Source: an uncultured Gammaproteobacteria bacterium (GTDB lineage: Bacteria > Patescibacteriota > Microgenomatia > UBA10105 > UBA927). From it: 64,000 nt of DNA. The position numbers and the translations under genes are program-made. Shown piece after piece: positions 1 to 64,000 of this stretch; the first letter of the stretch is position 1, and each line of letters begins with the position of its first letter. Below the pieces are notes generated by a model. The model was not told the origin of the DNA and searched no databases. It saw only the letters and a list, made by a program, of their open reading frames with translations. The stretch spans positions 183,751 to 247,750 of the forward strand of contig CAYUKU010000001.1 of NCBI GenBank assembly GCA_964445435.1. The letters are read 5' to 3'.

Positions 1-426
1 TTTTGCCACCGCGGTGGCGGCAGCATAGGCCATTTGATTTGTCGTTGACACGGCAAAGTTCTCAAATGTTGCGTCGGGCCGGATGTGAAGCTTGCGTGCG
101 AGCGCCTCGGTGTTTATGGTTGGAGACTGAAGGGTGGGCGCAAAAAGCGGACCCGCCTCACCCTCTTTCAGTGTTTCCTTTTTGGGAATTACGGTAAACA
201 CGAGGCTTGTGTTTTGGTTGGTGTGGTGGTCAAGGATGCTTTTTACGAGCGAGTAGTATCGCGTTTCAACGAGCGTTCGCATAAGGGGGCTGGTGAAGGC
301 TATGGTGGCAACAGAATCAACGACAGACACAAGGCGCGCGGTGGCAAAGTGCGTTTGAAACGTAGCTTTTGATACAGAGAGTTCGATCTCAGCTAATACT
401 GATTTCCAAAGTTTTTCAATATCCAT
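1..426 (-). CDS. dnaA: Chromosomal replication initiator DnaA, N-terminal 142 aa only. The gene runs off the window start.
   Basis: The minus strand of 1-426 translates as an open frame: MDIEKLWKSVLAEIELSVSKATFQTHFA...TFENFAVSTTNQMAYAAATAVAK. This matches the DnaA N-terminal domain and the conserved segment just before the Walker A (E. coli [23 protein letters not shown]). Not in the ORF track because it is truncated. An in-frame stop lies upstream at about 496-498. Confidence 0.85.
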   Translation of the reverse strand, partial: MDIEKLWKSVLAEIELSVSKATFQTHFATARLVSVVDSVATIAFTSPLMRTLVETRYYSLVKSILDHHTNQNTSLVFTVIPKKETLKEGEAGPLFAPTLQSPTINTEALARKLHIRPDATFENFAVSTTNQMAYAAATAVAK

Positions 427-455
427 AAAACCGTTGGCAGTCCGGGCGAGGAGAG

Positions 456-473
456 AGTGGATAAGTTGTCCAC
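456..473. promoter_or_regulatory. Two adjacent DnaA-box-like 9-mers in the dnaA upstream region.
   Basis: AGTGGATAA at 456-464 and TTGTCCACA at 465-473 each differ by one base from the TTATCCACA/TGTGGATAA consensus. They sit about 30-50 nt upstream of the dnaA start. Confidence 0.35.
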
Positions 474-574
474 ATAGTAGATAACTTTGTCTTTGGTGTC
501 AAGAGAGTATCGGCAGGCTAACGTTTGTAATACGTCATACGAAGCTTCTAAGGAATGAACTGTATAATTACTGC

Positions 575-3385
575 GTGTTTCGAAAGACACTCATTTTTGT
601 CTGCGTAGCGCTTTCTGTTTTCGTCTCCCTGTCGTTTCGTCGCACGGCTAATTGGCGCATCCACACGGGGTCTGCAGTGGTGCGGCCGGTTGTTTTTACT
701 CCCAACGTCACGCTGCTTTCCGAGCAAGAAGTTCTTTATAAGAAAACCATTTATTCGGTGGAAAACGACGTTTTGCGGGCACGAGACAACAGGTCCGGAA
801 AAGAGCGCTGGCGAATTACGTTGGGTACCGGGTTTGTTTTCTCGGATCGTCCGCTCATTGCCTCAGGGCGCCTTTTTGTGGGTGACACGACGGGAACACT
901 GCGGGCCATCGGATTACACTCGGGAAAGACGTTATGGGAGTTGGCACAACAAGAGTCGCCAAAGAGTTTCCCCCGCCCGTCGGGGAGGCCCGGGTGGTTT
1001 GGGTCGATGGCACCTGAAGGATCACGCCTCGTTGTCGGTGGCCGAGACGGCCGGGTGACGTCGCTTCGACAAAATGACGGGAAGAAACTTTGGACGTACG
1101 AGGTTGGAAATCCCATCGTGAACGTGCAAAGCGAAGACGGCAGCGTGTTTGCCTTGGGTCAAAATGGCAGCGTGACAGCTCTGACTTCCGGCGGCAGACT
1201 CGTGTGGACGGAAACACAGGCGAGCTCAGCCGCGTTTCTTCTTTTCCCGAAGGCGACTTTCGGAAAGAGACTGTTGGGTCACGACGCAGGTACGGTGGTA
1301 GTCGTCACACGAAACGGCGATGTTATAGGAAAAGATACCAAAAGCGGACGAACACTCCACACAACGCATCTTGCCGCGTCCATAGTGACGAAGCCCGCTG
1401 TGTGGCAAAACTGGCTTTTTGTCGTAACAAAGGAGCCCAAGTCGAGACTCATAAAGATAGATGGAGTAACGGGCGCAATCGCTTGGAGTCGAAAGTACGA
1501 CGATGTTATTGGGGCGACACCCGTTGTGGGGTATCGCAATCCCCTTACAAGCGGGTTGTGCGCCCGAACAGAAGACGTATTTGGGGCTCTCCCGTTTTGC
1601 ATGCCCTCGGTATTCGTGGGAGACTATCAGGGCGTTTTCCGCGCTGTTGACGTAGAGACCGGTGACTCCCTGTGGAAGTTTTTCACAACTGCCCCCATCG
1701 TGTCGCCGGCGTCGTTTAAGGATAACAGCGTTGTGTTTGGAAATCTTGGCGGCGACGTATATACGGTGTTGGCCTTTGACGGCAAGATTCCCAGGCGCAG
1801 GGGCTGGCTGCGCATGGAGGTTTCCCGAACCGTTTCCACGGTGTTTAATCGGGATATTCAGGAATTCACCCTCAGATATGACCAGTCCCGTTTTAGGTTT
1901 CCCTGGAGCGATATTCTGGCGGAAGCCTCGTTTTCTCAGAAAGGACTGAGCCCCATTACGGTAAGTGGATACTATTTCGACAAAGACACATGGAAGATTG
2001 CCTTCAATCCCCCTTTCCGAGGAGAGTGGCAGTACGAGGTTCGTCTGGTTTTGCCTGACAACAGTGCGGTCGCCGAAAAAGGATCATTTGTAAGCAAAAC
2101 CTCAAGCGACGGCATGTACCTCAAAAGCATATATGTGCCGGGCGGCGTAGGAAGGTTGACTGCCGACGGAAAGCATGCGTACAGCGTCTTTGGGGTTCAG
2201 ACGTCCGAACTGGACTTTAATCGCAACGGAAACTTCCTGGACGACTTTTCGTTTGGAGTTGAATCCCCATCAACGGGATCAGCCGAAACTGAGTGTTTCT
2301 CGTGCGGTTTTCGAGGGCTTGAAGATTTCCTTACGGCGTATGCGGATGGCGGACAAGTATTTAATATGTTTCGGTGGGGTCCGAACAATGCCTCATTCGG
2401 ATTGGCGGACGCGCCGCCTTCTGCCACAGACGCGTATTATGTATTTGAGGGAAGACAAGCGGATCGTCTTATCACGTCGCTGGCAAATCACGGACTTCGG
2501 GTATGGCTGACATTTTTTGAGTCAACGGTTCCCCATCAGGCCGAATGGAGCGCGTCCCCACTGTACGAATTTTTGGCGAAACGGTATATTCGCTATCTCG
2601 TTTCCAGATACGGCGCGTATGTGAGTATATGGGAACTGACGAACGAAGCATACGTTCCGGATAGAATCGTTCAGGCACTCACCCAGTATCTTCGGACGAT
2701 TGATTTTGAAAAAAGGCCCATTACGACCAGTTGGGAGAAAGCGCACCTGTCGACGATTGAGGTCGTTTCGCCCCACTGGTATGCAGATGAAGATTCCCGC
2801 CTTTCTGACGCGGCCCTTCTAAAAGAACTGGAGAGAAGCCAAGGGAGCACCTCGGGTAAACCCGTGGTGTTTGGAGAGATAGGAAACAAGAGCGCAAACT
2901 GGGATCCAGAGTCGGGAGCGCGGATGCGCATACGCATGTGGACTGCAGCCATGCGCGGGGCCGGAGTGGTGTTTTGGAGTACCTCCCACTCAAAGCAATA
3001 TGCGCCAGTCGGGGATCCATTTGGGAATGGAAATCAATATATCGGCGAAAAAGAGCGGGAGCTCGTGCGCATCGCAAATGGTTTTTTCCGTGACATGAGT
3101 CTTGACGCGCGTCCGATAGACATTGGCGTTAACCCGGCTGATGCACGGGGATATGGGTTGGGTGACAAGCAAAAAATTATAGGCTACATCCATCGATATA
3201 GCGATCACGAGAGAAATGCCCCTATCGAGATGACCCTTCAGGTGCCCAAAAACGGAACCCTTTCGTGGTATGACACGAAAACCGGGAAGAAAATCATAAG
3301 CCAGAGGGTACCAGCCGGCAGACATGTCGTCACAAGTCCGGCCTTCCTTATAGATGTCGCGTTTGCGGTAATGCTTGATCCCTAG
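575..3385 (+). CDS. Secreted 936-aa protein with an N-terminal PQQ-type beta-propeller repeat region and a C-terminal GH5-like (clan GH-A TIM-barrel) glycoside-hydrolase-like domain.
   Basis: Signal-peptide-like N-terminus MFRKTLIFVCVALSVFVSLSF. Repeated GKTLWE/GKKLWTY/GRLVWT motifs typical of PQQ propeller blades. C-terminal IWELTNEAY (NE catalytic-acid-like) and VVFGEIGNK (nucleophile-like GE) motifs. Confidence 0.5.
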   Translation: MFRKTLIFVCVALSVFVSLSFRRTANWRIHTGSAVVRPVVFTPNVTLLSEQEVLYKKTIYSVENDVLRARDNRSGKERWRITLGTGFVFSDRPLIASGRLFVGDTTGTLRAIGLHSGKTLWELAQQESPKSFPRPSGRPGWFGSMAPEGSRLVVGGRDGRVTSLRQNDGKKLWTYEVGNPIVNVQSEDGSVFALGQNGSVTALTSGGRLVWTETQASSAAFLLFPKATFGKRLLGHDAGTVVVVTRNGDVIGKDTKSGRTLHTTHLAASIVTKPAVWQNWLFVVTKEPKSRLIKIDGVTGAIAWSRKYDDVIGATPVVGYRNPLTSGLCARTEDVFGALPFCMPSVFVGDYQGVFRAVDVETGDSLWKFFTTAPIVSPASFKDNSVVFGNLGGDVYTVLAFDGKIPRRRGWLRMEVSRTVSTVFNRDIQEFTLRYDQSRFRFPWSDILAEASFSQKGLSPITVSGYYFDKDTWKIAFNPPFRGEWQYEVRLVLPDNSAVAEKGSFVSKTSSDGMYLKSIYVPGGVGRLTADGKHAYSVFGVQTSELDFNRNGNFLDDFSFGVESPSTGSAETECFSCGFRGLEDFLTAYADGGQVFNMFRWGPNNASFGLADAPPSATDAYYVFEGRQADRLITSLANHGLRVWLTFFESTVPHQAEWSASPLYEFLAKRYIRYLVSRYGAYVSIWELTNEAYVPDRIVQALTQYLRTIDFEKRPITTSWEKAHLSTIEVVSPHWYADEDSRLSDAALLKELERSQGSTSGKPVVFGEIGNKSANWDPESGARMRIRMWTAAMRGAGVVFWSTSHSKQYAPVGDPFGNGNQYIGEKERELVRIANGFFRDMSLDARPIDIGVNPADARGYGLGDKQKIIGYIHRYSDHERNAPIEMTLQVPKNGTLSWYDTKTGKKIISQRVPAGRHVVTSPAFLIDVAFAVMLDP

Positions 3386-3387
3386 CG

Positions 3388-4398
3388 ATGTGGTACCCTA
3401 AGAAAGCTTTGAAAAAACAAGAGCAGGACATATACATCGTTATTCCCACCATACGCACACTTTCCTTTTTGCGTGATTGGGAGAGGCAGTTTGAAAACTG
3501 CTTCCTCGTTATTGTTGAGGATCATGCAAAGAGGCAAATCGAAACGCCCCAAACCCCCAGCCGTAAAATCTACCATTACGATTGGAGCGATATAGATGGC
3601 GAGTTTGGTAAAAACCGCTGGATATTCTCCCGGCAAAACGCAGGCATCCGGTCCTACGGGTTTTGGAAAGCTTATGAAATGGGTGCAGACGTCATCATTA
3701 CGCTTGATGATGACTGCTATCCCGCGGAGGCAGACTTTGTACAGAAGCACATAGATAATCTCTCCGCGAGTGCTCCCGTTCGGTGGATGACTACATTTCC
3801 GCACCCTGAGTATATGTACACGCGAGGGTTTCCCTATGAGGTCCGAAAGAAGCGTCCGGTCATGGTAAGCCATGGATTATGGTCAAATAAGATGGATATG
3901 GATGCCCAAACACAAAAACACATCGGGAACGTAAATATTCCGGCATATCCCCTTCTTCGGCAGTATGTGCCCAAAGGTGAGTATTTTCCGATGAGCTCAA
4001 TGAATCTGGCGTTTCTGCGAGATGCTGCTCCTCTAATGTATTTCCCGCTCATGGGAAGAGATCCCAGTGGAAACAATTGGGGGTTTGATCGCTTCGACGA
4101 TATTTGGGCAGGAATTTTTGTCAAAAAAATACTTGACCATCTAGAGTATGCGGTTGTGAATGGATCGCCATTTGTAGAGCACCGGAAGGCCTCTGATGTT
4201 GAGACAAATCTCGTGAAAGAGAAACCTGGACTTAAGATGAATGAGCAGGTGTGGCACTTGGTGGATCGCGTTTTTCTGACGCAGAGTTCGCCGGCGGCCT
4301 GTTATAAGGAACTGTCACAACAAATCGAATTTCCCGACACGCCGTATTTCCGTAAACTGCGAGAGGCAATGGGTATATGGGCTGAGTTATTTTTGTGA
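3388..4398 (+). CDS. Homolog of reversibly glycosylated polypeptide / UDP-L-arabinopyranose mutase (GT75, plant-type RGP/UAM).
   Basis: Colinear blocks shared with plant RGP1: IVIPTIRTLSFLRDWERQF...LVIVED, IITLDDDCY, TRGFPYEVRKKRPVMVSHGLWSN..DMDAQTQ, PMSSMNLAFLRDAAPLMYFPLMG, RFDDIWAGIFVKKILDHL, HRKASDVETNLVKEK. Confidence 0.8.
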   Translation: MWYPKKALKKQEQDIYIVIPTIRTLSFLRDWERQFENCFLVIVEDHAKRQIETPQTPSRKIYHYDWSDIDGEFGKNRWIFSRQNAGIRSYGFWKAYEMGADVIITLDDDCYPAEADFVQKHIDNLSASAPVRWMTTFPHPEYMYTRGFPYEVRKKRPVMVSHGLWSNKMDMDAQTQKHIGNVNIPAYPLLRQYVPKGEYFPMSSMNLAFLRDAAPLMYFPLMGRDPSGNNWGFDRFDDIWAGIFVKKILDHLEYAVVNGSPFVEHRKASDVETNLVKEKPGLKMNEQVWHLVDRVFLTQSSPAACYKELSQQIEFPDTPYFRKLREAMGIWAELFL

Positions 4399-4405
4399 AC
4401 GTAAC

Positions 4406-6379
4406 ATGCGGATGCTTCACGTATTGTACTCGAGAGTCTGGGTATTCTTCGGAGGCTTGTTTGCGCTTGTCCTTTTGGGCGACATACGACAGGGAGTCAT
4501 CGATGTTGTGAGTCTTGCGTTCGTGCTCTCGTTATTTTTGGTTGGAGCTCTGACGAAAGCATCGTACCTATCTCCACCCAAAAAGCTCCACTGGGCGTGG
4601 ATCGTTTTTATCGCCTTTCTTTTCGGAGGATTTTTGACGTCCGATAGCCCGGGGTACTCGGTGACCGCAATCGTGCGCTACTGCATGGCGTACCTGGTTT
4701 TTGGGTATTTTGCGTATGCAAAGGAAGAGATAGAAGCAGCGAAATTTCTCAAGGGGCTTCTCTGGTTTGCATTTATTTCCGTAGGGTTGTCATTTGTGAC
4801 ACTTGCACATAGAGATTTGGGCGGATTTTTACCGGGCATGAATCTCCTCTACCCTGCGTACGGACACAACCACGTGGTAAACATCGTGGTATTCATTTTT
4901 CCTTTTGTAGTCCACGAACTTATTGTTTCACGCAATATCGCAACAGTCGTGGCGATGACATATCTTACCGTGGCGCTTGTGTTGTCCCGCGCCCGAGGAG
5001 GCCTTATTCTTCTTTCCTTCTATTGTGGATGGTTATTTGCCAGCGTGCGCCGGCGCTTCGGTCCGGCGACGCAGATAGGTGCAACGACCGCATTGGTTGT
5101 ATTCGTCGGATTCGTTATATTTTCTCGATTTTCTGCTCCCGCAACCAAAAGCGGTCTTGCTGAGAGCAGGCTTCCCTACTGGAAGCAGGCGGGCGTGGCT
5201 ATAGCCACCCGTCCGCTTTTCGGATATGGCCCAGGGACATTCTATCTGGTGTCAAGAAGGTTCCAAGAAATTCCCGGCACACACTCGTGGTATGCGCACA
5301 GCTTCCTTCTGCAGACGCTTGCGGAGGTAGGGATTATAGGAGCTTTGGGAGTAGGATTTATTTTGGGTTACCCACTCGTTGCGATTGCCAGATCAATGGC
5401 AAAACTGAAGCGGAAGGATCCGCTCATCGTCCCCTTGTGGCACGCAGTTATTCTTGTGTTTTTGTACAGTTTGGTTGAAATGAACTTGGATTTTCTCGTG
5501 ATATGGTTTCTATTCTGGGCGACACTTGGTTTTATCCATCGGCACGCACGCGGCGATCTTGCTGACGGGATTCCCGTCCCTTTGAATGGCTTTTTCAAGA
5601 CACTTTGCGTCCTGTTGGCTCTTTTTTATCTCTCAGCGGTCGCGTCTACAGCAGTTGAGGTTATAGGGAAAGACCATACGTTTTCGTTCTTGTTGCAGCC
5701 ACACGTAACCGGCAAAGCGCTTACGTATCTTTCCCAAAAAAGCCAGGCCCAGCAATATTCTATAGGATTGCCGGAGCGCACAATTAAGTTTTTTCACAAA
5801 AATGATCCGGAAATAGCATTCAGCATGGCGGCATACGCGTCGCAATCAGGAGTCATGAAGTCCCTCCCGTATCTGTTGCAGGCTACAGATGGCGATCCTC
5901 TCAATCAGGAGTATCTTACCGCTTCTCTGGATGGGTTAGTGCGTAGTCTTCCCCAAAAAGACATCGGAATTTTGACACTACGCATGATGGCGCGGGCACC
6001 CAGAATAACGACACAGAGCAAGCTGTTTGAAATGCCCGGCATTGAAGACGATATCGGCAGAGCGCTTGTTTCCGCGTATGAGAAAGGCAAGCCGCGATGG
6101 AGCCAGTGGTACGCAGGGCTTGCGTATGTCCTGGCCATGAACGCACTGTCGGACAATCCGAAGCTCGCCGAGCAGCTCTTGTTATATGCTAGGGATGTGT
6201 ATCCGGACTTGGGTTTTATACATATGGATTTAATCCGTTTTTATGAGAGCACGCTTGGTGATCACGACGCCGCAGCGGAGGCGGCGCGGTACTGTGGCTT
6301 TTTGAATTCTCCCAAAAAACAATGTGAAGTTGAAGATAAAACACTTCCTCCTGGTGATTTCCTGTATTTGTTTATATAA
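4406..6379 (+). CDS. Wzy_C (O-antigen ligase / PglL-like) polytopic membrane protein with a roughly 230-aa C-terminal soluble extension.
   Basis: Multi-TM N-terminal two-thirds. LSRARGGLILL and HSFLLQTLAEVGIIGALG motifs (H-x-x-F/L...E-x-G) are characteristic of the Wzy_C domain. Confidence 0.65.
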   Translation: MRMLHVLYSRVWVFFGGLFALVLLGDIRQGVIDVVSLAFVLSLFLVGALTKASYLSPPKKLHWAWIVFIAFLFGGFLTSDSPGYSVTAIVRYCMAYLVFGYFAYAKEEIEAAKFLKGLLWFAFISVGLSFVTLAHRDLGGFLPGMNLLYPAYGHNHVVNIVVFIFPFVVHELIVSRNIATVVAMTYLTVALVLSRARGGLILLSFYCGWLFASVRRRFGPATQIGATTALVVFVGFVIFSRFSAPATKSGLAESRLPYWKQAGVAIATRPLFGYGPGTFYLVSRRFQEIPGTHSWYAHSFLLQTLAEVGIIGALGVGFILGYPLVAIARSMAKLKRKDPLIVPLWHAVILVFLYSLVEMNLDFLVIWFLFWATLGFIHRHARGDLADGIPVPLNGFFKTLCVLLALFYLSAVASTAVEVIGKDHTFSFLLQPHVTGKALTYLSQKSQAQQYSIGLPERTIKFFHKNDPEIAFSMAAYASQSGVMKSLPYLLQATDGDPLNQEYLTASLDGLVRSLPQKDIGILTLRMMARAPRITTQSKLFEMPGIEDDIGRALVSAYEKGKPRWSQWYAGLAYVLAMNALSDNPKLAEQLLLYARDVYPDLGFIHMDLIRFYESTLGDHDAAAEAARYCGFLNSPKKQCEVEDKTLPPGDFLYLFI

Positions 6380-6397
6380 TGTGATCTCACACGTTGT

Positions 6398-7243
6398 ATG
6401 ATTACGATCATTGATCGGTGGAAACAACTTGCTGCCAGGCGGTTATCAAAGACATTCCTCACGCGGACCGATGTCATCATTCTTCTGTGCATCGTCATGC
6501 TTTTGGGCGTTATGGGTGTTGCGGTGAAGCTTGTGCTTCAGAAAGATACGTATGTGACTGTTGAGCTTCTGGCTTCCGGCGGAGAGTGGTGGTGGGGCGT
6601 CCCGCCTCCCTATTATTGGAATGCCCGTGATATAGTCATCGGCGCAAAGGAATATGACTCGTTTCGCAAGGTGACCTCAGAGGTTGTTGACTTGGTTAAA
6701 TACGGCGAGGACGACCGGAGATTCATGTGGCTTGAGGTAAGGCTTCTGGCGAAGAAAAACATGTTGACAAAAACATATTCGTTTAAGCAGGAAACCCTCC
6801 AGATCGGGAAAACCATTCACCTATCGCCAAATAATGTTGCCATCATCGGACAGATTGTGGGTATCGAAGGCGTTGGGAGAATGTGGAAGACCGAGTATGT
6901 TGAGGTGCAGGGGAAAGTCCGTCATATAGAGCCTTGGGAGGCAGATGCAATTAAACCGGCAGACAAAGTTTTTGATAACAAGGGGCAACTGGTTGCTGAG
7001 ATACAGGAGGTACGCGTGGAAAACTCTGACGTTATGACCACCACATGGACCGGTGACACACTTGTGCGGAAGAATCCTCTTCTTCGTGATGTGACCACAA
7101 AAATGAAGCTCCGCGTTATGAAGGATGATAGTATGCGCTACTTCAATTTCTATCAGCCAGTTGAGATAGGAAACAATATTCGAATTCAGTTCCCAGAGAC
7201 GGCAATTGAATTCAATATTATGTCTATAACGCCCGCAAACTAG
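6398..7243 (+). CDS. Hypothetical membrane-anchored protein (one N-terminal TM, extracytoplasmic domain).
   Basis: Long ORF in an operonic position. TM segment ILLCIVMLLGVMGVAV. No recognisable motifs. Confidence 0.4.
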   Translation: MITIIDRWKQLAARRLSKTFLTRTDVIILLCIVMLLGVMGVAVKLVLQKDTYVTVELLASGGEWWWGVPPPYYWNARDIVIGAKEYDSFRKVTSEVVDLVKYGEDDRRFMWLEVRLLAKKNMLTKTYSFKQETLQIGKTIHLSPNNVAIIGQIVGIEGVGRMWKTEYVEVQGKVRHIEPWEADAIKPADKVFDNKGQLVAEIQEVRVENSDVMTTTWTGDTLVRKNPLLRDVTTKMKLRVMKDDSMRYFNFYQPVEIGNNIRIQFPETAIEFNIMSITPAN

Positions 7244-8025
7244 CTCATTTTTTGAGCGATGACCCATACGCTCCACGGCGCTTGTGCGGGTTTACGCATA
7301 GAGTATGCCAAATTTCCCCAGTGAACGATCCGAAAACCAGCCAGTGAAGTGAACGCTTCAAGTTCAGGAAAGAAAAAATACCTCATGGTGTGAGTTTCGC
7401 GAAGCTTCCTCGTCTGGCCGGTTGCCGGACGGATGGTAAGCGTGTGATGCACGTCAACCGTATTAGTCGCGTGAGAGAGTTTTGGAATTTTCTGTCGAAA
7501 CACCTCTAACTGATCATTTTTGTAATGCTGCCGGACAACCCGCGGTTTTCCCAAAAAAACACCCGGTCCGTACCAGCAGTCAAATATAAAAACACCGTGC
7601 GGCTTGAGAATAGAAGCGGCTCTGCGGAAGAATTGTTCAACCTCGCGGTTTGTTTTCATGTAGCTAAGGACGTCGAAGAGAGAAACCGCCACGTCATATG
7701 TTTTTGGTGTTTTGTATGAGAGAAAGTCTCCGGTTATATACGCTATGTCTGCGGAGGCGTCGGCCGCTTTCTTTTTGGCCACTTCAAGCATTTGGGTTGA
7801 CTGATCAATCCCTGTTATCTTGGCTCCCTGTTTCCATAATTCGAGCGTGTATGCTCCCGTGCCGCACCCAATGTCAAACACTGAAATGTCGGTCCGCTTC
7901 GGGAGAAGCGCTTTGGCGTGATGGAAAATCATGCGCGTGGTTTCTTCAATCCCGCGCTTTTCGTACATAAGGTCGTAGTATGGAGCAGTCAGTGAAAACG
8001 GAAGTACGGAATGTTTTGATTTCAT
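7240..8025 (-). CDS. Class I SAM-dependent methyltransferase.
   Basis: VFDIGCGTGAYT motif I, acidic motif II and LKPHGVFIFD post-I motifs. ATGA overlap with the upstream GT4 gene. Confidence 0.8.
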   Translation of the reverse strand: MKSKHSVLPFSLTAPYYDLMYEKRGIEETTRMIFHHAKALLPKRTDISVFDIGCGTGAYTLELWKQGAKITGIDQSTQMLEVAKKKAADASADIAYITGDFLSYKTPKTYDVAVSLFDVLSYMKTNREVEQFFRRAASILKPHGVFIFDCWYGPGVFLGKPRVVRQHYKNDQLEVFRQKIPKLSHATNTVDVHHTLTIRPATGQTRKLRETHTMRYFFFPELEAFTSLAGFRIVHWGNLAYSMRKPAQAPWSVWVIAQKMS

Positions 8026-9206
8026 ACGTTACAGCAGTGCTGGGCAGTTTGTATAAGAAGTTTGCTTGTGGCGTCCCAGCTAAAGCGAGAAACGACATAC
8101 TCACGTGCGCGTTTTTTCATGGTTCGTTTTTCCTCTTCTGGAAGCGAGAAAAAATGTCCGATGCGCCTGCTTGCGCCCGCGGGGTCTGTCGGATGGATAT
8201 AAAAACCGGTAACCCCGTTGACGATTTCGCTATCATCTCCGCGACTTCGTATTACCGGGACGCCTGAGGCTTGCGCCTCGAGGACAGAAAGACTCGCTGT
8301 CGATCCTCCCGCGCTTGTCGTTGATCCTGTGTAGACGAAAAGGTCGAGAGATTGGTAATACGCGGGCAGTCGTGTTTCGTCTATGTTGCCAACGAAGCGT
8401 ACAGTGTCTGAGAGACCGTGGGATTGTATATAGGACATATACTGACGTTTGACATGCAGGTCCGTAATGCTTTCTGAAATGTGAACTACAAATTTTTGTC
8501 GCCCCTTTTTCAGTATATTTATTATTTTTAGAAAGTTTTCCGTTCCTTTGAAAATAGTATAGTCAGTGCTGTGTCCGATGACCGGGATTTTTCCAGGGTG
8601 CCTCGTGCGGGCGGGTCGGGGGAAAAATGAGTCCGTGTCAACGCCGTTGGGCAGATATGCGTTTGGTTTGCGGCCGTACGTTTCGAGAATATATTTCTGG
8701 ACCGAAGGAGTAAGGGCGGTAAGAACCGTAGCCCTATGATATGCCCATATATCAAGCCATGAGTACGCCCATTTGGCGACGCGGACGCAAAATTGGGAAA
8801 AGGGAGACAAGGAGGCTATGCGCAAGGGGTCGTAGAAAATAGCGAGCGGCTCGAAGCAGTGACATATGGTGCGGCCAGAGACGAGCACTGCCAGAAGGTT
8901 CATGGGAAAATTCGTAGCAAAGACGATTTGGTTTCTGTCAATGCTCCGCTTCAACTCAAAAAAATTCACGATAAGCGTAAGAGGGAGAAGGAGCCAGAAA
9001 AATCGGGGCGGCCTCCAAAGCACCGAAATTTTCACGCCTGCCTTCTTGTAGAGGCGTTGCCATTTCGGACTTATGGCGTGCAGATACAAAAAAACACGAT
9101 GCGTCCTGGCAACCCGAAGAAGGAGTTCATACAGATACTTCTCCCCTCCCCTGGAATAGAGGCTTTCTGTGTGAAGGACGTAGACATCAAATGCGCCCCG
9201 TCTCAT
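8022..9206 (-). CDS. Glycosyltransferase family 4 (GT-B, GT1 clan).
   Basis: EAQASGVPVIRSRGDDSEIV (E-x7-E-type donor-binding motif). Size 394 aa. Confidence 0.8.
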   Translation of the reverse strand: MRRGAFDVYVLHTESLYSRGGEKYLYELLLRVARTHRVFLYLHAISPKWQRLYKKAGVKISVLWRPPRFFWLLLPLTLIVNFFELKRSIDRNQIVFATNFPMNLLAVLVSGRTICHCFEPLAIFYDPLRIASLSPFSQFCVRVAKWAYSWLDIWAYHRATVLTALTPSVQKYILETYGRKPNAYLPNGVDTDSFFPRPARTRHPGKIPVIGHSTDYTIFKGTENFLKIINILKKGRQKFVVHISESITDLHVKRQYMSYIQSHGLSDTVRFVGNIDETRLPAYYQSLDLFVYTGSTTSAGGSTASLSVLEAQASGVPVIRSRGDDSEIVNGVTGFYIHPTDPAGASRRIGHFFSLPEEEKRTMKKRAREYVVSRFSWDATSKLLIQTAQHCCNV

Positions 9207-9982
9207 AGTTTGGTAAGTGTGCCGATGTGTTTGGCGACACGGGAAGCAATGGCGACAAGCACGCTCCCCGCGAAAAGATACACGATGCTCAGAAGAAGCG
9301 CGTTTAGCTGGCCTTGAGTGAAAATTTGGGAACCGGGAGAGTATTGCCGAATTGCCTCAAAAACGTAGGAGGAGGGCGTCAAAAACGACATGGCGTACAG
9401 CGGTTGAGGGAGTGCTGCGCGATTATAAAAGACGAGTGAGACGATCTGGACGACGGTGCTAAGCATCCAGCCCGAAAAGCTTGCACGTTCTCCGAACAAA
9501 AAAACTAATGCTATAGCAACAAGCGAGAGGGAGACGCCAAAGAGTTCAAGTTGAAAGACCCACAGAAGCGCATGAAAACCAAGCGTTGAGAAAAAAGCGG
9601 GAAACACAGCGCGTAAAATAAGCATTAGCGCGACAAGAGACAGTATAATTTTTGTCATGGATGCTGCGGTAGTGGCGAGGATGAGTTGTCCAAGCGATAT
9701 GGGCGCAAGAAGCAAATTTTGTATGTTTTTGGACGTAACGTCGTCGATAAACTGAGCCACGGATTCCTGGATAATGCGGGCAGTACAGTTCCAGTAGACA
9801 ATGCCGGTAAGGATAACGAGCGTGATGTTTGTGGCTTGTGAGGAGCCGGCCGCTTCAGAGGAAGCAAGAAGGCCGAACAAGAGCGCCTCAAAAGATGGCC
9901 ATATAAGAATTTCAATGATTCTCGCAGGGTTGCGTCGCATTGAGTAGAGGTAGTGGATATAGAGTCCCTTCAGGCGTCTCAT
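9203..9982 (-). CDS. ABC-2 type polysaccharide/teichoic-acid exporter permease (Wzm/TagG-like).
   Basis: Six-TM profile, ABC-2-like size of 259 aa, overlaps the downstream ATPase gene in an operonic arrangement. Confidence 0.7.
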   Translation of the reverse strand: MRRLKGLYIHYLYSMRRNPARIIEILIWPSFEALLFGLLASSEAAGSSQATNITLVILTGIVYWNCTARIIQESVAQFIDDVTSKNIQNLLLAPISLGQLILATTAASMTKIILSLVALMLILRAVFPAFFSTLGFHALLWVFQLELFGVSLSLVAIALVFLFGERASFSGWMLSTVVQIVSLVFYNRAALPQPLYAMSFLTPSSYVFEAIRQYSPGSQIFTQGQLNALLLSIVYLFAGSVLVAIASRVAKHIGTLTKL

Positions 9983-9987
9983 ATGAG

Positions 9988-10674
9988 CTATGTACGGAAA
10001 AATTTTCGTGCTGCCGATTCGGTTATGGGTCTGCCGTCATATACGATGGATCCCTGATTGAGGATAATCATTCGCGAGCACATAGATCCGATTTCTTCGA
10101 GATTTTGGGAGATTAGAAGGGTTGCTTTGTTTTTTGTATTGCGCTTGATGAGATATCGTCGTACACGCTGCGCAAGTGCGGGATCCATATGAGCGGTAAT
10201 TTCATCGAGGAAGAGAATTTTGGGATTATTGAGAAGGGCTTTTGATAAATTGACAAAAGAGTTTTCACCTGACGAAAGCCGGTAAACCTTTTTTTGAAGA
10301 ATGGCATCAGGCATTTGGAGGTCCGTCCAGAGCGTTGTGATAAATGCTTGCCAACGGTCAACTTCGTATAAATCCGCGTACGTTGCGAGATTTTCCCAGA
10401 CACTCGCGTAACCGCTCAAACGTTGACTTGAAGATGCGTAATTCATGCTTCTGGCGATTCTGCGTCTGGCTGTTTCTTCCACGGGTACCCCGAAAAACGA
10501 AAGCGTGCCGGAGTCAGGCGAAAGAAGCCCCGTTGCGATATGGAAAAGTGTGGACTTTCCCGCGCCAACCGGTCCGGTAATCCCGACGATTTCTCCTGCG
10601 CCAACGAAAAGTGATAGATTTGATACAATACGTTTTCCGCCGAGCGTTTTGTCTATGGAAGCAATGGTTAGCAT
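9988..10674 (-). CDS. ABC transporter ATP-binding protein (Wzt/TagH-like, short form without a C-terminal carbohydrate-binding domain).
   Basis: Walker A GPVGAGKST, signature LSSGE, Walker B ILFLDE. Confidence 0.85.
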   Translation of the reverse strand: MLTIASIDKTLGGKRIVSNLSLFVGAGEIVGITGPVGAGKSTLFHIATGLLSPDSGTLSFFGVPVEETARRRIARSMNYASSSQRLSGYASVWENLATYADLYEVDRWQAFITTLWTDLQMPDAILQKKVYRLSSGENSFVNLSKALLNNPKILFLDEITAHMDPALAQRVRRYLIKRNTKNKATLLISQNLEEIGSMCSRMIILNQGSIVYDGRPITESAARKFFRT

Positions 10675-12037
10675 GAAAGAAAGATTCGCAAGTATCGATA
10701 GATTATATCTGAGACGGTATTATGCGGCAATAATATTTGCCACAATCATTATAACGACCCTTTTGTCGGTTCTGTTTGTATTTACGCTCCCCGATCCGCT
10801 TCGACCCAAGACGAGTATCGGGTTTATGAATCTCCTGATGCTTGCGGGCTTTGCAATCGCATTTCTGATGCGAGGCGGACGCATGGTCTTATTCACTCCC
10901 GCGCGTTGGGGAACCCTTCACTATGCGATCACGCTGTATTTCATTGCGGTAATGGCGTCTCTTATCGCGGCGTCAACGATATACGATAGCACCCCCTTTC
11001 GTCTGCTTTCATCGGGAGTTTTGCTCTTTTGGCTCTCTCAGGAAATACAACCCACGAAAAGTCAAAAGCTTTTCTTCGTGCACGTATTGGGGGGAACAGC
11101 CGTTGTTGTGGCGATTTTGAGCTTGCTTCAGATGGTTTTTCCCTTCCTTATGAATAGCTTTGCCGAGAAATATTTATTGGGACGTGCGGCGTATGGGATA
11201 ACGATAGAATTTCAACGCGGACGGCTGCTTCATTGGGGGGCTTTGCTTTTTATTTTTCCTTTCTTCTATTCTTCTACGCTTCTTCTTAGATGGCGATCCA
11301 GCATTTGGGTAACCCTGTATGTTGTGTTGGGATACCTTTCCATTCTGGCATCTTTGGTTATTGCGAATTTCCGTTGGACGTTTTTGGTATTTGTCATAAC
11401 TTCCTTTATGTATATCCTCCATGCGAAACGATTTTCACTTCTTTCAAGCCGGAAGCTAGCATATGTATTGTCACTGGTTACGGTAGCCACAGTTGTCGGA
11501 TTGGTTTCGGCTCGCCTTGTGCTTGGGTATAACTTGCTTGACCGATTTCTACTTCGAAACGCACATCGGGATATACAGGAAACCGCCGGGAGAATTACGC
11601 TGTACAGTCAGGCAATAACAGCGTTTCAGGCGTATCCCCTGTTGGGCGTAGGATATGGGAATTATTATTCCGTTGTGTGGCCGTTTCCTCACATGCAGTA
11701 TTTTTCAATATTCGATCAGTTTGAGCCGATTCCCGTGCCGATTGCCTCACATAATGAGTTTTATACCGTGCTCTCAGAGACCGGCATATTCGGATTTGTG
11801 TTTTTCCTTCTCATGGTGTATTTCATAGGAAAAAATATTTATTTGCCACTTTTCCGAAGTCGTTTAACCCGAGTGGATACGTTGTTGACACTCAGCATAT
11901 GGATTTCTTTCTTCGCGATTTTTTTGTATGTCTGGTTTGAGAATATTTATCCGCAGAACATTGCATATATACTCCTTCTGGGAGGGATTATGGCCCGCTG
12001 GGTAGCGTGGTCACATTCGTATGAACGGACGTCGTAG
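10673..12037 (+). CDS. Wzy_C (O-antigen ligase-like) polytopic membrane protein. The true start is uncertain (10673 or further downstream, for example about 10826).
   Basis: SHNEFYTVLSETGIFGFVFFLLMV matches the Wzy_C signature. The ORF-track start at 10445 would overlap the divergent ABC ATPase by 230 nt and is rejected. Confidence 0.6.
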   Translation: MKERFASIDRLYLRRYYAAIIFATIIITTLLSVLFVFTLPDPLRPKTSIGFMNLLMLAGFAIAFLMRGGRMVLFTPARWGTLHYAITLYFIAVMASLIAASTIYDSTPFRLLSSGVLLFWLSQEIQPTKSQKLFFVHVLGGTAVVVAILSLLQMVFPFLMNSFAEKYLLGRAAYGITIEFQRGRLLHWGALLFIFPFFYSSTLLLRWRSSIWVTLYVVLGYLSILASLVIANFRWTFLVFVITSFMYILHAKRFSLLSSRKLAYVLSLVTVATVVGLVSARLVLGYNLLDRFLLRNAHRDIQETAGRITLYSQAITAFQAYPLLGVGYGNYYSVVWPFPHMQYFSIFDQFEPIPVPIASHNEFYTVLSETGIFGFVFFLLMVYFIGKNIYLPLFRSRLTRVDTLLTLSIWISFFAIFLYVWFENIYPQNIAYILLLGGIMARWVAWSHSYERTS

Positions 12038-12986
12038 CGTGAGCGTGCATGTGGTTACGTTCAACAACGAATCGACAATTCGCGCATGTATTACGTCAGT
12101 GCGAAAGCAATCGCTTCGGGACATAACGATCCTCGTCGTGGATAACGCATCCTCCGATCGGACATGTCAGATTGTTCAATCCATGGGGGTGCCGCTTATT
12201 AAGAATGCAAAGAATCTTGGATACGCGGTAGCGCACAATATGGCAATATCCCGGACGCAAAGCACCTATGTATTAACACTGAATCCGGACGTCGTGTTGG
12301 AGAGGGACTTTTTGAGGCATATGACGGACGCGCTCGACGATAATCCCCGCGTGGGATCTGCGGCCGGACTTCTGTATCGCGTTGATCGTCTTGATGATTT
12401 CCCCGCCGTTGTAGATGGAGCCGGACTTTTCATACGAAGAAATAGGCGGCAAGGATTGCGGGAAGAAGGGCGGTTAGCTGATAGCGTCCCGCGACGGCCC
12501 GTTTCGATATTCGGTCCGGATGGAGCCGCGGCCTTTTACAGAAGAGCGATGCTTGAGGATATTCGTTTAGCCGATGAGTATTTCGATGAGGACTTCTTCA
12601 TGCACAAGGAAGATGTCGACGTGTGTTGGCGTGCGCGTCTGCGCGGATGGAACGCTTTGTTTGTTCCGCAGGCTACGGCAAAACACATCCGAACATTCAG
12701 AGCGGGACAAAGGGCGCGTGTCCCCGATGAACTGAAAGCGATGGCGGTCAGAAATCGATACCTTCTCATGATAAAGAATGAAAGTCCGGCGCTTTTCCTT
12801 CGAGACATCATCCCTATTGTGTTCTATGACATGGGAATAATGCTCTATATCCTCCTTAAGGAGCGCCGGTCGCTTGTTGCATACAGACAGGTGGTTGGCA
12901 TGGCACAAACGATGCTAAGCAAACGAAAACGGATTTACACTAGAAAAAAAGTTGCAGATACAACAATGGGCAGGTGGTTTATATAA
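12021..12986 (+). CDS. Glycosyltransferase family 2 (GT-A; rhamnosyl/glucosyl-transferase WbbL-like).
   Basis: VSVHVVTFNNESTIRACITSVRKQ N-terminal GT2 block, VVDNASSD DxD-like motif, DVDVCWR. Confidence 0.8.
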   Translation: MNGRRSVSVHVVTFNNESTIRACITSVRKQSLRDITILVVDNASSDRTCQIVQSMGVPLIKNAKNLGYAVAHNMAISRTQSTYVLTLNPDVVLERDFLRHMTDALDDNPRVGSAAGLLYRVDRLDDFPAVVDGAGLFIRRNRRQGLREEGRLADSVPRRPVSIFGPDGAAAFYRRAMLEDIRLADEYFDEDFFMHKEDVDVCWRARLRGWNALFVPQATAKHIRTFRAGQRARVPDELKAMAVRNRYLLMIKNESPALFLRDIIPIVFYDMGIMLYILLKERRSLVAYRQVVGMAQTMLSKRKRIYTRKKVADTTMGRWFI

Positions 12987-13983
12987 ACGCATGGTATACG
13001 TTGGCATTGTTTCATTTAATACACTTTCTGACCTTCCGGATTGCATCGCGGCGGTAAAACGGCAATCCCACAAAGACATTCGGATTATCGTTTTTGATAA
13101 CAACTCATCAGACGGGAGCATAATGTGGCTGAGGAGACAACGAGGGGTTACCGTTATCGAGAACTCTGAAAATATCGGTTTCGGAAGGGCCCATAACGCG
13201 ATTATCAACTCCGTGCGTCTCGGCAGAAACGATTACTATCTGGCGCTGAATCCGGACGTCAGACTTGGGCGTCGATATGTGGCTGAGCTCATTGCCATCT
13301 GCCGGACGAAGAAAGCCGATTGGGCAACAGGCAAACTCTATAAAGATGCTGCGCGTAAGGTTTTGTACAGCGTCGGCCACGGGCTTCTGCGAGACGGATA
13401 TGCAGTGAACATCGGATACGATATGCCGGATGCGGCTTATTGGAATCAAGCACGAGAAGTTTTCGGGGCTCCCGGGGCCTCTCCGCTCTATTCTGCGAAA
13501 CTAATGAAGGCGGTTTCGGACCGTGGAAGTTTTTTTGATCCCCATATGTTTATGTATTATGAGGATGTTGACGTGGATTGGCGGGCAAGACTTCTGGGGT
13601 TTCGCTGTTGGTACAATCCGCGCGCCGTTGCTTATCACCCAGGGGGAGGTTTTCGAAAAGCGCTTGAGATAGAAGCTCTCGTAAACCGATATAGGAGCGT
13701 CCTAAAAAATGCTTTTCCCCGCGATATCGTCCAATACAATATTCCGTATATTTTGGGACATATTTTTTTCCGTTTTTGCTTTTCTCCCCCAACTGGGTGG
13801 CGCTTGGCAAAAAAAGTATTCCCTCTGCTTGTAGGCCTACAGAAAGACAGGACGCGGAAAACAGTTTCAAGGCAATATATGCACGACTGGTTCGCTTGGT
13901 CGAATCACCAACGAAGCGGACAGCCCAACGATCTGTCCGGCAGATTCCGGACATTTCTCAAACAAGGCCTGGGCGCCAATTAA
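12952..13983 (+). CDS. Glycosyltransferase family 2, tandem paralog of the preceding gene.
   Basis: VYVGIVSFNTLSDLPDCIAAVKRQ, IVFDNNSSDGS, YEDVDVDWRARL. Same architecture as 12021-12986. Confidence 0.8.
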   Translation: MQIQQWAGGLYKRMVYVGIVSFNTLSDLPDCIAAVKRQSHKDIRIIVFDNNSSDGSIMWLRRQRGVTVIENSENIGFGRAHNAIINSVRLGRNDYYLALNPDVRLGRRYVAELIAICRTKKADWATGKLYKDAARKVLYSVGHGLLRDGYAVNIGYDMPDAAYWNQAREVFGAPGASPLYSAKLMKAVSDRGSFFDPHMFMYYEDVDVDWRARLLGFRCWYNPRAVAYHPGGGFRKALEIEALVNRYRSVLKNAFPRDIVQYNIPYILGHIFFRFCFSPPTGWRLAKKVFPLLVGLQKDRTRKTVSRQYMHDWFAWSNHQRSGQPNDLSGRFRTFLKQGLGAN

Positions 13984-14990
13984 GGCAGAGTTTTGAGATT
14001 GCAGGGTATGAGCTTTTGTTCCGTCAGATAATTGTACATATAGTTTGCGTATTCTCTGTGTCCGAGAGCGTTCGGGTGTCCGTCTGGATGCATGTTACCC
14101 GACGCAGAGATATCCGGAATTTTGAAGGTGACAAACGTATTTGGTCTTTCTAATGCGTGGACTTTGATTCGCGCTTTGTATTCAGATCCGATATTCGGAA
14201 GCACCATAAATATAAGCGTCCCACTGTAAGAAGCGGTAAATTCCTGCAAAATGAGGCGTTCCTGCTCCAAAATTTGCGTCGGAGAGTATTTGGCCATGAT
14301 TTCTTTGGTCGCTTTCGTCCACTCTGGCGAATAGTCTCCGGCTTTTTTAGCGACATGCTTTTCTTCTTCCGACATGGTGCGTTCAAGTTTGGCGATTACT
14401 GGAAGCGCAAGTTCGTTTATGCGGTCGCCAAGAAGGAACCATATAACCAAATCCGGCTGATATTTCACTCCCCGCTTGAGAAAGCGTTCTGAGGAGTATT
14501 GCATGTCATATCCGTATACGCCGAGATTAATGACCTCTATACGAGTTTGATCCTCGCATGATTTGCTGAACATATCTTCCAGTTGTTCGGGCCAGTTATC
14601 GGCGGTGTTAACAAACTGCCCGAACGTAAACGAATCTCCGAGTGTAATAATTCGAAATGTCGTAGGTGGTTTTTCCACGTCGTAATCAAACCTCTCATTT
14701 AACGAGTCTTTGTTGAGAGTGTATTTCGCATCATCCAGGAGCCACTCCGCTCTCTCTGTTTGCACCGTGTCGGCTGCCGGCTCATAGAAATACTTCAATT
14801 TAGAGCCCTGGGGAAATATGAGGAAATTCTTGTTTATCCGCGTAACAGGCACAGATTCACCGAGGAATTTTTCCGTTCGTCTCTTTATGATTAACGCATA
14901 TCCGACGAGTCCGAATATGCAAATTTCCGTGATAAGGACGCAAAGAGCAATGATCTTCGTGATCGGAGAGAGCACGGTATGATGATTCAT
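13980..14990 (-). CDS. Membrane-anchored SGNH/GDSL-family hydrolase (candidate glycan O-acyl transferase or esterase).
   Basis: N-terminal TM. IITLGDSFTFGQFV GDS(L)-block I. Later GxND-like and DGHPN (block V D-x-x-H-like) motifs. Confidence 0.6.
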   Translation of the reverse strand: MNHHTVLSPITKIIALCVLITEICIFGLVGYALIIKRRTEKFLGESVPVTRINKNFLIFPQGSKLKYFYEPAADTVQTERAEWLLDDAKYTLNKDSLNERFDYDVEKPPTTFRIITLGDSFTFGQFVNTADNWPEQLEDMFSKSCEDQTRIEVINLGVYGYDMQYSSERFLKRGVKYQPDLVIWFLLGDRINELALPVIAKLERTMSEEEKHVAKKAGDYSPEWTKATKEIMAKYSPTQILEQERLILQEFTASYSGTLIFMVLPNIGSEYKARIKVHALERPNTFVTFKIPDISASGNMHPDGHPNALGHREYANYMYNYLTEQKLIPCNLKTLP

Positions 14991-15721
14991 GGCTTCATAT
15001 ATCTCTTGAAAAGATACCGCGGAATTTCAAGGAGATAGCGTTTCCATAGCCGTTTCGGTTCGATATATAAACGAAATGCCCATTCGAGTCCGGCGTGCTG
15101 AATCCATTGCGGTGCCTGAGGCGTACTGCCCGTAATGATATCAAAAGCAGCGCCGACACAGAGAATTGTCGTTTTGGGAAAATAGCGTTTCCACCTGGCG
15201 GCAGTGAGCACTTGTTTAGGGGAACTGAGTCCAATCCACAGGCAGTCTGGTTGAGAGCGCTGAATGCGAGATACATACATCTTTTCTTCCTCTGCGGTGA
15301 GTTCCCGGTATGGAGGAGAGATGGTTACCGGTGTCCGTCGGCATCCGGATTCGCGCGCAAAGCTCGAGAGCTCTTGAAGAGTCTGAGGAGAGGAGCCATA
15401 AAACGTATGACGGACTTGTTGGACTTGAGGTGTTTTGAGGAGTTCTCTCATGACATCAGGCCCGTATATCCGCTCTGTTTTCGTCCCCCGAGCGCGTATT
15501 GCCCAGACAATCGGTATTCCGTCGGGAAGAAACATGTCTACCTGCCGGTACGCGCGAGCGATTTGTTTATTTTTTGCCGCTTGGGCAAGGTCATGGAGCG
15601 AACACGGTAAAACAATGTGGGTTTTCTCTTTTGCGACGATGATAGTGGTCAGGAGTCGTGTTATTTCAGAGAGGGACCCGGTCGTAAATGAGAAAGTATC
15701 GATAGATATGTTGTCGTCCAT
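14987..15721 (-). CDS. WecB/TagA/CpsF family glycosyltransferase (GT26).
   Basis: FLPDGIPIVWAIRARG, FYGSSPQTLQE and GVGAAFD blocks match TagA/WecG. Size 244 aa. Confidence 0.75.
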   Translation of the reverse strand: MDDNISIDTFSFTTGSLSEITRLLTTIIVAKEKTHIVLPCSLHDLAQAAKNKQIARAYRQVDMFLPDGIPIVWAIRARGTKTERIYGPDVMRELLKTPQVQQVRHTFYGSSPQTLQELSSFARESGCRRTPVTISPPYRELTAEEEKMYVSRIQRSQPDCLWIGLSSPKQVLTAARWKRYFPKTTILCVGAAFDIITGSTPQAPQWIQHAGLEWAFRLYIEPKRLWKRYLLEIPRYLFKRYMKP

Positions 15722-17272
15722 TTAAGGCTCCAGTCGCCAGAGCATATACGGTTTTTCTACGTAGAGCAAGCGTGCGTTCCAAAGTTCTGTATTTTTTTGC
15801 GCCGCGCGCATCCACTCATTGCACGTTTCCAGAGACGCATCCGGTGCAAGCATCCGAAAATCGCATATGATATAGAAAAAGGAAGGATTTGTTGTCAAGG
15901 GGACGAAATTTGTCCCTTCATGTATTATTCTGACGAGAGTTTTTCCATACAGCTGTTCAAGCGTGAAATATATACTCCCTGTCGGCCACGGATTAAGCGG
16001 TCGTTGTCTGTCAGCACGTAAAAACGCGAGTTCAAATTCAGCTTTCCTATCTTTCGCGTCACGGTATATGATCTCTGCAAGGGTCCTCGTCCGGTTATAG
16101 AACGATACGGCGGGCGTCATTTTGCGTTCACGGTAATAGGATTTGTAAGAAAAAAATACAAGGAACCCCGCCATCGCAATGCATCCCACCGCTTTGTGCC
16201 ATTTCCACAAAGCTGTAAGCCCAGCGGTACTAATAATAATCCCCAAAGGAAGAATGCTTATAAGATACGAAGGTACGAGTATGCCCCGGTACATCATTCC
16301 CAATGACACGGCACCCAGGCATAAAAGAAGTATCCAGGAGTACGGGAGACGTTTGTCCGGATGATGTTTTTGAATGGTGAGGTAGCCCGCTGCGGCAAGA
16401 GCGAAAAACAACATGCTGTTAAATACGGTTGTTTTATCAGTTTCCCACAGGAGCTCGTTGAATATGGCAAATGCAAAGTCGGGCCGTTGTTGCATGAGCG
16501 TTTCGACGGCAGTAAGTTGAAAGAATGTGATTTGGTCAAACGGGATTTGCCGGTAGGTGAGTAGAAGCCAGATTTCAAGACACACAATGCCTAAAATTAT
16601 CGGAATCACAAGGAATAGTTTGTTCTCGTAGCGGGGATACAGTTTTATCCATGCAGCAATAACCCAAAGGAAACTAAAAGGGACAACAAGTATAATCGCA
16701 TAGTGAAGATGAAGCCCGAGGAACAAAAGAAAGATAACAAGGCTGATGGTTGTGAGTGATTGGCGCGCTCCCGTCATGAGTACGGCGATTCCAGACACGA
16801 TAAGAGCCAAAAGATACGGAACATGAACTTGGCGGCTTATGAAAATGAGTTCAGGATGGATAGCGGCAAAAAAAGCTCCAAGAAGCCCGGCTTTCCAGCC
16901 GAAAAGATTTGCGGTTGCCCTATATATGAAAACGATCACGCTTGACATAAGCACCATCCAGAGGATGGCAGTGCCAAACACTGATCGTGTGAAAAACCAA
17001 AAAACAGCAAGGAGCCAGAAGTACACAGGCGAGTTGAGAATATATCCCTTTCCTCCTGATGCGAATGGGCCACGCATGATAAGTTCTCTTTGTTCAACTA
17101 CATGACGAGCTACGAGCATGTCACGGCTTTCATCATATCCCTGCTGTAGCCAGAGATAGTTCTCAAGATAACTGAACCGAAGAAGGATGCCTGCGAACAC
17201 AATTATGCCCAAGAGTACGCGGCGCTTATGAAGAAGAGCGCTGCCGATGATCGTGCGTGCCGAAAAGAGCAT
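15722..17272 (-). CDS. GT-C fold polytopic membrane glycosyltransferase (ArnT/PMT-like; uses polyprenyl-phosphate-sugar donors).
   Basis: About 12 predicted TM segments. N-terminal loop motif QQGYDESRDMLVARHVV resembles the D-E catalytic-loop motif of GT39/GT83 enzymes. Confidence 0.5.
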   Translation of the reverse strand: MLFSARTIIGSALLHKRRVLLGIIVFAGILLRFSYLENYLWLQQGYDESRDMLVARHVVEQRELIMRGPFASGGKGYILNSPVYFWLLAVFWFFTRSVFGTAILWMVLMSSVIVFIYRATANLFGWKAGLLGAFFAAIHPELIFISRQVHVPYLLALIVSGIAVLMTGARQSLTTISLVIFLLFLGLHLHYAIILVVPFSFLWVIAAWIKLYPRYENKLFLVIPIILGIVCLEIWLLLTYRQIPFDQITFFQLTAVETLMQQRPDFAFAIFNELLWETDKTTVFNSMLFFALAAAGYLTIQKHHPDKRLPYSWILLLCLGAVSLGMMYRGILVPSYLISILPLGIIISTAGLTALWKWHKAVGCIAMAGFLVFFSYKSYYRERKMTPAVSFYNRTRTLAEIIYRDAKDRKAEFELAFLRADRQRPLNPWPTGSIYFTLEQLYGKTLVRIIHEGTNFVPLTTNPSFFYIICDFRMLAPDASLETCNEWMRAAQKNTELWNARLLYVEKPYMLWRLEP

Positions 17273-17309
17273 ATTCTAAGTATCGTAGATCAACAAAAGA
17301 AAGCAAGGG

Positions 17310-18128
17310 TTAAGGTTCGGGTGAGGAAAATATGTTGAGGGCGTTACGTTGCGCGTATGTGTAGATTTCCTCCGCTTTCATTTCCGCCGAAGGATCGCTA
17401 ATAGGAAAGCCGGTTAGACTGTTGCATGTTAAAACTGATCCGTGCTCCCTGAAGCAGGATGTCCAGGCCCGGAGCGATTCCTTATGGGTTGCCGCAATGT
17501 TGATGTACTCTGGTGACACCAGGAGTTCATTCCACGCCAGAAGACCGAGAAAGACGAAGAGGCCAAGGCGATGCCATCGTCCTGGTGAGGCGCGCATGGC
17601 AAAATAGAGTGCAAGAAAGCCCGGCAGGAGAAACAAGACATAGCGTCCGGCGCGGGCCGCCTCAACGCCTAGACATGTCCGTCCGATAGCGCTGCCAGTG
17701 GTAAAAAGTACTGTCGTGCCGAGAAGCAAAAACTGCAGATGAATAAAGGATTGACTGGTCGCACGGGATTGAAATATACGCCATGCGTAATAGAAAAAAA
17801 GTAGTGTAAGTGCGCCCCAGAAAAATGCTCCCAATGCGACGCTCCCACCGGGAAGAGCACCTTCCCGAAATGAAAAGAAGTTCGCAAAGACCGATCCTAT
17901 AAATTGATGATACATTCGCCAGTCCCCTGCCGGATTTACCGGACAGGAAACAGCAGTATCAAGCGTGTAACGGTAAAAGAATAATAGAAAGCCGCCCACG
18001 AGCATGGTAAGTCCGATAATGTCATCTGTGTCTGCGTTTCCCTTATTGTGACGTAGCACGCTTCGTGCAAGAAGCAGTATTCCGATGAGTATCGCTGTCA
18101 AAGCGCCGAATCCGCTAAACAGCAACAA
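17310..18128 (-). CDS. Hypothetical polytopic membrane protein.
   Basis: Hydrophobic multi-TM ORF. No motif recognised. Confidence 0.4.
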   Translation of the reverse strand: MLLFSGFGALTAILIGILLLARSVLRHNKGNADTDDIIGLTMLVGGFLLFFYRYTLDTAVSCPVNPAGDWRMYHQFIGSVFANFFSFREGALPGGSVALGAFFWGALTLLFFYYAWRIFQSRATSQSFIHLQFLLLGTTVLFTTGSAIGRTCLGVEAARAGRYVLFLLPGFLALYFAMRASPGRWHRLGLFVFLGLLAWNELLVSPEYINIAATHKESLRAWTSCFREHGSVLTCNSLTGFPISDPSAEMKAEEIYTYAQRNALNIFSSPEP

Positions 18129-18262
18129 AACCCCTATGATCGAAATGGCGACATATCGTCCTCACCAGGTACTTATCAATAGATGGGCAGCGATACAAGA
18201 GAGAAAAAAAGGGAGGACGCCATACGATACATTTGGTACGACAGTGAATAGTTCGTACTGTT

Positions 18263-18640
18263 TCAAGGAAAAAACAGAAGCGGAAGAGAGAGATCAACGA
18301 CATGCCAGGCGCCAAAAAGTCGACGTATCAGCAGAAGGAATCCTATACAGGTGACCGAAAAAAGTCCTGCGTTAAGAAGAGCTTCCGTGCGCACGTCCCA
18401 GTCGCTTAGTGATGCGGTAAGGTATGTCAGAATATATCCTATTCCCTGTCGGTGTGGGCCGTGCTGATAAAAAAATAGTTGTGTGAGCGATGGGTTGTCA
18501 ATGAACGGTCGATACAGTTCGAGTTGGTCGGCATAGAGCGCCTCTCCCGAGTATGTTGAGACGAAAGAAAAAAATCTGATACATAAAACAGCAACTCCTA
18601 TGCCGAGAAACGCTACGGTAATGATGTTTGATCTTTTCAT
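18263..18640 (-). CDS. Hypothetical small membrane protein, possibly the N-terminal fragment of the 17310-18128 gene.
   Basis: 125-aa hydrophobic ORF separated from the next membrane ORF by only about 134 nt on the same strand. Confidence 0.3.
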   Translation of the reverse strand: MKRSNIITVAFLGIGVAVLCIRFFSFVSTYSGEALYADQLELYRPFIDNPSLTQLFFYQHGPHRQGIGYILTYLTASLSDWDVRTEALLNAGLFSVTCIGFLLLIRRLFGAWHVVDLSLPLLFFP

Positions 18641-18662
18641 CCTGCGAAAACGATAGATATAT

Positions 18663-20315
18663 ATGTATAGTAAGAATATGGGAAAAACAAGATTAATGGT
18701 GACCGCAGCATATCGCTTTATATGTCGTCACTGGATGTACATTCTTCTTTCAGTGTTATATTTCTGGCTTTTCCGACAGCAGCGCGTATGGATTGTTCAC
18801 AGTCCACATGATGATGAATGGTTCATTCGGATGGCTACATCCATCCGTGACGGGCATTGGCTGGGATCATATAATCATATGACACTCATTAAATTGCCGC
18901 TTTATCCGATTTTTTTGTCAGTTGTTTCAGCCCTTGGAGTACCCGTTGGTTTTGCACAGACCTTTTTGTATTGGTTTGCGGCGTCGTTGTTCTATTTTCT
19001 TGTATTCATTCAGCTTGCTTCCCCATTAAGCGGCGTACTATTTGCGTTTTTGCTTTATAATCCATTTCGATTAGCCGACGCGATGTTGTTTCGGGTCTTG
19101 AGGTCGGACATAAATGCGATATTGGCACTTTTCATTTTTGCGAGTTTCAGCGTTCTTTTATTGACTCCCCGCATGCAGTGGTGTACGAAGCGATGGTTTG
19201 CTTGGTTTTATGCATCAGCCTTTTTTCTTTCACTTTTTTACATCAACAGGGAAGAAAATATAACGTTTCTGTCCCTTGAAATGAGCGTACTTGGCTACCT
19301 CGCCTATAAAATGAGGTACGAAAAGCGGTTTCTCCGGCACATATTTATGTATGTACTGGTGAGTGGGGTGGCGTTATTTCTTGTGAGTATCCTGAATTAC
19401 TCCCGGTACGGAATTTTTGCCCCAACGGAGTTCCATACTGCGTGGTTCCGACGGGCATATTCCCAAATCAGCAGAGTGAAGCCACTAACAGTCAACAACA
19501 AAATTCCTATTCCAAAGGAGATCCGAAAGGAATTATACCATGCAAGCCCGGCGTTCCGGCAGTTGGAGCAATTTCTTGAGGGAGACATAGGATACGGGTG
19601 GGCAGAGGTGACATTCGATTTTACACACCTTGATCCGAACCTACGGGAAATAGGCGGCGACTATTTCCGCTGGGCATTGCGTGAGGCTGTCGCGGCAGCG
19701 GGGTATTATGAGTCACCGGATAGCGCGCGACTGTATTACCAAAGACTCGCGCATGAAATAGACTTTGCGTGTAGTGAGAAGCTCGTTGATTGTCGACTGA
19801 CGGGAAATGTATTTCTGCCCCATGCACTTATCTTCCATATTGCCGATATCATCCAAGACTTATCTGCAACGTTTTGGTTTACAATTACGTTTCGTGATAT
19901 TCATATGTTGTCGGAAAGGAGAGCAAATGACCAGGATCTTATTAAGATTTTCGAATCCGTTACGGGAACGCCATCGGATGATTTGGATGCGTCGCCAAAT
20001 GAGATCGTTATGAATATTATGTCTATGTATTCACGAGTTGGACTTGTGATGTACACTGCGCTAGTGTGTGCAGTGTTTCTGATTTTGGGTTCTTACCCAT
20101 TTTCCATTGTTCGGAAGAAATTTCCATGGGCTCTTCTGTTAATCATCTTTGTTGGTGTGTTGCCAATGGCAACATTTTTCGCCGCGTTTACCAGCGCCAA
20201 TAACGAAAATTATGCTGTCGACCCAACGTACCTGTCGGTATTTTACGTATCGTACCTTGTTTTATTCACACTAGGAATAACAGCAATGTACCGGATTGTA
20301 CATGATTCAATGTGA
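18663..20315 (+). CDS. GT-C-like polytopic membrane protein (putative lipid-linked-sugar glycosyltransferase).
   Basis: Many TM segments. N-terminal HSPHDDEWFIRMATSI loop resembles the ArnT/PMT D-E-x-x-Y/F-x-x-[IM] motif. Confidence 0.45.
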   Translation: MYSKNMGKTRLMVTAAYRFICRHWMYILLSVLYFWLFRQQRVWIVHSPHDDEWFIRMATSIRDGHWLGSYNHMTLIKLPLYPIFLSVVSALGVPVGFAQTFLYWFAASLFYFLVFIQLASPLSGVLFAFLLYNPFRLADAMLFRVLRSDINAILALFIFASFSVLLLTPRMQWCTKRWFAWFYASAFFLSLFYINREENITFLSLEMSVLGYLAYKMRYEKRFLRHIFMYVLVSGVALFLVSILNYSRYGIFAPTEFHTAWFRRAYSQISRVKPLTVNNKIPIPKEIRKELYHASPAFRQLEQFLEGDIGYGWAEVTFDFTHLDPNLREIGGDYFRWALREAVAAAGYYESPDSARLYYQRLAHEIDFACSEKLVDCRLTGNVFLPHALIFHIADIIQDLSATFWFTITFRDIHMLSERRANDQDLIKIFESVTGTPSDDLDASPNEIVMNIMSMYSRVGLVMYTALVCAVFLILGSYPFSIVRKKFPWALLLIIFVGVLPMATFFAAFTSANNENYAVDPTYLSVFYVSYLVLFTLGITAMYRIVHDSM

Positions 20316-21449
20316 GAGGTCCGTGTATAAGCGTGAGAAGCATCTGTGCAGCTGATGAGCGGTTTCTATGAACTCATTCTTCGTGTTTCCAAGTCCGGAA
20401 GGAAGATAGAAGCCTGTTTTTTCTACCTCCTGTGCCACAGGAAATGAACGGTTCTTGAATACTTTGAGAGCGGTGAAAGCGCGTGAAGGAGAGTAGAAAA
20501 ATGTACGAGTCTGGATTCCTTTTTCCATGAGTCGATCCATAATATTTTGTCGGGTTACATTTGTTTTTTTACTATTAATACGCACTGCGTACATCCAATA
20601 CACACTCTCGGCCCATGGCTCTTCTTTTGGTAGGATAAGTCCCGGAATGTCTGAGAGGCGTGTGTGATATAGTTTTGCCATCCGACGTTTTTGTGCAAGA
20701 GACATTTCGAGTTCTTCCAGACTCGCGAGGCCGACAGCAGCCTGCATGTTGCTCATAAGGTAGTTGTATCCGATGCCGTTATGGATGAATCGCGTTTTTG
20801 AGTGATTTAGCGACTTGAGCCTATTTACATGTTCAATGAGGGACGCGTTGTTTGATGTGACCATGCCTCCTTCCCCGGTGGTTACCATTTTATTTGCATA
20901 GAAACTAAAAATCGCAATATCCCCTATCGAACCTACAGGCTTTCCTTTGTACATTGCCCCATGTGCTTCTGCGGCGTCTTCAATAACTGCGAGGCTGTAT
21001 TTCTTTGCCAGTTTCATGATTGGATCCATGTCACACGGGTGGCCGAAGAGATGAACAACCATAATGGCCTTCGTGCGCTTGGTGATCGCCTGTTCTACAA
21101 GATCAGGGTTTATCGTATACGTATCGGGGGTTATATCGACGGGTACGGCGACGGCGCCGGTGTACCAGATGGCAAAGAAGCATGACGCAATGGTTGTAGC
21201 GGGAAGAATGACCTCGTCGCCCTTACCGATGCCGAGAGCCATGATGGCTAAATGAAGAGAGGCGGTTCCCGAACTGGTTGCAGAGGCATAAGAAACGCCC
21301 AGCCGGCGGGCAAATTGGTTTTCAAATTCCTTGACGTACGGTCCTTCCGAGGAAAACCACCCTGTCTTCACACACTCATCAAGATACCGTTTGGCCCGCC
21401 TGGGCACGCGTGGCCTATTGACCGGAATTATTGCGGAATTTTTACCCAT
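20307..21449 (-). CDS. DegT/DnrJ/EryC1/StrS-family PLP-dependent sugar aminotransferase (WbpE/ArnB-like).
   Basis: Full-length colinearity with the fold-type I sugar aminotransferase family, including FSFYANKMVTTGEGGMV (PLP-lysine region). Confidence 0.85.
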   Translation of the reverse strand: MGKNSAIIPVNRPRVPRRAKRYLDECVKTGWFSSEGPYVKEFENQFARRLGVSYASATSSGTASLHLAIMALGIGKGDEVILPATTIASCFFAIWYTGAVAVPVDITPDTYTINPDLVEQAITKRTKAIMVVHLFGHPCDMDPIMKLAKKYSLAVIEDAAEAHGAMYKGKPVGSIGDIAIFSFYANKMVTTGEGGMVTSNNASLIEHVNRLKSLNHSKTRFIHNGIGYNYLMSNMQAAVGLASLEELEMSLAQKRRMAKLYHTRLSDIPGLILPKEEPWAESVYWMYAVRINSKKTNVTRQNIMDRLMEKGIQTRTFFYSPSRAFTALKVFKNRSFPVAQEVEKTGFYLPSGLGNTKNEFIETAHQLHRCFSRLYTDLSH

Positions 21450-22420
21450 GTTTTTTTCTTCGACGAAGCGTATGCACTTTCAATCATAGCAATAACCGCT
21501 GCCCCGTCGTCTCCGTTTGGTTGCGGTTGTTTGCCTCCAAAAATGCACTCTTTCATATACAGAAGTTCCCGATGATATGACGTTTTGGGCTCGTTGGAAT
21601 AATCATACGTAGTACATATTCCTGATTTTCCTCCCACCTGGACCGTGTCGTGCGTCGTGGAGTCGATAATGATATATCCGTTTTCTCCCCAGAGCTCGAT
21701 GTGGAGATAGCCTGCCCATTGGATCCATGATGAGGTAATAACGGCATGACGTTTATCCTTCGTGACGAAGATCGCCGATCCAAGATCCTCAACAGACGCT
21801 TTCTTCCAGAAGACATTGGTCATATATGCACTGCAGGAGACGAAGGGGCCCATGAACATGCGTGCGATATCAAGGACGTGACAGCCGTTATCGATAAATG
21901 ATCCCCCGCCAGAAATTGAAGGGTCCCAAAACCACTTCCCCGCCACCCGTTGTCCGTTGATGCCGATGCTTGCCCGAAAGTGAAGCAGTTTGCCGATTGA
22001 GCCGTTTTCATAGAGTTCTCTTGCTTTTTGGACGGTGTGGAAAAATCGGTGATTCGAGCCGGTTTTCAGAAGTCTCTTGTATGTGCGAGAGGCGTTTGTA
22101 ATCTGGCGTGCGCCTTTCAGCGACGGCGCAAGCGGTTTCTCGCATAAGACATGCATGCCTCGTTTGAGTGCTTCGACTGATACGGCGATGTGATCACTAT
22201 TCGGCGTTGATATGATCGCAAGATCAGGAGTGTCATTGAGTTCGGCTAAACCGCCGAAGGTTGGAATACGAAACGTTCGGGAGATCATCTGTCGCCTTGA
22301 GGAAGAAGGATCGACGACACCGACAACTCCGAAATCCCCAGGCATGGAAAGGCAGGCTTCAAGCCGTTTTGTCCCAAAGGATCCTGCGCCAACGATGACA
22401 GTTTTCAGTAACCTTTTCAT
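21428..22420 (-). CDS. Gfo/Idh/MocA-family NAD(P)-dependent sugar oxidoreductase (WbpB-like).
   Basis: MKRLLKTVIVGAGSFGTKR Rossmann start, CEKPLA motif. The ORF-track start at 22525 is probably an over-extension; MKRL at 22420 fits the fold. Confidence 0.8.
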   Translation of the reverse strand: MKRLLKTVIVGAGSFGTKRLEACLSMPGDFGVVGVVDPSSSRRQMISRTFRIPTFGGLAELNDTPDLAIISTPNSDHIAVSVEALKRGMHVLCEKPLAPSLKGARQITNASRTYKRLLKTGSNHRFFHTVQKARELYENGSIGKLLHFRASIGINGQRVAGKWFWDPSISGGGSFIDNGCHVLDIARMFMGPFVSCSAYMTNVFWKKASVEDLGSAIFVTKDKRHAVITSSWIQWAGYLHIELWGENGYIIIDSTTHDTVQVGGKSGICTTYDYSNEPKTSYHRELLYMKECIFGGKQPQPNGDDGAAVIAMIESAYASSKKKTWVKIPQ

Positions 22421-22478
22421 GTCGGGCATTGTAGCAGCCTTATTTCCCGTTCTCAATACAAGTGGAAGCGCTGGTATA

Positions 22479-23627
22479 ATGGCCGTGATGAAACCAGTCG
22501 TCGTTTTTCTTTTTAATTCTCCCATTGAGAGCGGGTGCGATTATGTTTCCCAAACGATGCGCATCGTTTCGCGTACACACAAAGTGTATGGACTCGCGCT
22601 GGGAGACATCGTTGGATTGTCCCGAATATTTGGGACTCAAAGATTTGTGTTTCGACAGAAAGGCTCGTGGGTGCTTAAGCCGATAAGCATCGTGCCGGGT
22701 ATTCGATGGGAGGTGGTTCGTGTCGCCAATTACCTCATTGCCAGTGCGTTTCTTCGTTTATATCTTTCTATTCGATTCCCGGGCCGACCAAAGATTCTTT
22801 GGTATTTCGAGCCGTTTCATATTCCGCCGCTTCTTTCGATATTCCGTCCTTACATGAAGGTATACGATTGTGTAGATTATTATCCGGGTTTTCATGAAGC
22901 GGCGAAGCGACAACACATAACACTTCTTGAAAGGTCAGACTATGTCTTTGCTAATTCCACCGCACTTGGCAAGGAGCTCGCACGGACCCGTCCCGACACC
23001 ACCGTAGTTCCGGTGGGATTTGCCCAAGAGCTGTTTGCCCACATGCGTGATTCCCCGCCTTTTTTCGATAAAAAAACGCTTGTTGTCGGATATATTGGAA
23101 GCATTAGCGACAGGATTGATTTCGGATTTGTCCATGCGGTTGCAAAAAAACTTCCCTATGTAACATTTAGATTTATCGGGTCCCTGGAGGATGGCGTCTT
23201 CGGCAAGAGGGATCGGGCACGCCAGTCATTTGAAAAACTTGTACAGTTGAAAAACGTTATGTGGATTCCGGCAGTTCCCAAAAAAGATGTCCCCAGAATT
23301 CTTGAGGAGATTGACATCGGACTAATCCCCTATCGTTCCGAAGCGAGCTTCAACCGATTGTCTTTTCCCATGAAAGTGTTTGAATATTTTTATGCAGGCA
23401 AGCCGGTAGTTAGCTTGCCCATTGAGGCACTCGCGCAGTTTGCACGCGAAGAATTGCTTTATATCGTGCAAGATGATGTAAGGGCTGTAGATATAATAAT
23501 GGAGATTCATCGCGCCGGTTGGACAGTTGCAAAAATGCGAAAGCAGCGGAAGCATGCGTTGAAAAACACATGGCGCGAAAAAATTTCTGCTATTTTCCGA
23601 GTGCTGCAAATGTTGCCCCAACAATAG
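22479..23627 (+). CDS. Glycosyltransferase family 4 (GT-B).
   Basis: C-terminal GLIPYR...FPMKVFEYFYAGKPVVS donor-binding region. The ORF-track start at 22212 overlaps the divergent oxidoreductase; the start was moved to an internal Met. Confidence 0.7.
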   Translation: MAVMKPVVVFLFNSPIESGCDYVSQTMRIVSRTHKVYGLALGDIVGLSRIFGTQRFVFRQKGSWVLKPISIVPGIRWEVVRVANYLIASAFLRLYLSIRFPGRPKILWYFEPFHIPPLLSIFRPYMKVYDCVDYYPGFHEAAKRQHITLLERSDYVFANSTALGKELARTRPDTTVVPVGFAQELFAHMRDSPPFFDKKTLVVGYIGSISDRIDFGFVHAVAKKLPYVTFRFIGSLEDGVFGKRDRARQSFEKLVQLKNVMWIPAVPKKDVPRILEEIDIGLIPYRSEASFNRLSFPMKVFEYFYAGKPVVSLPIEALAQFAREELLYIVQDDVRAVDIIMEIHRAGWTVAKMRKQRKHALKNTWREKISAIFRVLQMLPQQ

Positions 23628-24468
23628 TGCCGTAGAGTCTTGCCAGCGCTTTGGTTATTTCGTAATAAAGTGATCGGAAGCGAATACAAGGAAACACACT
23701 TCTAAATATCGATACTACCGAATCTCGGATATTTGCATATACGATTTTCGCTGCAAACGGAAAATGGCGGAAGTAATAGTATGAGTAGCATGCCATTTCG
23801 CCGCACACATAGGACAATTCTAATTGGCGCATAGCCGTTGGCGTTACCCATCGATTGTGATACACAATTGATTGTGGCGTACTGACGATTTTGCCGCCCG
23901 CTGTCAAAACGCGGAGCGCGAATTCAGCGTCCTCTGCGTTGCTACCAAGAGAGCCTGGACCTAGCCAGGTTTTAAATGGTCCGAATGAATCAAAAACGGA
24001 TTTTCGAAATGCCATATTGTTTCCAAATCCAATGTATTTGGAGTGTAAAAGCGGTTTTTTAAACATTCGTACGCGACGGGTGACGAAAACGGACGGGCAG
24101 ACTTGCAGCGTGTGATTTTTCGGTCTGTACGGAAACGTGTTCCCAAAAACTGCCAAAACGTTGGGATCCTTATCAAACTGTTTTTTTATCGAAGAAAGCC
24201 AATGTGGTGAAACAATGCAATCATCGTCAGTAAATGCCAGGATATCGCCTCTTGCGATGCGCGTTGCAATGTTGAGAGCATTGGATTTTCCTGATCCTGG
24301 CTCGTGGACATAACGGATGTTTACATGCACCTGTGAAACTAGAGCCGGAGTTGTGCTTTGGTCGATAATGATAACTTCAAAGTCCTTCCAAGAGGATTTT
24401 GCGAGCGCCTTAAGGCACCGGATTAAATCCTGCTTGCGATGCTTTGTTGCTATTATGACCGATATCAT
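23590..24468 (-). CDS. Glycosyltransferase family 2 (GT-A).
   Basis: MISVIIATKHRKQDLIRCLKAL N-terminal GT2 block, FTDDDC DxD motif. Confidence 0.75.
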   Translation of the reverse strand: MISVIIATKHRKQDLIRCLKALAKSSWKDFEVIIIDQSTTPALVSQVHVNIRYVHEPGSGKSNALNIATRIARGDILAFTDDDCIVSPHWLSSIKKQFDKDPNVLAVFGNTFPYRPKNHTLQVCPSVFVTRRVRMFKKPLLHSKYIGFGNNMAFRKSVFDSFGPFKTWLGPGSLGSNAEDAEFALRVLTAGGKIVSTPQSIVYHNRWVTPTAMRQLELSYVCGEMACYSYYYFRHFPFAAKIVYANIRDSVVSIFRSVFPCIRFRSLYYEITKALARLYGTIVGATFAALGK

Positions 24469-24520
24469 AATCCGAAGCGATCATACCACGGAATTTGGTA
24501 GAATACGCGAGATTATCTTT

Positions 24521-25714
24521 ATGCGCATTCTTTATGTCGTTCCGGAAGAGTTTGACGGGAAGCGGTGGGGCGGGGTCAGCTCGTATACAATCTCAATCGC
24601 GCAAGCGATGACAAAGCGGGGTCACGAGGTGCGCATTCTTACACCAGGAAACAGCTTTCAATGCAGCACCAGATATGACACGACCATCTGTACTCTCCCT
24701 GCGATTGTCCGAACAAGATTTCTGCGATTGATTTTGTGGCCGATACGGATATGTATGCCTCATGTGCATGCCTATATCGCATGGGGTTTATCAGTCCGTT
24801 GGTTTGTCAAATATTATTGGATTCCAGATATCGCTGAGATGCCAGAATGGGGTGCAAGTGCTTTATTCTTGCCCTTCTCTTATCGTCCACGAATCGTCGT
24901 GCGGCTACATAGATCATGGTATCAATACGTATGTGATAATAACCTTCCTGTTTCCCTACAAGATAGGATTATAAATATCTTTGAAATTATTAGCGCATGG
25001 TGTGCTTCAGCTGTGTCAAGTCCCACGATATTCATGCGTTCCCGATACCGGGCGATGTCTGCATATTTTGCCCTACGTCGTGCTCCATTTCGTGTTATCG
25101 CCAACGCCGTAGCACCATGGAGACCCTTCAGGGGCAAGAGGGTTCTTTCCTATCCTTATGTTTTGACGGTAGGAAGGATTGAAGTTGGAAAAGGAAGCGT
25201 GCTTCTGGCAGACGCGTTTCTCGGAATACTTAGACGATTTCCACACATACGACTTGTATATCTCGGCGAAGACACTACAATGTTTATTCGTGGTAGATGG
25301 AGGAGTTGCCAAGAGTATATCTTAGAGAAGTATCGAAAGGCGAACCGAGAGTGGAATGTAGTTTTCACCGGTAAGAAAGCGCATAAAGAGATTGCAGCGT
25401 ATTATTGGGGCTGCATGTTTTATGTCGCGCCGTCGCGCGGCCATGAGAATCCGTCATTGGCGCTTCTTGAAGCTTTGCGTGCGGGTAAGGCTGTTGTAGC
25501 GAGCCGTACTGGCGGAATTCCTGAGATAGTTACGCACGGAAAAAATGGATTATTGTTTGATGTAGATCAGGTGTACGCGTTGCAATCAGCTATAATCCGA
25601 CTTATCACTGATCATCGTCTGCGGATGCGTCTTGCCAGATCATCCAGATACAACGCTTCATCGTTTGACTTATTTTGTCAGCAGACAGAGAGACTTTATA
25701 AATCAATCGTATAA
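24521..25714 (+). CDS. Glycosyltransferase family 4 (GT-B).
   Basis: MRILYVVPEEFDGKRWGGVSSY N-terminus. PSRGHENPSLALLEALRAGKAVVASRTGGIPEIV E-x7-E motif. Confidence 0.75.
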   Translation: MRILYVVPEEFDGKRWGGVSSYTISIAQAMTKRGHEVRILTPGNSFQCSTRYDTTICTLPAIVRTRFLRLILWPIRICMPHVHAYIAWGLSVRWFVKYYWIPDIAEMPEWGASALFLPFSYRPRIVVRLHRSWYQYVCDNNLPVSLQDRIINIFEIISAWCASAVSSPTIFMRSRYRAMSAYFALRRAPFRVIANAVAPWRPFRGKRVLSYPYVLTVGRIEVGKGSVLLADAFLGILRRFPHIRLVYLGEDTTMFIRGRWRSCQEYILEKYRKANREWNVVFTGKKAHKEIAAYYWGCMFYVAPSRGHENPSLALLEALRAGKAVVASRTGGIPEIVTHGKNGLLFDVDQVYALQSAIIRLITDHRLRMRLARSSRYNASSFDLFCQQTERLYKSIV

Positions 25715-25719
25715 GTATC

Positions 25720-26574
25720 CTATAGATGATCCCTTTGTGCAATTTGCCGGCAATATTGCCATAGGTCGCGACATTCTGGTAGTTCCCAAAATTTGTATCC
25801 TTTTCCACCGAAAGCATGGAGTATTTTTGCCTTCCCGCCCGCATTCCAACCTGTCCAATAAGCGCTCCATTCCTTTCGTCCTGTGATTGCGTGTTTGAGC
25901 GTTTTGATAAATGGGTAGTGGCCTATACGTGCGACAATAGAGCCGTTCACGATGCGAATTTGACTATACTTGGCAAGTGTATTGTATTCATGTCCTATAT
26001 GTTTGTGCATGAAATCGTAATGCATCCGGCGTAAATATGAATTGAGAATTCCCTGCTGTCCCGCTTGAAGGATGATTCTTTTCCCATCCTGCTTATATTG
26101 TTCTATGAGTTTCGCGAGGGTGATAAAACCATGTCGACTTGAATAACTGAATACTCCGGCATTCATCAACATCCAGTCGTCGTCAAGACGACGTTCCGGG
26201 ATACCAATAAGCGGTTTTTGGGAAATGATCCTCCACCAATCGTCAAGAGAATCCAGAATTAGCGCATCGGCATCTACATAGATAAATTTGTATATTTTTC
26301 GCTTTTCGATTTCATGCCAGAGACCTAGTTGCAATTCCTGAGCCGGATGGTGGGTGAACCCCTCTGTGATCTGACGTACGCTCTTGGGGATAGAAAACGG
26401 TTGTATCCGAATCCTGGGATTGTATTGGACAAATGAAGCAAGTGGCCAGCCTTTCCCTGTATGGAAGATGGTTATTTTCGCGCGCGGGTTATATTTAATA
26501 GCGAATGCAAGCCATGCCTTACACAGAATGGTGGGTTTGCCTTTCTTGTAATCCATGATAGTGATTATATGCAT
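25720..26574 (-). CDS. GT8-like nucleotide-sugar glycosyltransferase (GT-A with DxD).
   Basis: YVDADALILDS (DxD) followed by NAGVFS (GT8 NSGVML-like block) and a later H-rich segment. Confidence 0.5.
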   Translation of the reverse strand: MHIITIMDYKKGKPTILCKAWLAFAIKYNPRAKITIFHTGKGWPLASFVQYNPRIRIQPFSIPKSVRQITEGFTHHPAQELQLGLWHEIEKRKIYKFIYVDADALILDSLDDWWRIISQKPLIGIPERRLDDDWMLMNAGVFSYSSRHGFITLAKLIEQYKQDGKRIILQAGQQGILNSYLRRMHYDFMHKHIGHEYNTLAKYSQIRIVNGSIVARIGHYPFIKTLKHAITGRKEWSAYWTGWNAGGKAKILHAFGGKGYKFWELPECRDLWQYCRQIAQRDHL

Positions 26575-26677
26575 ATTGAGATACTGCGCATGTTTGGAAG
26601 AAGTTTACTACACTACGACATCATGCTACAATCAGCCAAACATGTTTTTTGAACTTCCTTAATCCCCTATTTCTTAC

Positions 26678-27730
26678 ATGAAGAAGAAAAACGTTTTTGT
26701 TATTGGTTCCGGAAGGCGAGTTCAGAGTGCGATTTTGCCTGCATTAGCGTGTCTGAATTCTTCCTATCGGATTGCTGGAATTTATTCGCAGTCAATACAT
26801 GCTATCCGAATTCCAGGAACGAAGATAACAATGTGGACAAGTAATCAGTTCTCTGATACCAATTTTTCTGATATTGATCTTATTATTATTGCGATACCCC
26901 CCTCTCAGGTTATTCGTGTAGGTCGTGAGCTGCTGAGTGCCGGAGCACGCCATTGTATTGTGTTCGTCGATACGCCGGTTTTAGCGCTGCGAGATGTTTT
27001 GAGTTGCGGAATTTTTTCTTCGTTTAGAGCCGTGTATGTTTCTGAGGATTACCGGAGTATGCTTTGTTATGATGTGGCCGCTCGCCTTATTAAACGCGGT
27101 TATATAGGCACACTAAAACACGTTTATTTGTTTCATTCCGGTTATAAGTACCATGCCATCGCAGTCATAAAGAAACTTACCGGCTGTCAGTGGGTGCGAG
27201 CGATCAGACGAGTTTCTGTGAGTCGTGAAATAAGCGAATTGCGCCTTCGTCTCCCTGGTGGCGTTGGCGCGACCATCGTGGAGCCGAGGGATTATTCGGT
27301 AGGGAGATTTTTGATCGTTGGCGAAAAAGGCTGCATATCGGATTATCCAATTCAAGAAGCTCGGACAATGCATCTATCCTATTTGGGGAAAGGTACGCGC
27401 ATTGTGGGTTTTCGTGTATCAGGGGCGATACGGAAATGGTATTCTCTACACCCGAATTACCGCACAGAAATCGCAGGTGATGCTTCGGTTAGCGTGCCGC
27501 TGCAGAATCAAAAGATTGAAGGATTGGTGCGCATGTATGCGTCTATCTGGCGTTTCAATTCCTCGTATAAGTATGCATGGTATGATGGGCTATATGATAG
27601 TATTGTTTCATCCATGACTGACCGGTTGGGATGGTTTTGGGACACGGGACTGATCCCATCAGGAGAATCGACTGTAAAGATGTTTATTCGCCTTTTGGGC
27701 AGAATTAATTTTGGATCATGGATGCGATAG
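26678..27730 (+). CDS. NAD(P)-binding oxidoreductase (Gfo/Idh/MocA-like Rossmann-fold protein).
   Basis: MKKKNVFVIGSGRRVQSAILPAL dinucleotide-binding start. 350 aa. Confidence 0.45.
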   Translation: MKKKNVFVIGSGRRVQSAILPALACLNSSYRIAGIYSQSIHAIRIPGTKITMWTSNQFSDTNFSDIDLIIIAIPPSQVIRVGRELLSAGARHCIVFVDTPVLALRDVLSCGIFSSFRAVYVSEDYRSMLCYDVAARLIKRGYIGTLKHVYLFHSGYKYHAIAVIKKLTGCQWVRAIRRVSVSREISELRLRLPGGVGATIVEPRDYSVGRFLIVGEKGCISDYPIQEARTMHLSYLGKGTRIVGFRVSGAIRKWYSLHPNYRTEIAGDASVSVPLQNQKIEGLVRMYASIWRFNSSYKYAWYDGLYDSIVSSMTDRLGWFWDTGLIPSGESTVKMFIRLLGRINFGSWMR

Positions 27731-29012
27731 CAAGATGAACGTATTGAAGAATTTTATAAAAAGAACACCATTGTTTCCGTTGGTTCGTAGAATATACCAG
27801 CGTTTAGGCGCGATTCTTTTTCCTGATGAGTTTTCTGACTTTCCTAGCGTGCCCTACCGTTTCAATAAAAAAGAGGCAAAACGTATATACAATATCGTAT
27901 TGAGCGGTAAACTTCACCATCGAGTAGGATACGAAGTTTCTCATTTAGAGCAGGAATTTGCTCAATATCACCGTGTAAAATATGCGCTTGCAACAAATGC
28001 AGGGACAGCGGCGCTCGAGATGGCCGTGAAAGCAGTGGGAATACAACCCGGTGATGAGGTGATAGTCCCATCGTACACATTTATCGCGACCGCGCAGGCG
28101 GTGTTGCTGCGAGGTGGGATTCCTGTTTTTGCAGATATTGATGACACGTTTACAATCTCACCGAAGTCAATCGCAGAAAAAATTACGTCCAGAACCAGGG
28201 CAATTATTCCGGTTCATGTGTTTGGAAATGTTGCCAATATGGAAGCGATCAATAAGATTGCAAGACAGCACAATCTTTCAGTGATTGAAGATTGTTGTCA
28301 GGCTATTGGAGCTCTATACAAGGGAAAAAAAGTGGGTTCGTTATCAGACGTGGCTTGCTTTTCATTTAACGAAAAGAAGGCAGTGACGGCTGGCCAGGGC
28401 GGCATGATTATCACCAATAACAAAAAACTATTCGATATAGCAAACCATACCAGGGAAACCGGCCAGCTTGATGATTCGCTAGCCAGCGATGTCGTAACAA
28501 CCGGAAACACATACGCGCTAACTGAAATGCAGGGAGCGCTTGCGCGGATGGAGTTGGCTCGGCTCGACGAGCTCAATGCCATCCGCAGAGAAAATTTTTC
28601 CTATTTTATAGAAACCATCGACACTGCAGGCCTTCCGCTCAGGTGGTATCGTTTACTTCCCGAGGCGTATCCATCGTTTTCCCGACTGGCGCTTCTTGTC
28701 GATTTCCAAAAGCTAAGCACATCCAGAGCGTCCTTTTTACGAGCGATGCGCGCACGAGATATTCCCATGAAAACCTTCTATCCCAAGCCACTTTATTCAT
28801 ACTCTCTGTTTCAGAATCGTAAAGACGGACTATTGGGTACGGCCTATCCGTTTTCGTTGAACCGTAGCATTGTTTATCGGGGATTGCATCTTCCATATGT
28901 CGAAAAGTTTTGTCGTCAGCTTGTGGGAATTGAGTTTAGTCCATATATAACTAAGCGACACTTACGTTATTTTTGCGGAACGGTTACGCAGTATCTGCGT
29001 TCATATCTATGA
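27711..29012 (+). CDS. DegT/DnrJ/EryC1/StrS-family PLP-dependent sugar aminotransferase.
   Basis: ALATNAGTAALEMAV, FSFNEKKAVTAGQGGMI, YTFIATAQ. ATGA overlap with the downstream oxidoreductase. Confidence 0.8.
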   Translation: MDHGCDSKMNVLKNFIKRTPLFPLVRRIYQRLGAILFPDEFSDFPSVPYRFNKKEAKRIYNIVLSGKLHHRVGYEVSHLEQEFAQYHRVKYALATNAGTAALEMAVKAVGIQPGDEVIVPSYTFIATAQAVLLRGGIPVFADIDDTFTISPKSIAEKITSRTRAIIPVHVFGNVANMEAINKIARQHNLSVIEDCCQAIGALYKGKKVGSLSDVACFSFNEKKAVTAGQGGMIITNNKKLFDIANHTRETGQLDDSLASDVVTTGNTYALTEMQGALARMELARLDELNAIRRENFSYFIETIDTAGLPLRWYRLLPEAYPSFSRLALLVDFQKLSTSRASFLRAMRARDIPMKTFYPKPLYSYSLFQNRKDGLLGTAYPFSLNRSIVYRGLHLPYVEKFCRQLVGIEFSPYITKRHLRYFCGTVTQYLRSYL

Positions 29013-30040
29013 AAATTCGAAACTACAATTCACCAGTGTCAGTTGGTCTTATCGGATTAGGTCTCATCAGTCATATTCATGAAGAGGCGTATCGTCGCAG
29101 ACGAGATGTAGTAATCGAGGCCGTATCTGATAGTGATCACGGATTGTTAGCCAGGCGAGGCAGTCAGATGAGGGTACGCCAGCAATTTCCCGATTATCGG
29201 TATATGCTTGAAAATTCCAATATCGAGATTATCGATGTCATGACACCGCATTACCTTCACGCTCAATGTGTAATAGATGCGCTTAAAACCGGCCATACCG
29301 TTATTTGCGAAAAACCGCTCGCTACGACCGTGGATGATATAGATCGCATGGAAGAAGCCGTAAGGAAATATAAGCGTAAGATTTATATAAAACAATATCT
29401 TCGTCATTCGCTAGCATACCAGAAAGCCCATCAACTTATTGTAAAAGGCAAAATAGGGACTCCTTATTTTGTTCAATGTACGTTTACTACCAATTCCATG
29501 CACGATTACACAAACCCGCATACCTGGAAAGGAAATATTCGTGAGGCGGGTGGTGGAATACTCATTGATGTTGGTGTGCACATGCTCGATCTGCTTATAG
29601 ATATGTTTGGTTTACCTGTCGCGACGTATGCACATACCGGCAGGATTCAAACGACACTTCCACAAAAGGGAGAAGATTTTGCTTCGGCAATCGTCGAGTT
29701 TTCAAACAATCTTATCGCAAACATTAACTGTACCGAAAACGATACGGGATACCGTTTTCGCTGGGAAGTGCGCTTCTATGGTACGCAGGGGGTTATTACG
29801 GTTATTGATCGAGGGAAGGAAGAGAAGCATTTACAATTATTTTCAGAAAATGTTGTTCGATACGAGTTTGTTGAGCGCAATTGGTGGCAAGAAGCAAACA
29901 TTCGGGCCCTTCATGATATTCTTGATAGAATAAAAGATCATAGAGAGCCGCTTGTGTCTATTGTCCACGCGCGAAAAGTACTCCTAACAATTCTTGCCTC
30001 CTACAAGGCTGCAAAATCGGGAAAGAGAGTTGTGATATAG
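29009..30040 (+). CDS. Gfo/Idh/MocA-family sugar oxidoreductase (WbpB-like).
   Basis: VGLIGLGLISHIHEEAY Rossmann motif, CEKPLATT. Start placed at the ATG in the ATGA overlap at 29009. Confidence 0.8.
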   Translation: MKIRNYNSPVSVGLIGLGLISHIHEEAYRRRRDVVIEAVSDSDHGLLARRGSQMRVRQQFPDYRYMLENSNIEIIDVMTPHYLHAQCVIDALKTGHTVICEKPLATTVDDIDRMEEAVRKYKRKIYIKQYLRHSLAYQKAHQLIVKGKIGTPYFVQCTFTTNSMHDYTNPHTWKGNIREAGGGILIDVGVHMLDLLIDMFGLPVATYAHTGRIQTTLPQKGEDFASAIVEFSNNLIANINCTENDTGYRFRWEVRFYGTQGVITVIDRGKEEKHLQLFSENVVRYEFVERNWWQEANIRALHDILDRIKDHREPLVSIVHARKVLLTILASYKAAKSGKRVVI

Positions 30041-30053
30041 CCTAGGTGTTTGT

Positions 30054-31472
30054 ATGAAACGGAAGGATGTGGTTATTATCGGCGCAGGCCCCGCGGGTCT
30101 CGGATGTGCAGAAGGTTTAATCCAACGGAAAGGTGTGTCCAAGCGTCCGCGGATTCATATTCTGGAGAAAAACGACAGAGCCGGCGGGCTTGCGCGTACT
30201 TATGAGTTTAGGGGATTATTCTTTGACATCGGTCCGCATAGGTTTTACACCAGGATTCCTCGGGTATTACGTTTATGGAAAAAAGTTCTCGGAAAAAAAT
30301 TCAGAAAAGTTAGACGAAAAACAAGAATCTATTACAACGGACAGCTTTTCTCCTATCCCCTGCGTTTGAAAGACCTAACTGAACAACTAGGTGTATTGGA
30401 GTTGCTTCGATGCGCAGGAAGCTATGTGAGTGCGCAACTTATGTATTTCGGCCGGACCCCAAAAACGTTTGAAGAGTGGATTACGAAACATTTCGGCAGC
30501 AGGTTGTTTGAGATGTTTTTCAAAACATATACTGAGAAAACATGGGGATTAGCCTGCAGTTCGATAAGCGCAAAATGGGCGTCCCAACGCATAAAGAATC
30601 TTAGCATAGCAGAGTTGGTTCGCACTTCAATTCTTGGTAAGAAGCCGAACGCCAAAAGTCTGGTTCACGAATTTTACTATCCTGAAAACGGGAGCGGGAA
30701 TATGTATGAGTCATGGGTACAACAGCTAAAAAGAGAGGGTGTGAAAGTCAGTCTGGATAGCAAAGTGGAGTTTATTTACCATGAACACAAACGCATAGTG
30801 CGTATTGATTGGAAGGAGCATCACGTTCGAAAATCTCAGCACGTGGATTATCTTTTCGTTAGTATGCCTCTTGTGACGTTCGTTCAGGCGCTCAGGCCAG
30901 CACCACCTGATGAAGTAATCACGGCGGCGAATGCATTATATTATAGGGATCACATTACCGTGAACCTGCGGATAACAGGGAAGAATCCTTTTCCCGACCA
31001 ATGGTTGTATATTCATTCACCGGACGTATCCATGGCGCGAGTTACCAATTACGCGAATTTTCTTGGAGGAAAAAAGCGGAATCAGCGATATTGGCCCATT
31101 GCAGTAGAGTATTTTGCGTTTCAGAAAGATGCGATTTGGAGGAAAAGTGACAATCAATTAATTGATCTGGCGAAACGAGAGCTCTCTCATATTGGTCTTG
31201 TTGGAACAGGAGCTTTTCTTGACGGTTTTGTGGTACGAGAAACCGAGTCATACCCTGTTTACTATGTGGATCATGAAGACGCATTTAATACAATAAAAAA
31301 CTACGTGAATTCCTTCCACAACGTTGTGTGTATCGGGAGGGGGGGCATGTATAAGTATAACAACATGGATCACGCCATTGAGAGTGGGATACTGGGTGCT
31401 GATATTTTTTTCCATGCACACGCCCCTCGCCCGTGGAGTTCGCCAGATGATCGCAAATACGTTGAGGATTAA
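30054..31472 (+). CDS. FAD-dependent UDP-galactopyranose mutase (Glf)-like flavoenzyme, long form.
   Basis: VVIIGAGPAGLGCAEGL FAD-binding GxGxxG. FFKTYTEKTWG matches the UGM FRGYTEKQWG block. C-terminal IGRGGMYKYNNMDHAIESG matches UGM VGRLGTYRYLDMDVTIAEA. Confidence 0.55.
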   Translation: MKRKDVVIIGAGPAGLGCAEGLIQRKGVSKRPRIHILEKNDRAGGLARTYEFRGLFFDIGPHRFYTRIPRVLRLWKKVLGKKFRKVRRKTRIYYNGQLFSYPLRLKDLTEQLGVLELLRCAGSYVSAQLMYFGRTPKTFEEWITKHFGSRLFEMFFKTYTEKTWGLACSSISAKWASQRIKNLSIAELVRTSILGKKPNAKSLVHEFYYPENGSGNMYESWVQQLKREGVKVSLDSKVEFIYHEHKRIVRIDWKEHHVRKSQHVDYLFVSMPLVTFVQALRPAPPDEVITAANALYYRDHITVNLRITGKNPFPDQWLYIHSPDVSMARVTNYANFLGGKKRNQRYWPIAVEYFAFQKDAIWRKSDNQLIDLAKRELSHIGLVGTGAFLDGFVVRETESYPVYYVDHEDAFNTIKNYVNSFHNVVCIGRGGMYKYNNMDHAIESGILGADIFFHAHAPRPWSSPDDRKYVED

Positions 31473-32872
31473 CGAGTACTGCTGTTTCGAGAAGACGTTA
31501 TACCGCAGATGATAATATGGATGCAAAGAATGCAGTAGGTTAATGCATGGTACATCACGGGAGTCATCATGCGCTTGAATACAGGGTCAGCCTCATACAC
31601 ATAGAATGCAGTAACAAGTATCTGCGTTGCAGCAATGCTCCCTATGAGAAGTATGCTCATTTGGTTCCACGTGTTGAGCCGAACTGCATACCTTCCTTGA
31701 AAGAGAAGCAACGGAAATAAGCCTAGTGTTATATATTTGATGCTATCAAAGATTCTTTCCAGAATTCGCAGAATTCGTATTGCAGCGTCATGTCCTCCTT
31801 CAGGAATATCTATAGGTGCATGAGAAAATGAGATCTTAGGTATGGCGGCAAGTGACATGAGTGTATAGGGAAATACCTGGTCGGTGAGTATTTTTTTTAC
31901 ATATCGTTGAAGTTCATTCCGTTTTTCAATATCTGAAAAAATATTTCTATCATAAAATTCGATAAATCTGAATACGTAGTCATCACGACTAGCGGTATGA
32001 TATTCGATTAGTTTTCCATGTATTCGAGATTCTTGTGCTCCAGCGTCTAATGAAAGATTAGATTGCATAATGATGCCCAGAAGATTAATATCGCTATAGA
32101 CTGTAATGCCGCGATAACTATGTAATGAGGCATTAAGATACATATAGATCACGGGAATAACGAGAAAAGAGCAAGACAACAGTACTGTCGATTTCCATAT
32201 TTTGATTGAACGATGCATCGCACCCAATAAAATAAACGCCGCAAAAGGGATAAGCAGGAACGCCGGCCGAAGCAGGAAGCCGATAGCAGAAAATCCCCAC
32301 ATCAAAAAAAACGCCTTTCTCGTAGGCTTACGAAACGCATATATGTATGCACAAGTTTGTAAAACGATCCAGCTTGCCGCAACGCCCTCGGTCATAAGAC
32401 GGCGTTCCCATATAGCCACAGGTACATTGCCCGCGCTTAGAGCGCCAATAGCAAACGCGAGCGAAACCGGTATATGGAGTGCCAATAGCGTGTAATACCA
32501 TGCAATTATCGCAGCTAAGCCGAATACTGCCTGAAACAACAGGAGGAGATTCGCGTTTTGGTGAATATCATCAGAATCATGGTTTTTTATTCTGGACTCG
32601 ATGCTAATAAGTGAAGCTGCCAGGACTGGATATACAGGTGTACGGATAGGGTTAATTACATGAGCTAGGGTTGGTTGGGTTATTATGCGTTTTCCAATTT
32701 CGTAATATTCTTGACTGTCCGGCTCAATAGCGATACCGGGTGAGGCAGAGGCAAGAAGTGCTCGTACACCCACCGCTATGATAACGATAACAAGGCCGAG
32801 CGTGTGTTTCGATGTCATAAGCGAAGCACCCGCAGTAAATGCATGGGAGATGTTGCGTATACGCGCAGCCAC
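31469..32872 (-). CDS. Polytopic membrane protein, GT-C-like (candidate lipid-linked-sugar glycosyltransferase).
   Basis: About 11 TM segments. N-terminal loop EPDSQEYYEIGKRI resembles the ArnT/PMT D-E...Y..I.R motif. TGA/ATG overlap with the upstream Glf-like gene. Confidence 0.4.
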   Translation of the reverse strand: MAARIRNISHAFTAGASLMTSKHTLGLVIVIIAVGVRALLASASPGIAIEPDSQEYYEIGKRIITQPTLAHVINPIRTPVYPVLAASLISIESRIKNHDSDDIHQNANLLLLFQAVFGLAAIIAWYYTLLALHIPVSLAFAIGALSAGNVPVAIWERRLMTEGVAASWIVLQTCAYIYAFRKPTRKAFFLMWGFSAIGFLLRPAFLLIPFAAFILLGAMHRSIKIWKSTVLLSCSFLVIPVIYMYLNASLHSYRGITVYSDINLLGIIMQSNLSLDAGAQESRIHGKLIEYHTASRDDYVFRFIEFYDRNIFSDIEKRNELQRYVKKILTDQVFPYTLMSLAAIPKISFSHAPIDIPEGGHDAAIRILRILERIFDSIKYITLGLFPLLLFQGRYAVRLNTWNQMSILLIGSIAATQILVTAFYVYEADPVFKRMMTPVMYHALTYCILCIHIIICGITSSRNSSTR

Positions 32873-33894
32873 AGTAGAATAAATAATGTGATAAACCAGA
32901 GTCCATCTCTATAACCAATAAAAAATGCGAGAGAGACCGGAAGATAAAATAAAATCAAACTACCGGCTATTGGCCGGTAATGTGACAGCGCAAATGTATC
33001 TTGTGTTCGCATGCGAAGATGATGGTAGCCCCATGCGCAAGTCCCCATAATGATAACGAATCCGACGGTAGGTATTTCAGCCACCAAACGTAGCCCAACG
33101 ACTAATAGTCCTGCAAGTTCGACTGGAATAATGTATCGATAAAGTAATAGCTGAGCGGGTTTAATGCCCAGTGACGTTACATAGGTTTTTACGCTGGCTC
33201 GAAGATCGTTTTTATAGTCGTCTATCTGATGAAACATCATTGTCCGGATGCTAAATATTTCCGCCCAAAGCAAAAAAATAAGAAGATCCAAGATGCGTGA
33301 AACGGGTAGCAAAGCGCTAATAGCAACCACCATTGCAACGGGCCTTAGCACGAGGGAACCCACTACAATCCCCCACACGCCTTTCTCTTTGAATCGCAAC
33401 GGCGGTGCAGAATAAAAGAACGCCAGTATATAACCTATAAAGGTGAGTATCATTGGGATTGGTTTTAGTTTTTCTGTACTTACAAAAACGGCGATAATAC
33501 CTATAACGAATGTTAAAAGGAGGACGCCCCTTCTGCCGGATTGTGAAATAAGCCCCCGATGTTTATTTGATCGGCGATCCTGCGTAAAATCAAAGTAGTC
33601 GTTTGCGACAAATAGGAAGGCAAAATAGCACCATACGGATGCAAGTACGAAAAAAAAAGTATGGTACGCGACCATGCCCGTTCCCAATACGTGATCCGTA
33701 TACTGGAGATACAGGATTGGGAGAAACACAAACGGCATGCGAACATGTGCCCAATCATGCCATCGTATGTACGCACCAAAACGTTCGACACGTTCTGACA
33801 GTATCCATGCGAGCATTTTAGGGAGTGGTGTTGCGATATGTGGAGCTGATGGATATTTTTTTCGTTGAGTGGGGACAAGGTGATGCGTGGGCAT
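32815..33894 (-). CDS. UbiA-family membrane prenyltransferase (polyprenyl-phosphate or aromatic prenyl/phosphoribosyl-transferase-like).
   Basis: First Asp-rich motif ANDYFDFTQDRRS (NDxxDxxxD) and second motif HQIDDYKNDLRAS. About 8 TM segments. Confidence 0.7.
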   Translation of the reverse strand: MPTHHLVPTQRKKYPSAPHIATPLPKMLAWILSERVERFGAYIRWHDWAHVRMPFVFLPILYLQYTDHVLGTGMVAYHTFFFVLASVWCYFAFLFVANDYFDFTQDRRSNKHRGLISQSGRRGVLLLTFVIGIIAVFVSTEKLKPIPMILTFIGYILAFFYSAPPLRFKEKGVWGIVVGSLVLRPVAMVVAISALLPVSRILDLLIFLLWAEIFSIRTMMFHQIDDYKNDLRASVKTYVTSLGIKPAQLLLYRYIIPVELAGLLVVGLRLVAEIPTVGFVIIMGTCAWGYHHLRMRTQDTFALSHYRPIAGSLILFYLPVSLAFFIGYRDGLWFITLFILLWLRVYATSPMHLLRVLRL

Positions 33895-33916
33895 GGATGC
33901 TTCTTAGCCTATTCAG

Positions 33917-35056
33917 TTAGGCAGATAAGTGATTTTCCTTCTGCGGGAAGAGGTGTTTAGTGAAGATAGTTTTTGCTGGCATGTGTTTTTTGGCGAGGAA
34001 GAATGTGCAGTATTTCTTGCACGCCGGATAGAAATCCCCTCGCCGCAGCCGTTTCCGGAATGCATGATATTGGGGAGAATGCCAAAATGACTCGACAGCA
34101 CCTTTCTTGACGTTCATTTTTAGATCGAAATCCTCTGATAGTTCAAATCCGAAACCACACGGAAGCACTCTCCCGTTGCTCATGATGTCCATGATGTGTT
34201 GGACGCGATCGCAAAAGTGCGTTTTCCAATATGACGGATCAGGGTTGTCTCTGTTGTAATTCGGGTGATACTGATATATCGGGAGCACATATTGAATATT
34301 GGTTCGCGTGTGAGACTGCTTCATCATGCTCACAACCGAGCGAAGATCATTCATGGCCTGTTTCTGTTCGATGGCATCCAGCGCATATGGGCTAGGCTTG
34401 CGTAGCGATTGATCGTACGGGATAAGTGGATTGTAATAGATATCCGACGCGTTAAATTTCTCCGCAAGCTTAGCGAACGGGATGATTTCGCGATAGTTAG
34501 CTTTCTGAATGACGAAGGAAAATCGAAGTTTGGGGATAACGGTAGCATTTTGCATTTTTTGGATGTTGACGATATTTCCCAATACAAGATCGTAATGATC
34601 TACTCCGTTTACAATCTTATATACGTTTTTCGTCGCGGCGTTTATGGAAATATGCATGCTGTCCCACTTGATTTTTACGAGGAATTTGGCAAACTCTTGT
34701 GTCAATGTGCTGCCATTTGTAATGATATGCCCGTAGAGCCCCTTTTTCTTTATGGTTTCCATGAGGGTCTGAATGCCTCGAAACAGCGTTGGCTCGCCTC
34801 CTCCACAAAGTGATATTTTTTTTACAGAGGAAGGCAAAGTTTTTATCAGCCTGATATAGTCATCAATCTGAAGGTCTGTGGTAAAAGTTGCCTTCGTGAG
34901 ATGTTGTTTGATGGCAGGAGAAAGATTTTCCCTCCAGCACATAGGACAGGCGTGATTACAAATATACCCCATGGGAAATAATCTTACCTCGTCGAGTATT
35001 TCCGGTTCCCTGATTTCGTCAATAATATTGTAAACGGTAGATTTAATGCCAAACAT
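33917..35056 (-). CDS. Radical SAM enzyme with a C-terminal Cys cluster (SPASM/twitch-like).
   Basis: CNHACPMCW CxxxCxxC about 35 aa from the N-terminus, GGGEPTL glycine-rich SAM motif. C-terminal LPCGFGF...YPACKKYC cysteines. Confidence 0.75.
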   Translation of the reverse strand: MFGIKSTVYNIIDEIREPEILDEVRLFPMGYICNHACPMCWRENLSPAIKQHLTKATFTTDLQIDDYIRLIKTLPSSVKKISLCGGGEPTLFRGIQTLMETIKKKGLYGHIITNGSTLTQEFAKFLVKIKWDSMHISINAATKNVYKIVNGVDHYDLVLGNIVNIQKMQNATVIPKLRFSFVIQKANYREIIPFAKLAEKFNASDIYYNPLIPYDQSLRKPSPYALDAIEQKQAMNDLRSVVSMMKQSHTRTNIQYVLPIYQYHPNYNRDNPDPSYWKTHFCDRVQHIMDIMSNGRVLPCGFGFELSEDFDLKMNVKKGAVESFWHSPQYHAFRKRLRRGDFYPACKKYCTFFLAKKHMPAKTIFTKHLFPQKENHLSA

Positions 35057-35111
35057 ATTGATAGCGCGACGAGATTAAGCTTATCACAGCATATTCTTCA
35101 AGACAATGCGT

Positions 35112-36206
35112 TCAGGGACGATTGTTCCACCGAGAGAGGAACTGGCGATAGAGATTTGTTGCCGAGGATTCGAATACATTTTGATTAGCAGTTCGAAGTG
35201 CGTTTTGTGATAGCCGTTTGTAGGCGGATTTGTGCCTTTTCAAGTATAGTATTTTGCGCGCAGCATCATTTGAACCCTCCACAAGATATCCGTTTTCCCC
35301 GTGTCGGATTAAATGGCCGCTTACGGCGCGCGACCCTATGACGGGTTTTCCCATACCCAGATATTCAAGAAATTTCACAGGAGAGAAGTACATCGGAAGC
35401 GAAAGAAACCGCTTATACATGGCAAGACACACATTCGCATTGCGAACGAGAGCAAGAAATTGTGAATGCGGAACCGCCGACAGATACAAGGTATTTGGTG
35501 ACTGAGACGGCGAGTAATAATGATCGGAACCGACAAAAACAAATAGGATAGTCTTGTCCTCTTTCCATACGAGTTCTGCAGCGCGCGCCATGTCATCGAG
35601 CGCATGCCATGGTAGTCTGGGATCACCGCCCCACAACACGACGAATGCATCTCGTCTGATGAAATTTGCAGACAAGGCTGTAGCATGTTTCTGAGAATTG
35701 AAGGCAATTTCATCTAGAAACAAGAAGTTCGGAATTACTATTGATGCCCGAACGACAAGTGTGCGTTTAATATGTGAAAGCAGTTCCTTAGACACACAAA
35801 TGCATCCATCCACCAGTAGAGAAAGAACCGAACGCTTTAGTGTATTCTTCCAGACGTCAATACGGACAGATAGTTCTCTGGAAAAACTCAGGAGTTCCTG
35901 TGGAATTCCGTGAATTTCCCAGATAACGGGAATACCAGGAACCAAAAGTTTGACGAGGGTATACTTGTCCAATATGCCAGAACCGTCGATGCGGATAATG
36001 ACTTGACGTATTACGTGTCTCTGAGTCCAGACGGTTGCACAAACTTTCATAAGTTCCCTATTGTCGCATTGGATGTGTTTGACCGTGTAGCCGATTGTCT
36101 CAAGCAGACGCTTGCGCCGTTTTGTGTTTATGGAAACGGCATTCTGTCTGTCATCACGCGGGGTAATGTAGACTATGACATCACCATCATGAAATATATT
36201 TCGCAT
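35112..36206 (-). CDS. Glycosyltransferase family 4 (GT-B).
   Basis: FSPVKFLEYLGMGKPVIGSRAVSGHLIRHGENGYLV E-x7-E-type motif. Confidence 0.7.
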   Translation of the reverse strand: MRNIFHDGDVIVYITPRDDRQNAVSINTKRRKRLLETIGYTVKHIQCDNRELMKVCATVWTQRHVIRQVIIRIDGSGILDKYTLVKLLVPGIPVIWEIHGIPQELLSFSRELSVRIDVWKNTLKRSVLSLLVDGCICVSKELLSHIKRTLVVRASIVIPNFLFLDEIAFNSQKHATALSANFIRRDAFVVLWGGDPRLPWHALDDMARAAELVWKEDKTILFVFVGSDHYYSPSQSPNTLYLSAVPHSQFLALVRNANVCLAMYKRFLSLPMYFSPVKFLEYLGMGKPVIGSRAVSGHLIRHGENGYLVEGSNDAARKILYLKRHKSAYKRLSQNALRTANQNVFESSATNLYRQFLSRWNNRP

Positions 36207-36921
36207 AGAGCCTTAAGGCTTCCAGTCCGCCATCATAGACGATAGACCCATCATTCATAATGAGGATACGGTTGCATTGCTGTGAAAGAATTTCATGACT
36301 ATGCGTTGAGACAATAATAGTTTTTGTAGGTCCGAATTGGGTCAGGAGAGTTTGTCTAATCTTGTTCCGAAAATATTTATCTCCCACCAGAAATCCTTCA
36401 TCCAAGATCAGAATCTGCGGGTTTGCGTGAATGGCAACCGAAAAGCCAAGTCTCAATTTCATGCCAGTTGAATACGTAAACAGTGGAGCATCTATGAATT
36501 GGCGAACCTCGGCGTAGTGGATAATTTTTTGGATATCCTGCTTGAGTTGGTTTTTGGGAATCCCCAGGATCATCCCATTGAGGTATATGTTCTGTTCTCC
36601 GGTTAGATCTGAATGAAATCCTGCCTCAAGGTCTATAAGCGTAACGACCTTCCCGTGGGTTATCAATTGTCCTTCCGACTGGGCGCTAATCCCGGATATA
36701 ATTTTCATGAGCGTTGTCTTGCCTGACCCATTTGGCCCAATGATTCCGACCCTGTCGCCCTGCCATATTGTGAGATTAATATTTTTAAGGGCCCAGAATG
36801 TTTCGTTTCTACCCTTAACAAACTTTTCAACGAGGGTAGGCTTCTCGTGGTAGAGTTCATATCGTTTGTTTATGCCGATAAGCTGAATAGAAACCTGTCG
36901 TTTGGTTCGTGTACCTTTCAT
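36187..36921 (-). CDS. ABC transporter ATP-binding protein (Wzt/TagH-like, short form).
   Basis: GPNGSGKTTL Walker A, LSTGMKLRLGFS signature-like, ILILDE Walker B. Confidence 0.85.
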   Translation of the reverse strand: MKGTRTKRQVSIQLIGINKRYELYHEKPTLVEKFVKGRNETFWALKNINLTIWQGDRVGIIGPNGSGKTTLMKIISGISAQSEGQLITHGKVVTLIDLEAGFHSDLTGEQNIYLNGMILGIPKNQLKQDIQKIIHYAEVRQFIDAPLFTYSTGMKLRLGFSVAIHANPQILILDEGFLVGDKYFRNKIRQTLLTQFGPTKTIIVSTHSHEILSQQCNRILIMNDGSIVYDGGLEALRLYAKYIS

Positions 36922-36927
36922 AGGAAT

Positions 36928-37734
36928 TTACACCCAATCGTCGAAATTCTTACTTTCTCGTATGAACACGTAAATTCCAGAAATACAGGTGAGGAAAATA
37001 AGCACCATGTTTGCAAAAAATATTGCCGAACTTGGTGGGGTTGCCCCAAGTGTCCCCCACTGAAGTATCTGGGTTATGGAAACAAGCGGATTGGCCATCC
37101 ACAGCCAGGTAATTTCATCAGGGATTTGAGAAAGTGAATATACTATGGGTGTAGCGTAGAACCATACGATAAGCACTGCTTGTACGAAGAAATTCACATC
37201 CCGGTAGCGGACATTTAAAGCGCTGGTAAGAAGACTTAAGCCGACGGTAAAAATGAGGAGCATGATGAGTCCGAACGGCATAAGGGACGCCGTCATGACC
37301 GTGGTGGTACCAAGAAGAGTCACCGGAATGAGGAATAAGCAAAGCGCAATAGCAAAATGTATGGCGTTCGAGAGGACAATGGAGAGCGGAATGACCGCAG
37401 TGGGAAACGCAGCCTTCTTTATGAGGCTGCGTTCAAAGACAATGGAGGGAGTTGCTTTCGTCAAGGATGTCGAAAAGAAGTTCCACGAGAGAAGGCCAAC
37501 AAATAGATGATAAAAATAATGCTCAATCGGTTCTTTCATGAAGAACGTAAAGATAGATCCGATAACGAGCATTTGCAGGACTGGGTTGATAACCAGCCAC
37601 AGGAATCCAAATATGGTATATTTGTAGCGAGCACGCAGTTCTTTTTCTGTCATGCCCCATAACAGTTCTATGAAGTGGTGTACATCGGACCGCATGGAGG
37701 TATTATACCCTACTCTATAGAGAAGGAGTCGCAA
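36928..37734 (-). CDS. ABC-2 type exporter permease (Wzm/TagG-like).
   Basis: Six-TM profile, 268 aa, immediately upstream of the ATPase on the same strand. Confidence 0.75.
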   Translation of the reverse strand: MRLLLYRVGYNTSMRSDVHHFIELLWGMTEKELRARYKYTIFGFLWLVINPVLQMLVIGSIFTFFMKEPIEHYFYHLFVGLLSWNFFSTSLTKATPSIVFERSLIKKAAFPTAVIPLSIVLSNAIHFAIALCLFLIPVTLLGTTTVMTASLMPFGLIMLLIFTVGLSLLTSALNVRYRDVNFFVQAVLIVWFYATPIVYSLSQIPDEITWLWMANPLVSITQILQWGTLGATPPSSAIFFANMVLIFLTCISGIYVFIRESKNFDDWV

Positions 37735-37745
37735 CTATCTTCACT

Positions 37746-38345
37746 ATGTCTACTTTTGTATACACGTCTTTTATCTGTTTTCTGTTTCTACTTTCGCTGC
37801 CGCTCCAGATCGTCATCGCGTTTCTGCTGGTTGCGACGTCCGGACGACCCGTTCTGTTTATGCAGAGGCGGATCGGAAAAGATGCTAAGCCATTTACGCT
37901 CTATAAGTTCCGGACGATGAAACGGGGCGCGCACAGAGAGCAGCCACAACTGATGCGGCGCAATGAGGCCGACGGCCCTGTGTTTAAAATTCATAACGAT
38001 CCCCGCTTCACGCGGGTAGGTCGCTTTCTGGCGCACACAGGACTCGATGAATTGCCGCAGTTGTACAATGTGCTTCTTGGTGATATGGCCCTGTTTGGCC
38101 CCCGTCCTCTTCCGGTTGCGGAAGCCGCCAGGTTGAAAGGTTGGCAACGGAAACGACACGCTATCAAACCCGGCATTATCTCTCCGTGGATCGTCAACGG
38201 CTACCATGCACAGTCATTTGACGCGTGGATGAAAAGCGATATCGCGTACATTCAGAAAAAGTCGCCATGGCATGATCTTGTGCTGGCTGTCCGGACGATG
38301 AAGCTTCTAGCCCGGCTTCTTCTCAGGGAAGTTGCAAAAACATAG
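37746..38345 (+). CDS. Small bacterial sugar transferase: an initiating polyprenyl-phosphate hexose-1-phosphate transferase (PglC/WbaP C-terminal-domain type).
   Basis: RPVLFMQRRIGKDAKPFTLYKFRTM, DELPQLYNVLLGDMALFGPRPL and PGIISPW blocks are diagnostic of the monotopic PGT family. One N-terminal re-entrant helix. Confidence 0.85.
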   Translation: MSTFVYTSFICFLFLLSLPLQIVIAFLLVATSGRPVLFMQRRIGKDAKPFTLYKFRTMKRGAHREQPQLMRRNEADGPVFKIHNDPRFTRVGRFLAHTGLDELPQLYNVLLGDMALFGPRPLPVAEAARLKGWQRKRHAIKPGIISPWIVNGYHAQSFDAWMKSDIAYIQKKSPWHDLVLAVRTMKLLARLLLREVAKT

Positions 38346-38384
38346 ACTGATAGCGTCTTTCCCGGTACAATACGAATCCTTCCT

Positions 38385-38882
38385 ATGGCAGTTCATCCTG
38401 AACGATCACTGCGAAAGCTTACCGTACCCATGCGGCGGGCAATCCGTACCCATATCCCCCGCGAAACACGGCAAACTCTTGCGAAAGTCGCCCGTATTGC
38501 CCGCACGGGTGTCATATTTGCTTCGGTCGTAACAGCTGCAGGAGCGGCAGCGTATGACTACATTGCACATGCCCGTGGGCAGGACGGATTAACCCAGGGG
38601 TATGCCTGGGGAGCAGTGGCGCGGGATAACTGTATCGAGGCTGCTTGGATCGCGTCGCATCGAGTGGACCCGGATGAATCGGTACGTCTTCATGTGCGTT
38701 CGTATGTTGAAGACGCCTTTCAAGAAGGAGTTGTGGCTGATCTTTCCGGCTTGCCCCTCCAAGCCGGTCACGCGGAGTTTTGCTTTGAAGAAGGCGAGCT
38801 TCCCCGCGCCCGGGTGATTTTCCAGGCGGAAAACGGTGGCGTCAAAGGTCAGGAGCAGCGCTACGAGGTAGAAAATCCGTGA
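38385..38882 (+). CDS. Hypothetical protein with one TM segment, GC-rich.
   Basis: ORF with TM GVIFASVVTAAGAAAY. No motif recognised. Confidence 0.35.
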   Translation: MAVHPERSLRKLTVPMRRAIRTHIPRETRQTLAKVARIARTGVIFASVVTAAGAAAYDYIAHARGQDGLTQGYAWGAVARDNCIEAAWIASHRVDPDESVRLHVRSYVEDAFQEGVVADLSGLPLQAGHAEFCFEEGELPRARVIFQAENGGVKGQEQRYEVENP

Positions 38883-38974
38883 TACATGCCTGTTGACAAG
38901 AGAGAACGAAGAGTGGTACCAATGATATGGTCTGATATTGACAAGCTGTATAGTAGTTGATACTATAGGTTTGT

Positions 38975-40999
38975 ATGCCTGCTTCAGCGGAAACGGAAAC
39001 ACAAGGAGATCAGCCAGCTTCAGAATCGGGACTCGGTGAGCCCCAGATTCTTGACTTCAATACAATACTCAGTGAAGCAGTTTTAGAGCGATTTGAGGAG
39101 CAAGTTCATCGACTCGCCCGCGATCACGGGTATTTCTACGACAAGCCGGATGGCAATCCATATTCCCCTACCCGTATTTACGAAATGACGCAAAAAATAG
39201 GCGTTGGCGCACTTACCTCAAGCGGAAGCGTTGAAGTGATCGTGCCACAATTGGAACTTCGCCACAAACGGAATGCGGACCAGATATTTGCGCCTCAAGC
39301 GATAGCACGGGAGTTCGGAATCAAAGCAACGAGGCTCAAGGCAATTCAAAAATTTCTTGAGGATGGAACACTTTCTCCCCAGGAGGCGTTTAAGCTTGCC
39401 GGTAATCAGGATCCAAAAGCCGCTCTTGAAACCCACCAGGATGAATGGCAGGCGTGGGTAACGAGTACGCGCGAAGTACAGGCGCGGCAACAGCCGGTTG
39501 TGGCAGGTGATCGGGTTTCGGTTGGAGACGTTGAAATTATCATGGACGAGCAGGAAGCGCAAGATCGACCCTCACGCAAACGAGCTTCGCGTCTGTCCCG
39601 CGCGACGGCGCCGATCAGACGCCGGGTTATTCTTGCCGCTGTGGGAGGATTGACCATACTGGGCATGCTTCTGTCTGCCTGTTCGCCAAGGGGCGGCACC
39701 GGGGATATTCCAACGCAGCCACCCTCCTCTACCCCTGCAGGAGAACTGTTTACGCCCGATGCGCCGACAGCCGTTTCAACGGCGACTGTCAAGCCCACGG
39801 AACCGCCGACTCCAGCGCCATTTAGCGGAGCCACGGAAGCTGCTCCCACACAATCTGCCGTGTACGGGCCGCCGAATCTCGAACGTTCCGTCCGTTTGGC
39901 CGGATCCGGCGGAAGTGGGCGTAATGAAATTCTTACCAAAGCGGGTATCGATGAAGCGACGCTCGTTTCGTACGAAAATGCCGCCTACTCGTGGGCCGCG
40001 AATAACGGATATACCAAAAATCAGGTGAATATCGAATATCTCTTTGACGGACAGTCCTGGAATATGGTGCTCCGGGAGGTTTCATCCGGAAACTACATCT
40101 GGTCAGAAGACGGCGAGGGCGCCCTGATGACCTATCCCACCATTATAAGAGTTGACGCCCAGGGGCCGCACGCCGATCCAGAGATGGGAGCAAGAGTGTT
40201 GGAAGGAACAAAAGACGCCAAAGCGATGCTGGTCAACGGATTTGTGGTCGTCGTTCGCGGATCGGTGCAGATCGCCGGGAAAACATACTACACCGAGTGG
40301 TTTAATACGGTCACCGGCGAGTGGCAGCCGATCGCAGAGGTTCAGGCGGCCATCGTAGCCTCAGCGCCGGAATTTACACATGGTCTTGCACCCGATTTTG
40401 AATCGGCGATTGTGGTTAGGGAGTCGGATATTCCCGCCATTATCGCAAGCCTGAGGGCGGGCCCATCGCTGATTGATCCGGGTGCTCAGCCGACGAGATT
40501 TGCGGGCAGGGAGGGGGAATTGTCCGCGACGCCGAACGGATTAACAGAGCAGCTAAATATACCAGTGGGTACAGGTGATCTTGCTAATGTTGCGGTTGCC
40601 GCAACGATAAGAGTTGATTCAATGATGGGAGATTCGCAAGGATCTAAACTTATATTAATTTTGGAGGTAAAAAACGACACTTCCATGGGTCATGAGTCAA
40701 GAGGGTATATTAGGGTATATATAGGGGGTGCGGTTGCTGATCAAACTGTGTTCCCGACTGACGCAGCAACTAAACTTCAGGTAATAAGAAAAACTATAGG
40801 AGATGGCCTTATATGGCAACTTTTGGCCGGAACAAAAAGTTCGTTTTATGATGGTTCGTTCGTCAAGCAATTGTTTAACCAAAAAGGTTCAGTAACCGGC
40901 ACGTCGCTTCGTGATCTGTTGCTAAAGTGGAAAAATGAAGGGGTTGTTCCTTCTGAATTGGAAGACATGCTCATACCAATGTCAGGCGTTGGTTCCTAA
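38975..40999 (+). CDS. Hypothetical 674-aa bitopic surface protein. It has a roughly 215-aa cytoplasmic N-domain, one TM, a Pro/Thr-rich linker and a large extracytoplasmic domain.
   Basis: TM RRVILAAVGGLTILGMLLSAC followed by PTQPPSSTPAGELFTPDAPTAVSTATVKPTEPPTPAP linker. Consistent codon usage over 2 kb. Confidence 0.5.
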   Translation: MPASAETETQGDQPASESGLGEPQILDFNTILSEAVLERFEEQVHRLARDHGYFYDKPDGNPYSPTRIYEMTQKIGVGALTSSGSVEVIVPQLELRHKRNADQIFAPQAIAREFGIKATRLKAIQKFLEDGTLSPQEAFKLAGNQDPKAALETHQDEWQAWVTSTREVQARQQPVVAGDRVSVGDVEIIMDEQEAQDRPSRKRASRLSRATAPIRRRVILAAVGGLTILGMLLSACSPRGGTGDIPTQPPSSTPAGELFTPDAPTAVSTATVKPTEPPTPAPFSGATEAAPTQSAVYGPPNLERSVRLAGSGGSGRNEILTKAGIDEATLVSYENAAYSWAANNGYTKNQVNIEYLFDGQSWNMVLREVSSGNYIWSEDGEGALMTYPTIIRVDAQGPHADPEMGARVLEGTKDAKAMLVNGFVVVVRGSVQIAGKTYYTEWFNTVTGEWQPIAEVQAAIVASAPEFTHGLAPDFESAIVVRESDIPAIIASLRAGPSLIDPGAQPTRFAGREGELSATPNGLTEQLNIPVGTGDLANVAVAATIRVDSMMGDSQGSKLILILEVKNDTSMGHESRGYIRVYIGGAVADQTVFPTDAATKLQVIRKTIGDGLIWQLLAGTKSSFYDGSFVKQLFNQKGSVTGTSLRDLLLKWKNEGVVPSELEDMLIPMSGVGS

Positions 41000-41013
41000 A
41001 GTTATCCCACTTA

Positions 41014-41655
41014 TTGTCATTGACAATATTGTATAATAGTTTTGTGAACCGTAACTGGTGGTTTGTTGGTCTTCTTGTTTCCATAGTTGTGTTATTGCCT
41101 CTCTTAGGCTTATGGTGGTATCGTGGATATTTTTCTTCGGAGTTAGAGCCCGAAAAACTACGATTTCGTATCGATGCTGCCTTTGAAAATGCGTACCGCC
41201 AGAATGATCCTTATGCGATTTGGTTCAATCGGGTGGTATTTAAAAACGGCGATAAATTTGCATGGCGACCACCGCGAATTCTTGCAACTCATATTCCTAC
41301 CACTTATGAAGTTTCCGGATATGAATTTTATGGCGTTGTGACAAGATGGCGTCCGGATGTGAAATTGCTTCATATAAACACCTATATAGGTAAACCCCTG
41401 ACAGTTCGTTTTGATCCAGACTCTGATAGATCCATAGCTATTATTCCTAAGCTTGATGCTTACGGGAAAATTATTGGATCAAACATATTACCAGTTGTCC
41501 AGTCAATGTATGTGCCCGATTGGAATACACTTTTTTGTGAAAGCGACATTGTTTCTATAAAGGTGAGGTCGAAATTTTCGATAATGTTTGGTCGACCTGA
41601 TAATCCACTTATTCCAGTTAATATAGTATTAACGCAACGTCTTTGTCAGGTATGA
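41014..41655 (+). CDS. Hypothetical membrane-anchored protein (N-terminal TM plus beta-rich domain).
   Basis: TM WWFVGLLVSIVVLLPLLGLWWY. Overlaps the next gene by 13 nt in an operonic arrangement. Confidence 0.45.
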   Translation: MSLTILYNSFVNRNWWFVGLLVSIVVLLPLLGLWWYRGYFSSELEPEKLRFRIDAAFENAYRQNDPYAIWFNRVVFKNGDKFAWRPPRILATHIPTTYEVSGYEFYGVVTRWRPDVKLLHINTYIGKPLTVRFDPDSDRSIAIIPKLDAYGKIIGSNILPVVQSMYVPDWNTLFCESDIVSIKVRSKFSIMFGRPDNPLIPVNIVLTQRLCQV

Positions 41656-43229
41656 GACTCTGGACACCATTAATGGCCTTTCTTTTTGTCGTAATTACAT
41701 CTTGGTTTACGCCGGTTTTTGCTCAATATCCTACAACGCCAACACCAACCGGAGCGCCAAAAACGTGTTGTCAGAATTTGGACTGCGGGAGCTGTCCGGG
41801 GGATCCAAACAAAACATACGTTATGTGTCAGACATGCCCATCGTGGTGGAGCTGTGGAGATGGTGATTGTGGTTCTGGAGATAATGGCGGGGGCGGTTGT
41901 TATACAATCACAAATTGTAACGCATGTCATCCAACGAAATGTACGCCAACATGCGGTCTGGGAGGGTGTCCCGGTGGATGCGGAAACGTTGATGATTGTG
42001 GTGGTGTAGACTGCGCGGCCTGTCCAGGCGGCGGAGGTGGAGGCGGCGGTGGTGGAGGATGTGGAGATGGGACATGTGGTGCGGGAGAAACTTGTTCTAG
42101 TTGTCCAAATGATTGCGGCTTATGTCCTTCTGGTAACGCTCGTGCGCGGGGACACATTATTGCCTCAACTGTCACCACATGCGCGCAGGTCAGAGCGAGC
42201 ACCAATTACCTCGCCGAAACCCTTACACTTACGAACGCGTTACCCGCGTCTCAAAACATTTCAGGCGGTACATACGCTCAGTGGAATAATCTCGTGCCGA
42301 ACGCACACACGCTCTCCGACATTCCCCCTGCGGGGTATGTGCTTAAGCTTGCCTGCTGGCAGACGGACACGCCCGCAGCGCAGGGAACCGGCATGACTGC
42401 CGATGTGCCGACCGGCGGGACGCTTACCTGGAATTTGGGATATACCAACGGAACTGCCTGGATGCAGACACGGGGCGGTGATGTGTATGCCGCTATGGGT
42501 TTGTCATCTCCCATTCCCGTAGGGGCAAGTCCACGGTATGGACTTCTTGATGGCGGGAGCGGATTGCCCGGTGTTGCGACGTACGGGGTTTCGTATGATT
42601 TTGACAGTGATACCGGCAGTCTCGGCGAATCATATGTTTCCTCAACCGGCTGGCTTGCAAACGAGACGTACGCCGCCACGGATTTCTACGCACTTATGTA
42701 CCAGCGGTTTGATTCGCCGGCAGCTGATTATTCCGGGCCGACGACATTTACTTCCCAATTGGCAAGCGGGACATACTTCGTCGACGGTGATCTCACTATC
42801 GGCACAAACCCGTGGAATGTAGGAAGCGGGACGAGCATCGTTGTGCTCGTCAACGGCAATCTGACCATTAACCAAACGATTAATCTATCGGGTACCGGAT
42901 TCGTCGCTTTCATCGTCAATGGCAATATCACCGTCAGTCCGAACGTTGGGGTTGTCAACACGTCATCGGCGCCAGCACTGGAGGGAGTCTATATCACCTC
43001 CCCCACCGGCACCTTTACGACGGGCGCTTCCACAACTGCCGGGTCGGAGCGGTTTGTAGGTAGAGGTATTTTTGTCGCGGGAGACTTCAGTCTCACACGG
43101 GATCTGGATAGTTATGGCGTAAACAACACGACGTCTTCCGAGCTGTTTATCTACAATCCCCGGCTCCTTATCACGATGCCGGATGAAATGCGTGATCTTC
43201 CCGTGACCTGGCAGGAAGTCGCTCCGTAA
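41643..43229 (+). CDS. Secreted Cys-rich/Gly-rich protein with a beta-helix-like C-terminal domain, rich in N-x-S/T sequons.
   Basis: Signal peptide MSGMRLWTPLMAFLFVVITSWFTPVFAQ. About 40 Cys in 150 aa including CGDGTCGAGETCSSCPNDCGLCP-type repeats. (Gly)11 run. Repetitive VNGNLTINQTINLSGTGFVAFIVNGNITVSPNVG beta-strand pattern. Many NxT/NxS motifs (NGT, NET, NLT, NQT, NLS, NIT, NTS, NNTT). Confidence 0.55.
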   Translation: MSGMRLWTPLMAFLFVVITSWFTPVFAQYPTTPTPTGAPKTCCQNLDCGSCPGDPNKTYVMCQTCPSWWSCGDGDCGSGDNGGGGCYTITNCNACHPTKCTPTCGLGGCPGGCGNVDDCGGVDCAACPGGGGGGGGGGGCGDGTCGAGETCSSCPNDCGLCPSGNARARGHIIASTVTTCAQVRASTNYLAETLTLTNALPASQNISGGTYAQWNNLVPNAHTLSDIPPAGYVLKLACWQTDTPAAQGTGMTADVPTGGTLTWNLGYTNGTAWMQTRGGDVYAAMGLSSPIPVGASPRYGLLDGGSGLPGVATYGVSYDFDSDTGSLGESYVSSTGWLANETYAATDFYALMYQRFDSPAADYSGPTTFTSQLASGTYFVDGDLTIGTNPWNVGSGTSIVVLVNGNLTINQTINLSGTGFVAFIVNGNITVSPNVGVVNTSSAPALEGVYITSPTGTFTTGASTTAGSERFVGRGIFVAGDFSLTRDLDSYGVNNTTSSELFIYNPRLLITMPDEMRDLPVTWQEVAP

Positions 43230-43247
43230 AGTTGTTATACTCGAAGA

Positions 43248-44561
43248 ATGCGCCGTTTCCTCGTTGATGGTATTCTTTTTGCGGTTGTTCTTATCCTCTC
43301 CATCACAATGCTTGTCCCACAGCTCAAGCGGCATATGTTTTTCATCGATGAATACGAATTCATGCGCAAAAGCTATCTTTTCGATGTGTATTTTCTGAAA
43401 CAGAACCTGGGCGATCCGCGGTGGACCGATGCGGCGCTTGAGTCCGATGCGCCGCAGCCAAAGGTGGGGCCGTATATCTTCGGGCTTGCGCTTCATCTGT
43501 CCGGAGTTCGTGATATCGAAACTGCCTTCAGGCAAAGCGGGTTTTCGACGATTCAGGTCGATGGCCATCCGTGGTGGGAAGCGCTCTGGACGAAGGAGCC
43601 CTCGAAATTTCCCGACTCACTCGCACAGAGCTTCTCGTATATACTCATCGGCCGGCGTGCAGCGGCTGTGTTTAGCATCGCGTCGATACTTTTTGTCTTC
43701 CTTTTGGGTACGACGCTCCATAGCTCCGTATTGGGATTTATCGCGGCAATCCTGTTTCTTGTGAATCCCCTTTTTCGCCTCGAGGCGGGGTTTGCCATGA
43801 CTGATACCATGCAGCTTGCGTTTCTCCTTCTTACCGTTCTTCTTCTTGTATATTGGCGGGGGGCGTGGCAAAAAAAGAGCTATCCCTGGCTTCTGACTCT
43901 CAGTGTCGGCATTGGTCTTGCCGCATCACTCGCCGCGGGCGTAAAAGTGACGGGGATGCTTGCCATGTTGTTTGTGGGTATGCATCAGGTATATACATAC
44001 GCCCGGGAAGAGATGACGGCGGCGCTGAGGCGTATGCTCGTTCTTTCGACGGCAACCATGGTTGTTGTGTTTTGGAGCGTTTTTTATGCACTTCATCCGT
44101 ATATTCATACCGATACGTTCCGACAACTGCGCTACATGTATCAGGCGAGGATGAACGTCTCCCAGACGCTGTATGCGCAAACATATCCACACACGTATAT
44201 TCCCACCAGGACCCAAGCTCTCCGATACGTGCTTATGAGAACCATGTTGCCTTACTCGCTTTATGGGAATTTCTCCCATTCCTGGATTCCGTGGGACATG
44301 ATGCTTGTTGTAGGCGGGAGTTTGGTATTGATAAACGATGTGTTCGCGCGCTGGAAGAAAAGAGGGGCGCTGCCAAGGCTTGCGATTTTGCCGCTATGGA
44401 TTTCCTTTACGGCAGTTTCTCTCGTATGGTATCTCTCCCATGACTGGTCGCGGTACTATCTGCCGGTCGCTTCGGGGATCACGATTCTTGAGGCCTACAT
44501 GATTACGTATCTTTTCTTCCGGTTCGGCGGGGGCGTCCTGTATGATAGACTTCCCAAGTGA
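43248..44561 (+). CDS. GT-C-like polytopic membrane protein (candidate lipid-linked-sugar glycosyltransferase).
   Basis: About 11 TM segments. N-terminal loop FFIDEYEFMRKSYLF D-E motif. Confidence 0.5.
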   Translation: MRRFLVDGILFAVVLILSITMLVPQLKRHMFFIDEYEFMRKSYLFDVYFLKQNLGDPRWTDAALESDAPQPKVGPYIFGLALHLSGVRDIETAFRQSGFSTIQVDGHPWWEALWTKEPSKFPDSLAQSFSYILIGRRAAAVFSIASILFVFLLGTTLHSSVLGFIAAILFLVNPLFRLEAGFAMTDTMQLAFLLLTVLLLVYWRGAWQKKSYPWLLTLSVGIGLAASLAAGVKVTGMLAMLFVGMHQVYTYAREEMTAALRRMLVLSTATMVVVFWSVFYALHPYIHTDTFRQLRYMYQARMNVSQTLYAQTYPHTYIPTRTQALRYVLMRTMLPYSLYGNFSHSWIPWDMMLVVGGSLVLINDVFARWKKRGALPRLAILPLWISFTAVSLVWYLSHDWSRYYLPVASGITILEAYMITYLFFRFGGGVLYDRLPK

Positions 44562-44580
44562 AATCCGCTATACTTAACGT

Positions 44581-44718
44581 ATGGTGAAGCGAGTGTATCA
44601 GCCCAAAAAAGGAAAGCGCGTGCGGACGCACGGATTCCGAACGCGCATGAAGACACATTCCGGCCGCAAAGTCCTCAAAAGACGCCGAGCCACGGGACGA
44701 GGACGCCTCACGGTATAA
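44581..44718 (+). CDS. rpmH: 50S ribosomal protein L34.
   Basis: Translates to [45 protein letters not shown], near-identical to bacterial bL34. Not in the ORF track because it is shorter than 60 aa. Confidence 0.9.
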
Positions 44719-44725
44719 TGCATCC

Positions 44726-45076
44726 ATGCTCCCTTCCGTAAACAGGATTCCCACAGGTGACATCCGTCGTGTTATGAAAACAGGCCGCCGCCTTCCGGGG
44801 TATGGCATGATCTTGATTTACGTGCGCTCGAAGGAAATGAAAGTTGTTCCCTCGGCGCCACGTTTTTCGTTTGTCGTTTCCACGAAGGTGGATAAACGCG
44901 CAGTGGTGCGAAACCGGGTACGGCGGATTCTTTCCGAATCCGTGCATCATCTTCTGGATCGTATAGCGCCCGCCACGGATGGGATTATCTTGGCTTCCAA
45001 GGAGCTTGTAGGGTTGTCTCAAAAAGAAGCGGAAGAACGGATTTCTGCAGTATTTACGAAAGCTGGGATTCTATGA
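44726..45076 (+). CDS. rnpA: Ribonuclease P protein component.
   Basis: Immediately downstream of rpmH. RnpA-like basic protein with VRNRVRRIL (the RNR motif). 116 aa. Confidence 0.85.
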
Positions 45077-45315
45077 AACGGCTCGCGCTGTCTACGATAC
45101 GGCTGTATCAGCGGTACCTGTCGCCTGATACCGGAATGCTCAGATCGCTCTGGCTCGTGGATAGCGCGTGTCGGTACAAGCCCACCTGCAGTGAGTATAC
45201 CTATCAAGCGATCGATCACTATGGTATACTACGGGGATCGATTTTGGGGTTGAAGCGGATCGTCCGCTGTCACCCCTGGAACAAGGGCGGATACGATCCC
45301 CTGCCAACGCTATGA
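45073..45315 (+). CDS. yidD: Membrane protein insertion efficiency factor YidD.
   Basis: [10 protein letters not shown]...[17 protein letters not shown]...[18 protein letters not shown] matches the YidD family. ATGA overlap with rnpA. Confidence 0.85.
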
Positions 45316-46124
45316 CAAACCCAGGTCTTTGGAATCAACTTCTTGTTTGGCCCATTATTAACGTACTGGTTGCACTGTATAAGTTCTTCGAGTGGATCGG
45401 CGTACCGGGGCCGCTCGGATTTGCCGTCATAGGGCTTACCATAGTTATTCGTCTTATCCTCTATCCGCTTATGCAGGCGCAATTGCGCAGCGCCAAAAAG
45501 ATGGCGAAATTGAAGCCTCACCTTGATGCGCTCAACGACAAACACAAGAATGACAAATCCGCACTTCAGCAGGCGCAGCTTGCGCTCTACAAAGAACACG
45601 GGGTGAACCCAGCGGCGGGGTGTTTGCCGCTTCTTATCCAGATGCCGGTTCTTATCGCGCTTTACAATGTTTTTTACCAGGTCCTTAACAACGGAAATCT
45701 CGAGAAACTCGTCTCGGACCTCAACAGTGTCGTGTACGCGCCGTGGCTTAGGATCGGGTCGCTTGATCTTTCTTTCTTCGGAGTGAATTTGGGGCTCAAG
45801 CCGTCAGCGTGGCAAACAGACGGATGGTGGCTCCTTTCCATTCCTCTTATAACCGCAGCACTTCAGTATTGGCAAAGCAGGCTTATGATGCCTACCTATG
45901 CGAAAACTTCCGACAATAAGCCTGCACTTGTTAAAAAGGGCGCAAAGGAGGATGAGCAAAAGCCGGAAGATACGGCAGCAGAGATGCAAAAACAGATGGC
46001 CATTATAACCCCTATCATGTTTGGGTATTTCGCGTTTCAGTTTCCGCTCGGGTTGGCCCTTTACTGGAATGTGTTCGGAATTTTTGGTATCATCCAACAA
46101 CTTGCGGTGAACCGCGAGAAATAA
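45312..46124 (+). CDS. yidC: Membrane protein insertase YidC (short Oxa1-like form).
   Basis: [33 protein letters not shown], five-TM core. Position after rnpA-yidD. Confidence 0.85.
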
Positions 46125-46130
46125 GCACGT

Positions 46131-46583
46131 ATGGAAGCAAAAGTTCAAGTACAACAGGTGACAGAGGATTTATTGAACCGTTTGGGCGTCACGGGCGCTG
46201 TGACGGTGGATATTGACGAAACCGAAGCCTACCGCGTGCACATCGAAACTGAGGAAACCGGTCTCCTTATCGGATTTCACGGCCGAACGCTTGAAAGCCT
46301 TCAAATTATTCTGGGACTCTTAGTTTCCAAAGCGCTGGGTGCATGGGTAAAAGTTTATGTCAATGTCGGTGACTACCGCGAGAAGCGCGAGGAAGCCCTT
46401 ATGCTTATGGCTCAGCAAGCTGCCGACCGCGCTATCACCCAGGGCAGGCCCATTGAGCTCTCTCACCTTTCTGCGTCAGAACGAAGAGTCGTACACTTAA
46501 CTCTCTCCGGGGATGACCGCGTGGAGACGGAATCAGTCGGCGAAGGCATGAGCCGGACGCTTCTGGTGAAACCGAAAGCGTGA
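46131..46583 (+). CDS. jag: Jag/KhpB-like RNA-binding protein (KH plus R3H domains).
   Basis: GLLIGFHGRTLESLQ (KH-like) and SERRVVHLTLS (R3H-like). Canonical position downstream of yidC. Confidence 0.8.
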   Translation: MEAKVQVQQVTEDLLNRLGVTGAVTVDIDETEAYRVHIETEETGLLIGFHGRTLESLQIILGLLVSKALGAWVKVYVNVGDYREKREEALMLMAQQAADRAITQGRPIELSHLSASERRVVHLTLSGDDRVETESVGEGMSRTLLVKPKA

Positions 46584-46599
46584 TCCCCTATACTGTTAG

Positions 46600-47790
46600 T
46601 TGATGCATCGATGGATTTTTTCCCTTCTCATCTTTCTGTTACCCGTGCAGCTTGGATACCATACCTGGCCGTCATGGTCGATGGTTCTCGGAAGAAGAGT
46701 TGACTATCTCTCTCCCACCCTCCATCTTACTGACATACTAATTTTTTTCCTCCTTATTTCTTGGGGTGTCGATGTGCTGAGACATCGAAGGAAGGTCGCG
46801 AAATCGTTCATTTTTGGATTTATCGGGATTGTGATAGCCGCGTTTATAAACGTGCGGCTGGCGGTAAACCCCATGGCAGCCTTCTGCGCATGGGTGAAAG
46901 TGTTGGAATTTGCGTTTCTGGGGTGCTACATATATACGACAAGACCTGAGCGCAGGAGAATACTTTTTCTTCTATCATGGTCAGTTTTATATTCGTCACT
47001 CGTTGCCATCGGGCAATTTCTTCTGCAGAAATCCGTTGGCGGACCGTTGTGGTTGCTGGGGGAAAGAACATTTACCCTCGATACACCCGGAATTGCGCGG
47101 GCGGATTTCGCAGGACGTGAAATATTGCGGGCATACGGGACGTTCCCCCACCCCAATGTTTTGGGCGGATTTCTGGCGATAACACTTCCGATGATTCTGG
47201 GAGGAATTCAAAAGCGAGCCTCGAACATGGGTCGCGAATTTTACGGATTGGTCATGACGCTTGGAGTAATTGCGCTCATACTCACACTCAGCAGAAGCGC
47301 AATCACACTGTTTGCGGTTGTAGTAAGCTGGCAGTTGTGGAAAATGAAAAAAGCGTTTTTTTTCCTCCCACTTCTTATGCTAATTACACTCCCCTATCTT
47401 TGGACGGACGAATCGTTCGTCGTACGAAACCAGTTGAATGATGCAGCCATACAAATGGTTCTTTCGCATCCCGTCTTCGGTGTGGGATTGGGGAATTTTC
47501 TCGTGGAACTTCCCACGTATCTTCCAACTCGAACTATTTACTTCCTGCAGCCGGTTCACAATATCTATCTTCTTCTTTTATCCGAGGTTGGTGCTCTTGG
47601 GGTCATGGGAATTTTCTGGATACTGTGGCGTATACGAAAACATATTGAGTTTTCCGTGGCGCTTGGGACAATTGCCATTCTCGGACTGGTGGATCACTAT
47701 TTCCTCACGCTTCAGCAGGGACAACTGCTTTTGACGATAGTGTTTACGCTCTCCTTGCGCGCGAAGAAGACGAAGGCGCTACAAGTCTAA
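46600..47790 (+). CDS. Wzy_C (O-antigen ligase-like) polytopic membrane protein.
   Basis: LTLSRSAITLFAVV and VHNIYLLLLSEVGALGVMG Wzy_C motifs. About 10 TM segments. Confidence 0.7.
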   Translation: MMHRWIFSLLIFLLPVQLGYHTWPSWSMVLGRRVDYLSPTLHLTDILIFFLLISWGVDVLRHRRKVAKSFIFGFIGIVIAAFINVRLAVNPMAAFCAWVKVLEFAFLGCYIYTTRPERRRILFLLSWSVLYSSLVAIGQFLLQKSVGGPLWLLGERTFTLDTPGIARADFAGREILRAYGTFPHPNVLGGFLAITLPMILGGIQKRASNMGREFYGLVMTLGVIALILTLSRSAITLFAVVVSWQLWKMKKAFFFLPLLMLITLPYLWTDESFVVRNQLNDAAIQMVLSHPVFGVGLGNFLVELPTYLPTRTIYFLQPVHNIYLLLLSEVGALGVMGIFWILWRIRKHIEFSVALGTIAILGLVDHYFLTLQQGQLLLTIVFTLSLRAKKTKALQV

Positions 47791-48180
47791 TGCCTGGTTT
47801 ACGAGGAAATCCGCGCGTTTGTTTAATTCTCTTCTGACTGCTTCATAGGTAACACGTGCCCCAGTTTCTTGTTCCAGTTGCCGGGCGCGGACAAGATGTT
47901 CCCGAAGATGGGGCTCTTTCACCCGAAATAATCCGTTGAGTTGGTTGACGACGAGGGTTGAATCCAGGATGAAGCGTATTTCTTTGGGGTGCATCTGTTT
48001 ATGAACAATCCATGACAGCGCTTCAATAACCGCGGTATACTCGGCAACATTATTGGTGGTCTCCCCTATTTTCTTGCTTATTTCTCCCAACGTAACTCCA
48101 TCGGATTCAATCGTAACGCCGATTGCGGCCGGTCCGGGATTTCCCCTCGCTCCGCCGTCTGTATGAATGATGAGATTCAT
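47779..48180 (-). CDS. rnhA: Ribonuclease HI.
   Basis: IIHTDGGARGNPGPAAIGV, TNNVAEYTAVIEAL and DS..VVNQ blocks of type-1 RNase H. Confidence 0.85.
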   Translation of the reverse strand: MNLIIHTDGGARGNPGPAAIGVTIESDGVTLGEISKKIGETTNNVAEYTAVIEALSWIVHKQMHPKEIRFILDSTLVVNQLNGLFRVKEPHLREHLVRARQLEQETGARVTYEAVRRELNKRADFLVNQALDL

Positions 48181-48183
48181 GAG

Positions 48184-49413
48184 TTATGTACGTAGCTCTT
48201 GGAGAGCTTTTCGCAAAACAATACCTGATACTATCAAGACTATCCCCTCTGATGCAACGGTTATCCATGCTGCGGCGAGATATCCATATTGAGGAACCAA
48301 CATGCTGTTGAAAAGAACGTTCATGATCATGGAGAGACCGTAAATCCACACGAGCGATTTTTGTTTCCCTAATGTAATAAGTGTCCACATAGTCAGTGCG
48401 GATGCGAAGAAAAACGGGAAACTTAAAGATAAAATCCGAAGTGGCAGAATGCTGTCTTGGAAATCAGGCTGTATGGCGGTGACCAATGGTGAAGCCATTC
48501 GGACGGCGATGACGGCGATGCCAGATGCCACGATAAGAAAGAGAAGGGATTTTCGGATGATGGCCAAGAATTTGGCTTCCTGCGATCTCGCTTTCAAAAG
48601 CACGGGATAGAGCGCGTTTATAAAAAACGTCGGGAAGACGAGAACGAGTTCAAACAGTTTGTACGCAAGTCCGTAGATGCCAACTTCGGCGGTTGGCCGC
48701 GTGAGTGTCAAGATGACACTGTCCACGTGTCCGTACACCAGGTTAAACAAAAGCGTGAGTCCAAGAGGAAGTGCCTCAAGAAACATCGGAAGGTTATGTT
48801 TCCATGAGAAAGAGAGCGAGACCGATTCGCGAAGCATGCGCACACCAAGAAATGCAAAGATGGCAGTCGTCAAGCTTCCGGTAAGCAGAGTCAGTGTTCC
48901 GGCGAGAACCGCACTGACAGGAGTCTTCAGAGTGAACCATAACGTCGCAAGGGATAGCATGCTTCCTGCACCAAGGGCGAGTGTCGCAAGATCGTAACGG
49001 AGACGTTTCTGGAAAACGGCATTTGCCGTTGTGATAAGGGACTGAAAAATGATGGCAGGGGAGAAAAGTATAATTCCCAACCGTACGATATTTGTGTATC
49101 CGTCAGATGTGCTCTGGGGAAGAAACGCAAGGAGTGACACAGCAATGAACACGAGGAAAACTGCGAGAGTGAGTCGTGTAGCTAGTAAGACCGAGAGTGC
49201 ATGAGTATCTTGACGGCGCAGATAGATTGCGTTGAGTCCGAAGTCAGAAACGAGGAAAAAGAACCCGACGTAGGTCGTGACTTTTATCACATCTCCATAT
49301 CCGGTAACCCCAAATTGTCTCGCAAGAAGGAGGGTGATAAGGAACGTCGTCGTTGCTCCAACAATTTTCCCAACAACCTGGCTTAGCGTATTTGCCGCGA
49401 TGATCAGTTTCAT
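48184..49413 (-). CDS. MOP-superfamily polysaccharide flippase (Wzx/MurJ-like).
   Basis: MKLIIAANTLSQVVGKIVGATTTFLITLLLARQFGVTGYG N-terminus typical of Wzx/MurJ. About 12 TM segments. Confidence 0.7.
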   Translation of the reverse strand: MKLIIAANTLSQVVGKIVGATTTFLITLLLARQFGVTGYGDVIKVTTYVGFFFLVSDFGLNAIYLRRQDTHALSVLLATRLTLAVFLVFIAVSLLAFLPQSTSDGYTNIVRLGIILFSPAIIFQSLITTANAVFQKRLRYDLATLALGAGSMLSLATLWFTLKTPVSAVLAGTLTLLTGSLTTAIFAFLGVRMLRESVSLSFSWKHNLPMFLEALPLGLTLLFNLVYGHVDSVILTLTRPTAEVGIYGLAYKLFELVLVFPTFFINALYPVLLKARSQEAKFLAIIRKSLLFLIVASGIAVIAVRMASPLVTAIQPDFQDSILPLRILSLSFPFFFASALTMWTLITLGKQKSLVWIYGLSMIMNVLFNSMLVPQYGYLAAAWITVASEGIVLIVSGIVLRKALQELRT

Positions 49414-49536
49414 GAAGCTATTGTAGCACGCCTCATGTCAGACGGGAGGGATTATATGTGAAGAAGTTCATACATTTTCTGTTGTTTTCGGCCTATCTAT
49501 TTGCCATAATACAGAAGAATAATTTGCCGCATTTTT

Positions 49537-52086
49537 ATGTATCCTGCCGACGAGAGTGTTTTACCAGACGACGCAAAAAATCTTCCTGTGGCTCGTATTG
49601 ACGGGCAGGAAGAAATTTTCGTTATTCCGCTGCGGGAATATTTGGAAACAAACGGCTGCCGTGTAATTTTCAACCAGCCGTCAAGGGACCCCGTGGAGTA
49701 TCATATTGTCGCGGGGAGTTTGGACTTCGTGAAACATATTTTGGAAACCTCCCCGCAGTTGTCCGTCCGGCGGTTGGGAATTGTTATCCATTCTTCTTTT
49801 TCCGACGCCAAAAAGATCGCGTCGAGTCGAAACAAAATTGTTGTCGTCGATCCTGTGCAGTTAACAGAACAAGATGTCGTAGAAATATTTTCTTTCTTTT
49901 TTGCCGGCAATTCTGACAGCTTTGATAAAAGACGAAACAGACATGTGCCAGAAATAGCATCAGAAAGGGCAGAAAAGGCACCTGCTCCAAAAGTTGAAAA
50001 CTATGAAGACAAAAGGGAACTGGAAACAGAGAAAGAGAATGAGAAAAGGATTCAGACTCTAATACGGGATGTCTTCGGTGCAGACGTGTTGGCGAAAGCA
50101 CAAAAAGAAAAATTACGACAAAGGAAACGCCGACGAGAAAAGTGGAAACGCGCAGGCGCATATACAGTCGCAACCTTTTTCTTTTTCCTGTTGCCGGTTT
50201 TTTGGTACATCATGAGCATCGCGGCAACAGGAACACTCCTTATTGTCGCTGGTCGTGAATTGCACAGCGGACGTTTCACAAACGGACAGCGATTTGAAAG
50301 AGCGGCATCATACTGGAGACGTCAGGGGGAGTTTAGCTTCGGTTTAGTGGCGACGCCACTTCGATTCGCGGGCGGGCAGAAAATCGTGAGGGGGCAGGAA
50401 CGGTTGTTGTCGTTTTTCCGGGACGTATCTTCTCTATATATAGAGTCTTTCGATCTTATTACGGTCGGGAAGGAAGCGTCAGCGCTTCTTTTGCAGGGAG
50501 GGAAAGCACAATCAGACATATCCGCTGCCGTGACGATGGAGAAATTGCGACTGTCTGTTATCGCAATGTACGATTCCATGGGACTTGCTCAAGCGCAGCT
50601 CGCCATTATGCTCGAGGAACAGTCATTTCCGTTTAGCGTGTCGTATGTCCGAAAACGGGGAGAAGACGCTGCCCGTGTGTTGGGACAGGTGAGACGCCAA
50701 TTTGGTATCATCGAGCATTTACTTGTCTTGTATCCGCAAATGTCGGGGTTTGTGAAACCAGCGACCTATTTGGTGCTTCTGCAAAACAGCAATGAACTTC
50801 GGGCAACAGGCGGATTTATCGGGAGCATCGCGAAACTGACGTTGACGCAGGGGGTCATCTCGGATTTCGAAATCCAGGACGTGTATGCAGTAGACGGACA
50901 ATTGAAAGGACATGTCGATCCGCCTGATCCGATTGCAGAAATTTTGGGTCAGGAGCATTGGTATTTACGCGATAGCAATTGGGATCCGGATTTCAAAGTA
51001 AGCAGCAGACAAGCGTCCTGGTTTTACGAGAAGGAGACAGGGGAGAGTGTCGATGGGGTGATTGCCATAAATGTTCCCATTGTTGTAGATCTTCTGAAAG
51101 TCACAGGACCGCTTGTGCTTTCCGATTATAACGATCGGATCACTGCGGAAAACTTTTTCGGCAAATCGCTTTTCTACACCCAAAAGGATTTTTTCCCCGG
51201 GTCAACGCAAAAGCGTGACTTTCTGGGGACTCTTGCGCGCACGCTCATAACCCGGTTGACCACTGACCACAACATTTCGCCGGTAGATTTGTTCCGAACG
51301 ATTTCCGTGGGACTTGAGCGACGGGACATTATGTTTTATTTCAATGACGCTGACCTTCAAGAGCTTGTTGAGCATTATCAGTGGGCCGGTCGTATGTTCG
51401 GTCAACCAGGGTGTCTCGGTGTGGATAGTCAGTTATGCTTCTTCGATCCGTTTGCGTTTTCCGAAACAAACCTGAGTGTTAGCAAGGTAAATTATTTCGT
51501 ATCAAGAAGTGCGCTTCGTGAGATAACAATTGCACCCGACGGGTCGGTGACTGAAAGTGTCACCGTGACCATAAAAAATGATGCCCAGGGAGAAGAGCCG
51601 GGTGTCAGCGGAGGCTATGTCGTCTACGGGCGATTTTTTGTCCCGGCGGATGCACAGGTGCAGGAGATTACGCTTGATGCAGTTCCAATTCCTTCGAGAA
51701 ACCCGGAGGATACGATCCGTCCCGATTTCCCATACATCGAGCGTGCCGATGCTCCTGAGGGGATATCGGGGTTCGGCGCGGCTATTGAGGTGGCGCCGGG
51801 TTCCAGTCGGCAAATTCGAATTTCCTATACGCGGGGGCAACGTTTTCCGGATATGTCCCAAGCCGGGCGAAAGACGATGTTTGAGGCGCTTTATTATAAA
51901 CAACCAGGATTGCACGGCACGCCGCTGACAACGCGGGTGCGATTTCCCGTTTTTTGGCGGGCGGCTGATGAGACCGGACCGAAAGAAGGGGGAGCAGATG
52001 CTACAGTTATTGCAAAAGAGGGTGAATTTGAGTACAATACGACGGTATTTACTGATATCTCAACGCGAATGCATTTTACCAAATGA
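49537..52086 (+). CDS. Large bitopic protein with an extracytoplasmic DUF4012-like domain.
   Basis: Cytoplasmic N-domain with K/E/R-rich coiled segment, one TM (AYTVATFFFFLLPVFWYIMSIAA). LLQNSNELRATGGFIGSIAKLTL matches the conserved DUF4012 N..ExR.TGGF.GS core. Confidence 0.55.
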   Translation: MYPADESVLPDDAKNLPVARIDGQEEIFVIPLREYLETNGCRVIFNQPSRDPVEYHIVAGSLDFVKHILETSPQLSVRRLGIVIHSSFSDAKKIASSRNKIVVVDPVQLTEQDVVEIFSFFFAGNSDSFDKRRNRHVPEIASERAEKAPAPKVENYEDKRELETEKENEKRIQTLIRDVFGADVLAKAQKEKLRQRKRRREKWKRAGAYTVATFFFFLLPVFWYIMSIAATGTLLIVAGRELHSGRFTNGQRFERAASYWRRQGEFSFGLVATPLRFAGGQKIVRGQERLLSFFRDVSSLYIESFDLITVGKEASALLLQGGKAQSDISAAVTMEKLRLSVIAMYDSMGLAQAQLAIMLEEQSFPFSVSYVRKRGEDAARVLGQVRRQFGIIEHLLVLYPQMSGFVKPATYLVLLQNSNELRATGGFIGSIAKLTLTQGVISDFEIQDVYAVDGQLKGHVDPPDPIAEILGQEHWYLRDSNWDPDFKVSSRQASWFYEKETGESVDGVIAINVPIVVDLLKVTGPLVLSDYNDRITAENFFGKSLFYTQKDFFPGSTQKRDFLGTLARTLITRLTTDHNISPVDLFRTISVGLERRDIMFYFNDADLQELVEHYQWAGRMFGQPGCLGVDSQLCFFDPFAFSETNLSVSKVNYFVSRSALREITIAPDGSVTESVTVTIKNDAQGEEPGVSGGYVVYGRFFVPADAQVQEITLDAVPIPSRNPEDTIRPDFPYIERADAPEGISGFGAAIEVAPGSSRQIRISYTRGQRFPDMSQAGRKTMFEALYYKQPGLHGTPLTTRVRFPVFWRAADETGPKEGGADATVIAKEGEFEYNTTVFTDISTRMHFTK

Positions 52087-52796
52087 ACAAACATTCTTTA
52101 TCAGCCCAGTTGCGCCAGATCGTCGGCAAGAAGGTAAAATCTCTGCGTAAGGCCGGGCAGTTACCGGCAACCGTGTACGGGAAGAACGTCAAAAGCGTTT
52201 CCTTGATGGTTGAAAGGGAGGCGTTTGAGCACGTCTACCAGAAAACCGGCGAGACCGGACTTATCGAATTAGGCCTCGGACAGGAAGCGCGACCCGTACT
52301 TGTTCATAACGTACAAGTGGATCCTGTGACAAATGAGCCGCTTCATGTGGAATTTCATCAGGTGGATTTGAAGGAAAAAGTACGCGCAAAAGTTCCGGTT
52401 GAGGTGACGGGGGAGGCTCCTGCAGTATCACAGAAGCTTGGCGTCCTTCTTACCGTGCTTCATGATATTGAGGTAGAAGCATTGCCGGCTGATCTTCCAG
52501 AGAAGGTAACCATTGATGTTTCGAAGCTCGCTGCCGTTGATGAAGAAATAAGAGTTGGTGATATTCATGTATCCGATGCCGTTACCGTTTTAACGGATGC
52601 CGCACTTACGGTTGTGAAAGTCGGGCCGTTGGTGACGAAGGAAGCAGAGGCACAGGCAGCCGCTGAAGCAGCTGCCGCAGCAGAAGCAGCAGCGACCCCG
52701 CCAGCTGAGGGTGAGGTAACAGAAGCTTCAGGTAAAAAACCGGAGGAAGTCAAAGCCACCGAAACCAAGTCCCAAGAAGAGAAAAAAGCTGCGTAA
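52083..52796 (+). CDS. rplY: 50S ribosomal protein L25 / general stress protein Ctc with an Ala/Glu-rich C-terminal tail.
   Basis: GQLPATVYGKNVKSVSLMVEREAFEHV, PVLVHNVQVDPVTNEPLHVEFHQV. The EAEAQAAAEAAAAAEAAA tail is low complexity. Confidence 0.8.
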   Translation: MNKHSLSAQLRQIVGKKVKSLRKAGQLPATVYGKNVKSVSLMVEREAFEHVYQKTGETGLIELGLGQEARPVLVHNVQVDPVTNEPLHVEFHQVDLKEKVRAKVPVEVTGEAPAVSQKLGVLLTVLHDIEVEALPADLPEKVTIDVSKLAAVDEEIRVGDIHVSDAVTVLTDAALTVVKVGPLVTKEAEAQAAAEAAAAAEAAATPPAEGEVTEASGKKPEEVKATETKSQEEKKAA

Positions 52797-52800
52797 CCCC

Positions 52801-53217
52801 TTATTTGGTTTCTTCTTCAAGCTGTTTGAGAAGTTTGTGCGAAGCGGACGAATTCGGATCAAGAGTTAGGGCTTTCTGAAGAAATTCTTTCGTTTGTCCT
52901 TTTTCTCCCAATTGGTAGGAGAGGAAAGCTGCCATAATATACGCATCCCGATAATCCGGTTTTTCTTCTATGAGTTTTTTCCAGTACGAGAGTTGTGCTT
53001 CTAATACATGAGGCGCTGTTGCGGCGCCGAGGACGGCTTTATCGGTGAGTGTGTCAGAGGCGACGGGTGGCTGTATGCCCGTGAGCTTGTTTATGCTGAT
53101 CAGAAGGCCGACGGCAGTCCAAGCGGCAAACAGCTTCGCCCAGGAGACAAGGCTGCGAAAGACGTGTGCGGGGAAAAATCGGGAAATGTGCGGGAATTGA
53201 AAGCGGTAAGTTTTCAT
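52801..53217 (-). CDS. Membrane-anchored TPR-repeat protein.
   Basis: N-terminal TM followed by TPR-like AYIMAAFLSYQLGEKGQTKEFLQKALTLDPNS repeats. Confidence 0.55.
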   Translation of the reverse strand: MKTYRFQFPHISRFFPAHVFRSLVSWAKLFAAWTAVGLLISINKLTGIQPPVASDTLTDKAVLGAATAPHVLEAQLSYWKKLIEEKPDYRDAYIMAAFLSYQLGEKGQTKEFLQKALTLDPNSSASHKLLKQLEEETK

Positions 53218-53483
53218 CGTGCTTTATTGTAGGAAGCCTGAGGAGGAATTGCAACACCACGCGTCCATTGCTCTTAGCTTCAGGCTATGGTATTCTAGGT
53301 ATCACAAAACTGCCAGACAGAAAAGGGAAATATGCCCGGTAGTAGAATTTCGACGCGCATTGTTTTTCTTTGCCTGCGTGTGGAAGGACTATCTGGTTGG
53401 GAATAAACATACAAACAGAAAGAAAGGAGCTGAAATTTCGAAAAACAAGCGCAACGGCAAAGGTCGAAATTTCACAACCCGGT

Positions 53484-54164
53484 ATGGCCAAAAAGAAACG
53501 GAAAATTTCAGTATCGCCCAAACGTGAGGCTGATCAGGTGGGGGAATTTCCTCGTGTTGAGCCTCAATCGCAGCCGACTGCAGGCAAATTCATGCTTCGT
53601 CGGTGGCAAATGATTGCCGGCTTCGTGATATTAGTCGGCTTGGGAGTGTGGGCATTTAAGAGTGGCATGATCGTGGCGGCGACCGTCAATGGGAAGCCTA
53701 TATTTAAGTGGCAGCTTACCAAGACGCTTGTGAGTAGATTCGGAACGCAGACCCTTGAATCGATGATTACCGAACAGTTAATTGCCGATGCAGCCCAAAA
53801 GGACGGGATTGTCATTTCCCAGGCTGATGTAGACAAGAAGGTGGGAGGGATCGTCAAGAGTCTTGGGGAAAACGTCAACCTGGACGAGCTTCTTAAGTAT
53901 CAGGGGATGACGAAGGCTGATTTCGAACATCAAATTCGGCTTCAGTTAACGGTCGAGAAGATTCTGAGCAAAGACGTCACTATCGAAGAGAAAGACGTGG
54001 ATACCTTCATTACGGAAAATCGCAAAACGATGGTAGCTTCTGAAGAGGCAGCGCTTCGAGAAGAGGCGAGAGTAACCATTCTTTCTCAGAAAGTAAGCGA
54101 GAAAATTCAGCCATGGTTAGGCGAGCTCAAAAGTAAGGCACGTGTTGTGAAATACTTGCAATAA
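53484..54164 (+). CDS. Membrane-anchored SurA-N-terminal-domain-like chaperone (PrsA/SurA-like without an obvious PPIase domain).
   Basis: N-terminal basic segment plus TM, then VNGKPIFKWQLTKTLVSRFG...ESMITEQLIADAAQKDGIVISQADVDKKV typical of the SurA N-domain. Start moved to MAKKKRK. Confidence 0.45.
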   Translation: MAKKKRKISVSPKREADQVGEFPRVEPQSQPTAGKFMLRRWQMIAGFVILVGLGVWAFKSGMIVAATVNGKPIFKWQLTKTLVSRFGTQTLESMITEQLIADAAQKDGIVISQADVDKKVGGIVKSLGENVNLDELLKYQGMTKADFEHQIRLQLTVEKILSKDVTIEEKDVDTFITENRKTMVASEEAALREEARVTILSQKVSEKIQPWLGELKSKARVVKYLQ

Positions 54165-54173
54165 AGGAGGGAC

Positions 54174-54425
54174 ATGCCCTGGTATTTGGGAAACAGTCGG
54201 GCGATGGATCAGTGGTTGGGAGGCGGAATAGTCGTCATTGCCCTGTGGTCTTCCTTATGGACAGGGCTTGTGCTTTGGCATGCTGCCCGACGAGAGCAAA
54301 AGGGATGGTTTATCTTTTTTCTTCTGGTTCATACGGCAGGTATTTTGGAAATACTCTATCTTCTCTTCGTGACCAATGTCCTGGCGTCGGGCAGAAAATC
54401 CTCCAAAAAACGGGGACGTTCGTAA
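54174..54425 (+). CDS. Small two-TM membrane protein (hypothetical).
   Basis: 83-aa ORF with two hydrophobic helices. Weak support. Confidence 0.3.
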   Translation: MPWYLGNSRAMDQWLGGGIVVIALWSSLWTGLVLWHAARREQKGWFIFFLLVHTAGILEILYLLFVTNVLASGRKSSKKRGRS

Positions 54426-54441
54426 ACAGGGGGGGCACATC

Positions 54442-55491
54442 ATGTCGACGTGGCGCAAGTTGAAACGCAATCCGGAGCTTTGGGGCCGATATTTCCTCCG
54501 GGAAAAGGTGTACCAGGCAATACGTTCGTATTTCGCACGCGAAGGATTCCATGAGATCGAAACCCCGCTTCTTATAGCACGCCCTCCGGCTGAGAGTTAT
54601 CTGGATGTTTTCACAACGACGCTTTTTGACCGGAGCCGCCGCCAGAGCCCGATGTATTTGTCCACTTCGCCGGAAGTGCCGCTGAAGAAGCTCATGGTTG
54701 CCGGAGTTGGGAATTGCTATAGCCTCACCAAGAGCTTCAGGAATATGGAAACCCAAAGTTCGTTTCACAACCCGGAGTTTACGATTCTCGAGTGGTACCG
54801 TGTGGGAGCAACCTATATGGATATCATGGAGGATTGTGAAAAACTTGTATCCCACATATGGACTTCGATTCGAGGGAAAGCCAGTTCGCTACTTGTGTAC
54901 CAGGGGAAGCGGGTGGATATCTCTACCCCATGGGAACGGATAACGGTTTCAGAGGCTTTCTCAAAATGGGCCGGGGTGCCGTTTGATGCGTTTCTGAACG
55001 AAAGCGAAGCCCGCACGATTGCACGTGCCAAAGGGTATCGTGTGGAGAAACAAACGACGTGGGAAGAACTTTTTAATCAGATTTTTCTCAATGAGGTCGA
55101 GGGTCATCTTGGAAGGGGGAGGCCGACGATTCTGTATGACTTTCCGGCTGCCATGGGTGCGCTTGCGCGCAAAAAAAGGTCAGACCCCCGGTTTGCGGAA
55201 CGATTCGAGTTCTATATCGAAGGCCTTGAGCTGGGCGACTGTTACGGTGAGTTAACGGACGCAGATGAACAGGAGATGCGGTTTAAGAAAGAGTTGGATG
55301 AGATAAAGCGTCTGGGGAAAACGCCCTATGATTACGATCATGATTTCATCGATGCGCTTCGCATGGGACTGCCGGAAAGTAGCGGCATAGCAGTAGGAGT
55401 GGATAGGCTTCTTATGCTTTTTGCCGACGTGACGGATATCGCTGATGTTTTATTTTTTCCGGCTAAGGAACTTCTGGAGCCCGGCGCATGA
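54442..55491 (+). CDS. EF-P lysine aminoacylase EpmA/GenX-like (class II LysRS catalytic-domain paralog).
   Basis: Class II aaRS motifs FHEIETPLL (motif 2 region), ILEWYRV, GIAVGVDRLLMLF (motif 3). No anticodon-binding N-domain. Size about 350 aa. Confidence 0.6.
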   Translation: MSTWRKLKRNPELWGRYFLREKVYQAIRSYFAREGFHEIETPLLIARPPAESYLDVFTTTLFDRSRRQSPMYLSTSPEVPLKKLMVAGVGNCYSLTKSFRNMETQSSFHNPEFTILEWYRVGATYMDIMEDCEKLVSHIWTSIRGKASSLLVYQGKRVDISTPWERITVSEAFSKWAGVPFDAFLNESEARTIARAKGYRVEKQTTWEELFNQIFLNEVEGHLGRGRPTILYDFPAAMGALARKKRSDPRFAERFEFYIEGLELGDCYGELTDADEQEMRFKKELDEIKRLGKTPYDYDHDFIDALRMGLPESSGIAVGVDRLLMLFADVTDIADVLFFPAKELLEPGA

Positions 55492-56153
55492 TGAACCGTG
55501 TTCGTACAACTGTGCAGAATATTCCATCTTCCGTGTGTCTTGTTGCGGTCACAAAAACGTTCCCCTTTGCGGTGATCCCTCCTGCGTACACCGAGGGGAT
55601 TCGGCATTTTGCTGAAAATAGGATAGATGAGGCGCGAGGTAAAATCGAGGAAGCGCATAAAAGCGGGCTAAATGACATTACCTGGCACATGATCGGCCAT
55701 GTCCAATCCCGTAAAGTTAAAGAGGTTGTTTCCCTCTTCGATTGGGTGGATAGCGTTGATAGTATACGGTTGCTTGAAAAGCTAGACAGGGCAGCGGGGT
55801 CGCTTCGTAAACATCTTCATATTCTTCTGGAGGTAAACGTATCGGGTGAATCTAGTAAATTCGGTTTTACTCCAAATGAGATAGTCGGTGCGGTTGAAAA
55901 GGGGGTGAAGTGCCACAGCCTCGTTCTAGAAGGACTTATGACGATGGCTCCGTATGTAAAAAACGCAGATGAAAACAGGGCGTATTTTCAGTCTCTAAGA
56001 AAGCTTTCGGAAACGATTCGTGTACAGTTCCCGACATTCGGAACCCATCTTTCTATGGGTACGAGTTGCGATTATATGGTGGCTATCGAAGAGAGTGCAA
56101 CACAGATTCGGTTAGGAGAGGCGCTTTTTGGCAAACGGGAGAAAGTCCTCTAA
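55488..56153 (+). CDS. yggS: YggS/PROSC-family PLP-binding homeostasis protein.
   Basis: VCLVAVTKTFP (PLP-Lys), IGHVQSRKVK and later MGTSCDY blocks of the YggS family. 221 aa. Confidence 0.8.
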   Translation: MMNRVRTTVQNIPSSVCLVAVTKTFPFAVIPPAYTEGIRHFAENRIDEARGKIEEAHKSGLNDITWHMIGHVQSRKVKEVVSLFDWVDSVDSIRLLEKLDRAAGSLRKHLHILLEVNVSGESSKFGFTPNEIVGAVEKGVKCHSLVLEGLMTMAPYVKNADENRAYFQSLRKLSETIRVQFPTFGTHLSMGTSCDYMVAIEESATQIRLGEALFGKREKVL

Positions 56154-57049
56154 TATCCGCTTCCAGTTGCCGGAGTGGGGGTTGATGTGGAAAGAGGTAC
56201 AGAAGATGTGGGCGTGGGGGAAGACGGTGCCGTCCCCGGGATGGAGATGGTGGTAAGAATCTGATTAAACACTTCGTCGTCCGCAACAAAGTCGGCAGTC
56301 ACCCCATTGGGAGTGAAGTGATTTACCTCAAGAGAGGTCGTTGCGGAGACTTCGATCATGACGCCCCGCATTCTGCTAAATGCATATCCCGAGAGTGTGC
56401 GGCCGGTAAACAGGCCGGTAAACTCAGTTGCGGGTCTTCCTGCAACCGTGACCTTTTTCGTCGTAAATGAGGTGCCGTTTGCATCAGAGATGATACTGCC
56501 GCGGAAATCAGCGAGAGTTGCACCCGTTCCGCGAGGGGCTACGGTAAATCGGCTGCCCCCCGGAAGGTACGTTCCTTGAGAGGCACAGCCCGTTCCGTCA
56601 CAAATCGGGGAAAGAACGTTGGACGGAAGTTTGAATGTGATGCCTGCAAACGGAAGCTTGGTCGTGCCGCTAATGACGTCGTATGTTTTCCACTGTTCGT
56701 TTACGGTGGGCGCACCGGTTACGAGTGGTGTGACACGGGCTCCGGCAGAAGGTGTTGGCTGTCGTGTGGTAATGTTTCCGTCTTCCGTTTCTGCGGGAAC
56801 AAATTGCCGTACGACGCTTGAGAGCCAGATGCCGGCGGCAAACAGTCCGACGAAAAGAATAAATGTTACAAGCGTGCCCAGAAAGGATCCGGATTTTTTG
56901 GGAGGGGGTGGCGGCGGGGTTGGAGGATGGGGTAGGGCTACTTCCGGCGTTTCCTCATAGGTAAGCGGCTGGGTAGGTTTCGCAGGCTCTGTTTGCGGCT
57001 GATCTTTCGACGTGCCGTATAAATCATCGTTCGTTATCGGGTCTGCCAT
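56150..57049 (-). CDS. Hypothetical bitopic protein with a Pro-rich N-terminus, one TM and an S/T/P-rich extracellular C-terminus.
   Basis: PHPPTPPPPPPKK, TM FLGTLVTFILFVGLFAAGIWL, C-terminal PSSPTPTSSVPLSTSTPTPATGSGY. Confidence 0.4.
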   Translation of the reverse strand: MADPITNDDLYGTSKDQPQTEPAKPTQPLTYEETPEVALPHPPTPPPPPPKKSGSFLGTLVTFILFVGLFAAGIWLSSVVRQFVPAETEDGNITTRQPTPSAGARVTPLVTGAPTVNEQWKTYDVISGTTKLPFAGITFKLPSNVLSPICDGTGCASQGTYLPGGSRFTVAPRGTGATLADFRGSIISDANGTSFTTKKVTVAGRPATEFTGLFTGRTLSGYAFSRMRGVMIEVSATTSLEVNHFTPNGVTADFVADDEVFNQILTTISIPGTAPSSPTPTSSVPLSTSTPTPATGSGY

Positions 57050-57090
57050 ACGGGTATTGTTTCATCACGGCCGCCTGTTTGTCAACGAGG

Positions 57091-58278
57091 CTAGCGCCGC
57101 GTAAAAAGAATGGCGTTGGGAATGTTTCTTCCGGGGCCGACTTTATAGCCGCCGCTCCAGAGCGCTGTCGACCCGCCTGAATCAAGATTCAGGGCGTTAT
57201 CCATCCCAAGGCTTTTGAGGACGCGCGCGCCTTCTGCGACTGTAGCGTTATGAACAACACCGATATAAACGGTATTCCCTTTATTGGCGATGAAACTTCG
57301 TGGCCCCTTGCTTCCTTTTTTGGGGTCGTCGTCTCCTCCGAAGACAACGGAGCCACCTGAAACCAGAAGCGGTTGGTTGGCAATCATACTGTCGATGCCG
57401 GTGTCCCTGCCCCAATCCAGGGAACGGCCAATGAAGCGGATCCATCCTGCGCCGAAGATTACAGCGGGAACCGTGCTGTATACGTTGTTTTCCGAGTTGA
57501 AGTACACTTTATTCTTGTTCATGAGAAGCGTGTCAAACGAATTGGTTTTCCCGGCGCAACTTGGGTAACTCGCGGGACAGAAATATGAGCCGTTGATTCC
57601 CGCATACGCGCCGTTTCTGGAAACGTACTCAGACAGTGAAAGGACAGGGCAGTCGTTTTTACAGGTTTCGGCGGATGCCGTATCGACGATGATGCGCGTC
57701 GTCGAGAGGTCGGCAGCCACGATATCAACGAGATATTCGCCGATTTCCAGCTCGACGCGTTGGCGCCGGTATCCCGATGACGGGGCGGTATTGTCGGCTG
57801 CCACACTTGCAGGAATAACGAAAGAGGAAGTAATTTTGTCGCGTTCTGACTTTATCGATGCACGAAGTGCCGTGAGAGAAGAGGATGCCGATGCGTAGTT
57901 GCGGCCGGAAAGAAGATCAAGAATTGTTGCAAACGCCTCATCAAGTTTTTTCGTATCGCGGCTTATCGCTTTAAGGTCCAGGAGTTCCTCGTAGGCAATG
58001 ACAGCCGCCTTGTATGTCGTTTCTATCTCTTTTATGTCGCCTTCCAGTTTCTTATTGCGGACAAATTGGTCATCATGTTGCAGGTCAAATAATTGCGCTG
58101 AAATAGAAGCTATCTGCTTGGCGAGGTGTTCGTTTTCCAGTGATTTGCCAGTGATGGTTTGTTGGATTACTGTCCAGGAATCCAGTGCCCACGTCGTGAC
58201 AGTAAGAAGAATGATGCCAACGGCTCCTGCCGCAACCAACCAATGCGAAATAGGGTGTTTCTTCGTTTTACTCCCCAT
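57091..58278 (-). CDS. Phosphodiester glycosidase family protein (DUF2233/NAGPA-like), membrane anchored.
   Basis: N-terminal TM. C-terminal LNLDSGGSTALW matches the conserved DGGGS-type motif of this family. Confidence 0.55.
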   Translation of the reverse strand: MGSKTKKHPISHWLVAAGAVGIILLTVTTWALDSWTVIQQTITGKSLENEHLAKQIASISAQLFDLQHDDQFVRNKKLEGDIKEIETTYKAAVIAYEELLDLKAISRDTKKLDEAFATILDLLSGRNYASASSSLTALRASIKSERDKITSSFVIPASVAADNTAPSSGYRRQRVELEIGEYLVDIVAADLSTTRIIVDTASAETCKNDCPVLSLSEYVSRNGAYAGINGSYFCPASYPSCAGKTNSFDTLLMNKNKVYFNSENNVYSTVPAVIFGAGWIRFIGRSLDWGRDTGIDSMIANQPLLVSGGSVVFGGDDDPKKGSKGPRSFIANKGNTVYIGVVHNATVAEGARVLKSLGMDNALNLDSGGSTALWSGGYKVGPGRNIPNAILFTRR

Positions 58279-58299
58279 GAAGCCAGTGTAACTGGAATG

Positions 58300-58863
58300 T
58301 CACCCCCGCTCAAGGTAGGTGCCGGTTTCAGGGTCTATGGCGATAATTTCGCCTTCTTTGATAAACAGGGGAACGGATACAGCAGCTCCCGTTTCCACAG
58401 TCACGGTTTTCATGGCTCCGCCGACGGTATTGCCGCGTGCTCCTTCTTCCGCCTGGATTACTTTGAGTCGTACCTTCTTGGGGAACCGAATGCCGACAGC
58501 CTCGTCCCCATTTACGAGAATTTGATACGTGTCATTGGGTTTCAGCCAATTAACATAGGTTCCCAGCATTGCTTCCGGGATGCCGTATTGTTCGTAGGAA
58601 AAGTTGTCCATAAAGATGAATTTGTCCGCCTCTTTGTAGAGATACTGCATTTCGCGGGTGGCAACCGGTATTTCTTCCACAGATTCTCCGGATTTGTACG
58701 TAAATTCCTGGACTTTGCCGGTTTTGAGGGACTTCAGCCGCGTGCGCACGAATGCCGAGCCTTTCCCGGGATTGACGAACTGAAATTCCACAATCTGGTG
58801 CGGCTCTCCCTTAAACTCGACAAATATGCCTTTGGCAAAATCGGCGGTGGTGATCGTTGACAT
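58300..58863 (-). CDS. efp: Elongation factor P.
   Basis: MSTITTADFAKGIFVEFKGEPHQIVEFQFVNPGKGSAFVRTRLKSLKTGK. The modification loop PGKG contains Lys34. Confidence 0.9.
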   Translation of the reverse strand: MSTITTADFAKGIFVEFKGEPHQIVEFQFVNPGKGSAFVRTRLKSLKTGKVQEFTYKSGESVEEIPVATREMQYLYKEADKFIFMDNFSYEQYGIPEAMLGTYVNWLKPNDTYQILVNGDEAVGIRFPKKVRLKVIQAEEGARGNTVGGAMKTVTVETGAAVSVPLFIKEGEIIAIDPETGTYLERG

Positions 58864-58878
58864 AAGAACGCTATTATC

Positions 58879-61038
58879 TCACGTCGGCCAGGGTGTGACA
58901 ATGAGGGGAGGGGCACCAGGACTTACAAATTTCCAGATTTGTTCAGTTACAAACGGCATAAACGGGTGGCTTAACGTTAAGATTCGTTTGTAGACATGAA
59001 CAAGTACGGCGAGCGCTTTAGGATCCTTGGCCCTGAAACGGTCTTTGTTTTTCTCGAGATGAACGTCTGCCACGCGATGCCACGCGAAATCATAGAGGGC
59101 GAGCGCTGCGTCAGAAAGGCGGTAGGACGCCATGAGTTTCTCCACTCGGGAGGTAAGAAGCGTTACTTCCGTTAATATGCGCTTGTCATGGGGATCGGTA
59201 AGTGTTTTATGCATGGGCATGTCATAGGTGGGAATTGCCATTCCCTCGGCATTCATCTGTATGAATCTGGCCATGTTCCAGAGTTTATTGGCGAAATTGC
59301 GCATTCCTCTGATTTTGTCCTCTGAGAGCGATTGGTCGTTGCCGGCAGCCGTTCCAAATACCAATGCCATTCTAAGGGCGTCCGCGCCGTATTGGTCTAT
59401 CATTTTCAATGGATTGATCACGTTGCCTTTCGATTTGCTCATCTTCTGGCCTTTGGCGTCACGCACCAGTCCATGAAGATACACGGTGCGGAACGGAACG
59501 TCACCTGTGACATAGAGTCCAAGCATAACCATCCGGCATACCCACCAAGGGAGTATGTCGTAGCCTGTTTCCATAACCGACGTGGGGTAAAAATAGGTAC
59601 GGTCATCATTTCCTGTCGCGGTCAGGGTGGCAAACGGCCACTGCCCGGAGGAAAACCAGGTGTCAAATGTGTCGGTGTCCTGGGTCAGATTATTCTGTCC
59701 GCAATGCTCACACGACGCTGGGGTTGCCCCCTGGGTGATCGTCCACGTTTCACACGATTGGCATTTCCAGGCGGGAATCCGGATGCCCCACACAATCTGG
59801 CGGGAGATATTCCAGTCATGGAAGTTGGTAAGCCAATCCATTGCCGTTTTCTCAAACCGCTTGGGTACGAAGGCAATCTTTTTGGTTTTTATGGCTTTTT
59901 TGGCAACGTCTGCAAGCGGTTTTACTTTCACAAACCATTGAGACATAGGCAAAGGTTCTATGACGGTGCCGCACTTGTAGCACGTGCCGATTCTGTGCGT
60001 ATATGCCTCGTCTGTTTTCAGAAGAAGGCCGCCTTCTTTAAGGTCCTCAATCATCATGGCGCGGGCTGCTGCTACTTTCTGACCGTGGTATTTTTGGGCG
60101 CGGGCTACGTATTTGGGATCGGCATTCTTTTGGGCTAAAAACCAGGAGAAATCCATACGGCCGCGAAAATCGATAATCGGCGTGACGGGAAGGTTGTGTT
60201 TTTGCCCTAGCTCAAAATCATGCGGATCGTGCGCGGGGGTGACCTTCATAATACCGGTTCCAAACTCCGGGTCCACTTCTGGGTCGGGGATGACGGTCAT
60301 GGTTATCGGGCCAAGAAGCCCCATGATATCGAATGTTTTGCCGATATGGTTCTTGTACCTTTTGTCCCTGGGATTGACGGCAAGCGCGGTGTCTCTGAAT
60401 TTCGTCTCAGGACGGGCGGTTGCGATCGTAAACGGCCCGTATTTCATAAAATACAGCGGATCGTTTCGCTCTATGTATTTGACTTCAAGATCGGAGAACC
60501 CCGTGCCGCACCTGGTGCAGTAGTTGACTAACCGCACGCCCCGGTAAACGAGCCCATCGTCATGAAGGCGTTTGAAGGTTTGGTACACCGTTTCTACCAC
60601 CTTGGGGTCCAGGGTGAATACGTTGCGGGACCAATCCAAAGAGAATCCGAGGCGCCGTAGCTGGTTTTCCATTTTGCCGCGATTTTCGTGCACGAAGTCC
60701 CAGATATTCCGGTAGAGGGTTTCACGGTCGAAATCGAAGCGGCTTTTGCCTTCTTTTGCCAGATGCTTCTCGTAGACATACTGCGTTTCAAATCCTGCAT
60801 GGTCAGCGCCGGGAAGCCAGAGCGTGGGGTCGCCCTTCATCCGATGGTAGCGGACAAGAATATCCTCGACGACATACATAGCATGTCCCAGATGAAGATC
60901 CGCGTTGGCATTAGGAGGAGGGAGAAGAATGGTAAACGGCGTTTTGGCAGGATCCTTCTTCGGCGTGAAATAGCCGCCCTTTTCCCACATGGCGTAAATA
61001 GACTCTTCCACTGATGCCGGATTGTATGCTTTGTCCAT
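58879..61038 (-). CDS. valS: Valine--tRNA ligase (compact form).
   Basis: MDKAYNPASVEESIYAMWEKGGYF (compare E. coli [24 protein letters not shown]), PPPNANADLHLGHA (HIGH), KMSKSKGNV (KMSKS). The ORF-track start at 61107 is a GTG 23 codons upstream; ATG at 61038 is preferred. Confidence 0.85.
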   Translation of the reverse strand: MDKAYNPASVEESIYAMWEKGGYFTPKKDPAKTPFTILLPPPNANADLHLGHAMYVVEDILVRYHRMKGDPTLWLPGADHAGFETQYVYEKHLAKEGKSRFDFDRETLYRNIWDFVHENRGKMENQLRRLGFSLDWSRNVFTLDPKVVETVYQTFKRLHDDGLVYRGVRLVNYCTRCGTGFSDLEVKYIERNDPLYFMKYGPFTIATARPETKFRDTALAVNPRDKRYKNHIGKTFDIMGLLGPITMTVIPDPEVDPEFGTGIMKVTPAHDPHDFELGQKHNLPVTPIIDFRGRMDFSWFLAQKNADPKYVARAQKYHGQKVAAARAMMIEDLKEGGLLLKTDEAYTHRIGTCYKCGTVIEPLPMSQWFVKVKPLADVAKKAIKTKKIAFVPKRFEKTAMDWLTNFHDWNISRQIVWGIRIPAWKCQSCETWTITQGATPASCEHCGQNNLTQDTDTFDTWFSSGQWPFATLTATGNDDRTYFYPTSVMETGYDILPWWVCRMVMLGLYVTGDVPFRTVYLHGLVRDAKGQKMSKSKGNVINPLKMIDQYGADALRMALVFGTAAGNDQSLSEDKIRGMRNFANKLWNMARFIQMNAEGMAIPTYDMPMHKTLTDPHDKRILTEVTLLTSRVEKLMASYRLSDAALALYDFAWHRVADVHLEKNKDRFRAKDPKALAVLVHVYKRILTLSHPFMPFVTEQIWKFVSPGAPPLIVTPWPT

Positions 61039-61228
61039 ATGCTTATTTAACCACAAAAAAAGGTACCCTTTGTATAAGGACCGCGCCTCATCGGCGGGTG
61101 GTACCACCTTATTTGCTTCTCATGGTCGCTGTTACGGGCGTACCCGATCGCGCTTACTCTCGTTTCGGCGGATAGCTTGTCCCGTGACTGGCGGGACTCA
61201 GGCGCTTTTCTCTATTATACGAAGAGCG
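61039..61228 (-). promoter_or_regulatory. Candidate T-box-like leader upstream of valS.
   Basis: The leader contains AAATAAGGTGGTACCACCCGCC, resembling the T-box antiterminator consensus AAUUAGGGUGGNACCGCG. The UGGU bulge is complementary to ACCA of tRNA-Val (discriminator A). An AGAGA motif and GUA triplets lie upstream. This is weak, sequence-only evidence. Confidence 0.25.
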
Positions 61229-62086
61229 TTAGAGCTCTTCAAGTTTTACGTTATCAGTCTGCTTGTCTTTGACAAGTTCGAGGTAGCGTTCGGTTGTCGA
61301 AAGCCGCTTGTGGCCGACCAGCTTGGAAAGCGTGGTGATCGGCGTTCCGGCCATGAGATGATGGGCGATGAATGTGTGGCGAAGATCATTGACTTTCGCT
61401 CCTTCAATTCCCGCGATACGGAAATAGCGGTCTATGGCAGTTCTGATGTTTCTGATAAGGAGGGGACGGCCGGTTTTCGTGATAAACAGTGAGACGCTTG
61501 ATGCATCTTTGTTGCGGGTTGCAAGGTAATGATCAAGCGCTTCTTTGGCGGCTTTGTTCAGCGGCACCGTTCGCTCTTCGTGGCCTTCCTGAGCTGCGAT
61601 GTGAAGCGACGCTCCGTCAAGATCGCTTGTTTTGAGGTTGGCCAGTTCTCCGATCCGGATGCCGGTCTGGAGAAAAAGCTCAACGATTGCGTAAATGCGA
61701 AGATCGCCCCGGCACGCATCGCGAAGTGCGCGGTATTCTATTTTGGAGAGGATGCGGGGAGGCTTGACTTCGTACCTGGGGTGTTCAATTTCAATGGCGG
61801 GGTCCGAAGCAACGATTCCGGTAGTCTTAAGAAACCGGAAAAACGTCTTAATCGAATTAATTTTGCGTGAAATGGATTTGGGCGTGTAGCTGTCTGCTGC
61901 AAGTTTCTTGAGAAACGCATCGAGCTCATCGCGTCCAACGTCTTCGATGTTTTTCTTGCCCATGTTGGTAAGGAAGTCCGTAAGCTGTTCGATGTCTTTA
62001 CTGTATGCTACGATGGTAGCGCGAGCGCGCTTCCTGGACTCCAGGTATTGGGTAAACTGCGTGTGTGCGTCTTTAAGCGTTGTCAT
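61229..62086 (-). CDS. Tyrosine site-specific recombinase, XerC/XerD-like.
   Basis: 285 aa. C-terminal LRHTFIAHHLMAGTPITTLSKLVGHKRLSTTERYLEL carries the R..H..R...Y active-site constellation. Xer-like size rather than phage-integrase size. Confidence 0.75.
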   Translation of the reverse strand: MTTLKDAHTQFTQYLESRKRARATIVAYSKDIEQLTDFLTNMGKKNIEDVGRDELDAFLKKLAADSYTPKSISRKINSIKTFFRFLKTTGIVASDPAIEIEHPRYEVKPPRILSKIEYRALRDACRGDLRIYAIVELFLQTGIRIGELANLKTSDLDGASLHIAAQEGHEERTVPLNKAAKEALDHYLATRNKDASSVSLFITKTGRPLLIRNIRTAIDRYFRIAGIEGAKVNDLRHTFIAHHLMAGTPITTLSKLVGHKRLSTTERYLELVKDKQTDNVKLEEL

Positions 62087-62198
62087 ATGTTTGTCGCTGG
62101 CAGGTTAGCTTGTGACAGGTTTTGGCTGATTGCAAGCACCAAAAGAAGCTAAAGATACCCTATAATATCATGAAAGAAGCCATTTCGCAAGGGCGAGT

Positions 62199-62549
62199 AT
62201 GAAACTTGAAAAAATCGTCTCATTTCGCCTCGTGGTCGGCCTTCTGAGTTTCCTTCTTTCCATAGGACTCCTGCGCTCAATCATGGGCCATATAACCAGG
62301 CAGGATATTGTTACTTCTCGCGAAGAGGTGCTTAAAAAGGAAGAGGAGCGCAAGCGGGAGCTGGAAGCAAGTCTCGTTGAGGCTACCAGTGCTGCCTTTA
62401 TCGAGAAGCAGGCGCGTGAGAAGCTTGGCCTGGTCAAGCCCGGGGATACGGTTGTGCTTTTGGGCCCCTCAGAGGGCTTAGAAACGGCTGATAGTGAGAA
62501 GACGCGTGCTATGAGTAATTGGGAGCGGTGGTGGAGGCTGTTTTTCTAG
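62199..62549 (+). CDS. ftsB: Septum formation initiator FtsB/DivIC-family protein.
   Basis: N-terminal TM, coiled coil, then IEKQAREKLGLVKPGDTVVLL, the signature of the DivIC/FtsB family. Confidence 0.7.
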   Translation: MKLEKIVSFRLVVGLLSFLLSIGLLRSIMGHITRQDIVTSREEVLKKEEERKRELEASLVEATSAAFIEKQAREKLGLVKPGDTVVLLGPSEGLETADSEKTRAMSNWERWWRLFF

Positions 62550-62556
62550 CTTTGGG

Positions 62557-62628
62557 TGTCAAGGGTGGGGATCGAACCCACGACCGCAGCGTTATGAATG
62601 CTGTGCTCTACCACTGAGCTACCCTGAC
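62557..62628 (-). tRNA. tRNA with anticodon CAU, elongator-type (Met, or Ile2 if lysidinylated). CCA is not encoded.
   Basis: The minus strand reads GTCAGGG-TA-GCTC-AGTGGTA-GAGC-A-CAGCA-TTCATAA-CGCTG-CGGTC-GTGGG-TTCGATC-CCCAC-CCTTGAC-A. It folds as a cloverleaf with a 7-bp acceptor stem (one G-U), U8, A14, G18G19, U33, anticodon CAT, A37 and GTTCGATCC T-arm. The G1-C72 pair argues against an initiator. Confidence 0.75.
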
Positions 62629-62679
62629 ATGTGATGAATCTGCGCCATTCATTGTACGAAAAGTGAGGCTAAAAGGCAA

Positions 62680-63921
62680 TTACTTTGGAGGCTTCCAGTC
62701 AGGATTTACCTTCACAACCACAAATGCAGGCGTGCCGTCTGTCCAGCGGATCGTGGAGAGCGTGTCGACGTTCAGGGGTGTTTTACACGTCGCTTTATTG
62801 ACGAAGAGCTTGCCCACATTCTCCGGCTCCTCATCCGGGACTTCTGAATTATTCCCAAGCGGGCACGGGCGCACCGTGTATTGGATGCCGTCGAAGATCA
62901 TACCATCACGCTCGGTCGGCGATCCGAGTTTCTGGAATTCGGCTGGATCAAACGCCGTATAGAAGAGGTAAAAGATGAAGTTGTTGTTGCTCTCCGTCGT
63001 CATCACAATGGAAGCGTCACCATTTGATTTTTTGAGGTTCTGCACGGTTTGTATAAGTTCCGGTGTCGCGGCGCTTCTGTGCCACGGTTCATGGCGCGGG
63101 AGGTGGTAGAAATAGTTGTGAGAAAAGACTACAAATCCATATCCAAGTATGCCGACGTAGCAGAAGACAAGGGCATTTCTCATAAGTTTTTTTGAGACGA
63201 GACTGAATAATTCTATGAGCCCGTATGCCGAGATCATAAGAAGCGCAGGGATCATGAGACTTGCGCGCTGGACATTGGACAGATCTTCCCAGGTAAGGCC
63301 GGCAGGCAGTGCGCCGATCGCAAGCCAAAGAAGAGGGATAAGAAGATGATATTTGCGTTTCCGAAGGCCATCCAAAAGAAGCGCCGCGCCCCCCAACAAA
63401 AGAAGCGGCAGATCCACAAGGTACATATTCGCGCTCCAGGGAATTTTGTAGCGGATAGGCATGCCGGTGGAGTCAAACAGAAATTCTCCGTTGAAATGCC
63501 AGAAATAAGAAGCCAGAAACAGCCGTCCGTAGAAGAGTGCTTTGTTGTGAAGAATACGCGTGATGATTGCGGGCCTTGTGCCGTCTTCGCCGATTTGCTG
63601 GAAGATTTCGCGGTCACCGCCCGGGATATTAAAGATGCTGACCGTGCTTGGCCGGGCAGATCCCTGACTAAACTTCATGACACCGACAAGGGTGACAAGA
63701 AGAAGCACCGCTCCTGCAATGGCGCCTGTTTTCAGGCGTTTTTCCGGTTTGTGGACAAGGAAAAGGATGACAAGAAATGGCAGGAGAAAGGCGGGGACGA
63801 AGAGTCGTGCACTGTGGTAGAAAAGAAAACTGACAAATAAAGCGGCAAAGCCGCCGAGAAGAAGAAAGAAAGGCCGGCGCGACGGGAACGCGAGTGCCCG
63901 AAGAAGAAGCCAAAAACCCAA
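62680..63921 (-). CDS. Hypothetical polytopic membrane protein (GT-C-sized).
   Basis: 413-aa ORF with at least 10 hydrophobic helices. No D-E motif recognised. Confidence 0.4.
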   Translation of the reverse strand: MGFWLLLRALAFPSRRPFFLLLGGFAALFVSFLFYHSARLFVPAFLLPFLVILFLVHKPEKRLKTGAIAGAVLLLVTLVGVMKFSQGSARPSTVSIFNIPGGDREIFQQIGEDGTRPAIITRILHNKALFYGRLFLASYFWHFNGEFLFDSTGMPIRYKIPWSANMYLVDLPLLLLGGAALLLDGLRKRKYHLLIPLLWLAIGALPAGLTWEDLSNVQRASLMIPALLMISAYGLIELFSLVSKKLMRNALVFCYVGILGYGFVVFSHNYFYHLPRHEPWHRSAATPELIQTVQNLKKSNGDASIVMTTESNNNFIFYLFYTAFDPAEFQKLGSPTERDGMIFDGIQYTVRPCPLGNNSEVPDEEPENVGKLFVNKATCKTPLNVDTLSTIRWTDGTPAFVVVKVNPDWKPPK

Positions 63922-64000
63922 AAGAATGAAGAATCCTGCGATGATGCCCTCGCTGGTGGCGCGGGAGATATTGATGTGTCAGGGAGAAACGGCAAGAAAT

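Follow-up and report, generated by a model that had tools for sequence, protein, structure and literature searches.

Four polytopic membrane proteins encoded in the window (the whole 64,000-nucleotide stretch of DNA analyzed here), called O1 to O4, appear from their sequences to be enzymes of four separate families, and all four share a predicted GT-C(A)-type N-terminal signature: a cytoplasmic basic tail, TM1, and an Asp motif that opens the first outside loop. The best explanation as a whole, to which a probability of roughly 0.6 is assigned, combines these four families with the following pathway. Bac_transf, WecG, GT4 and GT2 enzymes would assemble a glycopolymer on a lipid carrier at the cytoplasmic side, with amino sugars supplied by DegT and GFO enzymes, and ABC transporters would export it. 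O1, O2 and O3 would each add one side-chain sugar at the outer face from a polyprenyl-phosphate-linked monosaccharide donor, which for O3 the neighboring UbiA would produce and a radical SAM enzyme would modify; O4 would more likely O-glycosylate the exported Pro/Thr-rich proteins encoded immediately upstream of it. Taken singly, assignment as a GT-C-type transferase is highly probable for O1, nearly as secure for O4, reasonably probable for O2 and tentative for O3. The GT-C biology here is mostly ordinary; the two unannotated families, O2 and O3, merit follow-up.

A predicted N-terminal signature in four separate families

A preliminary description of this DNA had reported four ORFs of 440-550 aa, and these were found as stated, at 516, 550, 467 and 437 aa for O1 to O4 (449 aa for O3 when its start is corrected), with the peptides quoted there (YDESRDMLVARHV, DDEWFIRMATSI, DSQEYYEIGKRI and IDEYEFMRKSYL) all present in them. 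The 10-12 TM helices claimed for each agree with the about 9-12 hydrophobic segments per protein that were counted by crude hydropathy. The D-E pair said to lie in the first outside loop is present as such in O1 (D47/E48) and O4 (D33-E34), but the pair is D50-D51 in O2 and a non-adjacent D52-x-x-E55 in O3. In each of the four a basic N-tail precedes TM1, and 6-10 residues separate TM1 from the acidic motif. Topology was assigned by the positive-inside rule: because the N-tails are basic and contain no acidic residues (4 K/R in O1, 5 K/R before TM1 in O2, a family mean of 2 for O3, and 2 K/R in O4), the motif is placed outside, as had been proposed. O4 is ambiguous in this respect, since its tail holds just two K/R (MRRF) and several K/R also open its 115-aa first loop.

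The motif Asp is invariant in the three families that can be aligned (7/7 for O1, 56/56 for O2 and 4/4 for O3), whose members share 20-56% identity with the window protein. When the window's 11 other TM proteins were searched for D[DE] in the 25 residues that follow TM1, none had it; E. coli ArnT passes the same test (PDETRY). In GT-CA enzymes of solved structure, the catalytic Asp occupies the position predicted for the motif here, at the tip of juxtamembrane helix 1 (JM1). An Asp there is essential in GT-CA enzymes and takes the form of a DD motif in AftB (PMC12041299).

The further claim that the four are paralogs is not borne out, as every pairwise blastp comparison gave E > 0.05 and the profile-profile (hhalign) scores among the four families are only marginally above those of reversed-sequence controls. 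Nor do profile searches place all of them among GT-C proteins: O4 does match (PF02366), as does O1 through its homologs (PF13231, STT3A), but O2 and O3 gave no significant GT-C match in Pfam, NCBIfam, PDB HMM searches or hhalign against O1 and ArnT, so that for these two the result is the one that the preliminary description itself had named as refuting its proposal. AlphaFold models of both are unreliable and too poor for use (pLDDT 48.7 for O2 and 48.3 for O3); no GT-C was found with the O2 model, and a Foldseek search with the O3 model had DPY19, STT3A, AftB and PglB among its top matches, none of them significant.

O1 and O4 resemble known GT-C families

O1 (15722..17272, minus strand) is placed by family profiles and alignment in a PMT_2/ArnT-like GT-C family, and is PMT_2/STT3-like as judged through its homologs: PMT_2 (PF13231) is matched by 5 of 7 family members (best 6.2e-7) and is given for P0002 and P0003 in precomputed Pfam annotation, and the family profile matches STT3A in the PDB (E = 0.0017) over TM2-TM5. 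The family motif G45-Y-D47-E48-S-R-D51 after TM1 is invariant (7/7), and the Y-D-E-S-R-x4-A-R of O1 parallels P-D-E-T-R-x4-S-R at the same place in E. coli ArnT (CAZy GT83/GT39-like, with ArnC as donor synthase). Both proteins consist of a polytopic body and a C-terminal outside domain, which in O1 is a ~140-aa soluble domain with conserved Cys, and both act on an exported lipid-linked or surface glycan, an activity that for O1 is predicted. However, O1 by itself reaches no Pfam threshold, and its hhalign comparison with one ArnT sequence gave no significant score. Also unlike ArnT, O1 has no ArnC-like synthase or ArnE/F flippase nearby; its partner gene, directly downstream (14987..15721, minus strand), encodes a WecG/TagA-family glycosyltransferase, a pairing that is kept in a related genome.

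O4 (43248..44561, plus strand) passes the gathering score of Pfam PMT (PF02366; 3e-6, 27.4 bits vs 22.7). Like the PMT enzymes (GT39; polyprenyl-P-mannose users), it has a D-E pair (I-D33-E34 after TM1) opening a long first loop, and its neighbors encode exported Pro/Thr-rich proteins, typical candidate acceptors. Unlike them, it matches profile positions 90-243 only, is much shorter at 437 aa, and shows no detected MIR domain or PMT_4TMC; nor does the window show a Ppm1/DPMS gene. The four genes had been described as lying in one cluster, but O4 is outside the sugar cluster proper: secreted Pro/Thr-rich proteins are encoded before it, and rpmH-rnpA-yidD-yidC come directly after. Possible acceptors for O4 are three upstream products (38975..43229, plus strand), all exported or anchored in the membrane: one of 674 aa whose TM is followed by a Pro/Thr-rich linker, one of 213 aa with a TM at its N-terminus, and one of 528 aa, a Cys/Gly-rich DUF7305 protein.

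O2 belongs to a large unannotated family

O2 (18663..20315, plus strand) belongs to a family with 3,874 representatives at E <= 1e-3 and itself has no match in Pfam, NCBIfam or the PDB. Conserved in the family are H-D50-D51 after TM1 (TM1 being residues 24-44 of O2), WLG, TL.K.P, P134, R196-E197 and R340; D50 is present in all 56 aligned members and D51 in at least 90%, and E52 is not conserved. Seven TM segments are predicted, followed by an outside domain of ~210 aa that carries a conserved Cys pair and by three more TM segments, with the K/R-rich loops of the family all on one membrane face and the invariant residues and Cys pair all on the opposite one. Convergent with O2 are a DegT-type aminotransferase (20307-21449) and a GFO/IDH/MocA oxidoreductase (21428-22525), both on the minus strand, an arrangement that is the same in a relative.

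By analogy with loci elsewhere, the GT-C reading of O2 may be rescued, and it is so only by genomic context in other genomes. Among O2-family loci of 80 genomes, a GT2 cluster is present in 64, and in 47 a full-length GT2 with 4 TM, of DPMS/ArnC/GtrB type, lies within 6 kb; 36 of these 47 precede the O2-family gene in the same orientation, and 24 of the 36 overlap it or are no more than 200 bp away. The best matches of the linked GT2 are Pyrococcus DPMS (5mlz, 4.8e-17), ArnC (1e-12) and GtrB sll0501, as well as AglJ, dolichyl-P-hexose transferase and PpgS in NCBIfam. A GtrA-like gene is near the O2-family gene in about 14 of the 80 loci, plus a Bacteroidia locus (L007). To our knowledge, GT-C-type transferases are the only known consumers of polyprenyl-P-monosaccharides.

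An O2-family gene with a GT2 and in some cases GtrA matches the gene arrangement of a three-component glycosylation system, a concept that comprises a polyprenyl-P-sugar synthase, a flippase and a GT-C (PMC8035078, PMC11127046). As in Gtr-type and CsbB-GtcA-YfhO-type systems (GtrB-like GT2, GtrA and GT-C), the O2-family gene follows the DPMS/GtrB-like GT2, sometimes with GtrA between; the O2-family-after-GT2 layout occurs across many phyla, in Saccharibacteria, Parcubacteria, Moranbacteria, Cohnella (these four with the full order GT2-4TM, optional GtrA, O2-family gene), Bacteroidia, Verrucomicrobiota and others. However, the O2 family matches no known third component (GtrC/Glucos_trans_II, YfhO, PMT_2), and its GT2 partner has 4 C-terminal TM, like archaeal DPMS, rather than 1-2. 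Furthermore, DPMS/GtrB-like GT2 and GtrA are absent from the window and from the vicinity of O2 in its closest CPR relatives, where the partners of O2 are O1 and DegT/GFO, and the context argument is thus transferred from more distant family members. Nor is the suggestion that the window's GT2 enzymes supply donors supported: the three GT2 genes (12021-12986 and 12952-13983, plus strand; 23590-24468, minus strand) are all ordinary GT2, and none is DPM1/ArnC/GtrB-like.

O3 is the last gene of a conserved UbiA operon

O3 (31469..32818, minus strand; 449 aa) represents a very rare membrane-protein family with about five relatives anywhere. The ORF described earlier ran to a GTG at 32872 (467 aa), but the true start is most likely the ATG at 32818, since the NCBI form (P0013) and the homologs begin there; together with the stop codon of UbiA, this ATG forms an ATGA overlap. 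Residues E50, D52, Y56 and Y57 are invariant in the four aligned members, as are W155-E-R, R202-P and E427-A-D429-P, and about seven predicted TM segments are followed by an outside domain of ~130 aa and three further TM segments. In all three known contexts (the window and two other loci, L005 and L006) O3 is last in the same operon, which in the window (minus strand throughout) is headed by an ABC-2 permease (36928-37734), an ABC ATPase (36187-36921) and a GT4 glycosyltransferase (35112-36206), the first two likely forming an exporter of a lipid-linked polymer. A radical SAM/SPASM enzyme (33917..35056) comes directly upstream of UbiA in every context, and the UbiA-superfamily prenyltransferase (32815..33894; NDxxDxxxD at residues 98-106) is translationally coupled to O3 in 3/3. 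No 5'-phosphatase was identified in the operon.

By analogy, the UbiA-O3 module resembles pentofuranose systems, in which a UbiA-type polyprenyl-phosphoribose synthase and a flippase serve a GT-C (GT136; mycobacterial UbiA/DprE1/DprE2/Aft-Emb; Pseudomonas TfpW), and GT136 requires D31, E34 and Y35 after TM1 (PMC11127046), the same spacing as D52-x-x-E55-Y56 of O3. The likeness extends to the adjoining, coupled UbiA gene, to the setting within an ABC-transporter-dependent glycan locus, and to an auxiliary redox/radical enzyme occupying the place of the epimerase of the known systems. However, the operon has radical SAM/SPASM instead of a HAD/PAP2 phosphatase, DprE1/E2, SDR epimerase or MATE/SMR flippase, and in O3 the large outside domain separates TM7 from TM8, with no C-terminal carbohydrate-binding module. 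The proposal that UbiA supplies the donors accordingly fits O3 alone, but even here UbiA has no specific match to phosphoribosyl-transferring UbiA enzymes, including DPPR synthase (8j8j). Chlorophyll synthase comes out best (4e-4), and the other matches are generic or archaeal prenyltransferase models.

Alternative interpretations

The absence of a profile or structural link to GT-C leaves room for O2, O3 or both to be another outward-facing glycan-assembly enzyme (a Wzy-type polymerase, WaaL-type ligase or other enzyme of Und-PP-glycans) or a flippase or scaffold for lipid-linked sugars. Wzy_C, Wzx-like and ABC exporter proteins abound in the window, which has no lipid-monosaccharide synthase, and polytopic enzymes of these alternative classes likewise have conserved charged outside-loop residues. 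However, neither protein matches Wzy_C (PF04932) or any other polymerase/ligase model, the invariant Asp after TM1 is at the GT-CA position, and the genes of the O2 family have as neighbors DPMS/GtrB-type synthases and GtrA, the producers and flippases of polyprenyl-P-monosaccharides; this alternative is considered rather unlikely. The same may be said, with slightly more conviction, of a role for radical SAM, UbiA and O3 in prenylation of a lipid or cofactor (ether-lipid-like, quinone-like, or a polymer prenyl anchor) with O3 as an accessory membrane protein. The matches of UbiA, the operon's lack of a phosphatase and of DprE-like or SDR epimerases, and the unreliable model of the O3 fold all agree with it; against it are the GT4 and ABC-2 exporter genes in all three operons with sugar-modifying genes around them, the D-x-x-E-Y spacing shared with GT136, an alignment of the O3 loop with the ArnT segment PDETRYAEI (by eye and by hhalign, where it is not significant), and the precedents for UbiA beside a GT-C in mycobacterial, Pseudomonas and Citrobacter pentofuranose systems.

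It is very improbable that the shared motif consists of chance acidic pairs that are functionally uninformative. Two adjacent acidic residues are not a priori rare in a loop of 25 residues, and the non-adjacent pair of O3, the variable E52 of O2 and the lack of detectable homology among the four proteins would be in keeping with chance; but chance comports poorly with an Asp that all 7, 56 and 4 aligned family members retain, with the lack of the motif in the other 11 TM proteins, and with the independent identification of two of the four proteins as GT-C.

Other genes of the window

An initiating phosphoglycosyl transferase of the Bac_transf (PglC/WbaP) type is encoded at 37746..38345 (plus strand), and a Polysacc_synt (Wzx/MOP-type) protein at 48184..49413 (minus strand) is the one candidate seen in the window for flipping lipid-linked sugars; the polymer-handling membrane proteins of the window comprise three Wzy_C, one Wzx-like and two ABC exporters. 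Two ORF fragments on the minus strand (18263-18640 and 17310-18128) look from their sequences like one broken multi-TM gene (17310..18640) with a frameshift and an in-frame stop; it has no family match, a relative's genome has no gene at the same position, and its N-terminal fragment carries a basic tail, TM1 and acidic residues in the loop.

The acidic motif and the relation among the four proteins

All four open reading frames of the preliminary description, together with the four peptides quoted from them, were found in the window: O1 (15722-17272, minus strand, 516 aa), O2 (18663-20315, plus strand, 550 aa), O3 (31469-32818, minus strand, 449 aa) and O4 (43248-44561, plus strand, 437 aa). 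Their reading as GT-C transferases is sound for O1 and O4, probable on context alone for O2, and open for O3. Hydropathy gives ~9–12 hydrophobic segments per protein, where 10–12 transmembrane (TM) helices had been claimed, and in O2 and O3 hydropathy and the distribution of Lys/Arg fit seven TM helices, an outside domain and three further TM helices. The acidic motif just after TM1 is real, but its description as a D-E pair is too narrow: the O3 residues are D52-x-x-E55, not adjacent, and the conserved pair of O2 is D50-D51.

The motif Asp (D47 in O1, D50 in O2 and D52 in O3) lies 6–10 residues after TM1. In the O1 family G-Y-D47-E48-S-R-D51 is invariant in seven sequences down to 29% identity; in the O2 family D50 is invariant in 56 sequences (20–40% identity) and D51 is kept in at least 90%; in the O3 family E50, D52, Y56 and Y57 are invariant in four sequences; and O4, a single sequence, has D33-E34 at the motif position. 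As judged from these alignments the motif is not a chance feature, because the Asp is invariant in every aligned family, D[DE] is absent from the 25 residues after TM1 in all 11 further membrane proteins that were compared from the window, and E. coli ArnT has D[DE] after TM1 (PDETRY). By eye, five loops read D-[DES]-x2-3-aromatic/aliphatic followed by [KRST]-x-P-x-Y before TM2, a description that carries no statistic. The N-terminal tails are basic and contain no acidic residues, which under the positive-inside rule puts the motif loop outside, as had been proposed; the topology of O4 is ambiguous, since its long first loop likewise opens with several Lys/Arg residues. In GT-C(A) enzymes the essential catalytic Asp is at the tip of juxtamembrane helix 1, extracytoplasmic and just after TM1 (PMC12041299); the O1, O2 and O3 families have such a post-TM1 Asp, its outside position being given by the positive-inside rule only. 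AlphaFold2 models of O2 and O3 show two short helices in loop 1, at a pLDDT of ~48 that is too low for trust.

The four proteins had been called paralogs, and here the comparison goes against the claim: no pair gives a blastp match better than E = 0.05, and profile-profile probabilities are below 12%. On sequence grounds O1, O2, O3 and O4 are four separate families. Alignment of the family profiles and E. coli ArnT (MG1655) by hhalign produced only low-probability alignments, some of them collinear (HDD with END, KGPFYP with RTPIYP). Real family pairs score 22–30, compared with 17–23 for reversed or unrelated profiles; the scores are thus near the controls, and no homology among the families is claimed. 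AlphaFold2 was run on shallow alignments (A2 and A3) and reached a pLDDT of only ~48, so that the Foldseek results, non-significant GT-C matches for the O3 model and no GT-C match for the O2 model, are counted as non-evidence.

O1 and O4

O1 itself matches no Pfam family at E ≤ 1. PMT_2 (PF13231) is nevertheless matched by five of seven members of its family (best 6.2e-7), and the family profile, when compared with the PDB, finds human and dog STT3A (E = 0.0017, aligned over TM2–TM5); on these two results the GT-C reading of O1 is sound. The PMT_2 matches of O1 homologs (30–56% identity) are flagged 'weak' in precomputed tables, and a PMT_2 profile widened from the fetched loci (ArnT, O4, O1 HMM) recovered no new members. 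O1 is followed by a WecG/TagA transferase gene (14987-15721) both in the window and in the relative.

Between O1 and O2, at 17310-18640 on the minus strand, are two open reading frames, 18263-18640 (125 aa) and 17310-18128 (272 aa), apparently the remains of a single multi-TM gene broken by a frameshift near 18263 and by an in-frame stop ('ISTW*GRY'). An alternative genetic code was rejected as the source of this stop, since there is the frameshift as well and table 11 serves for every other gene without interruption. The N-terminal piece combines a basic tail, TM1 and a loop that contains acidic residues, and the gene may once have encoded a fifth enzyme like O1–O4, now decayed; blastp among it, O1–O4 and one Wzy_C protein found nothing. 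A related genome has no gene between its O1 and O2 homologs.

O4 matches Pfam PMT (PF02366, GT39) at E = 3e-6 and 27.4 bits, above the gathering score of 22.7, with residues 139-290 aligned to profile positions 90-243 of 245, and its GT-C reading is likewise sound. Unlike canonical PMTs, which have a luminal MIR domain and a C-terminal 4-TM module, O4 is only 437 aa long and shows no MIR or PMT_4TMC match in Pfam at E ≤ 1. It is not really inside the sugar cluster: it is preceded by genes for three exported proteins (38975-43229, plus strand) and followed directly by a block of rpmH, rnpA, yidD, yidC and jag/KhpB (~44581-46583, plus strand). One exported protein (674 aa) has a single TM helix followed by a long Pro/Thr/Ala-rich linker, another (213 aa) is anchored by an N-terminal TM helix, and another (528 aa), which carries a signal peptide, is a Cys/Gly-rich DUF7305 protein. 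All three could plausibly be substrates of O-glycosylation, and it is a reasonable inference that O4 is a putative protein O-glycosyltransferase. GC content is 52–55% around 38–46 kb, compared with ~44–47% in the sugar cluster.

The O2 family

A word-indexed search for relatives of O2 returned five proteins, and an exhaustive profile search raised this to 3,874 cluster representatives at E ≤ 1e-3 (2,037 of them at 1e-30 or better); the representatives stand for more than 3,800 clusters at 50% identity. No GT-C profile match was obtained for O2 in Pfam, NCBIfam, the PDB or hhalign: neither Pfam nor NCBIfam matched any of 56 members, nine long or fused forms or three typical members, and the family profile found nothing in the PDB. 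Conserved features are [HY]-D-D-x-L-F after TM1, W-L-G, T-L-x-K-G-P, P134, R147, W-x-T-R-E-E-G-x-W, N245/Y249, G-G-W-F-x-W-A-x-R-D-A-V and a Cys pair. Alignment-averaged hydropathy puts all Lys/Arg-rich loops on one membrane face and the invariant residues, the Cys pair and a ~210-aa domain on the opposite face, which suggests an outward-facing active site in a predicted arrangement of seven TM helices, the outside domain and three TM helices.

Of 211 loci found in a genome scan, 80 were retained for analysis of gene context; they come from Thermodesulfobacteriota, Nitrospirota, Verrucomicrobiota, Acidobacteriota, Proteobacteria, Chloroflexota, Cyanobacteria, Cohnella and four CPR lineages. 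Unbiased clustering of neighboring ORFs singled out a dominant partner, a GT2 that carries four TM helices at its C-terminus (GT2-4TM), in 64 of 80 loci; it is full-length in 47, and upstream on the same strand in 36, of which 24 have it within 200 bp or overlapping. The best matches of a representative, Pyrococcus dolichyl-P-mannose synthase (DPMS; 5mlz, 4.8e-17), ArnC (1e-12) and GtrB (sll0501), mark GT2-4TM as a polyprenyl-phosphate-sugar synthase; in NCBIfam it scores highest with AglJ, dolichyl-P-hexose transferase and PpgS. A GtrA-like gene is present in ~14 of the 80 loci and next to a Bacteroidia homolog (L007), and loci of Saccharibacteria, Parcubacteria, Moranbacteria and Cohnella have GT2-4TM, (GtrA) and the O2-family gene in that order. 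This is the layout of three-component extracytoplasmic glycosylation systems, in which the third component is a GT-C enzyme (PMC8035078, PMC11127046). By that analogy of context the O2 family is most likely the third-component transferase, and membership in GT-C is probable.

In the window itself, and near O2 in its closest relatives (loci L001–L003), no DPMS-like GT2 or GtrA was found; O2 is there paired with O1 and with DegT/GFO genes instead. A metagenomic locus (L009) has a PMT_2-like protein (3462-4802, 446 aa) directly upstream of a more distant O2 homolog (4881-6422), an arrangement reminiscent of how O1 and O2 are paired in the window and in L001–L003. Two O2-family genes occur in 8 of the 80 genome loci. 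In Verrucomicrobiota (Opitutaceae) a conserved polytopic protein of ~760 aa, with an acidic 'AELDASW' after TM1, is often encoded just upstream of the O2-family gene (11 of 80 loci, including L039, L046, L047 and L057). Some members of the family are long, at 1,100–1,490 aa (P0021–P0023, P0051, P0124, P0156) or 750–800 aa (P0035, P0042, P0113, P0152), through large fused extra regions or an N-terminal extension of ~200 aa; Pfam matched none of these regions and found no fused GT2 domain in nine fused or long proteins (750–1,490 aa).

O3 and the radical SAM-UbiA-O3 operon

O3 almost certainly starts at ATG 32818, not at 32872 as first described, which gives 449 aa, as in public protein P0013, and which overlaps the UbiA stop codon as ATGA. 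Its relatives are rare: there are only four among 5.8 billion proteins, JGI metagenomes contributed one further locus only, and none was found in GTDB genomes. In all three informative contexts the operon has the order ABC-2, ABC ATPase, GT4, radical SAM/SPASM, UbiA and O3, with UbiA and O3 overlapping; in the window the radical SAM/SPASM enzyme is at 33917-35056 and UbiA at 32815-33894. The latter belongs to the UbiA fold family and has an NDxxDxxxD motif; its nearest sequence matches are chlorophyll synthase and generic prenyltransferase models, and a PDB comparison gave no match to the DPPR synthase structure 8j8j at E ≤ 10. No phosphatase, MATE or SMR gene was called in the operon; a Wzx-like gene lies 15 kb away.

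Pentofuranose side chains are made by a pathway that comprises a UbiA-type polyprenyl-phosphoribose synthase, a flippase, a GT-C enzyme (GT136) and auxiliary epimerases, and in GT136 (ORF12) D31, E34 and Y35 after TM1 are essential (PMC11127046). The O3 sequence D52-S-Q-E55-Y56 has the same D-x-x-E-Y spacing, an agreement at the motif level only; E55 is Asp in homologs. This pathway offers a close functional analogue for the O3 module. O3 has no GT-C match in Pfam, NCBIfam, the PDB or hhalign, the last of which aligned the O3 IEPDSQEYYEIGKR segment with the ArnT WQPDETRYAEISRE segment without significance, and the best Foldseek matches of its AlphaFold2 model (pLDDT 48.3), which include DPY19, STT3A, AftB and PglB, are likewise not significant. 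We give somewhat less than even odds that O3 is a transferase of the GT-C type with a donor made by UbiA; that the radical SAM enzyme might be a donor-remodeling step is pure inference.

Taken together, the module may be an oxygen-independent variant of the pentofuranose pathway and the O2 family a new and widespread GT-C family, a joint reading to which we assign a probability of only about 0.2. The highly divergent UbiA would load a sugar phosphate, e.g. ribose-5-P from PRPP, onto polyprenyl phosphate; the radical SAM/SPASM enzyme would replace DprE1/DprE2 or SDR epimerases and remodel the lipid-linked sugar; O3 would found a new GT-C family and transfer the sugar to the ABC-exported polymer; and DPMS-type systems of many phyla would have the O2 family as their third component.

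Donor supply

It had been suggested that GT2 enzymes could supply the lipid-linked donors, and this is not supported: the three GT2s of the window have NPD-type motifs and score as generic GT2 against a DPMS-like HMM. Among these GT2s there is no DPM1/ArnC-like or GtrB-like synthase; their best NCBIfam models are PgaC, MftF and EpsD-like, with dolichyl-P-hexose transferase and PpgS appearing only as very weak matches, and no GtrA was found in the window. The context for donor use is that of the families: O2-family genes adjoin a DPMS/GtrB-like GT2 in 47 of 80 loci, and O3 adjoins UbiA. The donor synthases may be encoded elsewhere in the genome, of which 64 kb are visible here.

Significance and the surrounding glycan locus

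GT-C enzymes in a glycan locus are ordinary; what goes beyond routine is that the O2 family is large and has no match in the family libraries searched, and that the radical SAM-UbiA-O3 module is rare. Nearly all knowledge of bacteria of the candidate phyla radiation (CPR) comes from genomes, and it is by their surfaces that they attach to hosts. If the readings are true, a CPR bacterium uses at least four distinct glycosyltransferases that face outward to decorate its surface polymers and proteins. The O2 family, which is phylogenetically broad, seems to provide the transferase of a DPMS-GtrA-type operon that is very common; its characterization would provide annotation for thousands of 'hypothetical' membrane proteins, and its hosts include the cultivable Cohnella, Comamonas and Paraburkholderia. 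The O3 module, if true, extends the UbiA/GT-C pentofuranose pathway (GT136, 2024) to a radical-SAM-containing form.

Pfam and NCBIfam scans show a long cell-surface glycan locus in the window, with a Bac_transf initiating phosphoglycosyl transferase (37746-38345), several GT4 and three GT2 transferases, and sugar-modifying enzymes (two DegT aminotransferases, three GFO/IDH/MocA oxidoreductases and one methyltransferase). Named homologs are few and from Patescibacteria, and a relative is present on a 746-kb metagenomic contig; the source is probably a CPR bacterium. Within 64 kb there are three Wzy_C-domain proteins of the O-antigen ligase/polymerase type (4406-6379, 10445-12037 and 46600-47790), two ABC-2/ABC-ATPase exporter pairs (9203-10674 and 36187-37734) and a Wzx-like flippase (48184-49413), a set that suggests more than a single polymer at the surface, or several ways of attaching it.

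An FAD protein of the window (30054-31472, plus strand), which is convergent with O3 and is not kept in other O3 loci, scores above the threshold of NCBIfam NF005548 (PRK07208, a model with no name beyond 'hypothetical protein') and shows weaker similarity to UDP-galactopyranose mutase. The protein at 3388-4398 (plus strand) has no NCBIfam match and strongly matches PF03214 (E = 7.6e-48), the plant-type 'reversibly glycosylated polypeptide' family; in plants its members are UDP-arabinopyranose mutases, and the similarity may hint at synthesis of arabinofuranose from a nucleotide sugar here.

Follow-up and report, generated by a model that had tools for sequence, protein, structure and literature searches.

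A block of five genes with a strain-variable cassette, encoding putative cell-surface proteins, upstream of rpmH in a Candidatus Gottesmanbacteria bacterium

Two kinds of described systems invite comparison with the locus presented here. In the slg clusters of Geobacillus and Paenibacillus, a PHPT-type initiating enzyme, a Wzm/Wzt transporter, central low-GC, strain-specific glycosyltransferases and a Wzy_C protein serve surface glycosylation, and S-layer genes are described as monocistronic (PMC2943079). For cysteine-rich extracellular proteins of CPR bacteria, a role in attachment has been proposed and variation from strain to strain has been noted (PMC4736985). The 64-kb stretch of DNA analyzed here (the window) comes from an ultra-small (CPR/Patescibacteria) Candidatus Gottesmanbacteria bacterium and holds a block of genes that appears to encode a set of uncharacterised cell-surface proteins. 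The block and the genes framing it are as follows:

37746-38345, plus strand: phosphoglycosyl transferase, the initiating enzyme (Pfam Bac_transf, 3.4e-50), conserved left frame of the block
38385-38882, plus strand: ORF1, 165 aa, basic at the N-terminus and containing a single weakly hydrophobic segment (aa ~41-57)
38975-40999, plus strand: ORF2, 674-aa bitopic protein composed of a cytoplasmic N-domain, a TM segment bearing a lipobox Cys, a P/T stalk, a conserved ectodomain of ~180 aa and a distal region that varies between strains
41014-41655, plus strand: ORF3, 213 aa (203 aa in entry P0100), consisting of one N-terminal signal anchor followed by an ectodomain of ~180 aa
41652-43229, plus strand: ORF4, 525-aa secreted protein (mature form 50.9 kDa, pI 4.1)
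43248-44561, plus strand: ORF5, 437-aa polytopic PMT-like GT-C glycosyltransferase (Pfam PMT)
44581-44718, plus strand: rpmH (L34), right frame of the block, with rnpA, yidD, yidC and jag coming next
46600-47790, plus strand: Wzy_C-domain membrane protein of the O-antigen ligase / O-oligosaccharyltransferase type (Pfam Wzy_C, 1.1e-8, 35.4 bits versus a cut-off of 31.7)

The five plus-strand ORFs listed in the first-pass annotation (165, 674, 213, 528 and 437 aa) were all recovered at the coordinates and lengths given there, with rpmH following ORF5. None of the five frames was disrupted and, against the orthologues in L006, dN was 0.18-0.69 at saturated dS; because the frames are intact and dN is far below saturated dS, all five are real genes evolving as coding sequence. 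Their placement at the end of the cluster had to be abandoned, as the genes from rpmH to jag are followed by the Wzy_C protein, a Polysacc_synt flippase and a DUF4012 protein. On the other side, a glycosyltransferase island spans 18-37.7 kb, and the phosphoglycosyl transferase and a Wzm/Wzt-type ABC transporter lie directly 5' of the block. Since envelope-type proteins thus sit inside a glycan-biosynthesis locus, with the PMT-like ORF5 adjacent, they are plausible glycosylation substrates, and the suggested cargo module for glycosylation stands in outline.

Among 92 ORF4 homologues and 37 genome loci, all informatively named sources were Gottesmanbacteria or Patescibacteria, three others being labelled Chloroflexi or "bacterium", and the family is largely confined to Gottesmanbacteria. 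Each of the two complete chromosomes retrieved has one locus. The Bac_transf gene was found 5' of the ORF4-family gene in most Gottesmanbacteria loci, although its 5' half is itself strain-variable (identity to strain L047 below 80% left of about 37950), and the Wzy_C gene is conserved 3' of jag and syntenic in most loci. The ORF4-family gene lies upstream of rpmH in about 25 loci, and roughly 20 loci from Gottesmanbacteria have it between Bac_transf and rpmH, while the full order of Bac_transf, large bitopic protein, ~200-aa anchored protein and ORF4 family recurs in about a dozen. Compared with L006, the C-terminal module of ORF4 is as conserved as YidC (86% identity each), followed by the ORF4 head (60%), ORF3 (38%) and the ORF2 distal region (25%).

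The block had been described as richer in GC than the preceding glycosyltransferase region, which held for ORF1, ORF2, ORF4 and ORF5 (total GC 0.516-0.572 versus 0.448 in the 18-37.7 kb island) but not for ORF3, whose GC of 0.389 and GC3 of 0.318 were the lowest in the window. When computed, GC is thus not uniform across the region, the preceding island being its low-GC side. However, GC3 of the block (0.506, or 0.529 when ORF3 is omitted) is at the level of the housekeeping genes on either side (0.522 and 0.542), and the excess is located in codon positions 1 and 2; the GC step is real but had been misread, and the extra GC is due to amino-acid composition. Furthermore, irrespective of their genomic GC, all relatives examined have an ORF4 gene with more GC than the DNA around it. 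The low-GC, strain-specific part of the locus is the glycosyltransferase island, as in other glycan loci (PMC2943079). The alternative that the entire block was acquired separately, as a high-GC operon for a surface structure, draws on the higher GC of the four ORFs relative to the preceding 20 kb. It is unsupported because GC3 is normal, the extra GC comes from amino-acid composition and ORF3 is the lowest-GC gene; clade-wide synteny, the conservation of the ORF4 C-module and the confinement of replacement to an internal 1.6-kb cassette and the glycosyltransferase island also contradict it, making it highly improbable.

The features of ORF4 are:

41652-41723, plus strand: Sec-type signal peptide (MRLW...PVFA/QYPTT), not a prepilin leader
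41724-42131, plus strand: head rich in Cys and Gly (aa 25-160, with 24 Cys and 26% Gly) that is hypervariable within the family
42027-42059, plus strand: (Gly)11 linker of 11 mixed GGN codons, not a slippery homopolymer tract
42060-42125, plus strand: single complete cysteine repeat unit, CGDGTCGAGETCSSCPNDCGLC (CGDGxCxxxExCxxCxxDCGxC)
42132-43151, plus strand: conserved module, a beta-sandwich (aa ~161-270) followed by a beta-helix (aa ~271-500)
43152-43226, plus strand: C-terminal tail (...ELFIYNPRLLITMPDEMRDLPVTWQEVAP-COOH), where pLDDT falls to 60-75

The most likely start of ORF4 is the ATG at 41652, giving 525 aa, because it matches the database protein P0001 and makes the start codon share an ATGA with the ORF3 stop. 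The two genes overlap by 4 nt in L006, L010 and L011 as well, gaps of 1-3 nt are found in other loci, and ORF3 and ORF4 are probably translationally coupled. ORF4 proved to be the secreted, Cys- and Gly-rich beta-helix protein that had been predicted: it contains 26 Cys, 15% Gly and a hydrophobic N-terminal signal, whose VFA/ASA-Q cleavage pattern recurs across the family, and its AF2 model reached pLDDT >90 for aa 160-515 (89-98 in the conserved module; mostly <50 in the head). Of the two proteins proposed for structure prediction, only ORF4 gave a confident model, a beta-sandwich/beta-helix, whereas that of ORF2 was of low confidence (pLDDT 42). The (Gly)11 run was confirmed; TRF detected only a weak 12-15-nt periodicity in this region, and a poly-Gly run is retained in P0002 and P0003. 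The cysteine repeats had been overstated in the plural, since the only copy besides the complete unit is degenerate; family members carry 0-8 units. Their likeness to TIGR02232 was not borne out, as no cysteine-repeat model of NCBIfam or Pfam was matched by the ORF4 head or by family members carrying 7-8 repeats, even with E-value limits raised to 10 and 1, respectively. Pfam DUF7305 was detected at 42747-43028 (4.4e-10, 40.2 bits versus a cut-off of 27), and the fold weakly resembles CnaB-type pilin domains and ice-binding-protein helices, although all matches had E>1e-3 and none reached significance. The W[QE]EVAP terminus is nearly invariant in the family: WQEVAP or WEEVAP ends 57 of the 92 members, W-x-EVAP/EVSP ends 66, and W520, E522 and P525 are invariant in alignment A3.

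This architecture could be that of an S-layer or surface-coat glycoprotein serving as the protein substrate of the large glycan locus. As in the slg clusters, the glycan would be begun by Bac_transf, built by the variable glycosyltransferases, exported by Wzm/Wzt and transferred to ORF4 by the Wzy_C protein (46600-47790). The enzyme classes correspond to those clusters, the ORF4 C-module is acidic and Ser/Thr-rich with only 2 Cys and 10 N-x-S/T sequons (Ser+Thr make up 20% of the mature protein), and the gene is core to the clade. However, Pfam and NCBIfam searches of ORF4 detected neither SLH nor CWB2 nor any other domain known to anchor S-layers, S-layer proteins do not typically have a cysteine-rich head, the gene belongs to a tightly packed co-directional array rather than being monocistronic (PMC2943079), and self-assembly would have to be assumed. 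We therefore consider an S-layer unlikely.

ORF4 might instead be a non-pilin tip protein of a type IV pilus, in the style of PilY1 or ComZ, whose C-module docks on pilus subunits while the variable head binds. PilY1 also combines a variable N-terminus with a conserved C-terminus. One remote member of the family, P0085, which shares 32% identity over the beta-helix half and ends in WQETN, is encoded inside a type IV pilus cluster (PilM, three N_methyl pilins, prepilin peptidase, PilC and PilB), and weak matches to ComZ (6qvi, E 0.054) and Pfam DUF2572 were obtained. Yet all fold matches are non-significant, the ORF4 signal peptide is of the Sec type, the G/FTLIE prepilin motif is absent from ORF3 as well as its positional analogues, and no pilus genes were found in the parts of the window scanned with Pfam (up to 26.7 kb and from 27.7 kb onwards) or noted in the 21-kb Gottesmanbacteria loci, so that a pilus-tip function seems quite improbable.

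ORF5, previously noted as GT-C-like, indeed exceeds the Pfam PMT gathering cut-off (27.4 versus 22.7 bits). Four of five orthologues match PMT and one PMT_2, their profile matches yeast Pmt2 (6p25_B, E 2.4e-4), and FIDE(Y/H)EF after TM1 is invariant among them. GT-C enzymes often act on lipid-linked or wall glycans, and ORF5 could decorate a wall glycopolymer instead of proteins, with the ORF4 module as a secreted enzyme or assembly factor for that polymer (a beta-helix glycan lyase, hydrolase or chain-length factor) and the block as housekeeping envelope biogenesis. In agreement with this, envelope-biogenesis genes surround the ORF4 gene, Mur-ligase-like genes (identified by sequence motifs) separate it from rpmH in other lineages, and the polar residues Q272, D277, R483, N491 and E522 are invariant. 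The C-module of ORF4, single-copy and as strongly conserved as YidC, would fit a housekeeping role in the envelope just as well as the surface complex favored below. On the other hand, no glycoside hydrolase, lyase or esterase family was matched by ORF4 in Pfam or NCBIfam, the folds it most resembles (ice-binding-type helices and pilin Ig domains) are not those of enzymes, and a hypervariable, strain-replaced head would be unexpected for a housekeeping enzyme. As a whole, this reading is rather unlikely.

The remaining features are:

38938-38966, plus strand: promoter-like site (TTGACA-17-TACTAT with TG), a consensus match only, ending 8 nt before the ORF2 ATG
39608-39682, plus strand: internal signal-peptide-like TM of ORF2 (aa 212-236), ending in the lipobox L-S-A-C
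39683-39820, plus strand: P/T/S/A-rich ORF2 stalk (aa 237-282), directly following the lipobox Cys
39821-40354, plus strand: conserved ORF2 ectodomain (aa 283-460), matching no Pfam model
40300-41950, no strand: strain-variable cassette, from the distal region of ORF2 (aa ~457-674) through the whole of ORF3 to the signal peptide and the first ~95 aa of the head of ORF4

ORF1 is without a known domain in Pfam and NCBIfam. Its L006 orthologue is 76% identical (dN 0.18, dS about 2.1), and the long start is supported because conservation begins at residue 4; no counterpart is present in L002, tblastn gave no match in L008 or more distant loci, and ORF1 is probably restricted to the closest relatives. 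The promoter-like site was the best of 10, a total no higher than the shuffled expectation. ORF2 is the bitopic protein with a P/T-rich stalk that had been anticipated, with one TM segment (aa 218-236) followed by the stalk, a candidate region for O-glycosylation. Cys236 is invariant in alignment A1, in which the homologues P0098 and P0099 start at the TM/lipobox as ordinary lipoproteins (MKT...LMAC); most family representatives are canonical lipoproteins, and 8 carry N-terminal extensions of 190-480 aa. ORF2 is of the lipoprotein type, with a cytoplasmic extension of 210 aa preceding its lipobox. Only 7 ORF2 homologues were found in a word-indexed database, and only 22 cluster representatives of the ectodomain among 1.84 billion proteins. 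The ectodomain shows a mean column identity of 80% in alignment A5, is the only part shared with an 894-aa L002 protein (67% identity over aa 283-460) and had no Pfam match in 10 members. ORF3, the expected small TM protein (one N-terminal TM, aa 15-33), is fast-evolving and AT-rich, being 37% identical to its orthologues, and a search of 5.8 billion proteins returned only ORF3 itself. Export features are therefore present in all three: the TM and invariant lipobox Cys of ORF2, the N-terminal anchor of ORF3 and the AxA-type signal peptide of ORF4.

Comparison with the ~95%-identical strain L047 revealed that nucleotide identity, 90-100% on both sides, drops to 35-53% over 40300-41950 and is 77-78% over 41950-42250. 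ORF3 is 42% identical at the protein level, and blastp against L047 gave no match for the distal region of ORF2 or for the beginning of the ORF4 head. A 1.6-kb stretch is thus replaced beyond recognition between two otherwise near-identical strains, which is a new result.

The reality of the genes, their topology signals, the ORF4 fold, the GT-C membership of ORF5, the synteny and the variable cassette are shown by these data, and complex formation, glycosylation of these particular proteins and their biological role are inferred. Taken together, we tentatively favor a surface complex that is tethered to the membrane and probably O-glycosylated, in which a conserved scaffold carries exposed, exchangeable parts. 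On this view the block is a lineage-specific envelope module and not a foreign island. ORF4 would be exported by Sec, lose its signal peptide and fold into the conserved beta-sandwich and beta-helix scaffold carrying the disulfide-rich, Gly-linked head. Having no anchor of its own, it would be held on the external face of the membrane by signal-anchored ORF3 and by ORF2, the lipoprotein-type protein with the P/T stalk. During Sec emergence, ORF5 may move sugar from a polyprenyl-phosphate donor onto Ser/Thr of the P/T-rich stretches of ORF2 and ORF4, as actinobacterial Pmt does; such glycosylation cannot be essential to the module, because ORF5 was found only in the closest four or five lineages. 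Mutual binding of ORF2, ORF3 and ORF4 is hypothetical. Against such a complex, sequence and profile comparisons found no similarity to the ORF2/ORF3 positional analogues of more distant Gottesmanbacteria, for which reason a conserved interface of ORF2 and ORF3 with the ORF4 module is unproven. Since no fold match was significant, the adhesin or surface role is argued from architecture and context. In the tethered complex, the outermost parts would be the distal domain of ORF2, the ectodomain of ORF3 and the beginning of the ORF4 head, which are exchanged between strains as one 1.6-kb cassette, and therefore the likely role of the block is that of an exposed contact or recognition structure, for host-cell attachment or as a phage-receptor surface, on a conserved scaffold.

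Five plus-strand genes (ORF1-ORF5, together the block) occupy positions 38385-44561, between a Bac_transf gene (37746-38345) and rpmH. All of them were found exactly at the coordinates and with the lengths reported in the first-pass annotation, and the topology that it had read from the sequence was backed by a hydropathy scan of ORF2-ORF5. ORF2 contains one transmembrane segment (TM; aa 218-236), ORF3 has an anchor at its N-terminus, ORF4 carries a hydrophobic leader and is composed of 15% Gly with 26 Cys in total, and ORF5 is polytopic, with at least 8 hydrophobic segments.

Genes of the block and its right border
ORF1: 38385-38882, plus strand, 165 aa
ORF2: 38975-40999, plus strand, 674 aa
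ORF2, internal signal-peptide-like segment: 39608-39682, aa 212-236; same layout in homologues P0097, P0102, P0104 and P0107
ORF3: 41014-41655, plus strand, 213 aa
ORF4: 41643-43229, plus strand, 528 aa as first read (525 aa from the ATG at 41652)
ORF5: 43248-44561, plus strand, 437 aa
rpmH: 44581-44718, then rnpA, yidD, yidC and jag

The relative L006 has all five genes in the same order, and the loci L002/L003 and L008 keep this order but lack ORF1. Amino acid identity to the L006 orthologues is 75% for ORF1, 58% for ORF2, 38% for ORF3, 77% for ORF4 and 65% for ORF5. Since dS against L006 was saturated or not computable, only these identities and the dN values (0.18-0.69 across the ORFs) were used. 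The possibility that the ORFs are non-genes, with disrupted frames and no homologs, was ruled out, because all five frames are intact, gene order is kept in relatives, and dN stays at 0.18-0.69 with dS saturated. ORF1 is present in the closest relatives only. ORF5 occurs in the closest four or five lineages, and elsewhere the space from ORF4 to rpmH is taken up by Mur-ligase-like genes (assigned from sequence motifs) or by others. A promoter and terminator scan returned site counts at chance level, and its single site upstream of ORF2 is a lead only. This best sigma-70-like site of the region (38938-38975) reads TTGACA-17-TACTAT and has an extended -10 TG. Its end is 8 nt away from the ORF2 ATG downstream, and, judged by its consensus match only, it would yield a leaderless or nearly leaderless ORF2 transcript.

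The start of ORF4 is most probably the ATG at 41652, which gives the 525-aa protein found in the database (P0001) and shares the sequence ATGA with the ORF3 stop codon, an overlap typical of translationally coupled genes. The anatomy first proposed for the block was largely right, apart from this start and from the cysteine-rich repeats, which had been overstated: ORF4 holds one complete CGDGxCxxxExCxxCxxDCGxC unit and just one degenerate copy besides. The reported (Gly)11 run is present and is encoded by 11 mixed GGN codons, for which reason a slippage-prone tract was rejected. The repeats had also been called TIGR02232-like, after the myxobacterial class. The ORF4 unit and TIGR02232 have a common opening, CG[DN]G...GE.C, but the second half of the ORF4 unit (CxxCxxDCGxC) differs, and the NCBIfam model matched neither the ORF4 head nor the relatives P0087, P0084, P0005, P0092 and P0083 at E values up to 10, although relatives with 4-8 repeats, some with 7-8, were among those tried. 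Pfam cysteine-repeat models likewise matched neither the head nor the repeat-bearing relatives.

The beta-helix read from the ORF4 sequence was borne out by structure prediction. Throughout the family, a Sec signal peptide (cleaved in ORF4 at VFA|Q) is followed by a hypervariable cysteine-rich region and a conserved module of ~365 aa. The hypervariable region holds 0-8 repeat units, up to about 60 Cys and sometimes other inserts; in the homologue P0035, a Hint/intein-type domain lies within it (aa ~91-242; Pfam Hint 1.7e-9, Intein_splicing 1.3e-5). The conserved module of ORF4 has 2 Cys only, and the C-terminus reads WQEVAP or WEEVAP in 57 of 92 family members and W-x-EVAP/EVSP in 66 of 92. 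An AF2 model built from 56 sequences reached pLDDT values mostly above 90 over aa 160-515, where the chain forms first a beta-sandwich (aa ~161-270) and then a beta-helix; values for the head stayed below 50, and those for the last ~20 residues fell to 60-75. The mature protein has a mass of 50.9 kDa, a pI of 4.1 and 20% Ser+Thr. Pfam DUF7305 (PF23981) matched aa 369-462 of the 528-aa reading (40.2 bits vs a gathering cut-off of 27; E 4.4e-10), and many family members carry the same precomputed annotation. This likeness concerns the beta-helix; the Gottesmanbacteria proteins add the beta-sandwich, the cysteine-rich head and the W[QE]EVAP terminus, none of which the Pfam match reaches.

Foldseek searches of the ORF4 model against PDB and BFVD gave nothing at E<1e-3, and the ORF4 profile found no match among PDB sequences. 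The weak fold matches (none at E<1e-3) were to CnaB-type Ig domains of Gram-positive pilins, to ice-binding-protein/DUF3494 helices and to ComZ. An ice-binding-protein-like (DUF3494) helix is not supported for ORF4, which gave no Pfam match of this kind and whose best fold matches were 4nu2 (E 0.014) and a viral DUF3494 protein (E 0.045), with TM scores below 0.3. A sortase-anchored pilin or adhesin was rejected: the ORF4 C-terminus (...TWQEVAP) has no TM and does not form an LPXTG sorting signal, and the likeness is limited to a weak fold resemblance of the Ig-like domain. Our literature search found no paper that mentions DUF7305 and nothing on Gottesmanbacteria envelope proteins.

The search for the ORF4 family returned 92 proteins, and a pattern scan with one genome per species gave 37 loci, including two complete chromosomes of ~1.0-1.1 Mb with a single locus each. 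All informatively named sources are Candidatus Gottesmanbacteria or 'Patescibacteria group', some others being labelled 'uncultured Gammaproteobacteria' (a placeholder) or 'Chloroflexi'; we therefore assign the window to a Gottesmanbacterium, a member of the candidate phyla radiation (CPR). The same strain is also present in Logan contigs from SRR10095373, recognised through YidC and ORF2, whereas exact look-ups of ORF4 (the 528-aa reading and P0001) gave no match; the window holds no ORF4 paralogue. The genes rpmH-rnpA-yidD-yidC-jag-Wzy_C-Polysacc_synt-RNaseH-DUF4012 follow the ORF4-family gene in ~25 Gottesmanbacteria loci, and in most of these it is preceded by a Bac_transf gene with a divergent Wzm/Wzt pair. 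One locus has dnaA- and dnaN-like ORFs just upstream, recognised by eye from N-terminal sequence, which would put the region close to the replication origin. The C-terminal module is as conserved as YidC (86% vs 86% against L006), and across the clade it is better conserved than the Wzy, flippase and DUF4012 proteins.

The two genes directly upstream of ORF4 behave differently. About 12 of 20 loci examined in detail have there a protein of 500-940 aa, most often with one internal TM, and then a protein of ~200-230 aa with an N-terminal anchor, whose gene is separated from the ORF4-family start by 1-3 nt or has a 4-nt overlap with it. These positional analogues of ORF2 and ORF3 form several sequence groups, among which no similarity was detected by blastp, by jackhmmer started from ORF2 and ORF3, or by hhalign among the small-protein groups. 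Either extremely fast divergence or repeated replacement would account for this.

The block was also compared between near-identical strains. The contig L047, a Logan contig from another sample, represents the same locus in a strain ~95% identical to ours, and its identity profile shows a conserved scaffold into which an exchangeable segment with sharp bounds, the cassette, is set.

Nucleotide identity between the window and L047
38050-40300: 90-100%
40300-41950: 35-53% (alignment noise)
41950-42250: 77-78%
42250-45250: 86-100%, mostly above 90%

Window 40300-41950 corresponds to L047 11368-12952, so that ~1.6 kb has been replaced beyond recognition, with a sharp left edge at ~40300 and a right side graded to about 42250. 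Between the two strains, the distal region of ORF2 (aa ~457-674) gives no blastp match, ORF3, which lies entirely within the replaced tract, retains 42% protein identity, and the signal peptide and first ~95 head residues of ORF4 are unalignable. Identity also collapses left of about 37950, through the 5' half of Bac_transf, the ABC transporter and the GT island (glycosyltransferase genes at 18-37.7 kb). The products of the cassette are those parts that should reach out furthest from the membrane, and the pattern is what diversifying selection or allelic exchange of surface parts would leave.

The replacement of the cassette also explains the odd base composition of ORF3, which has the lowest GC in the window (GC 0.389, GC3 0.318). 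The small-gene analogues of ORF3 are markedly AT-rich in several other lineages too (L011, L026 and L037), with L002 and L008 as exceptions; repeated replacement is the one explanation that we can offer. For the block as a whole, the first-pass annotation had pointed to a GC higher than that of the preceding glycosyltransferase genes and had considered an independently acquired operon.

Base composition of the block and its surroundings
GT island, 18-37.7 kb: GC 0.448, GC3 0.449
Block, ORF1-ORF5: GC 0.517, GC3 0.506
Block without ORF3: GC 0.532, GC3 0.529
Left flank: GC 0.489, GC3 0.522
Right flank: GC 0.503, GC3 0.542

The step is real, with ORF3 as an exception, but the third-position GC of the block is ordinary; the surplus lies at codon positions 1+2 (0.534 vs 0.47-0.48 in the flanks) and reflects Gly/Ala/Pro/Arg-rich proteins. 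In every relative examined, the ORF4-family gene is GC-richer than its surroundings, regardless of genome GC. The GT island, in turn, differs wholly among relatives: L002 has a sulfotransferase and an APS kinase, L006 has GT2/GT4 enzymes, and the window has radical-SAM and UbiA proteins. Surface-glycan loci elsewhere follow this pattern, G+C being lowest in their central, strain-specific genes (PMC2943079). What the GC step marks is where a low-GC, strain-specific glycan island ends, and not the arrival of a foreign high-GC operon, a common misreading that this result corrects. Horizontal transfer of the whole block was rejected, and we regard it as highly improbable.

ORF2 belongs to a small family. 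A word-indexed search returned 7 homologues only, and when 1.84 billion proteins were searched with a profile of its conserved ectodomain (aa 283-460), just 22 cluster representatives matched; no Pfam domain was present in 10 scanned members. Most members are ordinary lipoproteins, with a signal peptide, a lipobox, a P/T linker and the domain. In ORF2, a lipobox, L-S-A-C (aa 233-236), follows the hydrophobic segment, and its invariant Cys236 aligns with the lipobox Cys of the canonical lipoproteins P0098 and P0099. The segment failed the test for an N-terminal signal-peptide position, as it begins at aa ~212, behind a 210-aa N-domain. Such an extension of 190-480 aa before the 'signal peptide' is found in ORF2 and seven other representatives, whereas their sister proteins are ordinary lipoproteins, and that of ORF2 is conserved among close relatives. 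No internal start that would give a plain lipoprotein was convincing, nor was any Shine-Dalgarno sequence, and neither Lgt nor LspA was among the window proteins scanned. A weak NCBIfam match to the 'lipo-invert C-terminal anchoring domain' (E 0.0076) lies below the cut-off. AF2 modelling of ORF2 from 7 sequences was unusable (mean pLDDT 42), and the homologue search with ORF3 returned ORF3 itself only.

ORF5, which had been described as GT-C-like, does fall there: it matched Pfam PMT at 27.4 bits (gathering score 22.7), and a profile of five orthologues matched yeast Pmt2 (6p25_B) at E 2.4e-4, although the single sequence found no match among PDB sequences. Four of the five orthologues match PMT and the fifth PMT_2, and all share F-I-D-E-(Y/H)-E-F directly after TM1. 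Enzymes of the GT-C/PMT type carry a catalytic acidic pair after TM1, and we infer a catalytic role for the Asp-Glu of this motif; PMT/GT39-like membership in GT-C is supported by these sequence comparisons. The closest known enzymes are the actinobacterial Pmt proteins (GT39), which ORF5 resembles in the PMT/Pmt2 match and in the invariant Asp-Glu. It differs from them in being short (437 aa) and distant (E about 1e-4 to 1e-6), and it is confined to the closest four or five lineages, being absent from most genomes with the ORF4 family. The resemblance extends to the substrates of Pmt, as a Thr/Pro-rich stretch begins right after the lipobox Cys of ORF2, a setting in which mycobacterial O-mannosylation typically occurs.

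The surrounding locus encodes further surface-glycan functions. Three Wzy_C-domain proteins and two ABC-2 exporter systems within the 64-kb window suggest several distinct surface glycoconjugates.

Other features of the glycan locus
575-3385, plus strand: 936-aa protein with PQQ/BamB-type beta-propeller repeats and DUF5060 at the left end of the locus, another candidate exported protein
3388-4398, plus strand: 336-aa protein, Pfam RGP (reversibly glycosylated polypeptide, UDP-arabinopyranose mutase family; 7.6e-48), beside a Wzy_C protein; the RGP family is mainly known from plants
4406-6379, 10445-12037 and 46600-47790: Wzy_C-domain membrane proteins
9203-9982 and 36187-37734: ABC-2 exporter systems
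30054-35056 (L005 1080-6082): strain-specific part of the GT island with an amine-oxidase-type flavoprotein, a UbiA prenyltransferase, a radical-SAM/SPASM enzyme and a 449-aa protein (no Pfam match on record), together an unusual combination for a glycan cluster

This setting recalls the slg loci of Geobacillus stearothermophilus and Paenibacillus alvei (PMC2943079), which share a WbaP/WsaP-type initiating transferase, a Wzm/Wzt exporter and a Wzy_C-type transferase, together with a layout of central strain-specific GT genes lowest in G+C and tightly packed overlapping ORFs. As here, the target-protein gene lies near the cluster in some species (PMC2943079). ORF4 might be an S-layer-type glycoprotein served by an slg-like locus, whose enzyme set is present (Bac_transf of the PHPT initiating type, ABC2_membrane and ABC_tran as Wzm/Wzt, and Wzy_C). 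However, ORF4 has a cysteine-rich head and no SLH, CWB2 or other such anchoring domain in Pfam or NCBIfam, and the co-directional array with bitopic partners and a GT-C enzyme is absent from slg loci; we consider this explanation unlikely.

A distant family member (P0085; L046 1-18274, NCBI GCA_003173865.1) is encoded inside a type IV pilus cluster, among genes for PilM, three N_methyl pilins, a prepilin peptidase, PilC and PilB. It has the beta-helix and tail in common with ORF4 and ends in WQETN; a LamG-domain protein and several small pilin-like ORFs are its further neighbours. P0084 has a tandem paralogue; a small gene upstream overlaps with it, and at a distance of 4 kb there is a gene for a PMT_2 protein. 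The paralogue (L045 9503-10579; 358 aa, one CGDGSC...CELDCGVC unit, terminus ...MIRQEV) lies directly downstream of P0084 and indicates that the family is not always single-copy outside Gottesmanbacteria. Taken together, these loci suggest that the beta-helix module may be pilus-associated in ancestry. ORF4 also resembles PilY1 and ComZ of Thermus thermophilus (PDB 6qvi) in its large size, its variable N-terminal and conserved C-terminal part and its beta-solenoid element, but the fold match to ComZ was non-significant (E 0.054, TM 0.23). That ORF4 is itself a pilus tip protein is improbable, and we give this reading little weight: among the window and Gottesmanbacteria loci, no family gene lies within a pilus cluster, the window has no pilus genes near ORF4, and the prepilin leader (G|F/M-T-L-I-E) or N_methyl motif is absent from ORF3, its positional analogues and ORF4, while the true pilins in L046 show it.

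The block is a real, conserved, lineage-specific envelope module, and what is new here is the definition of the Gottesmanbacteria family, its fixed position, its fold and its bounded variable cassette. The best supported reading, held tentatively, is that ORF4 is secreted without an anchor of its own and forms part of a membrane-tethered surface complex. The co-translated ORF3 and the lipoprotein-type ORF2 would probably keep it at the surface, and the PMT-like ORF5 probably O-glycosylates the P/T stretches, in the way that actinobacterial Pmt acts on Sec-exported lipoproteins. The idea that the block is cargo of the glycosylation machinery is plausible but unproven. The exchangeable cassette suggests a role in recognition or contact. 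ORF4 could instead be an enzyme or assembly factor for an envelope polymer, which we hold rather improbable; if its function proved to be ordinary envelope housekeeping, the finding would shrink to the annotation of a lineage-specific DUF family. A more speculative picture, to which we assign a similarly low probability, extends the surface complex: the cassette would be an exchangeable specificity unit, in which the interacting, outward-facing ORF2 distal domain, ORF3 and ORF4 head are swapped together by recombination, re-targeting the beta-helix scaffold to another host-cell surface or allowing escape from phage. The scaffold would have its origin in beta-helix proteins associated with type IV pili and would now be a fixed origin-proximal core gene of Gottesmanbacteria, and ORF2-type lipoproteins, with a cytoplasmic domain of 190-480 aa on the 'signal peptide', would be cut at the lipobox into two functional pieces.

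The category is already known. Extracellular proteins of CPR bacteria that are rich in cysteine, vary between strains and are proposed to act in attachment have been described in Peribacteria, where signal peptides, high Cys content, strain variation and a heavy investment in surface glycans recall ORF4, and where similarity to Myxococcus repeats was 'very weak' (PMC4736985). With ~1,655 aa on average, those proteins far exceed ORF4 in size, and they occur in multi-gene arrays (PMC4736985), whereas ORF4, with 525 aa, has a conserved beta-helix scaffold and a fixed chromosomal position.

The present family is clade-wide and fixed in position, and joins a well-modelled conserved scaffold to a region with sharp bounds in which near-identical strains differ. 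To our knowledge, hardly any CPR/Patescibacteria are in culture, and little has been learned about their attachment to host cells. The cassette and its scaffold are concrete candidates for what sets host contact or phage-receptor specificity in Gottesmanbacteria, and they provide defined targets for metaproteomics, glycoproteomics and cryo-ET.
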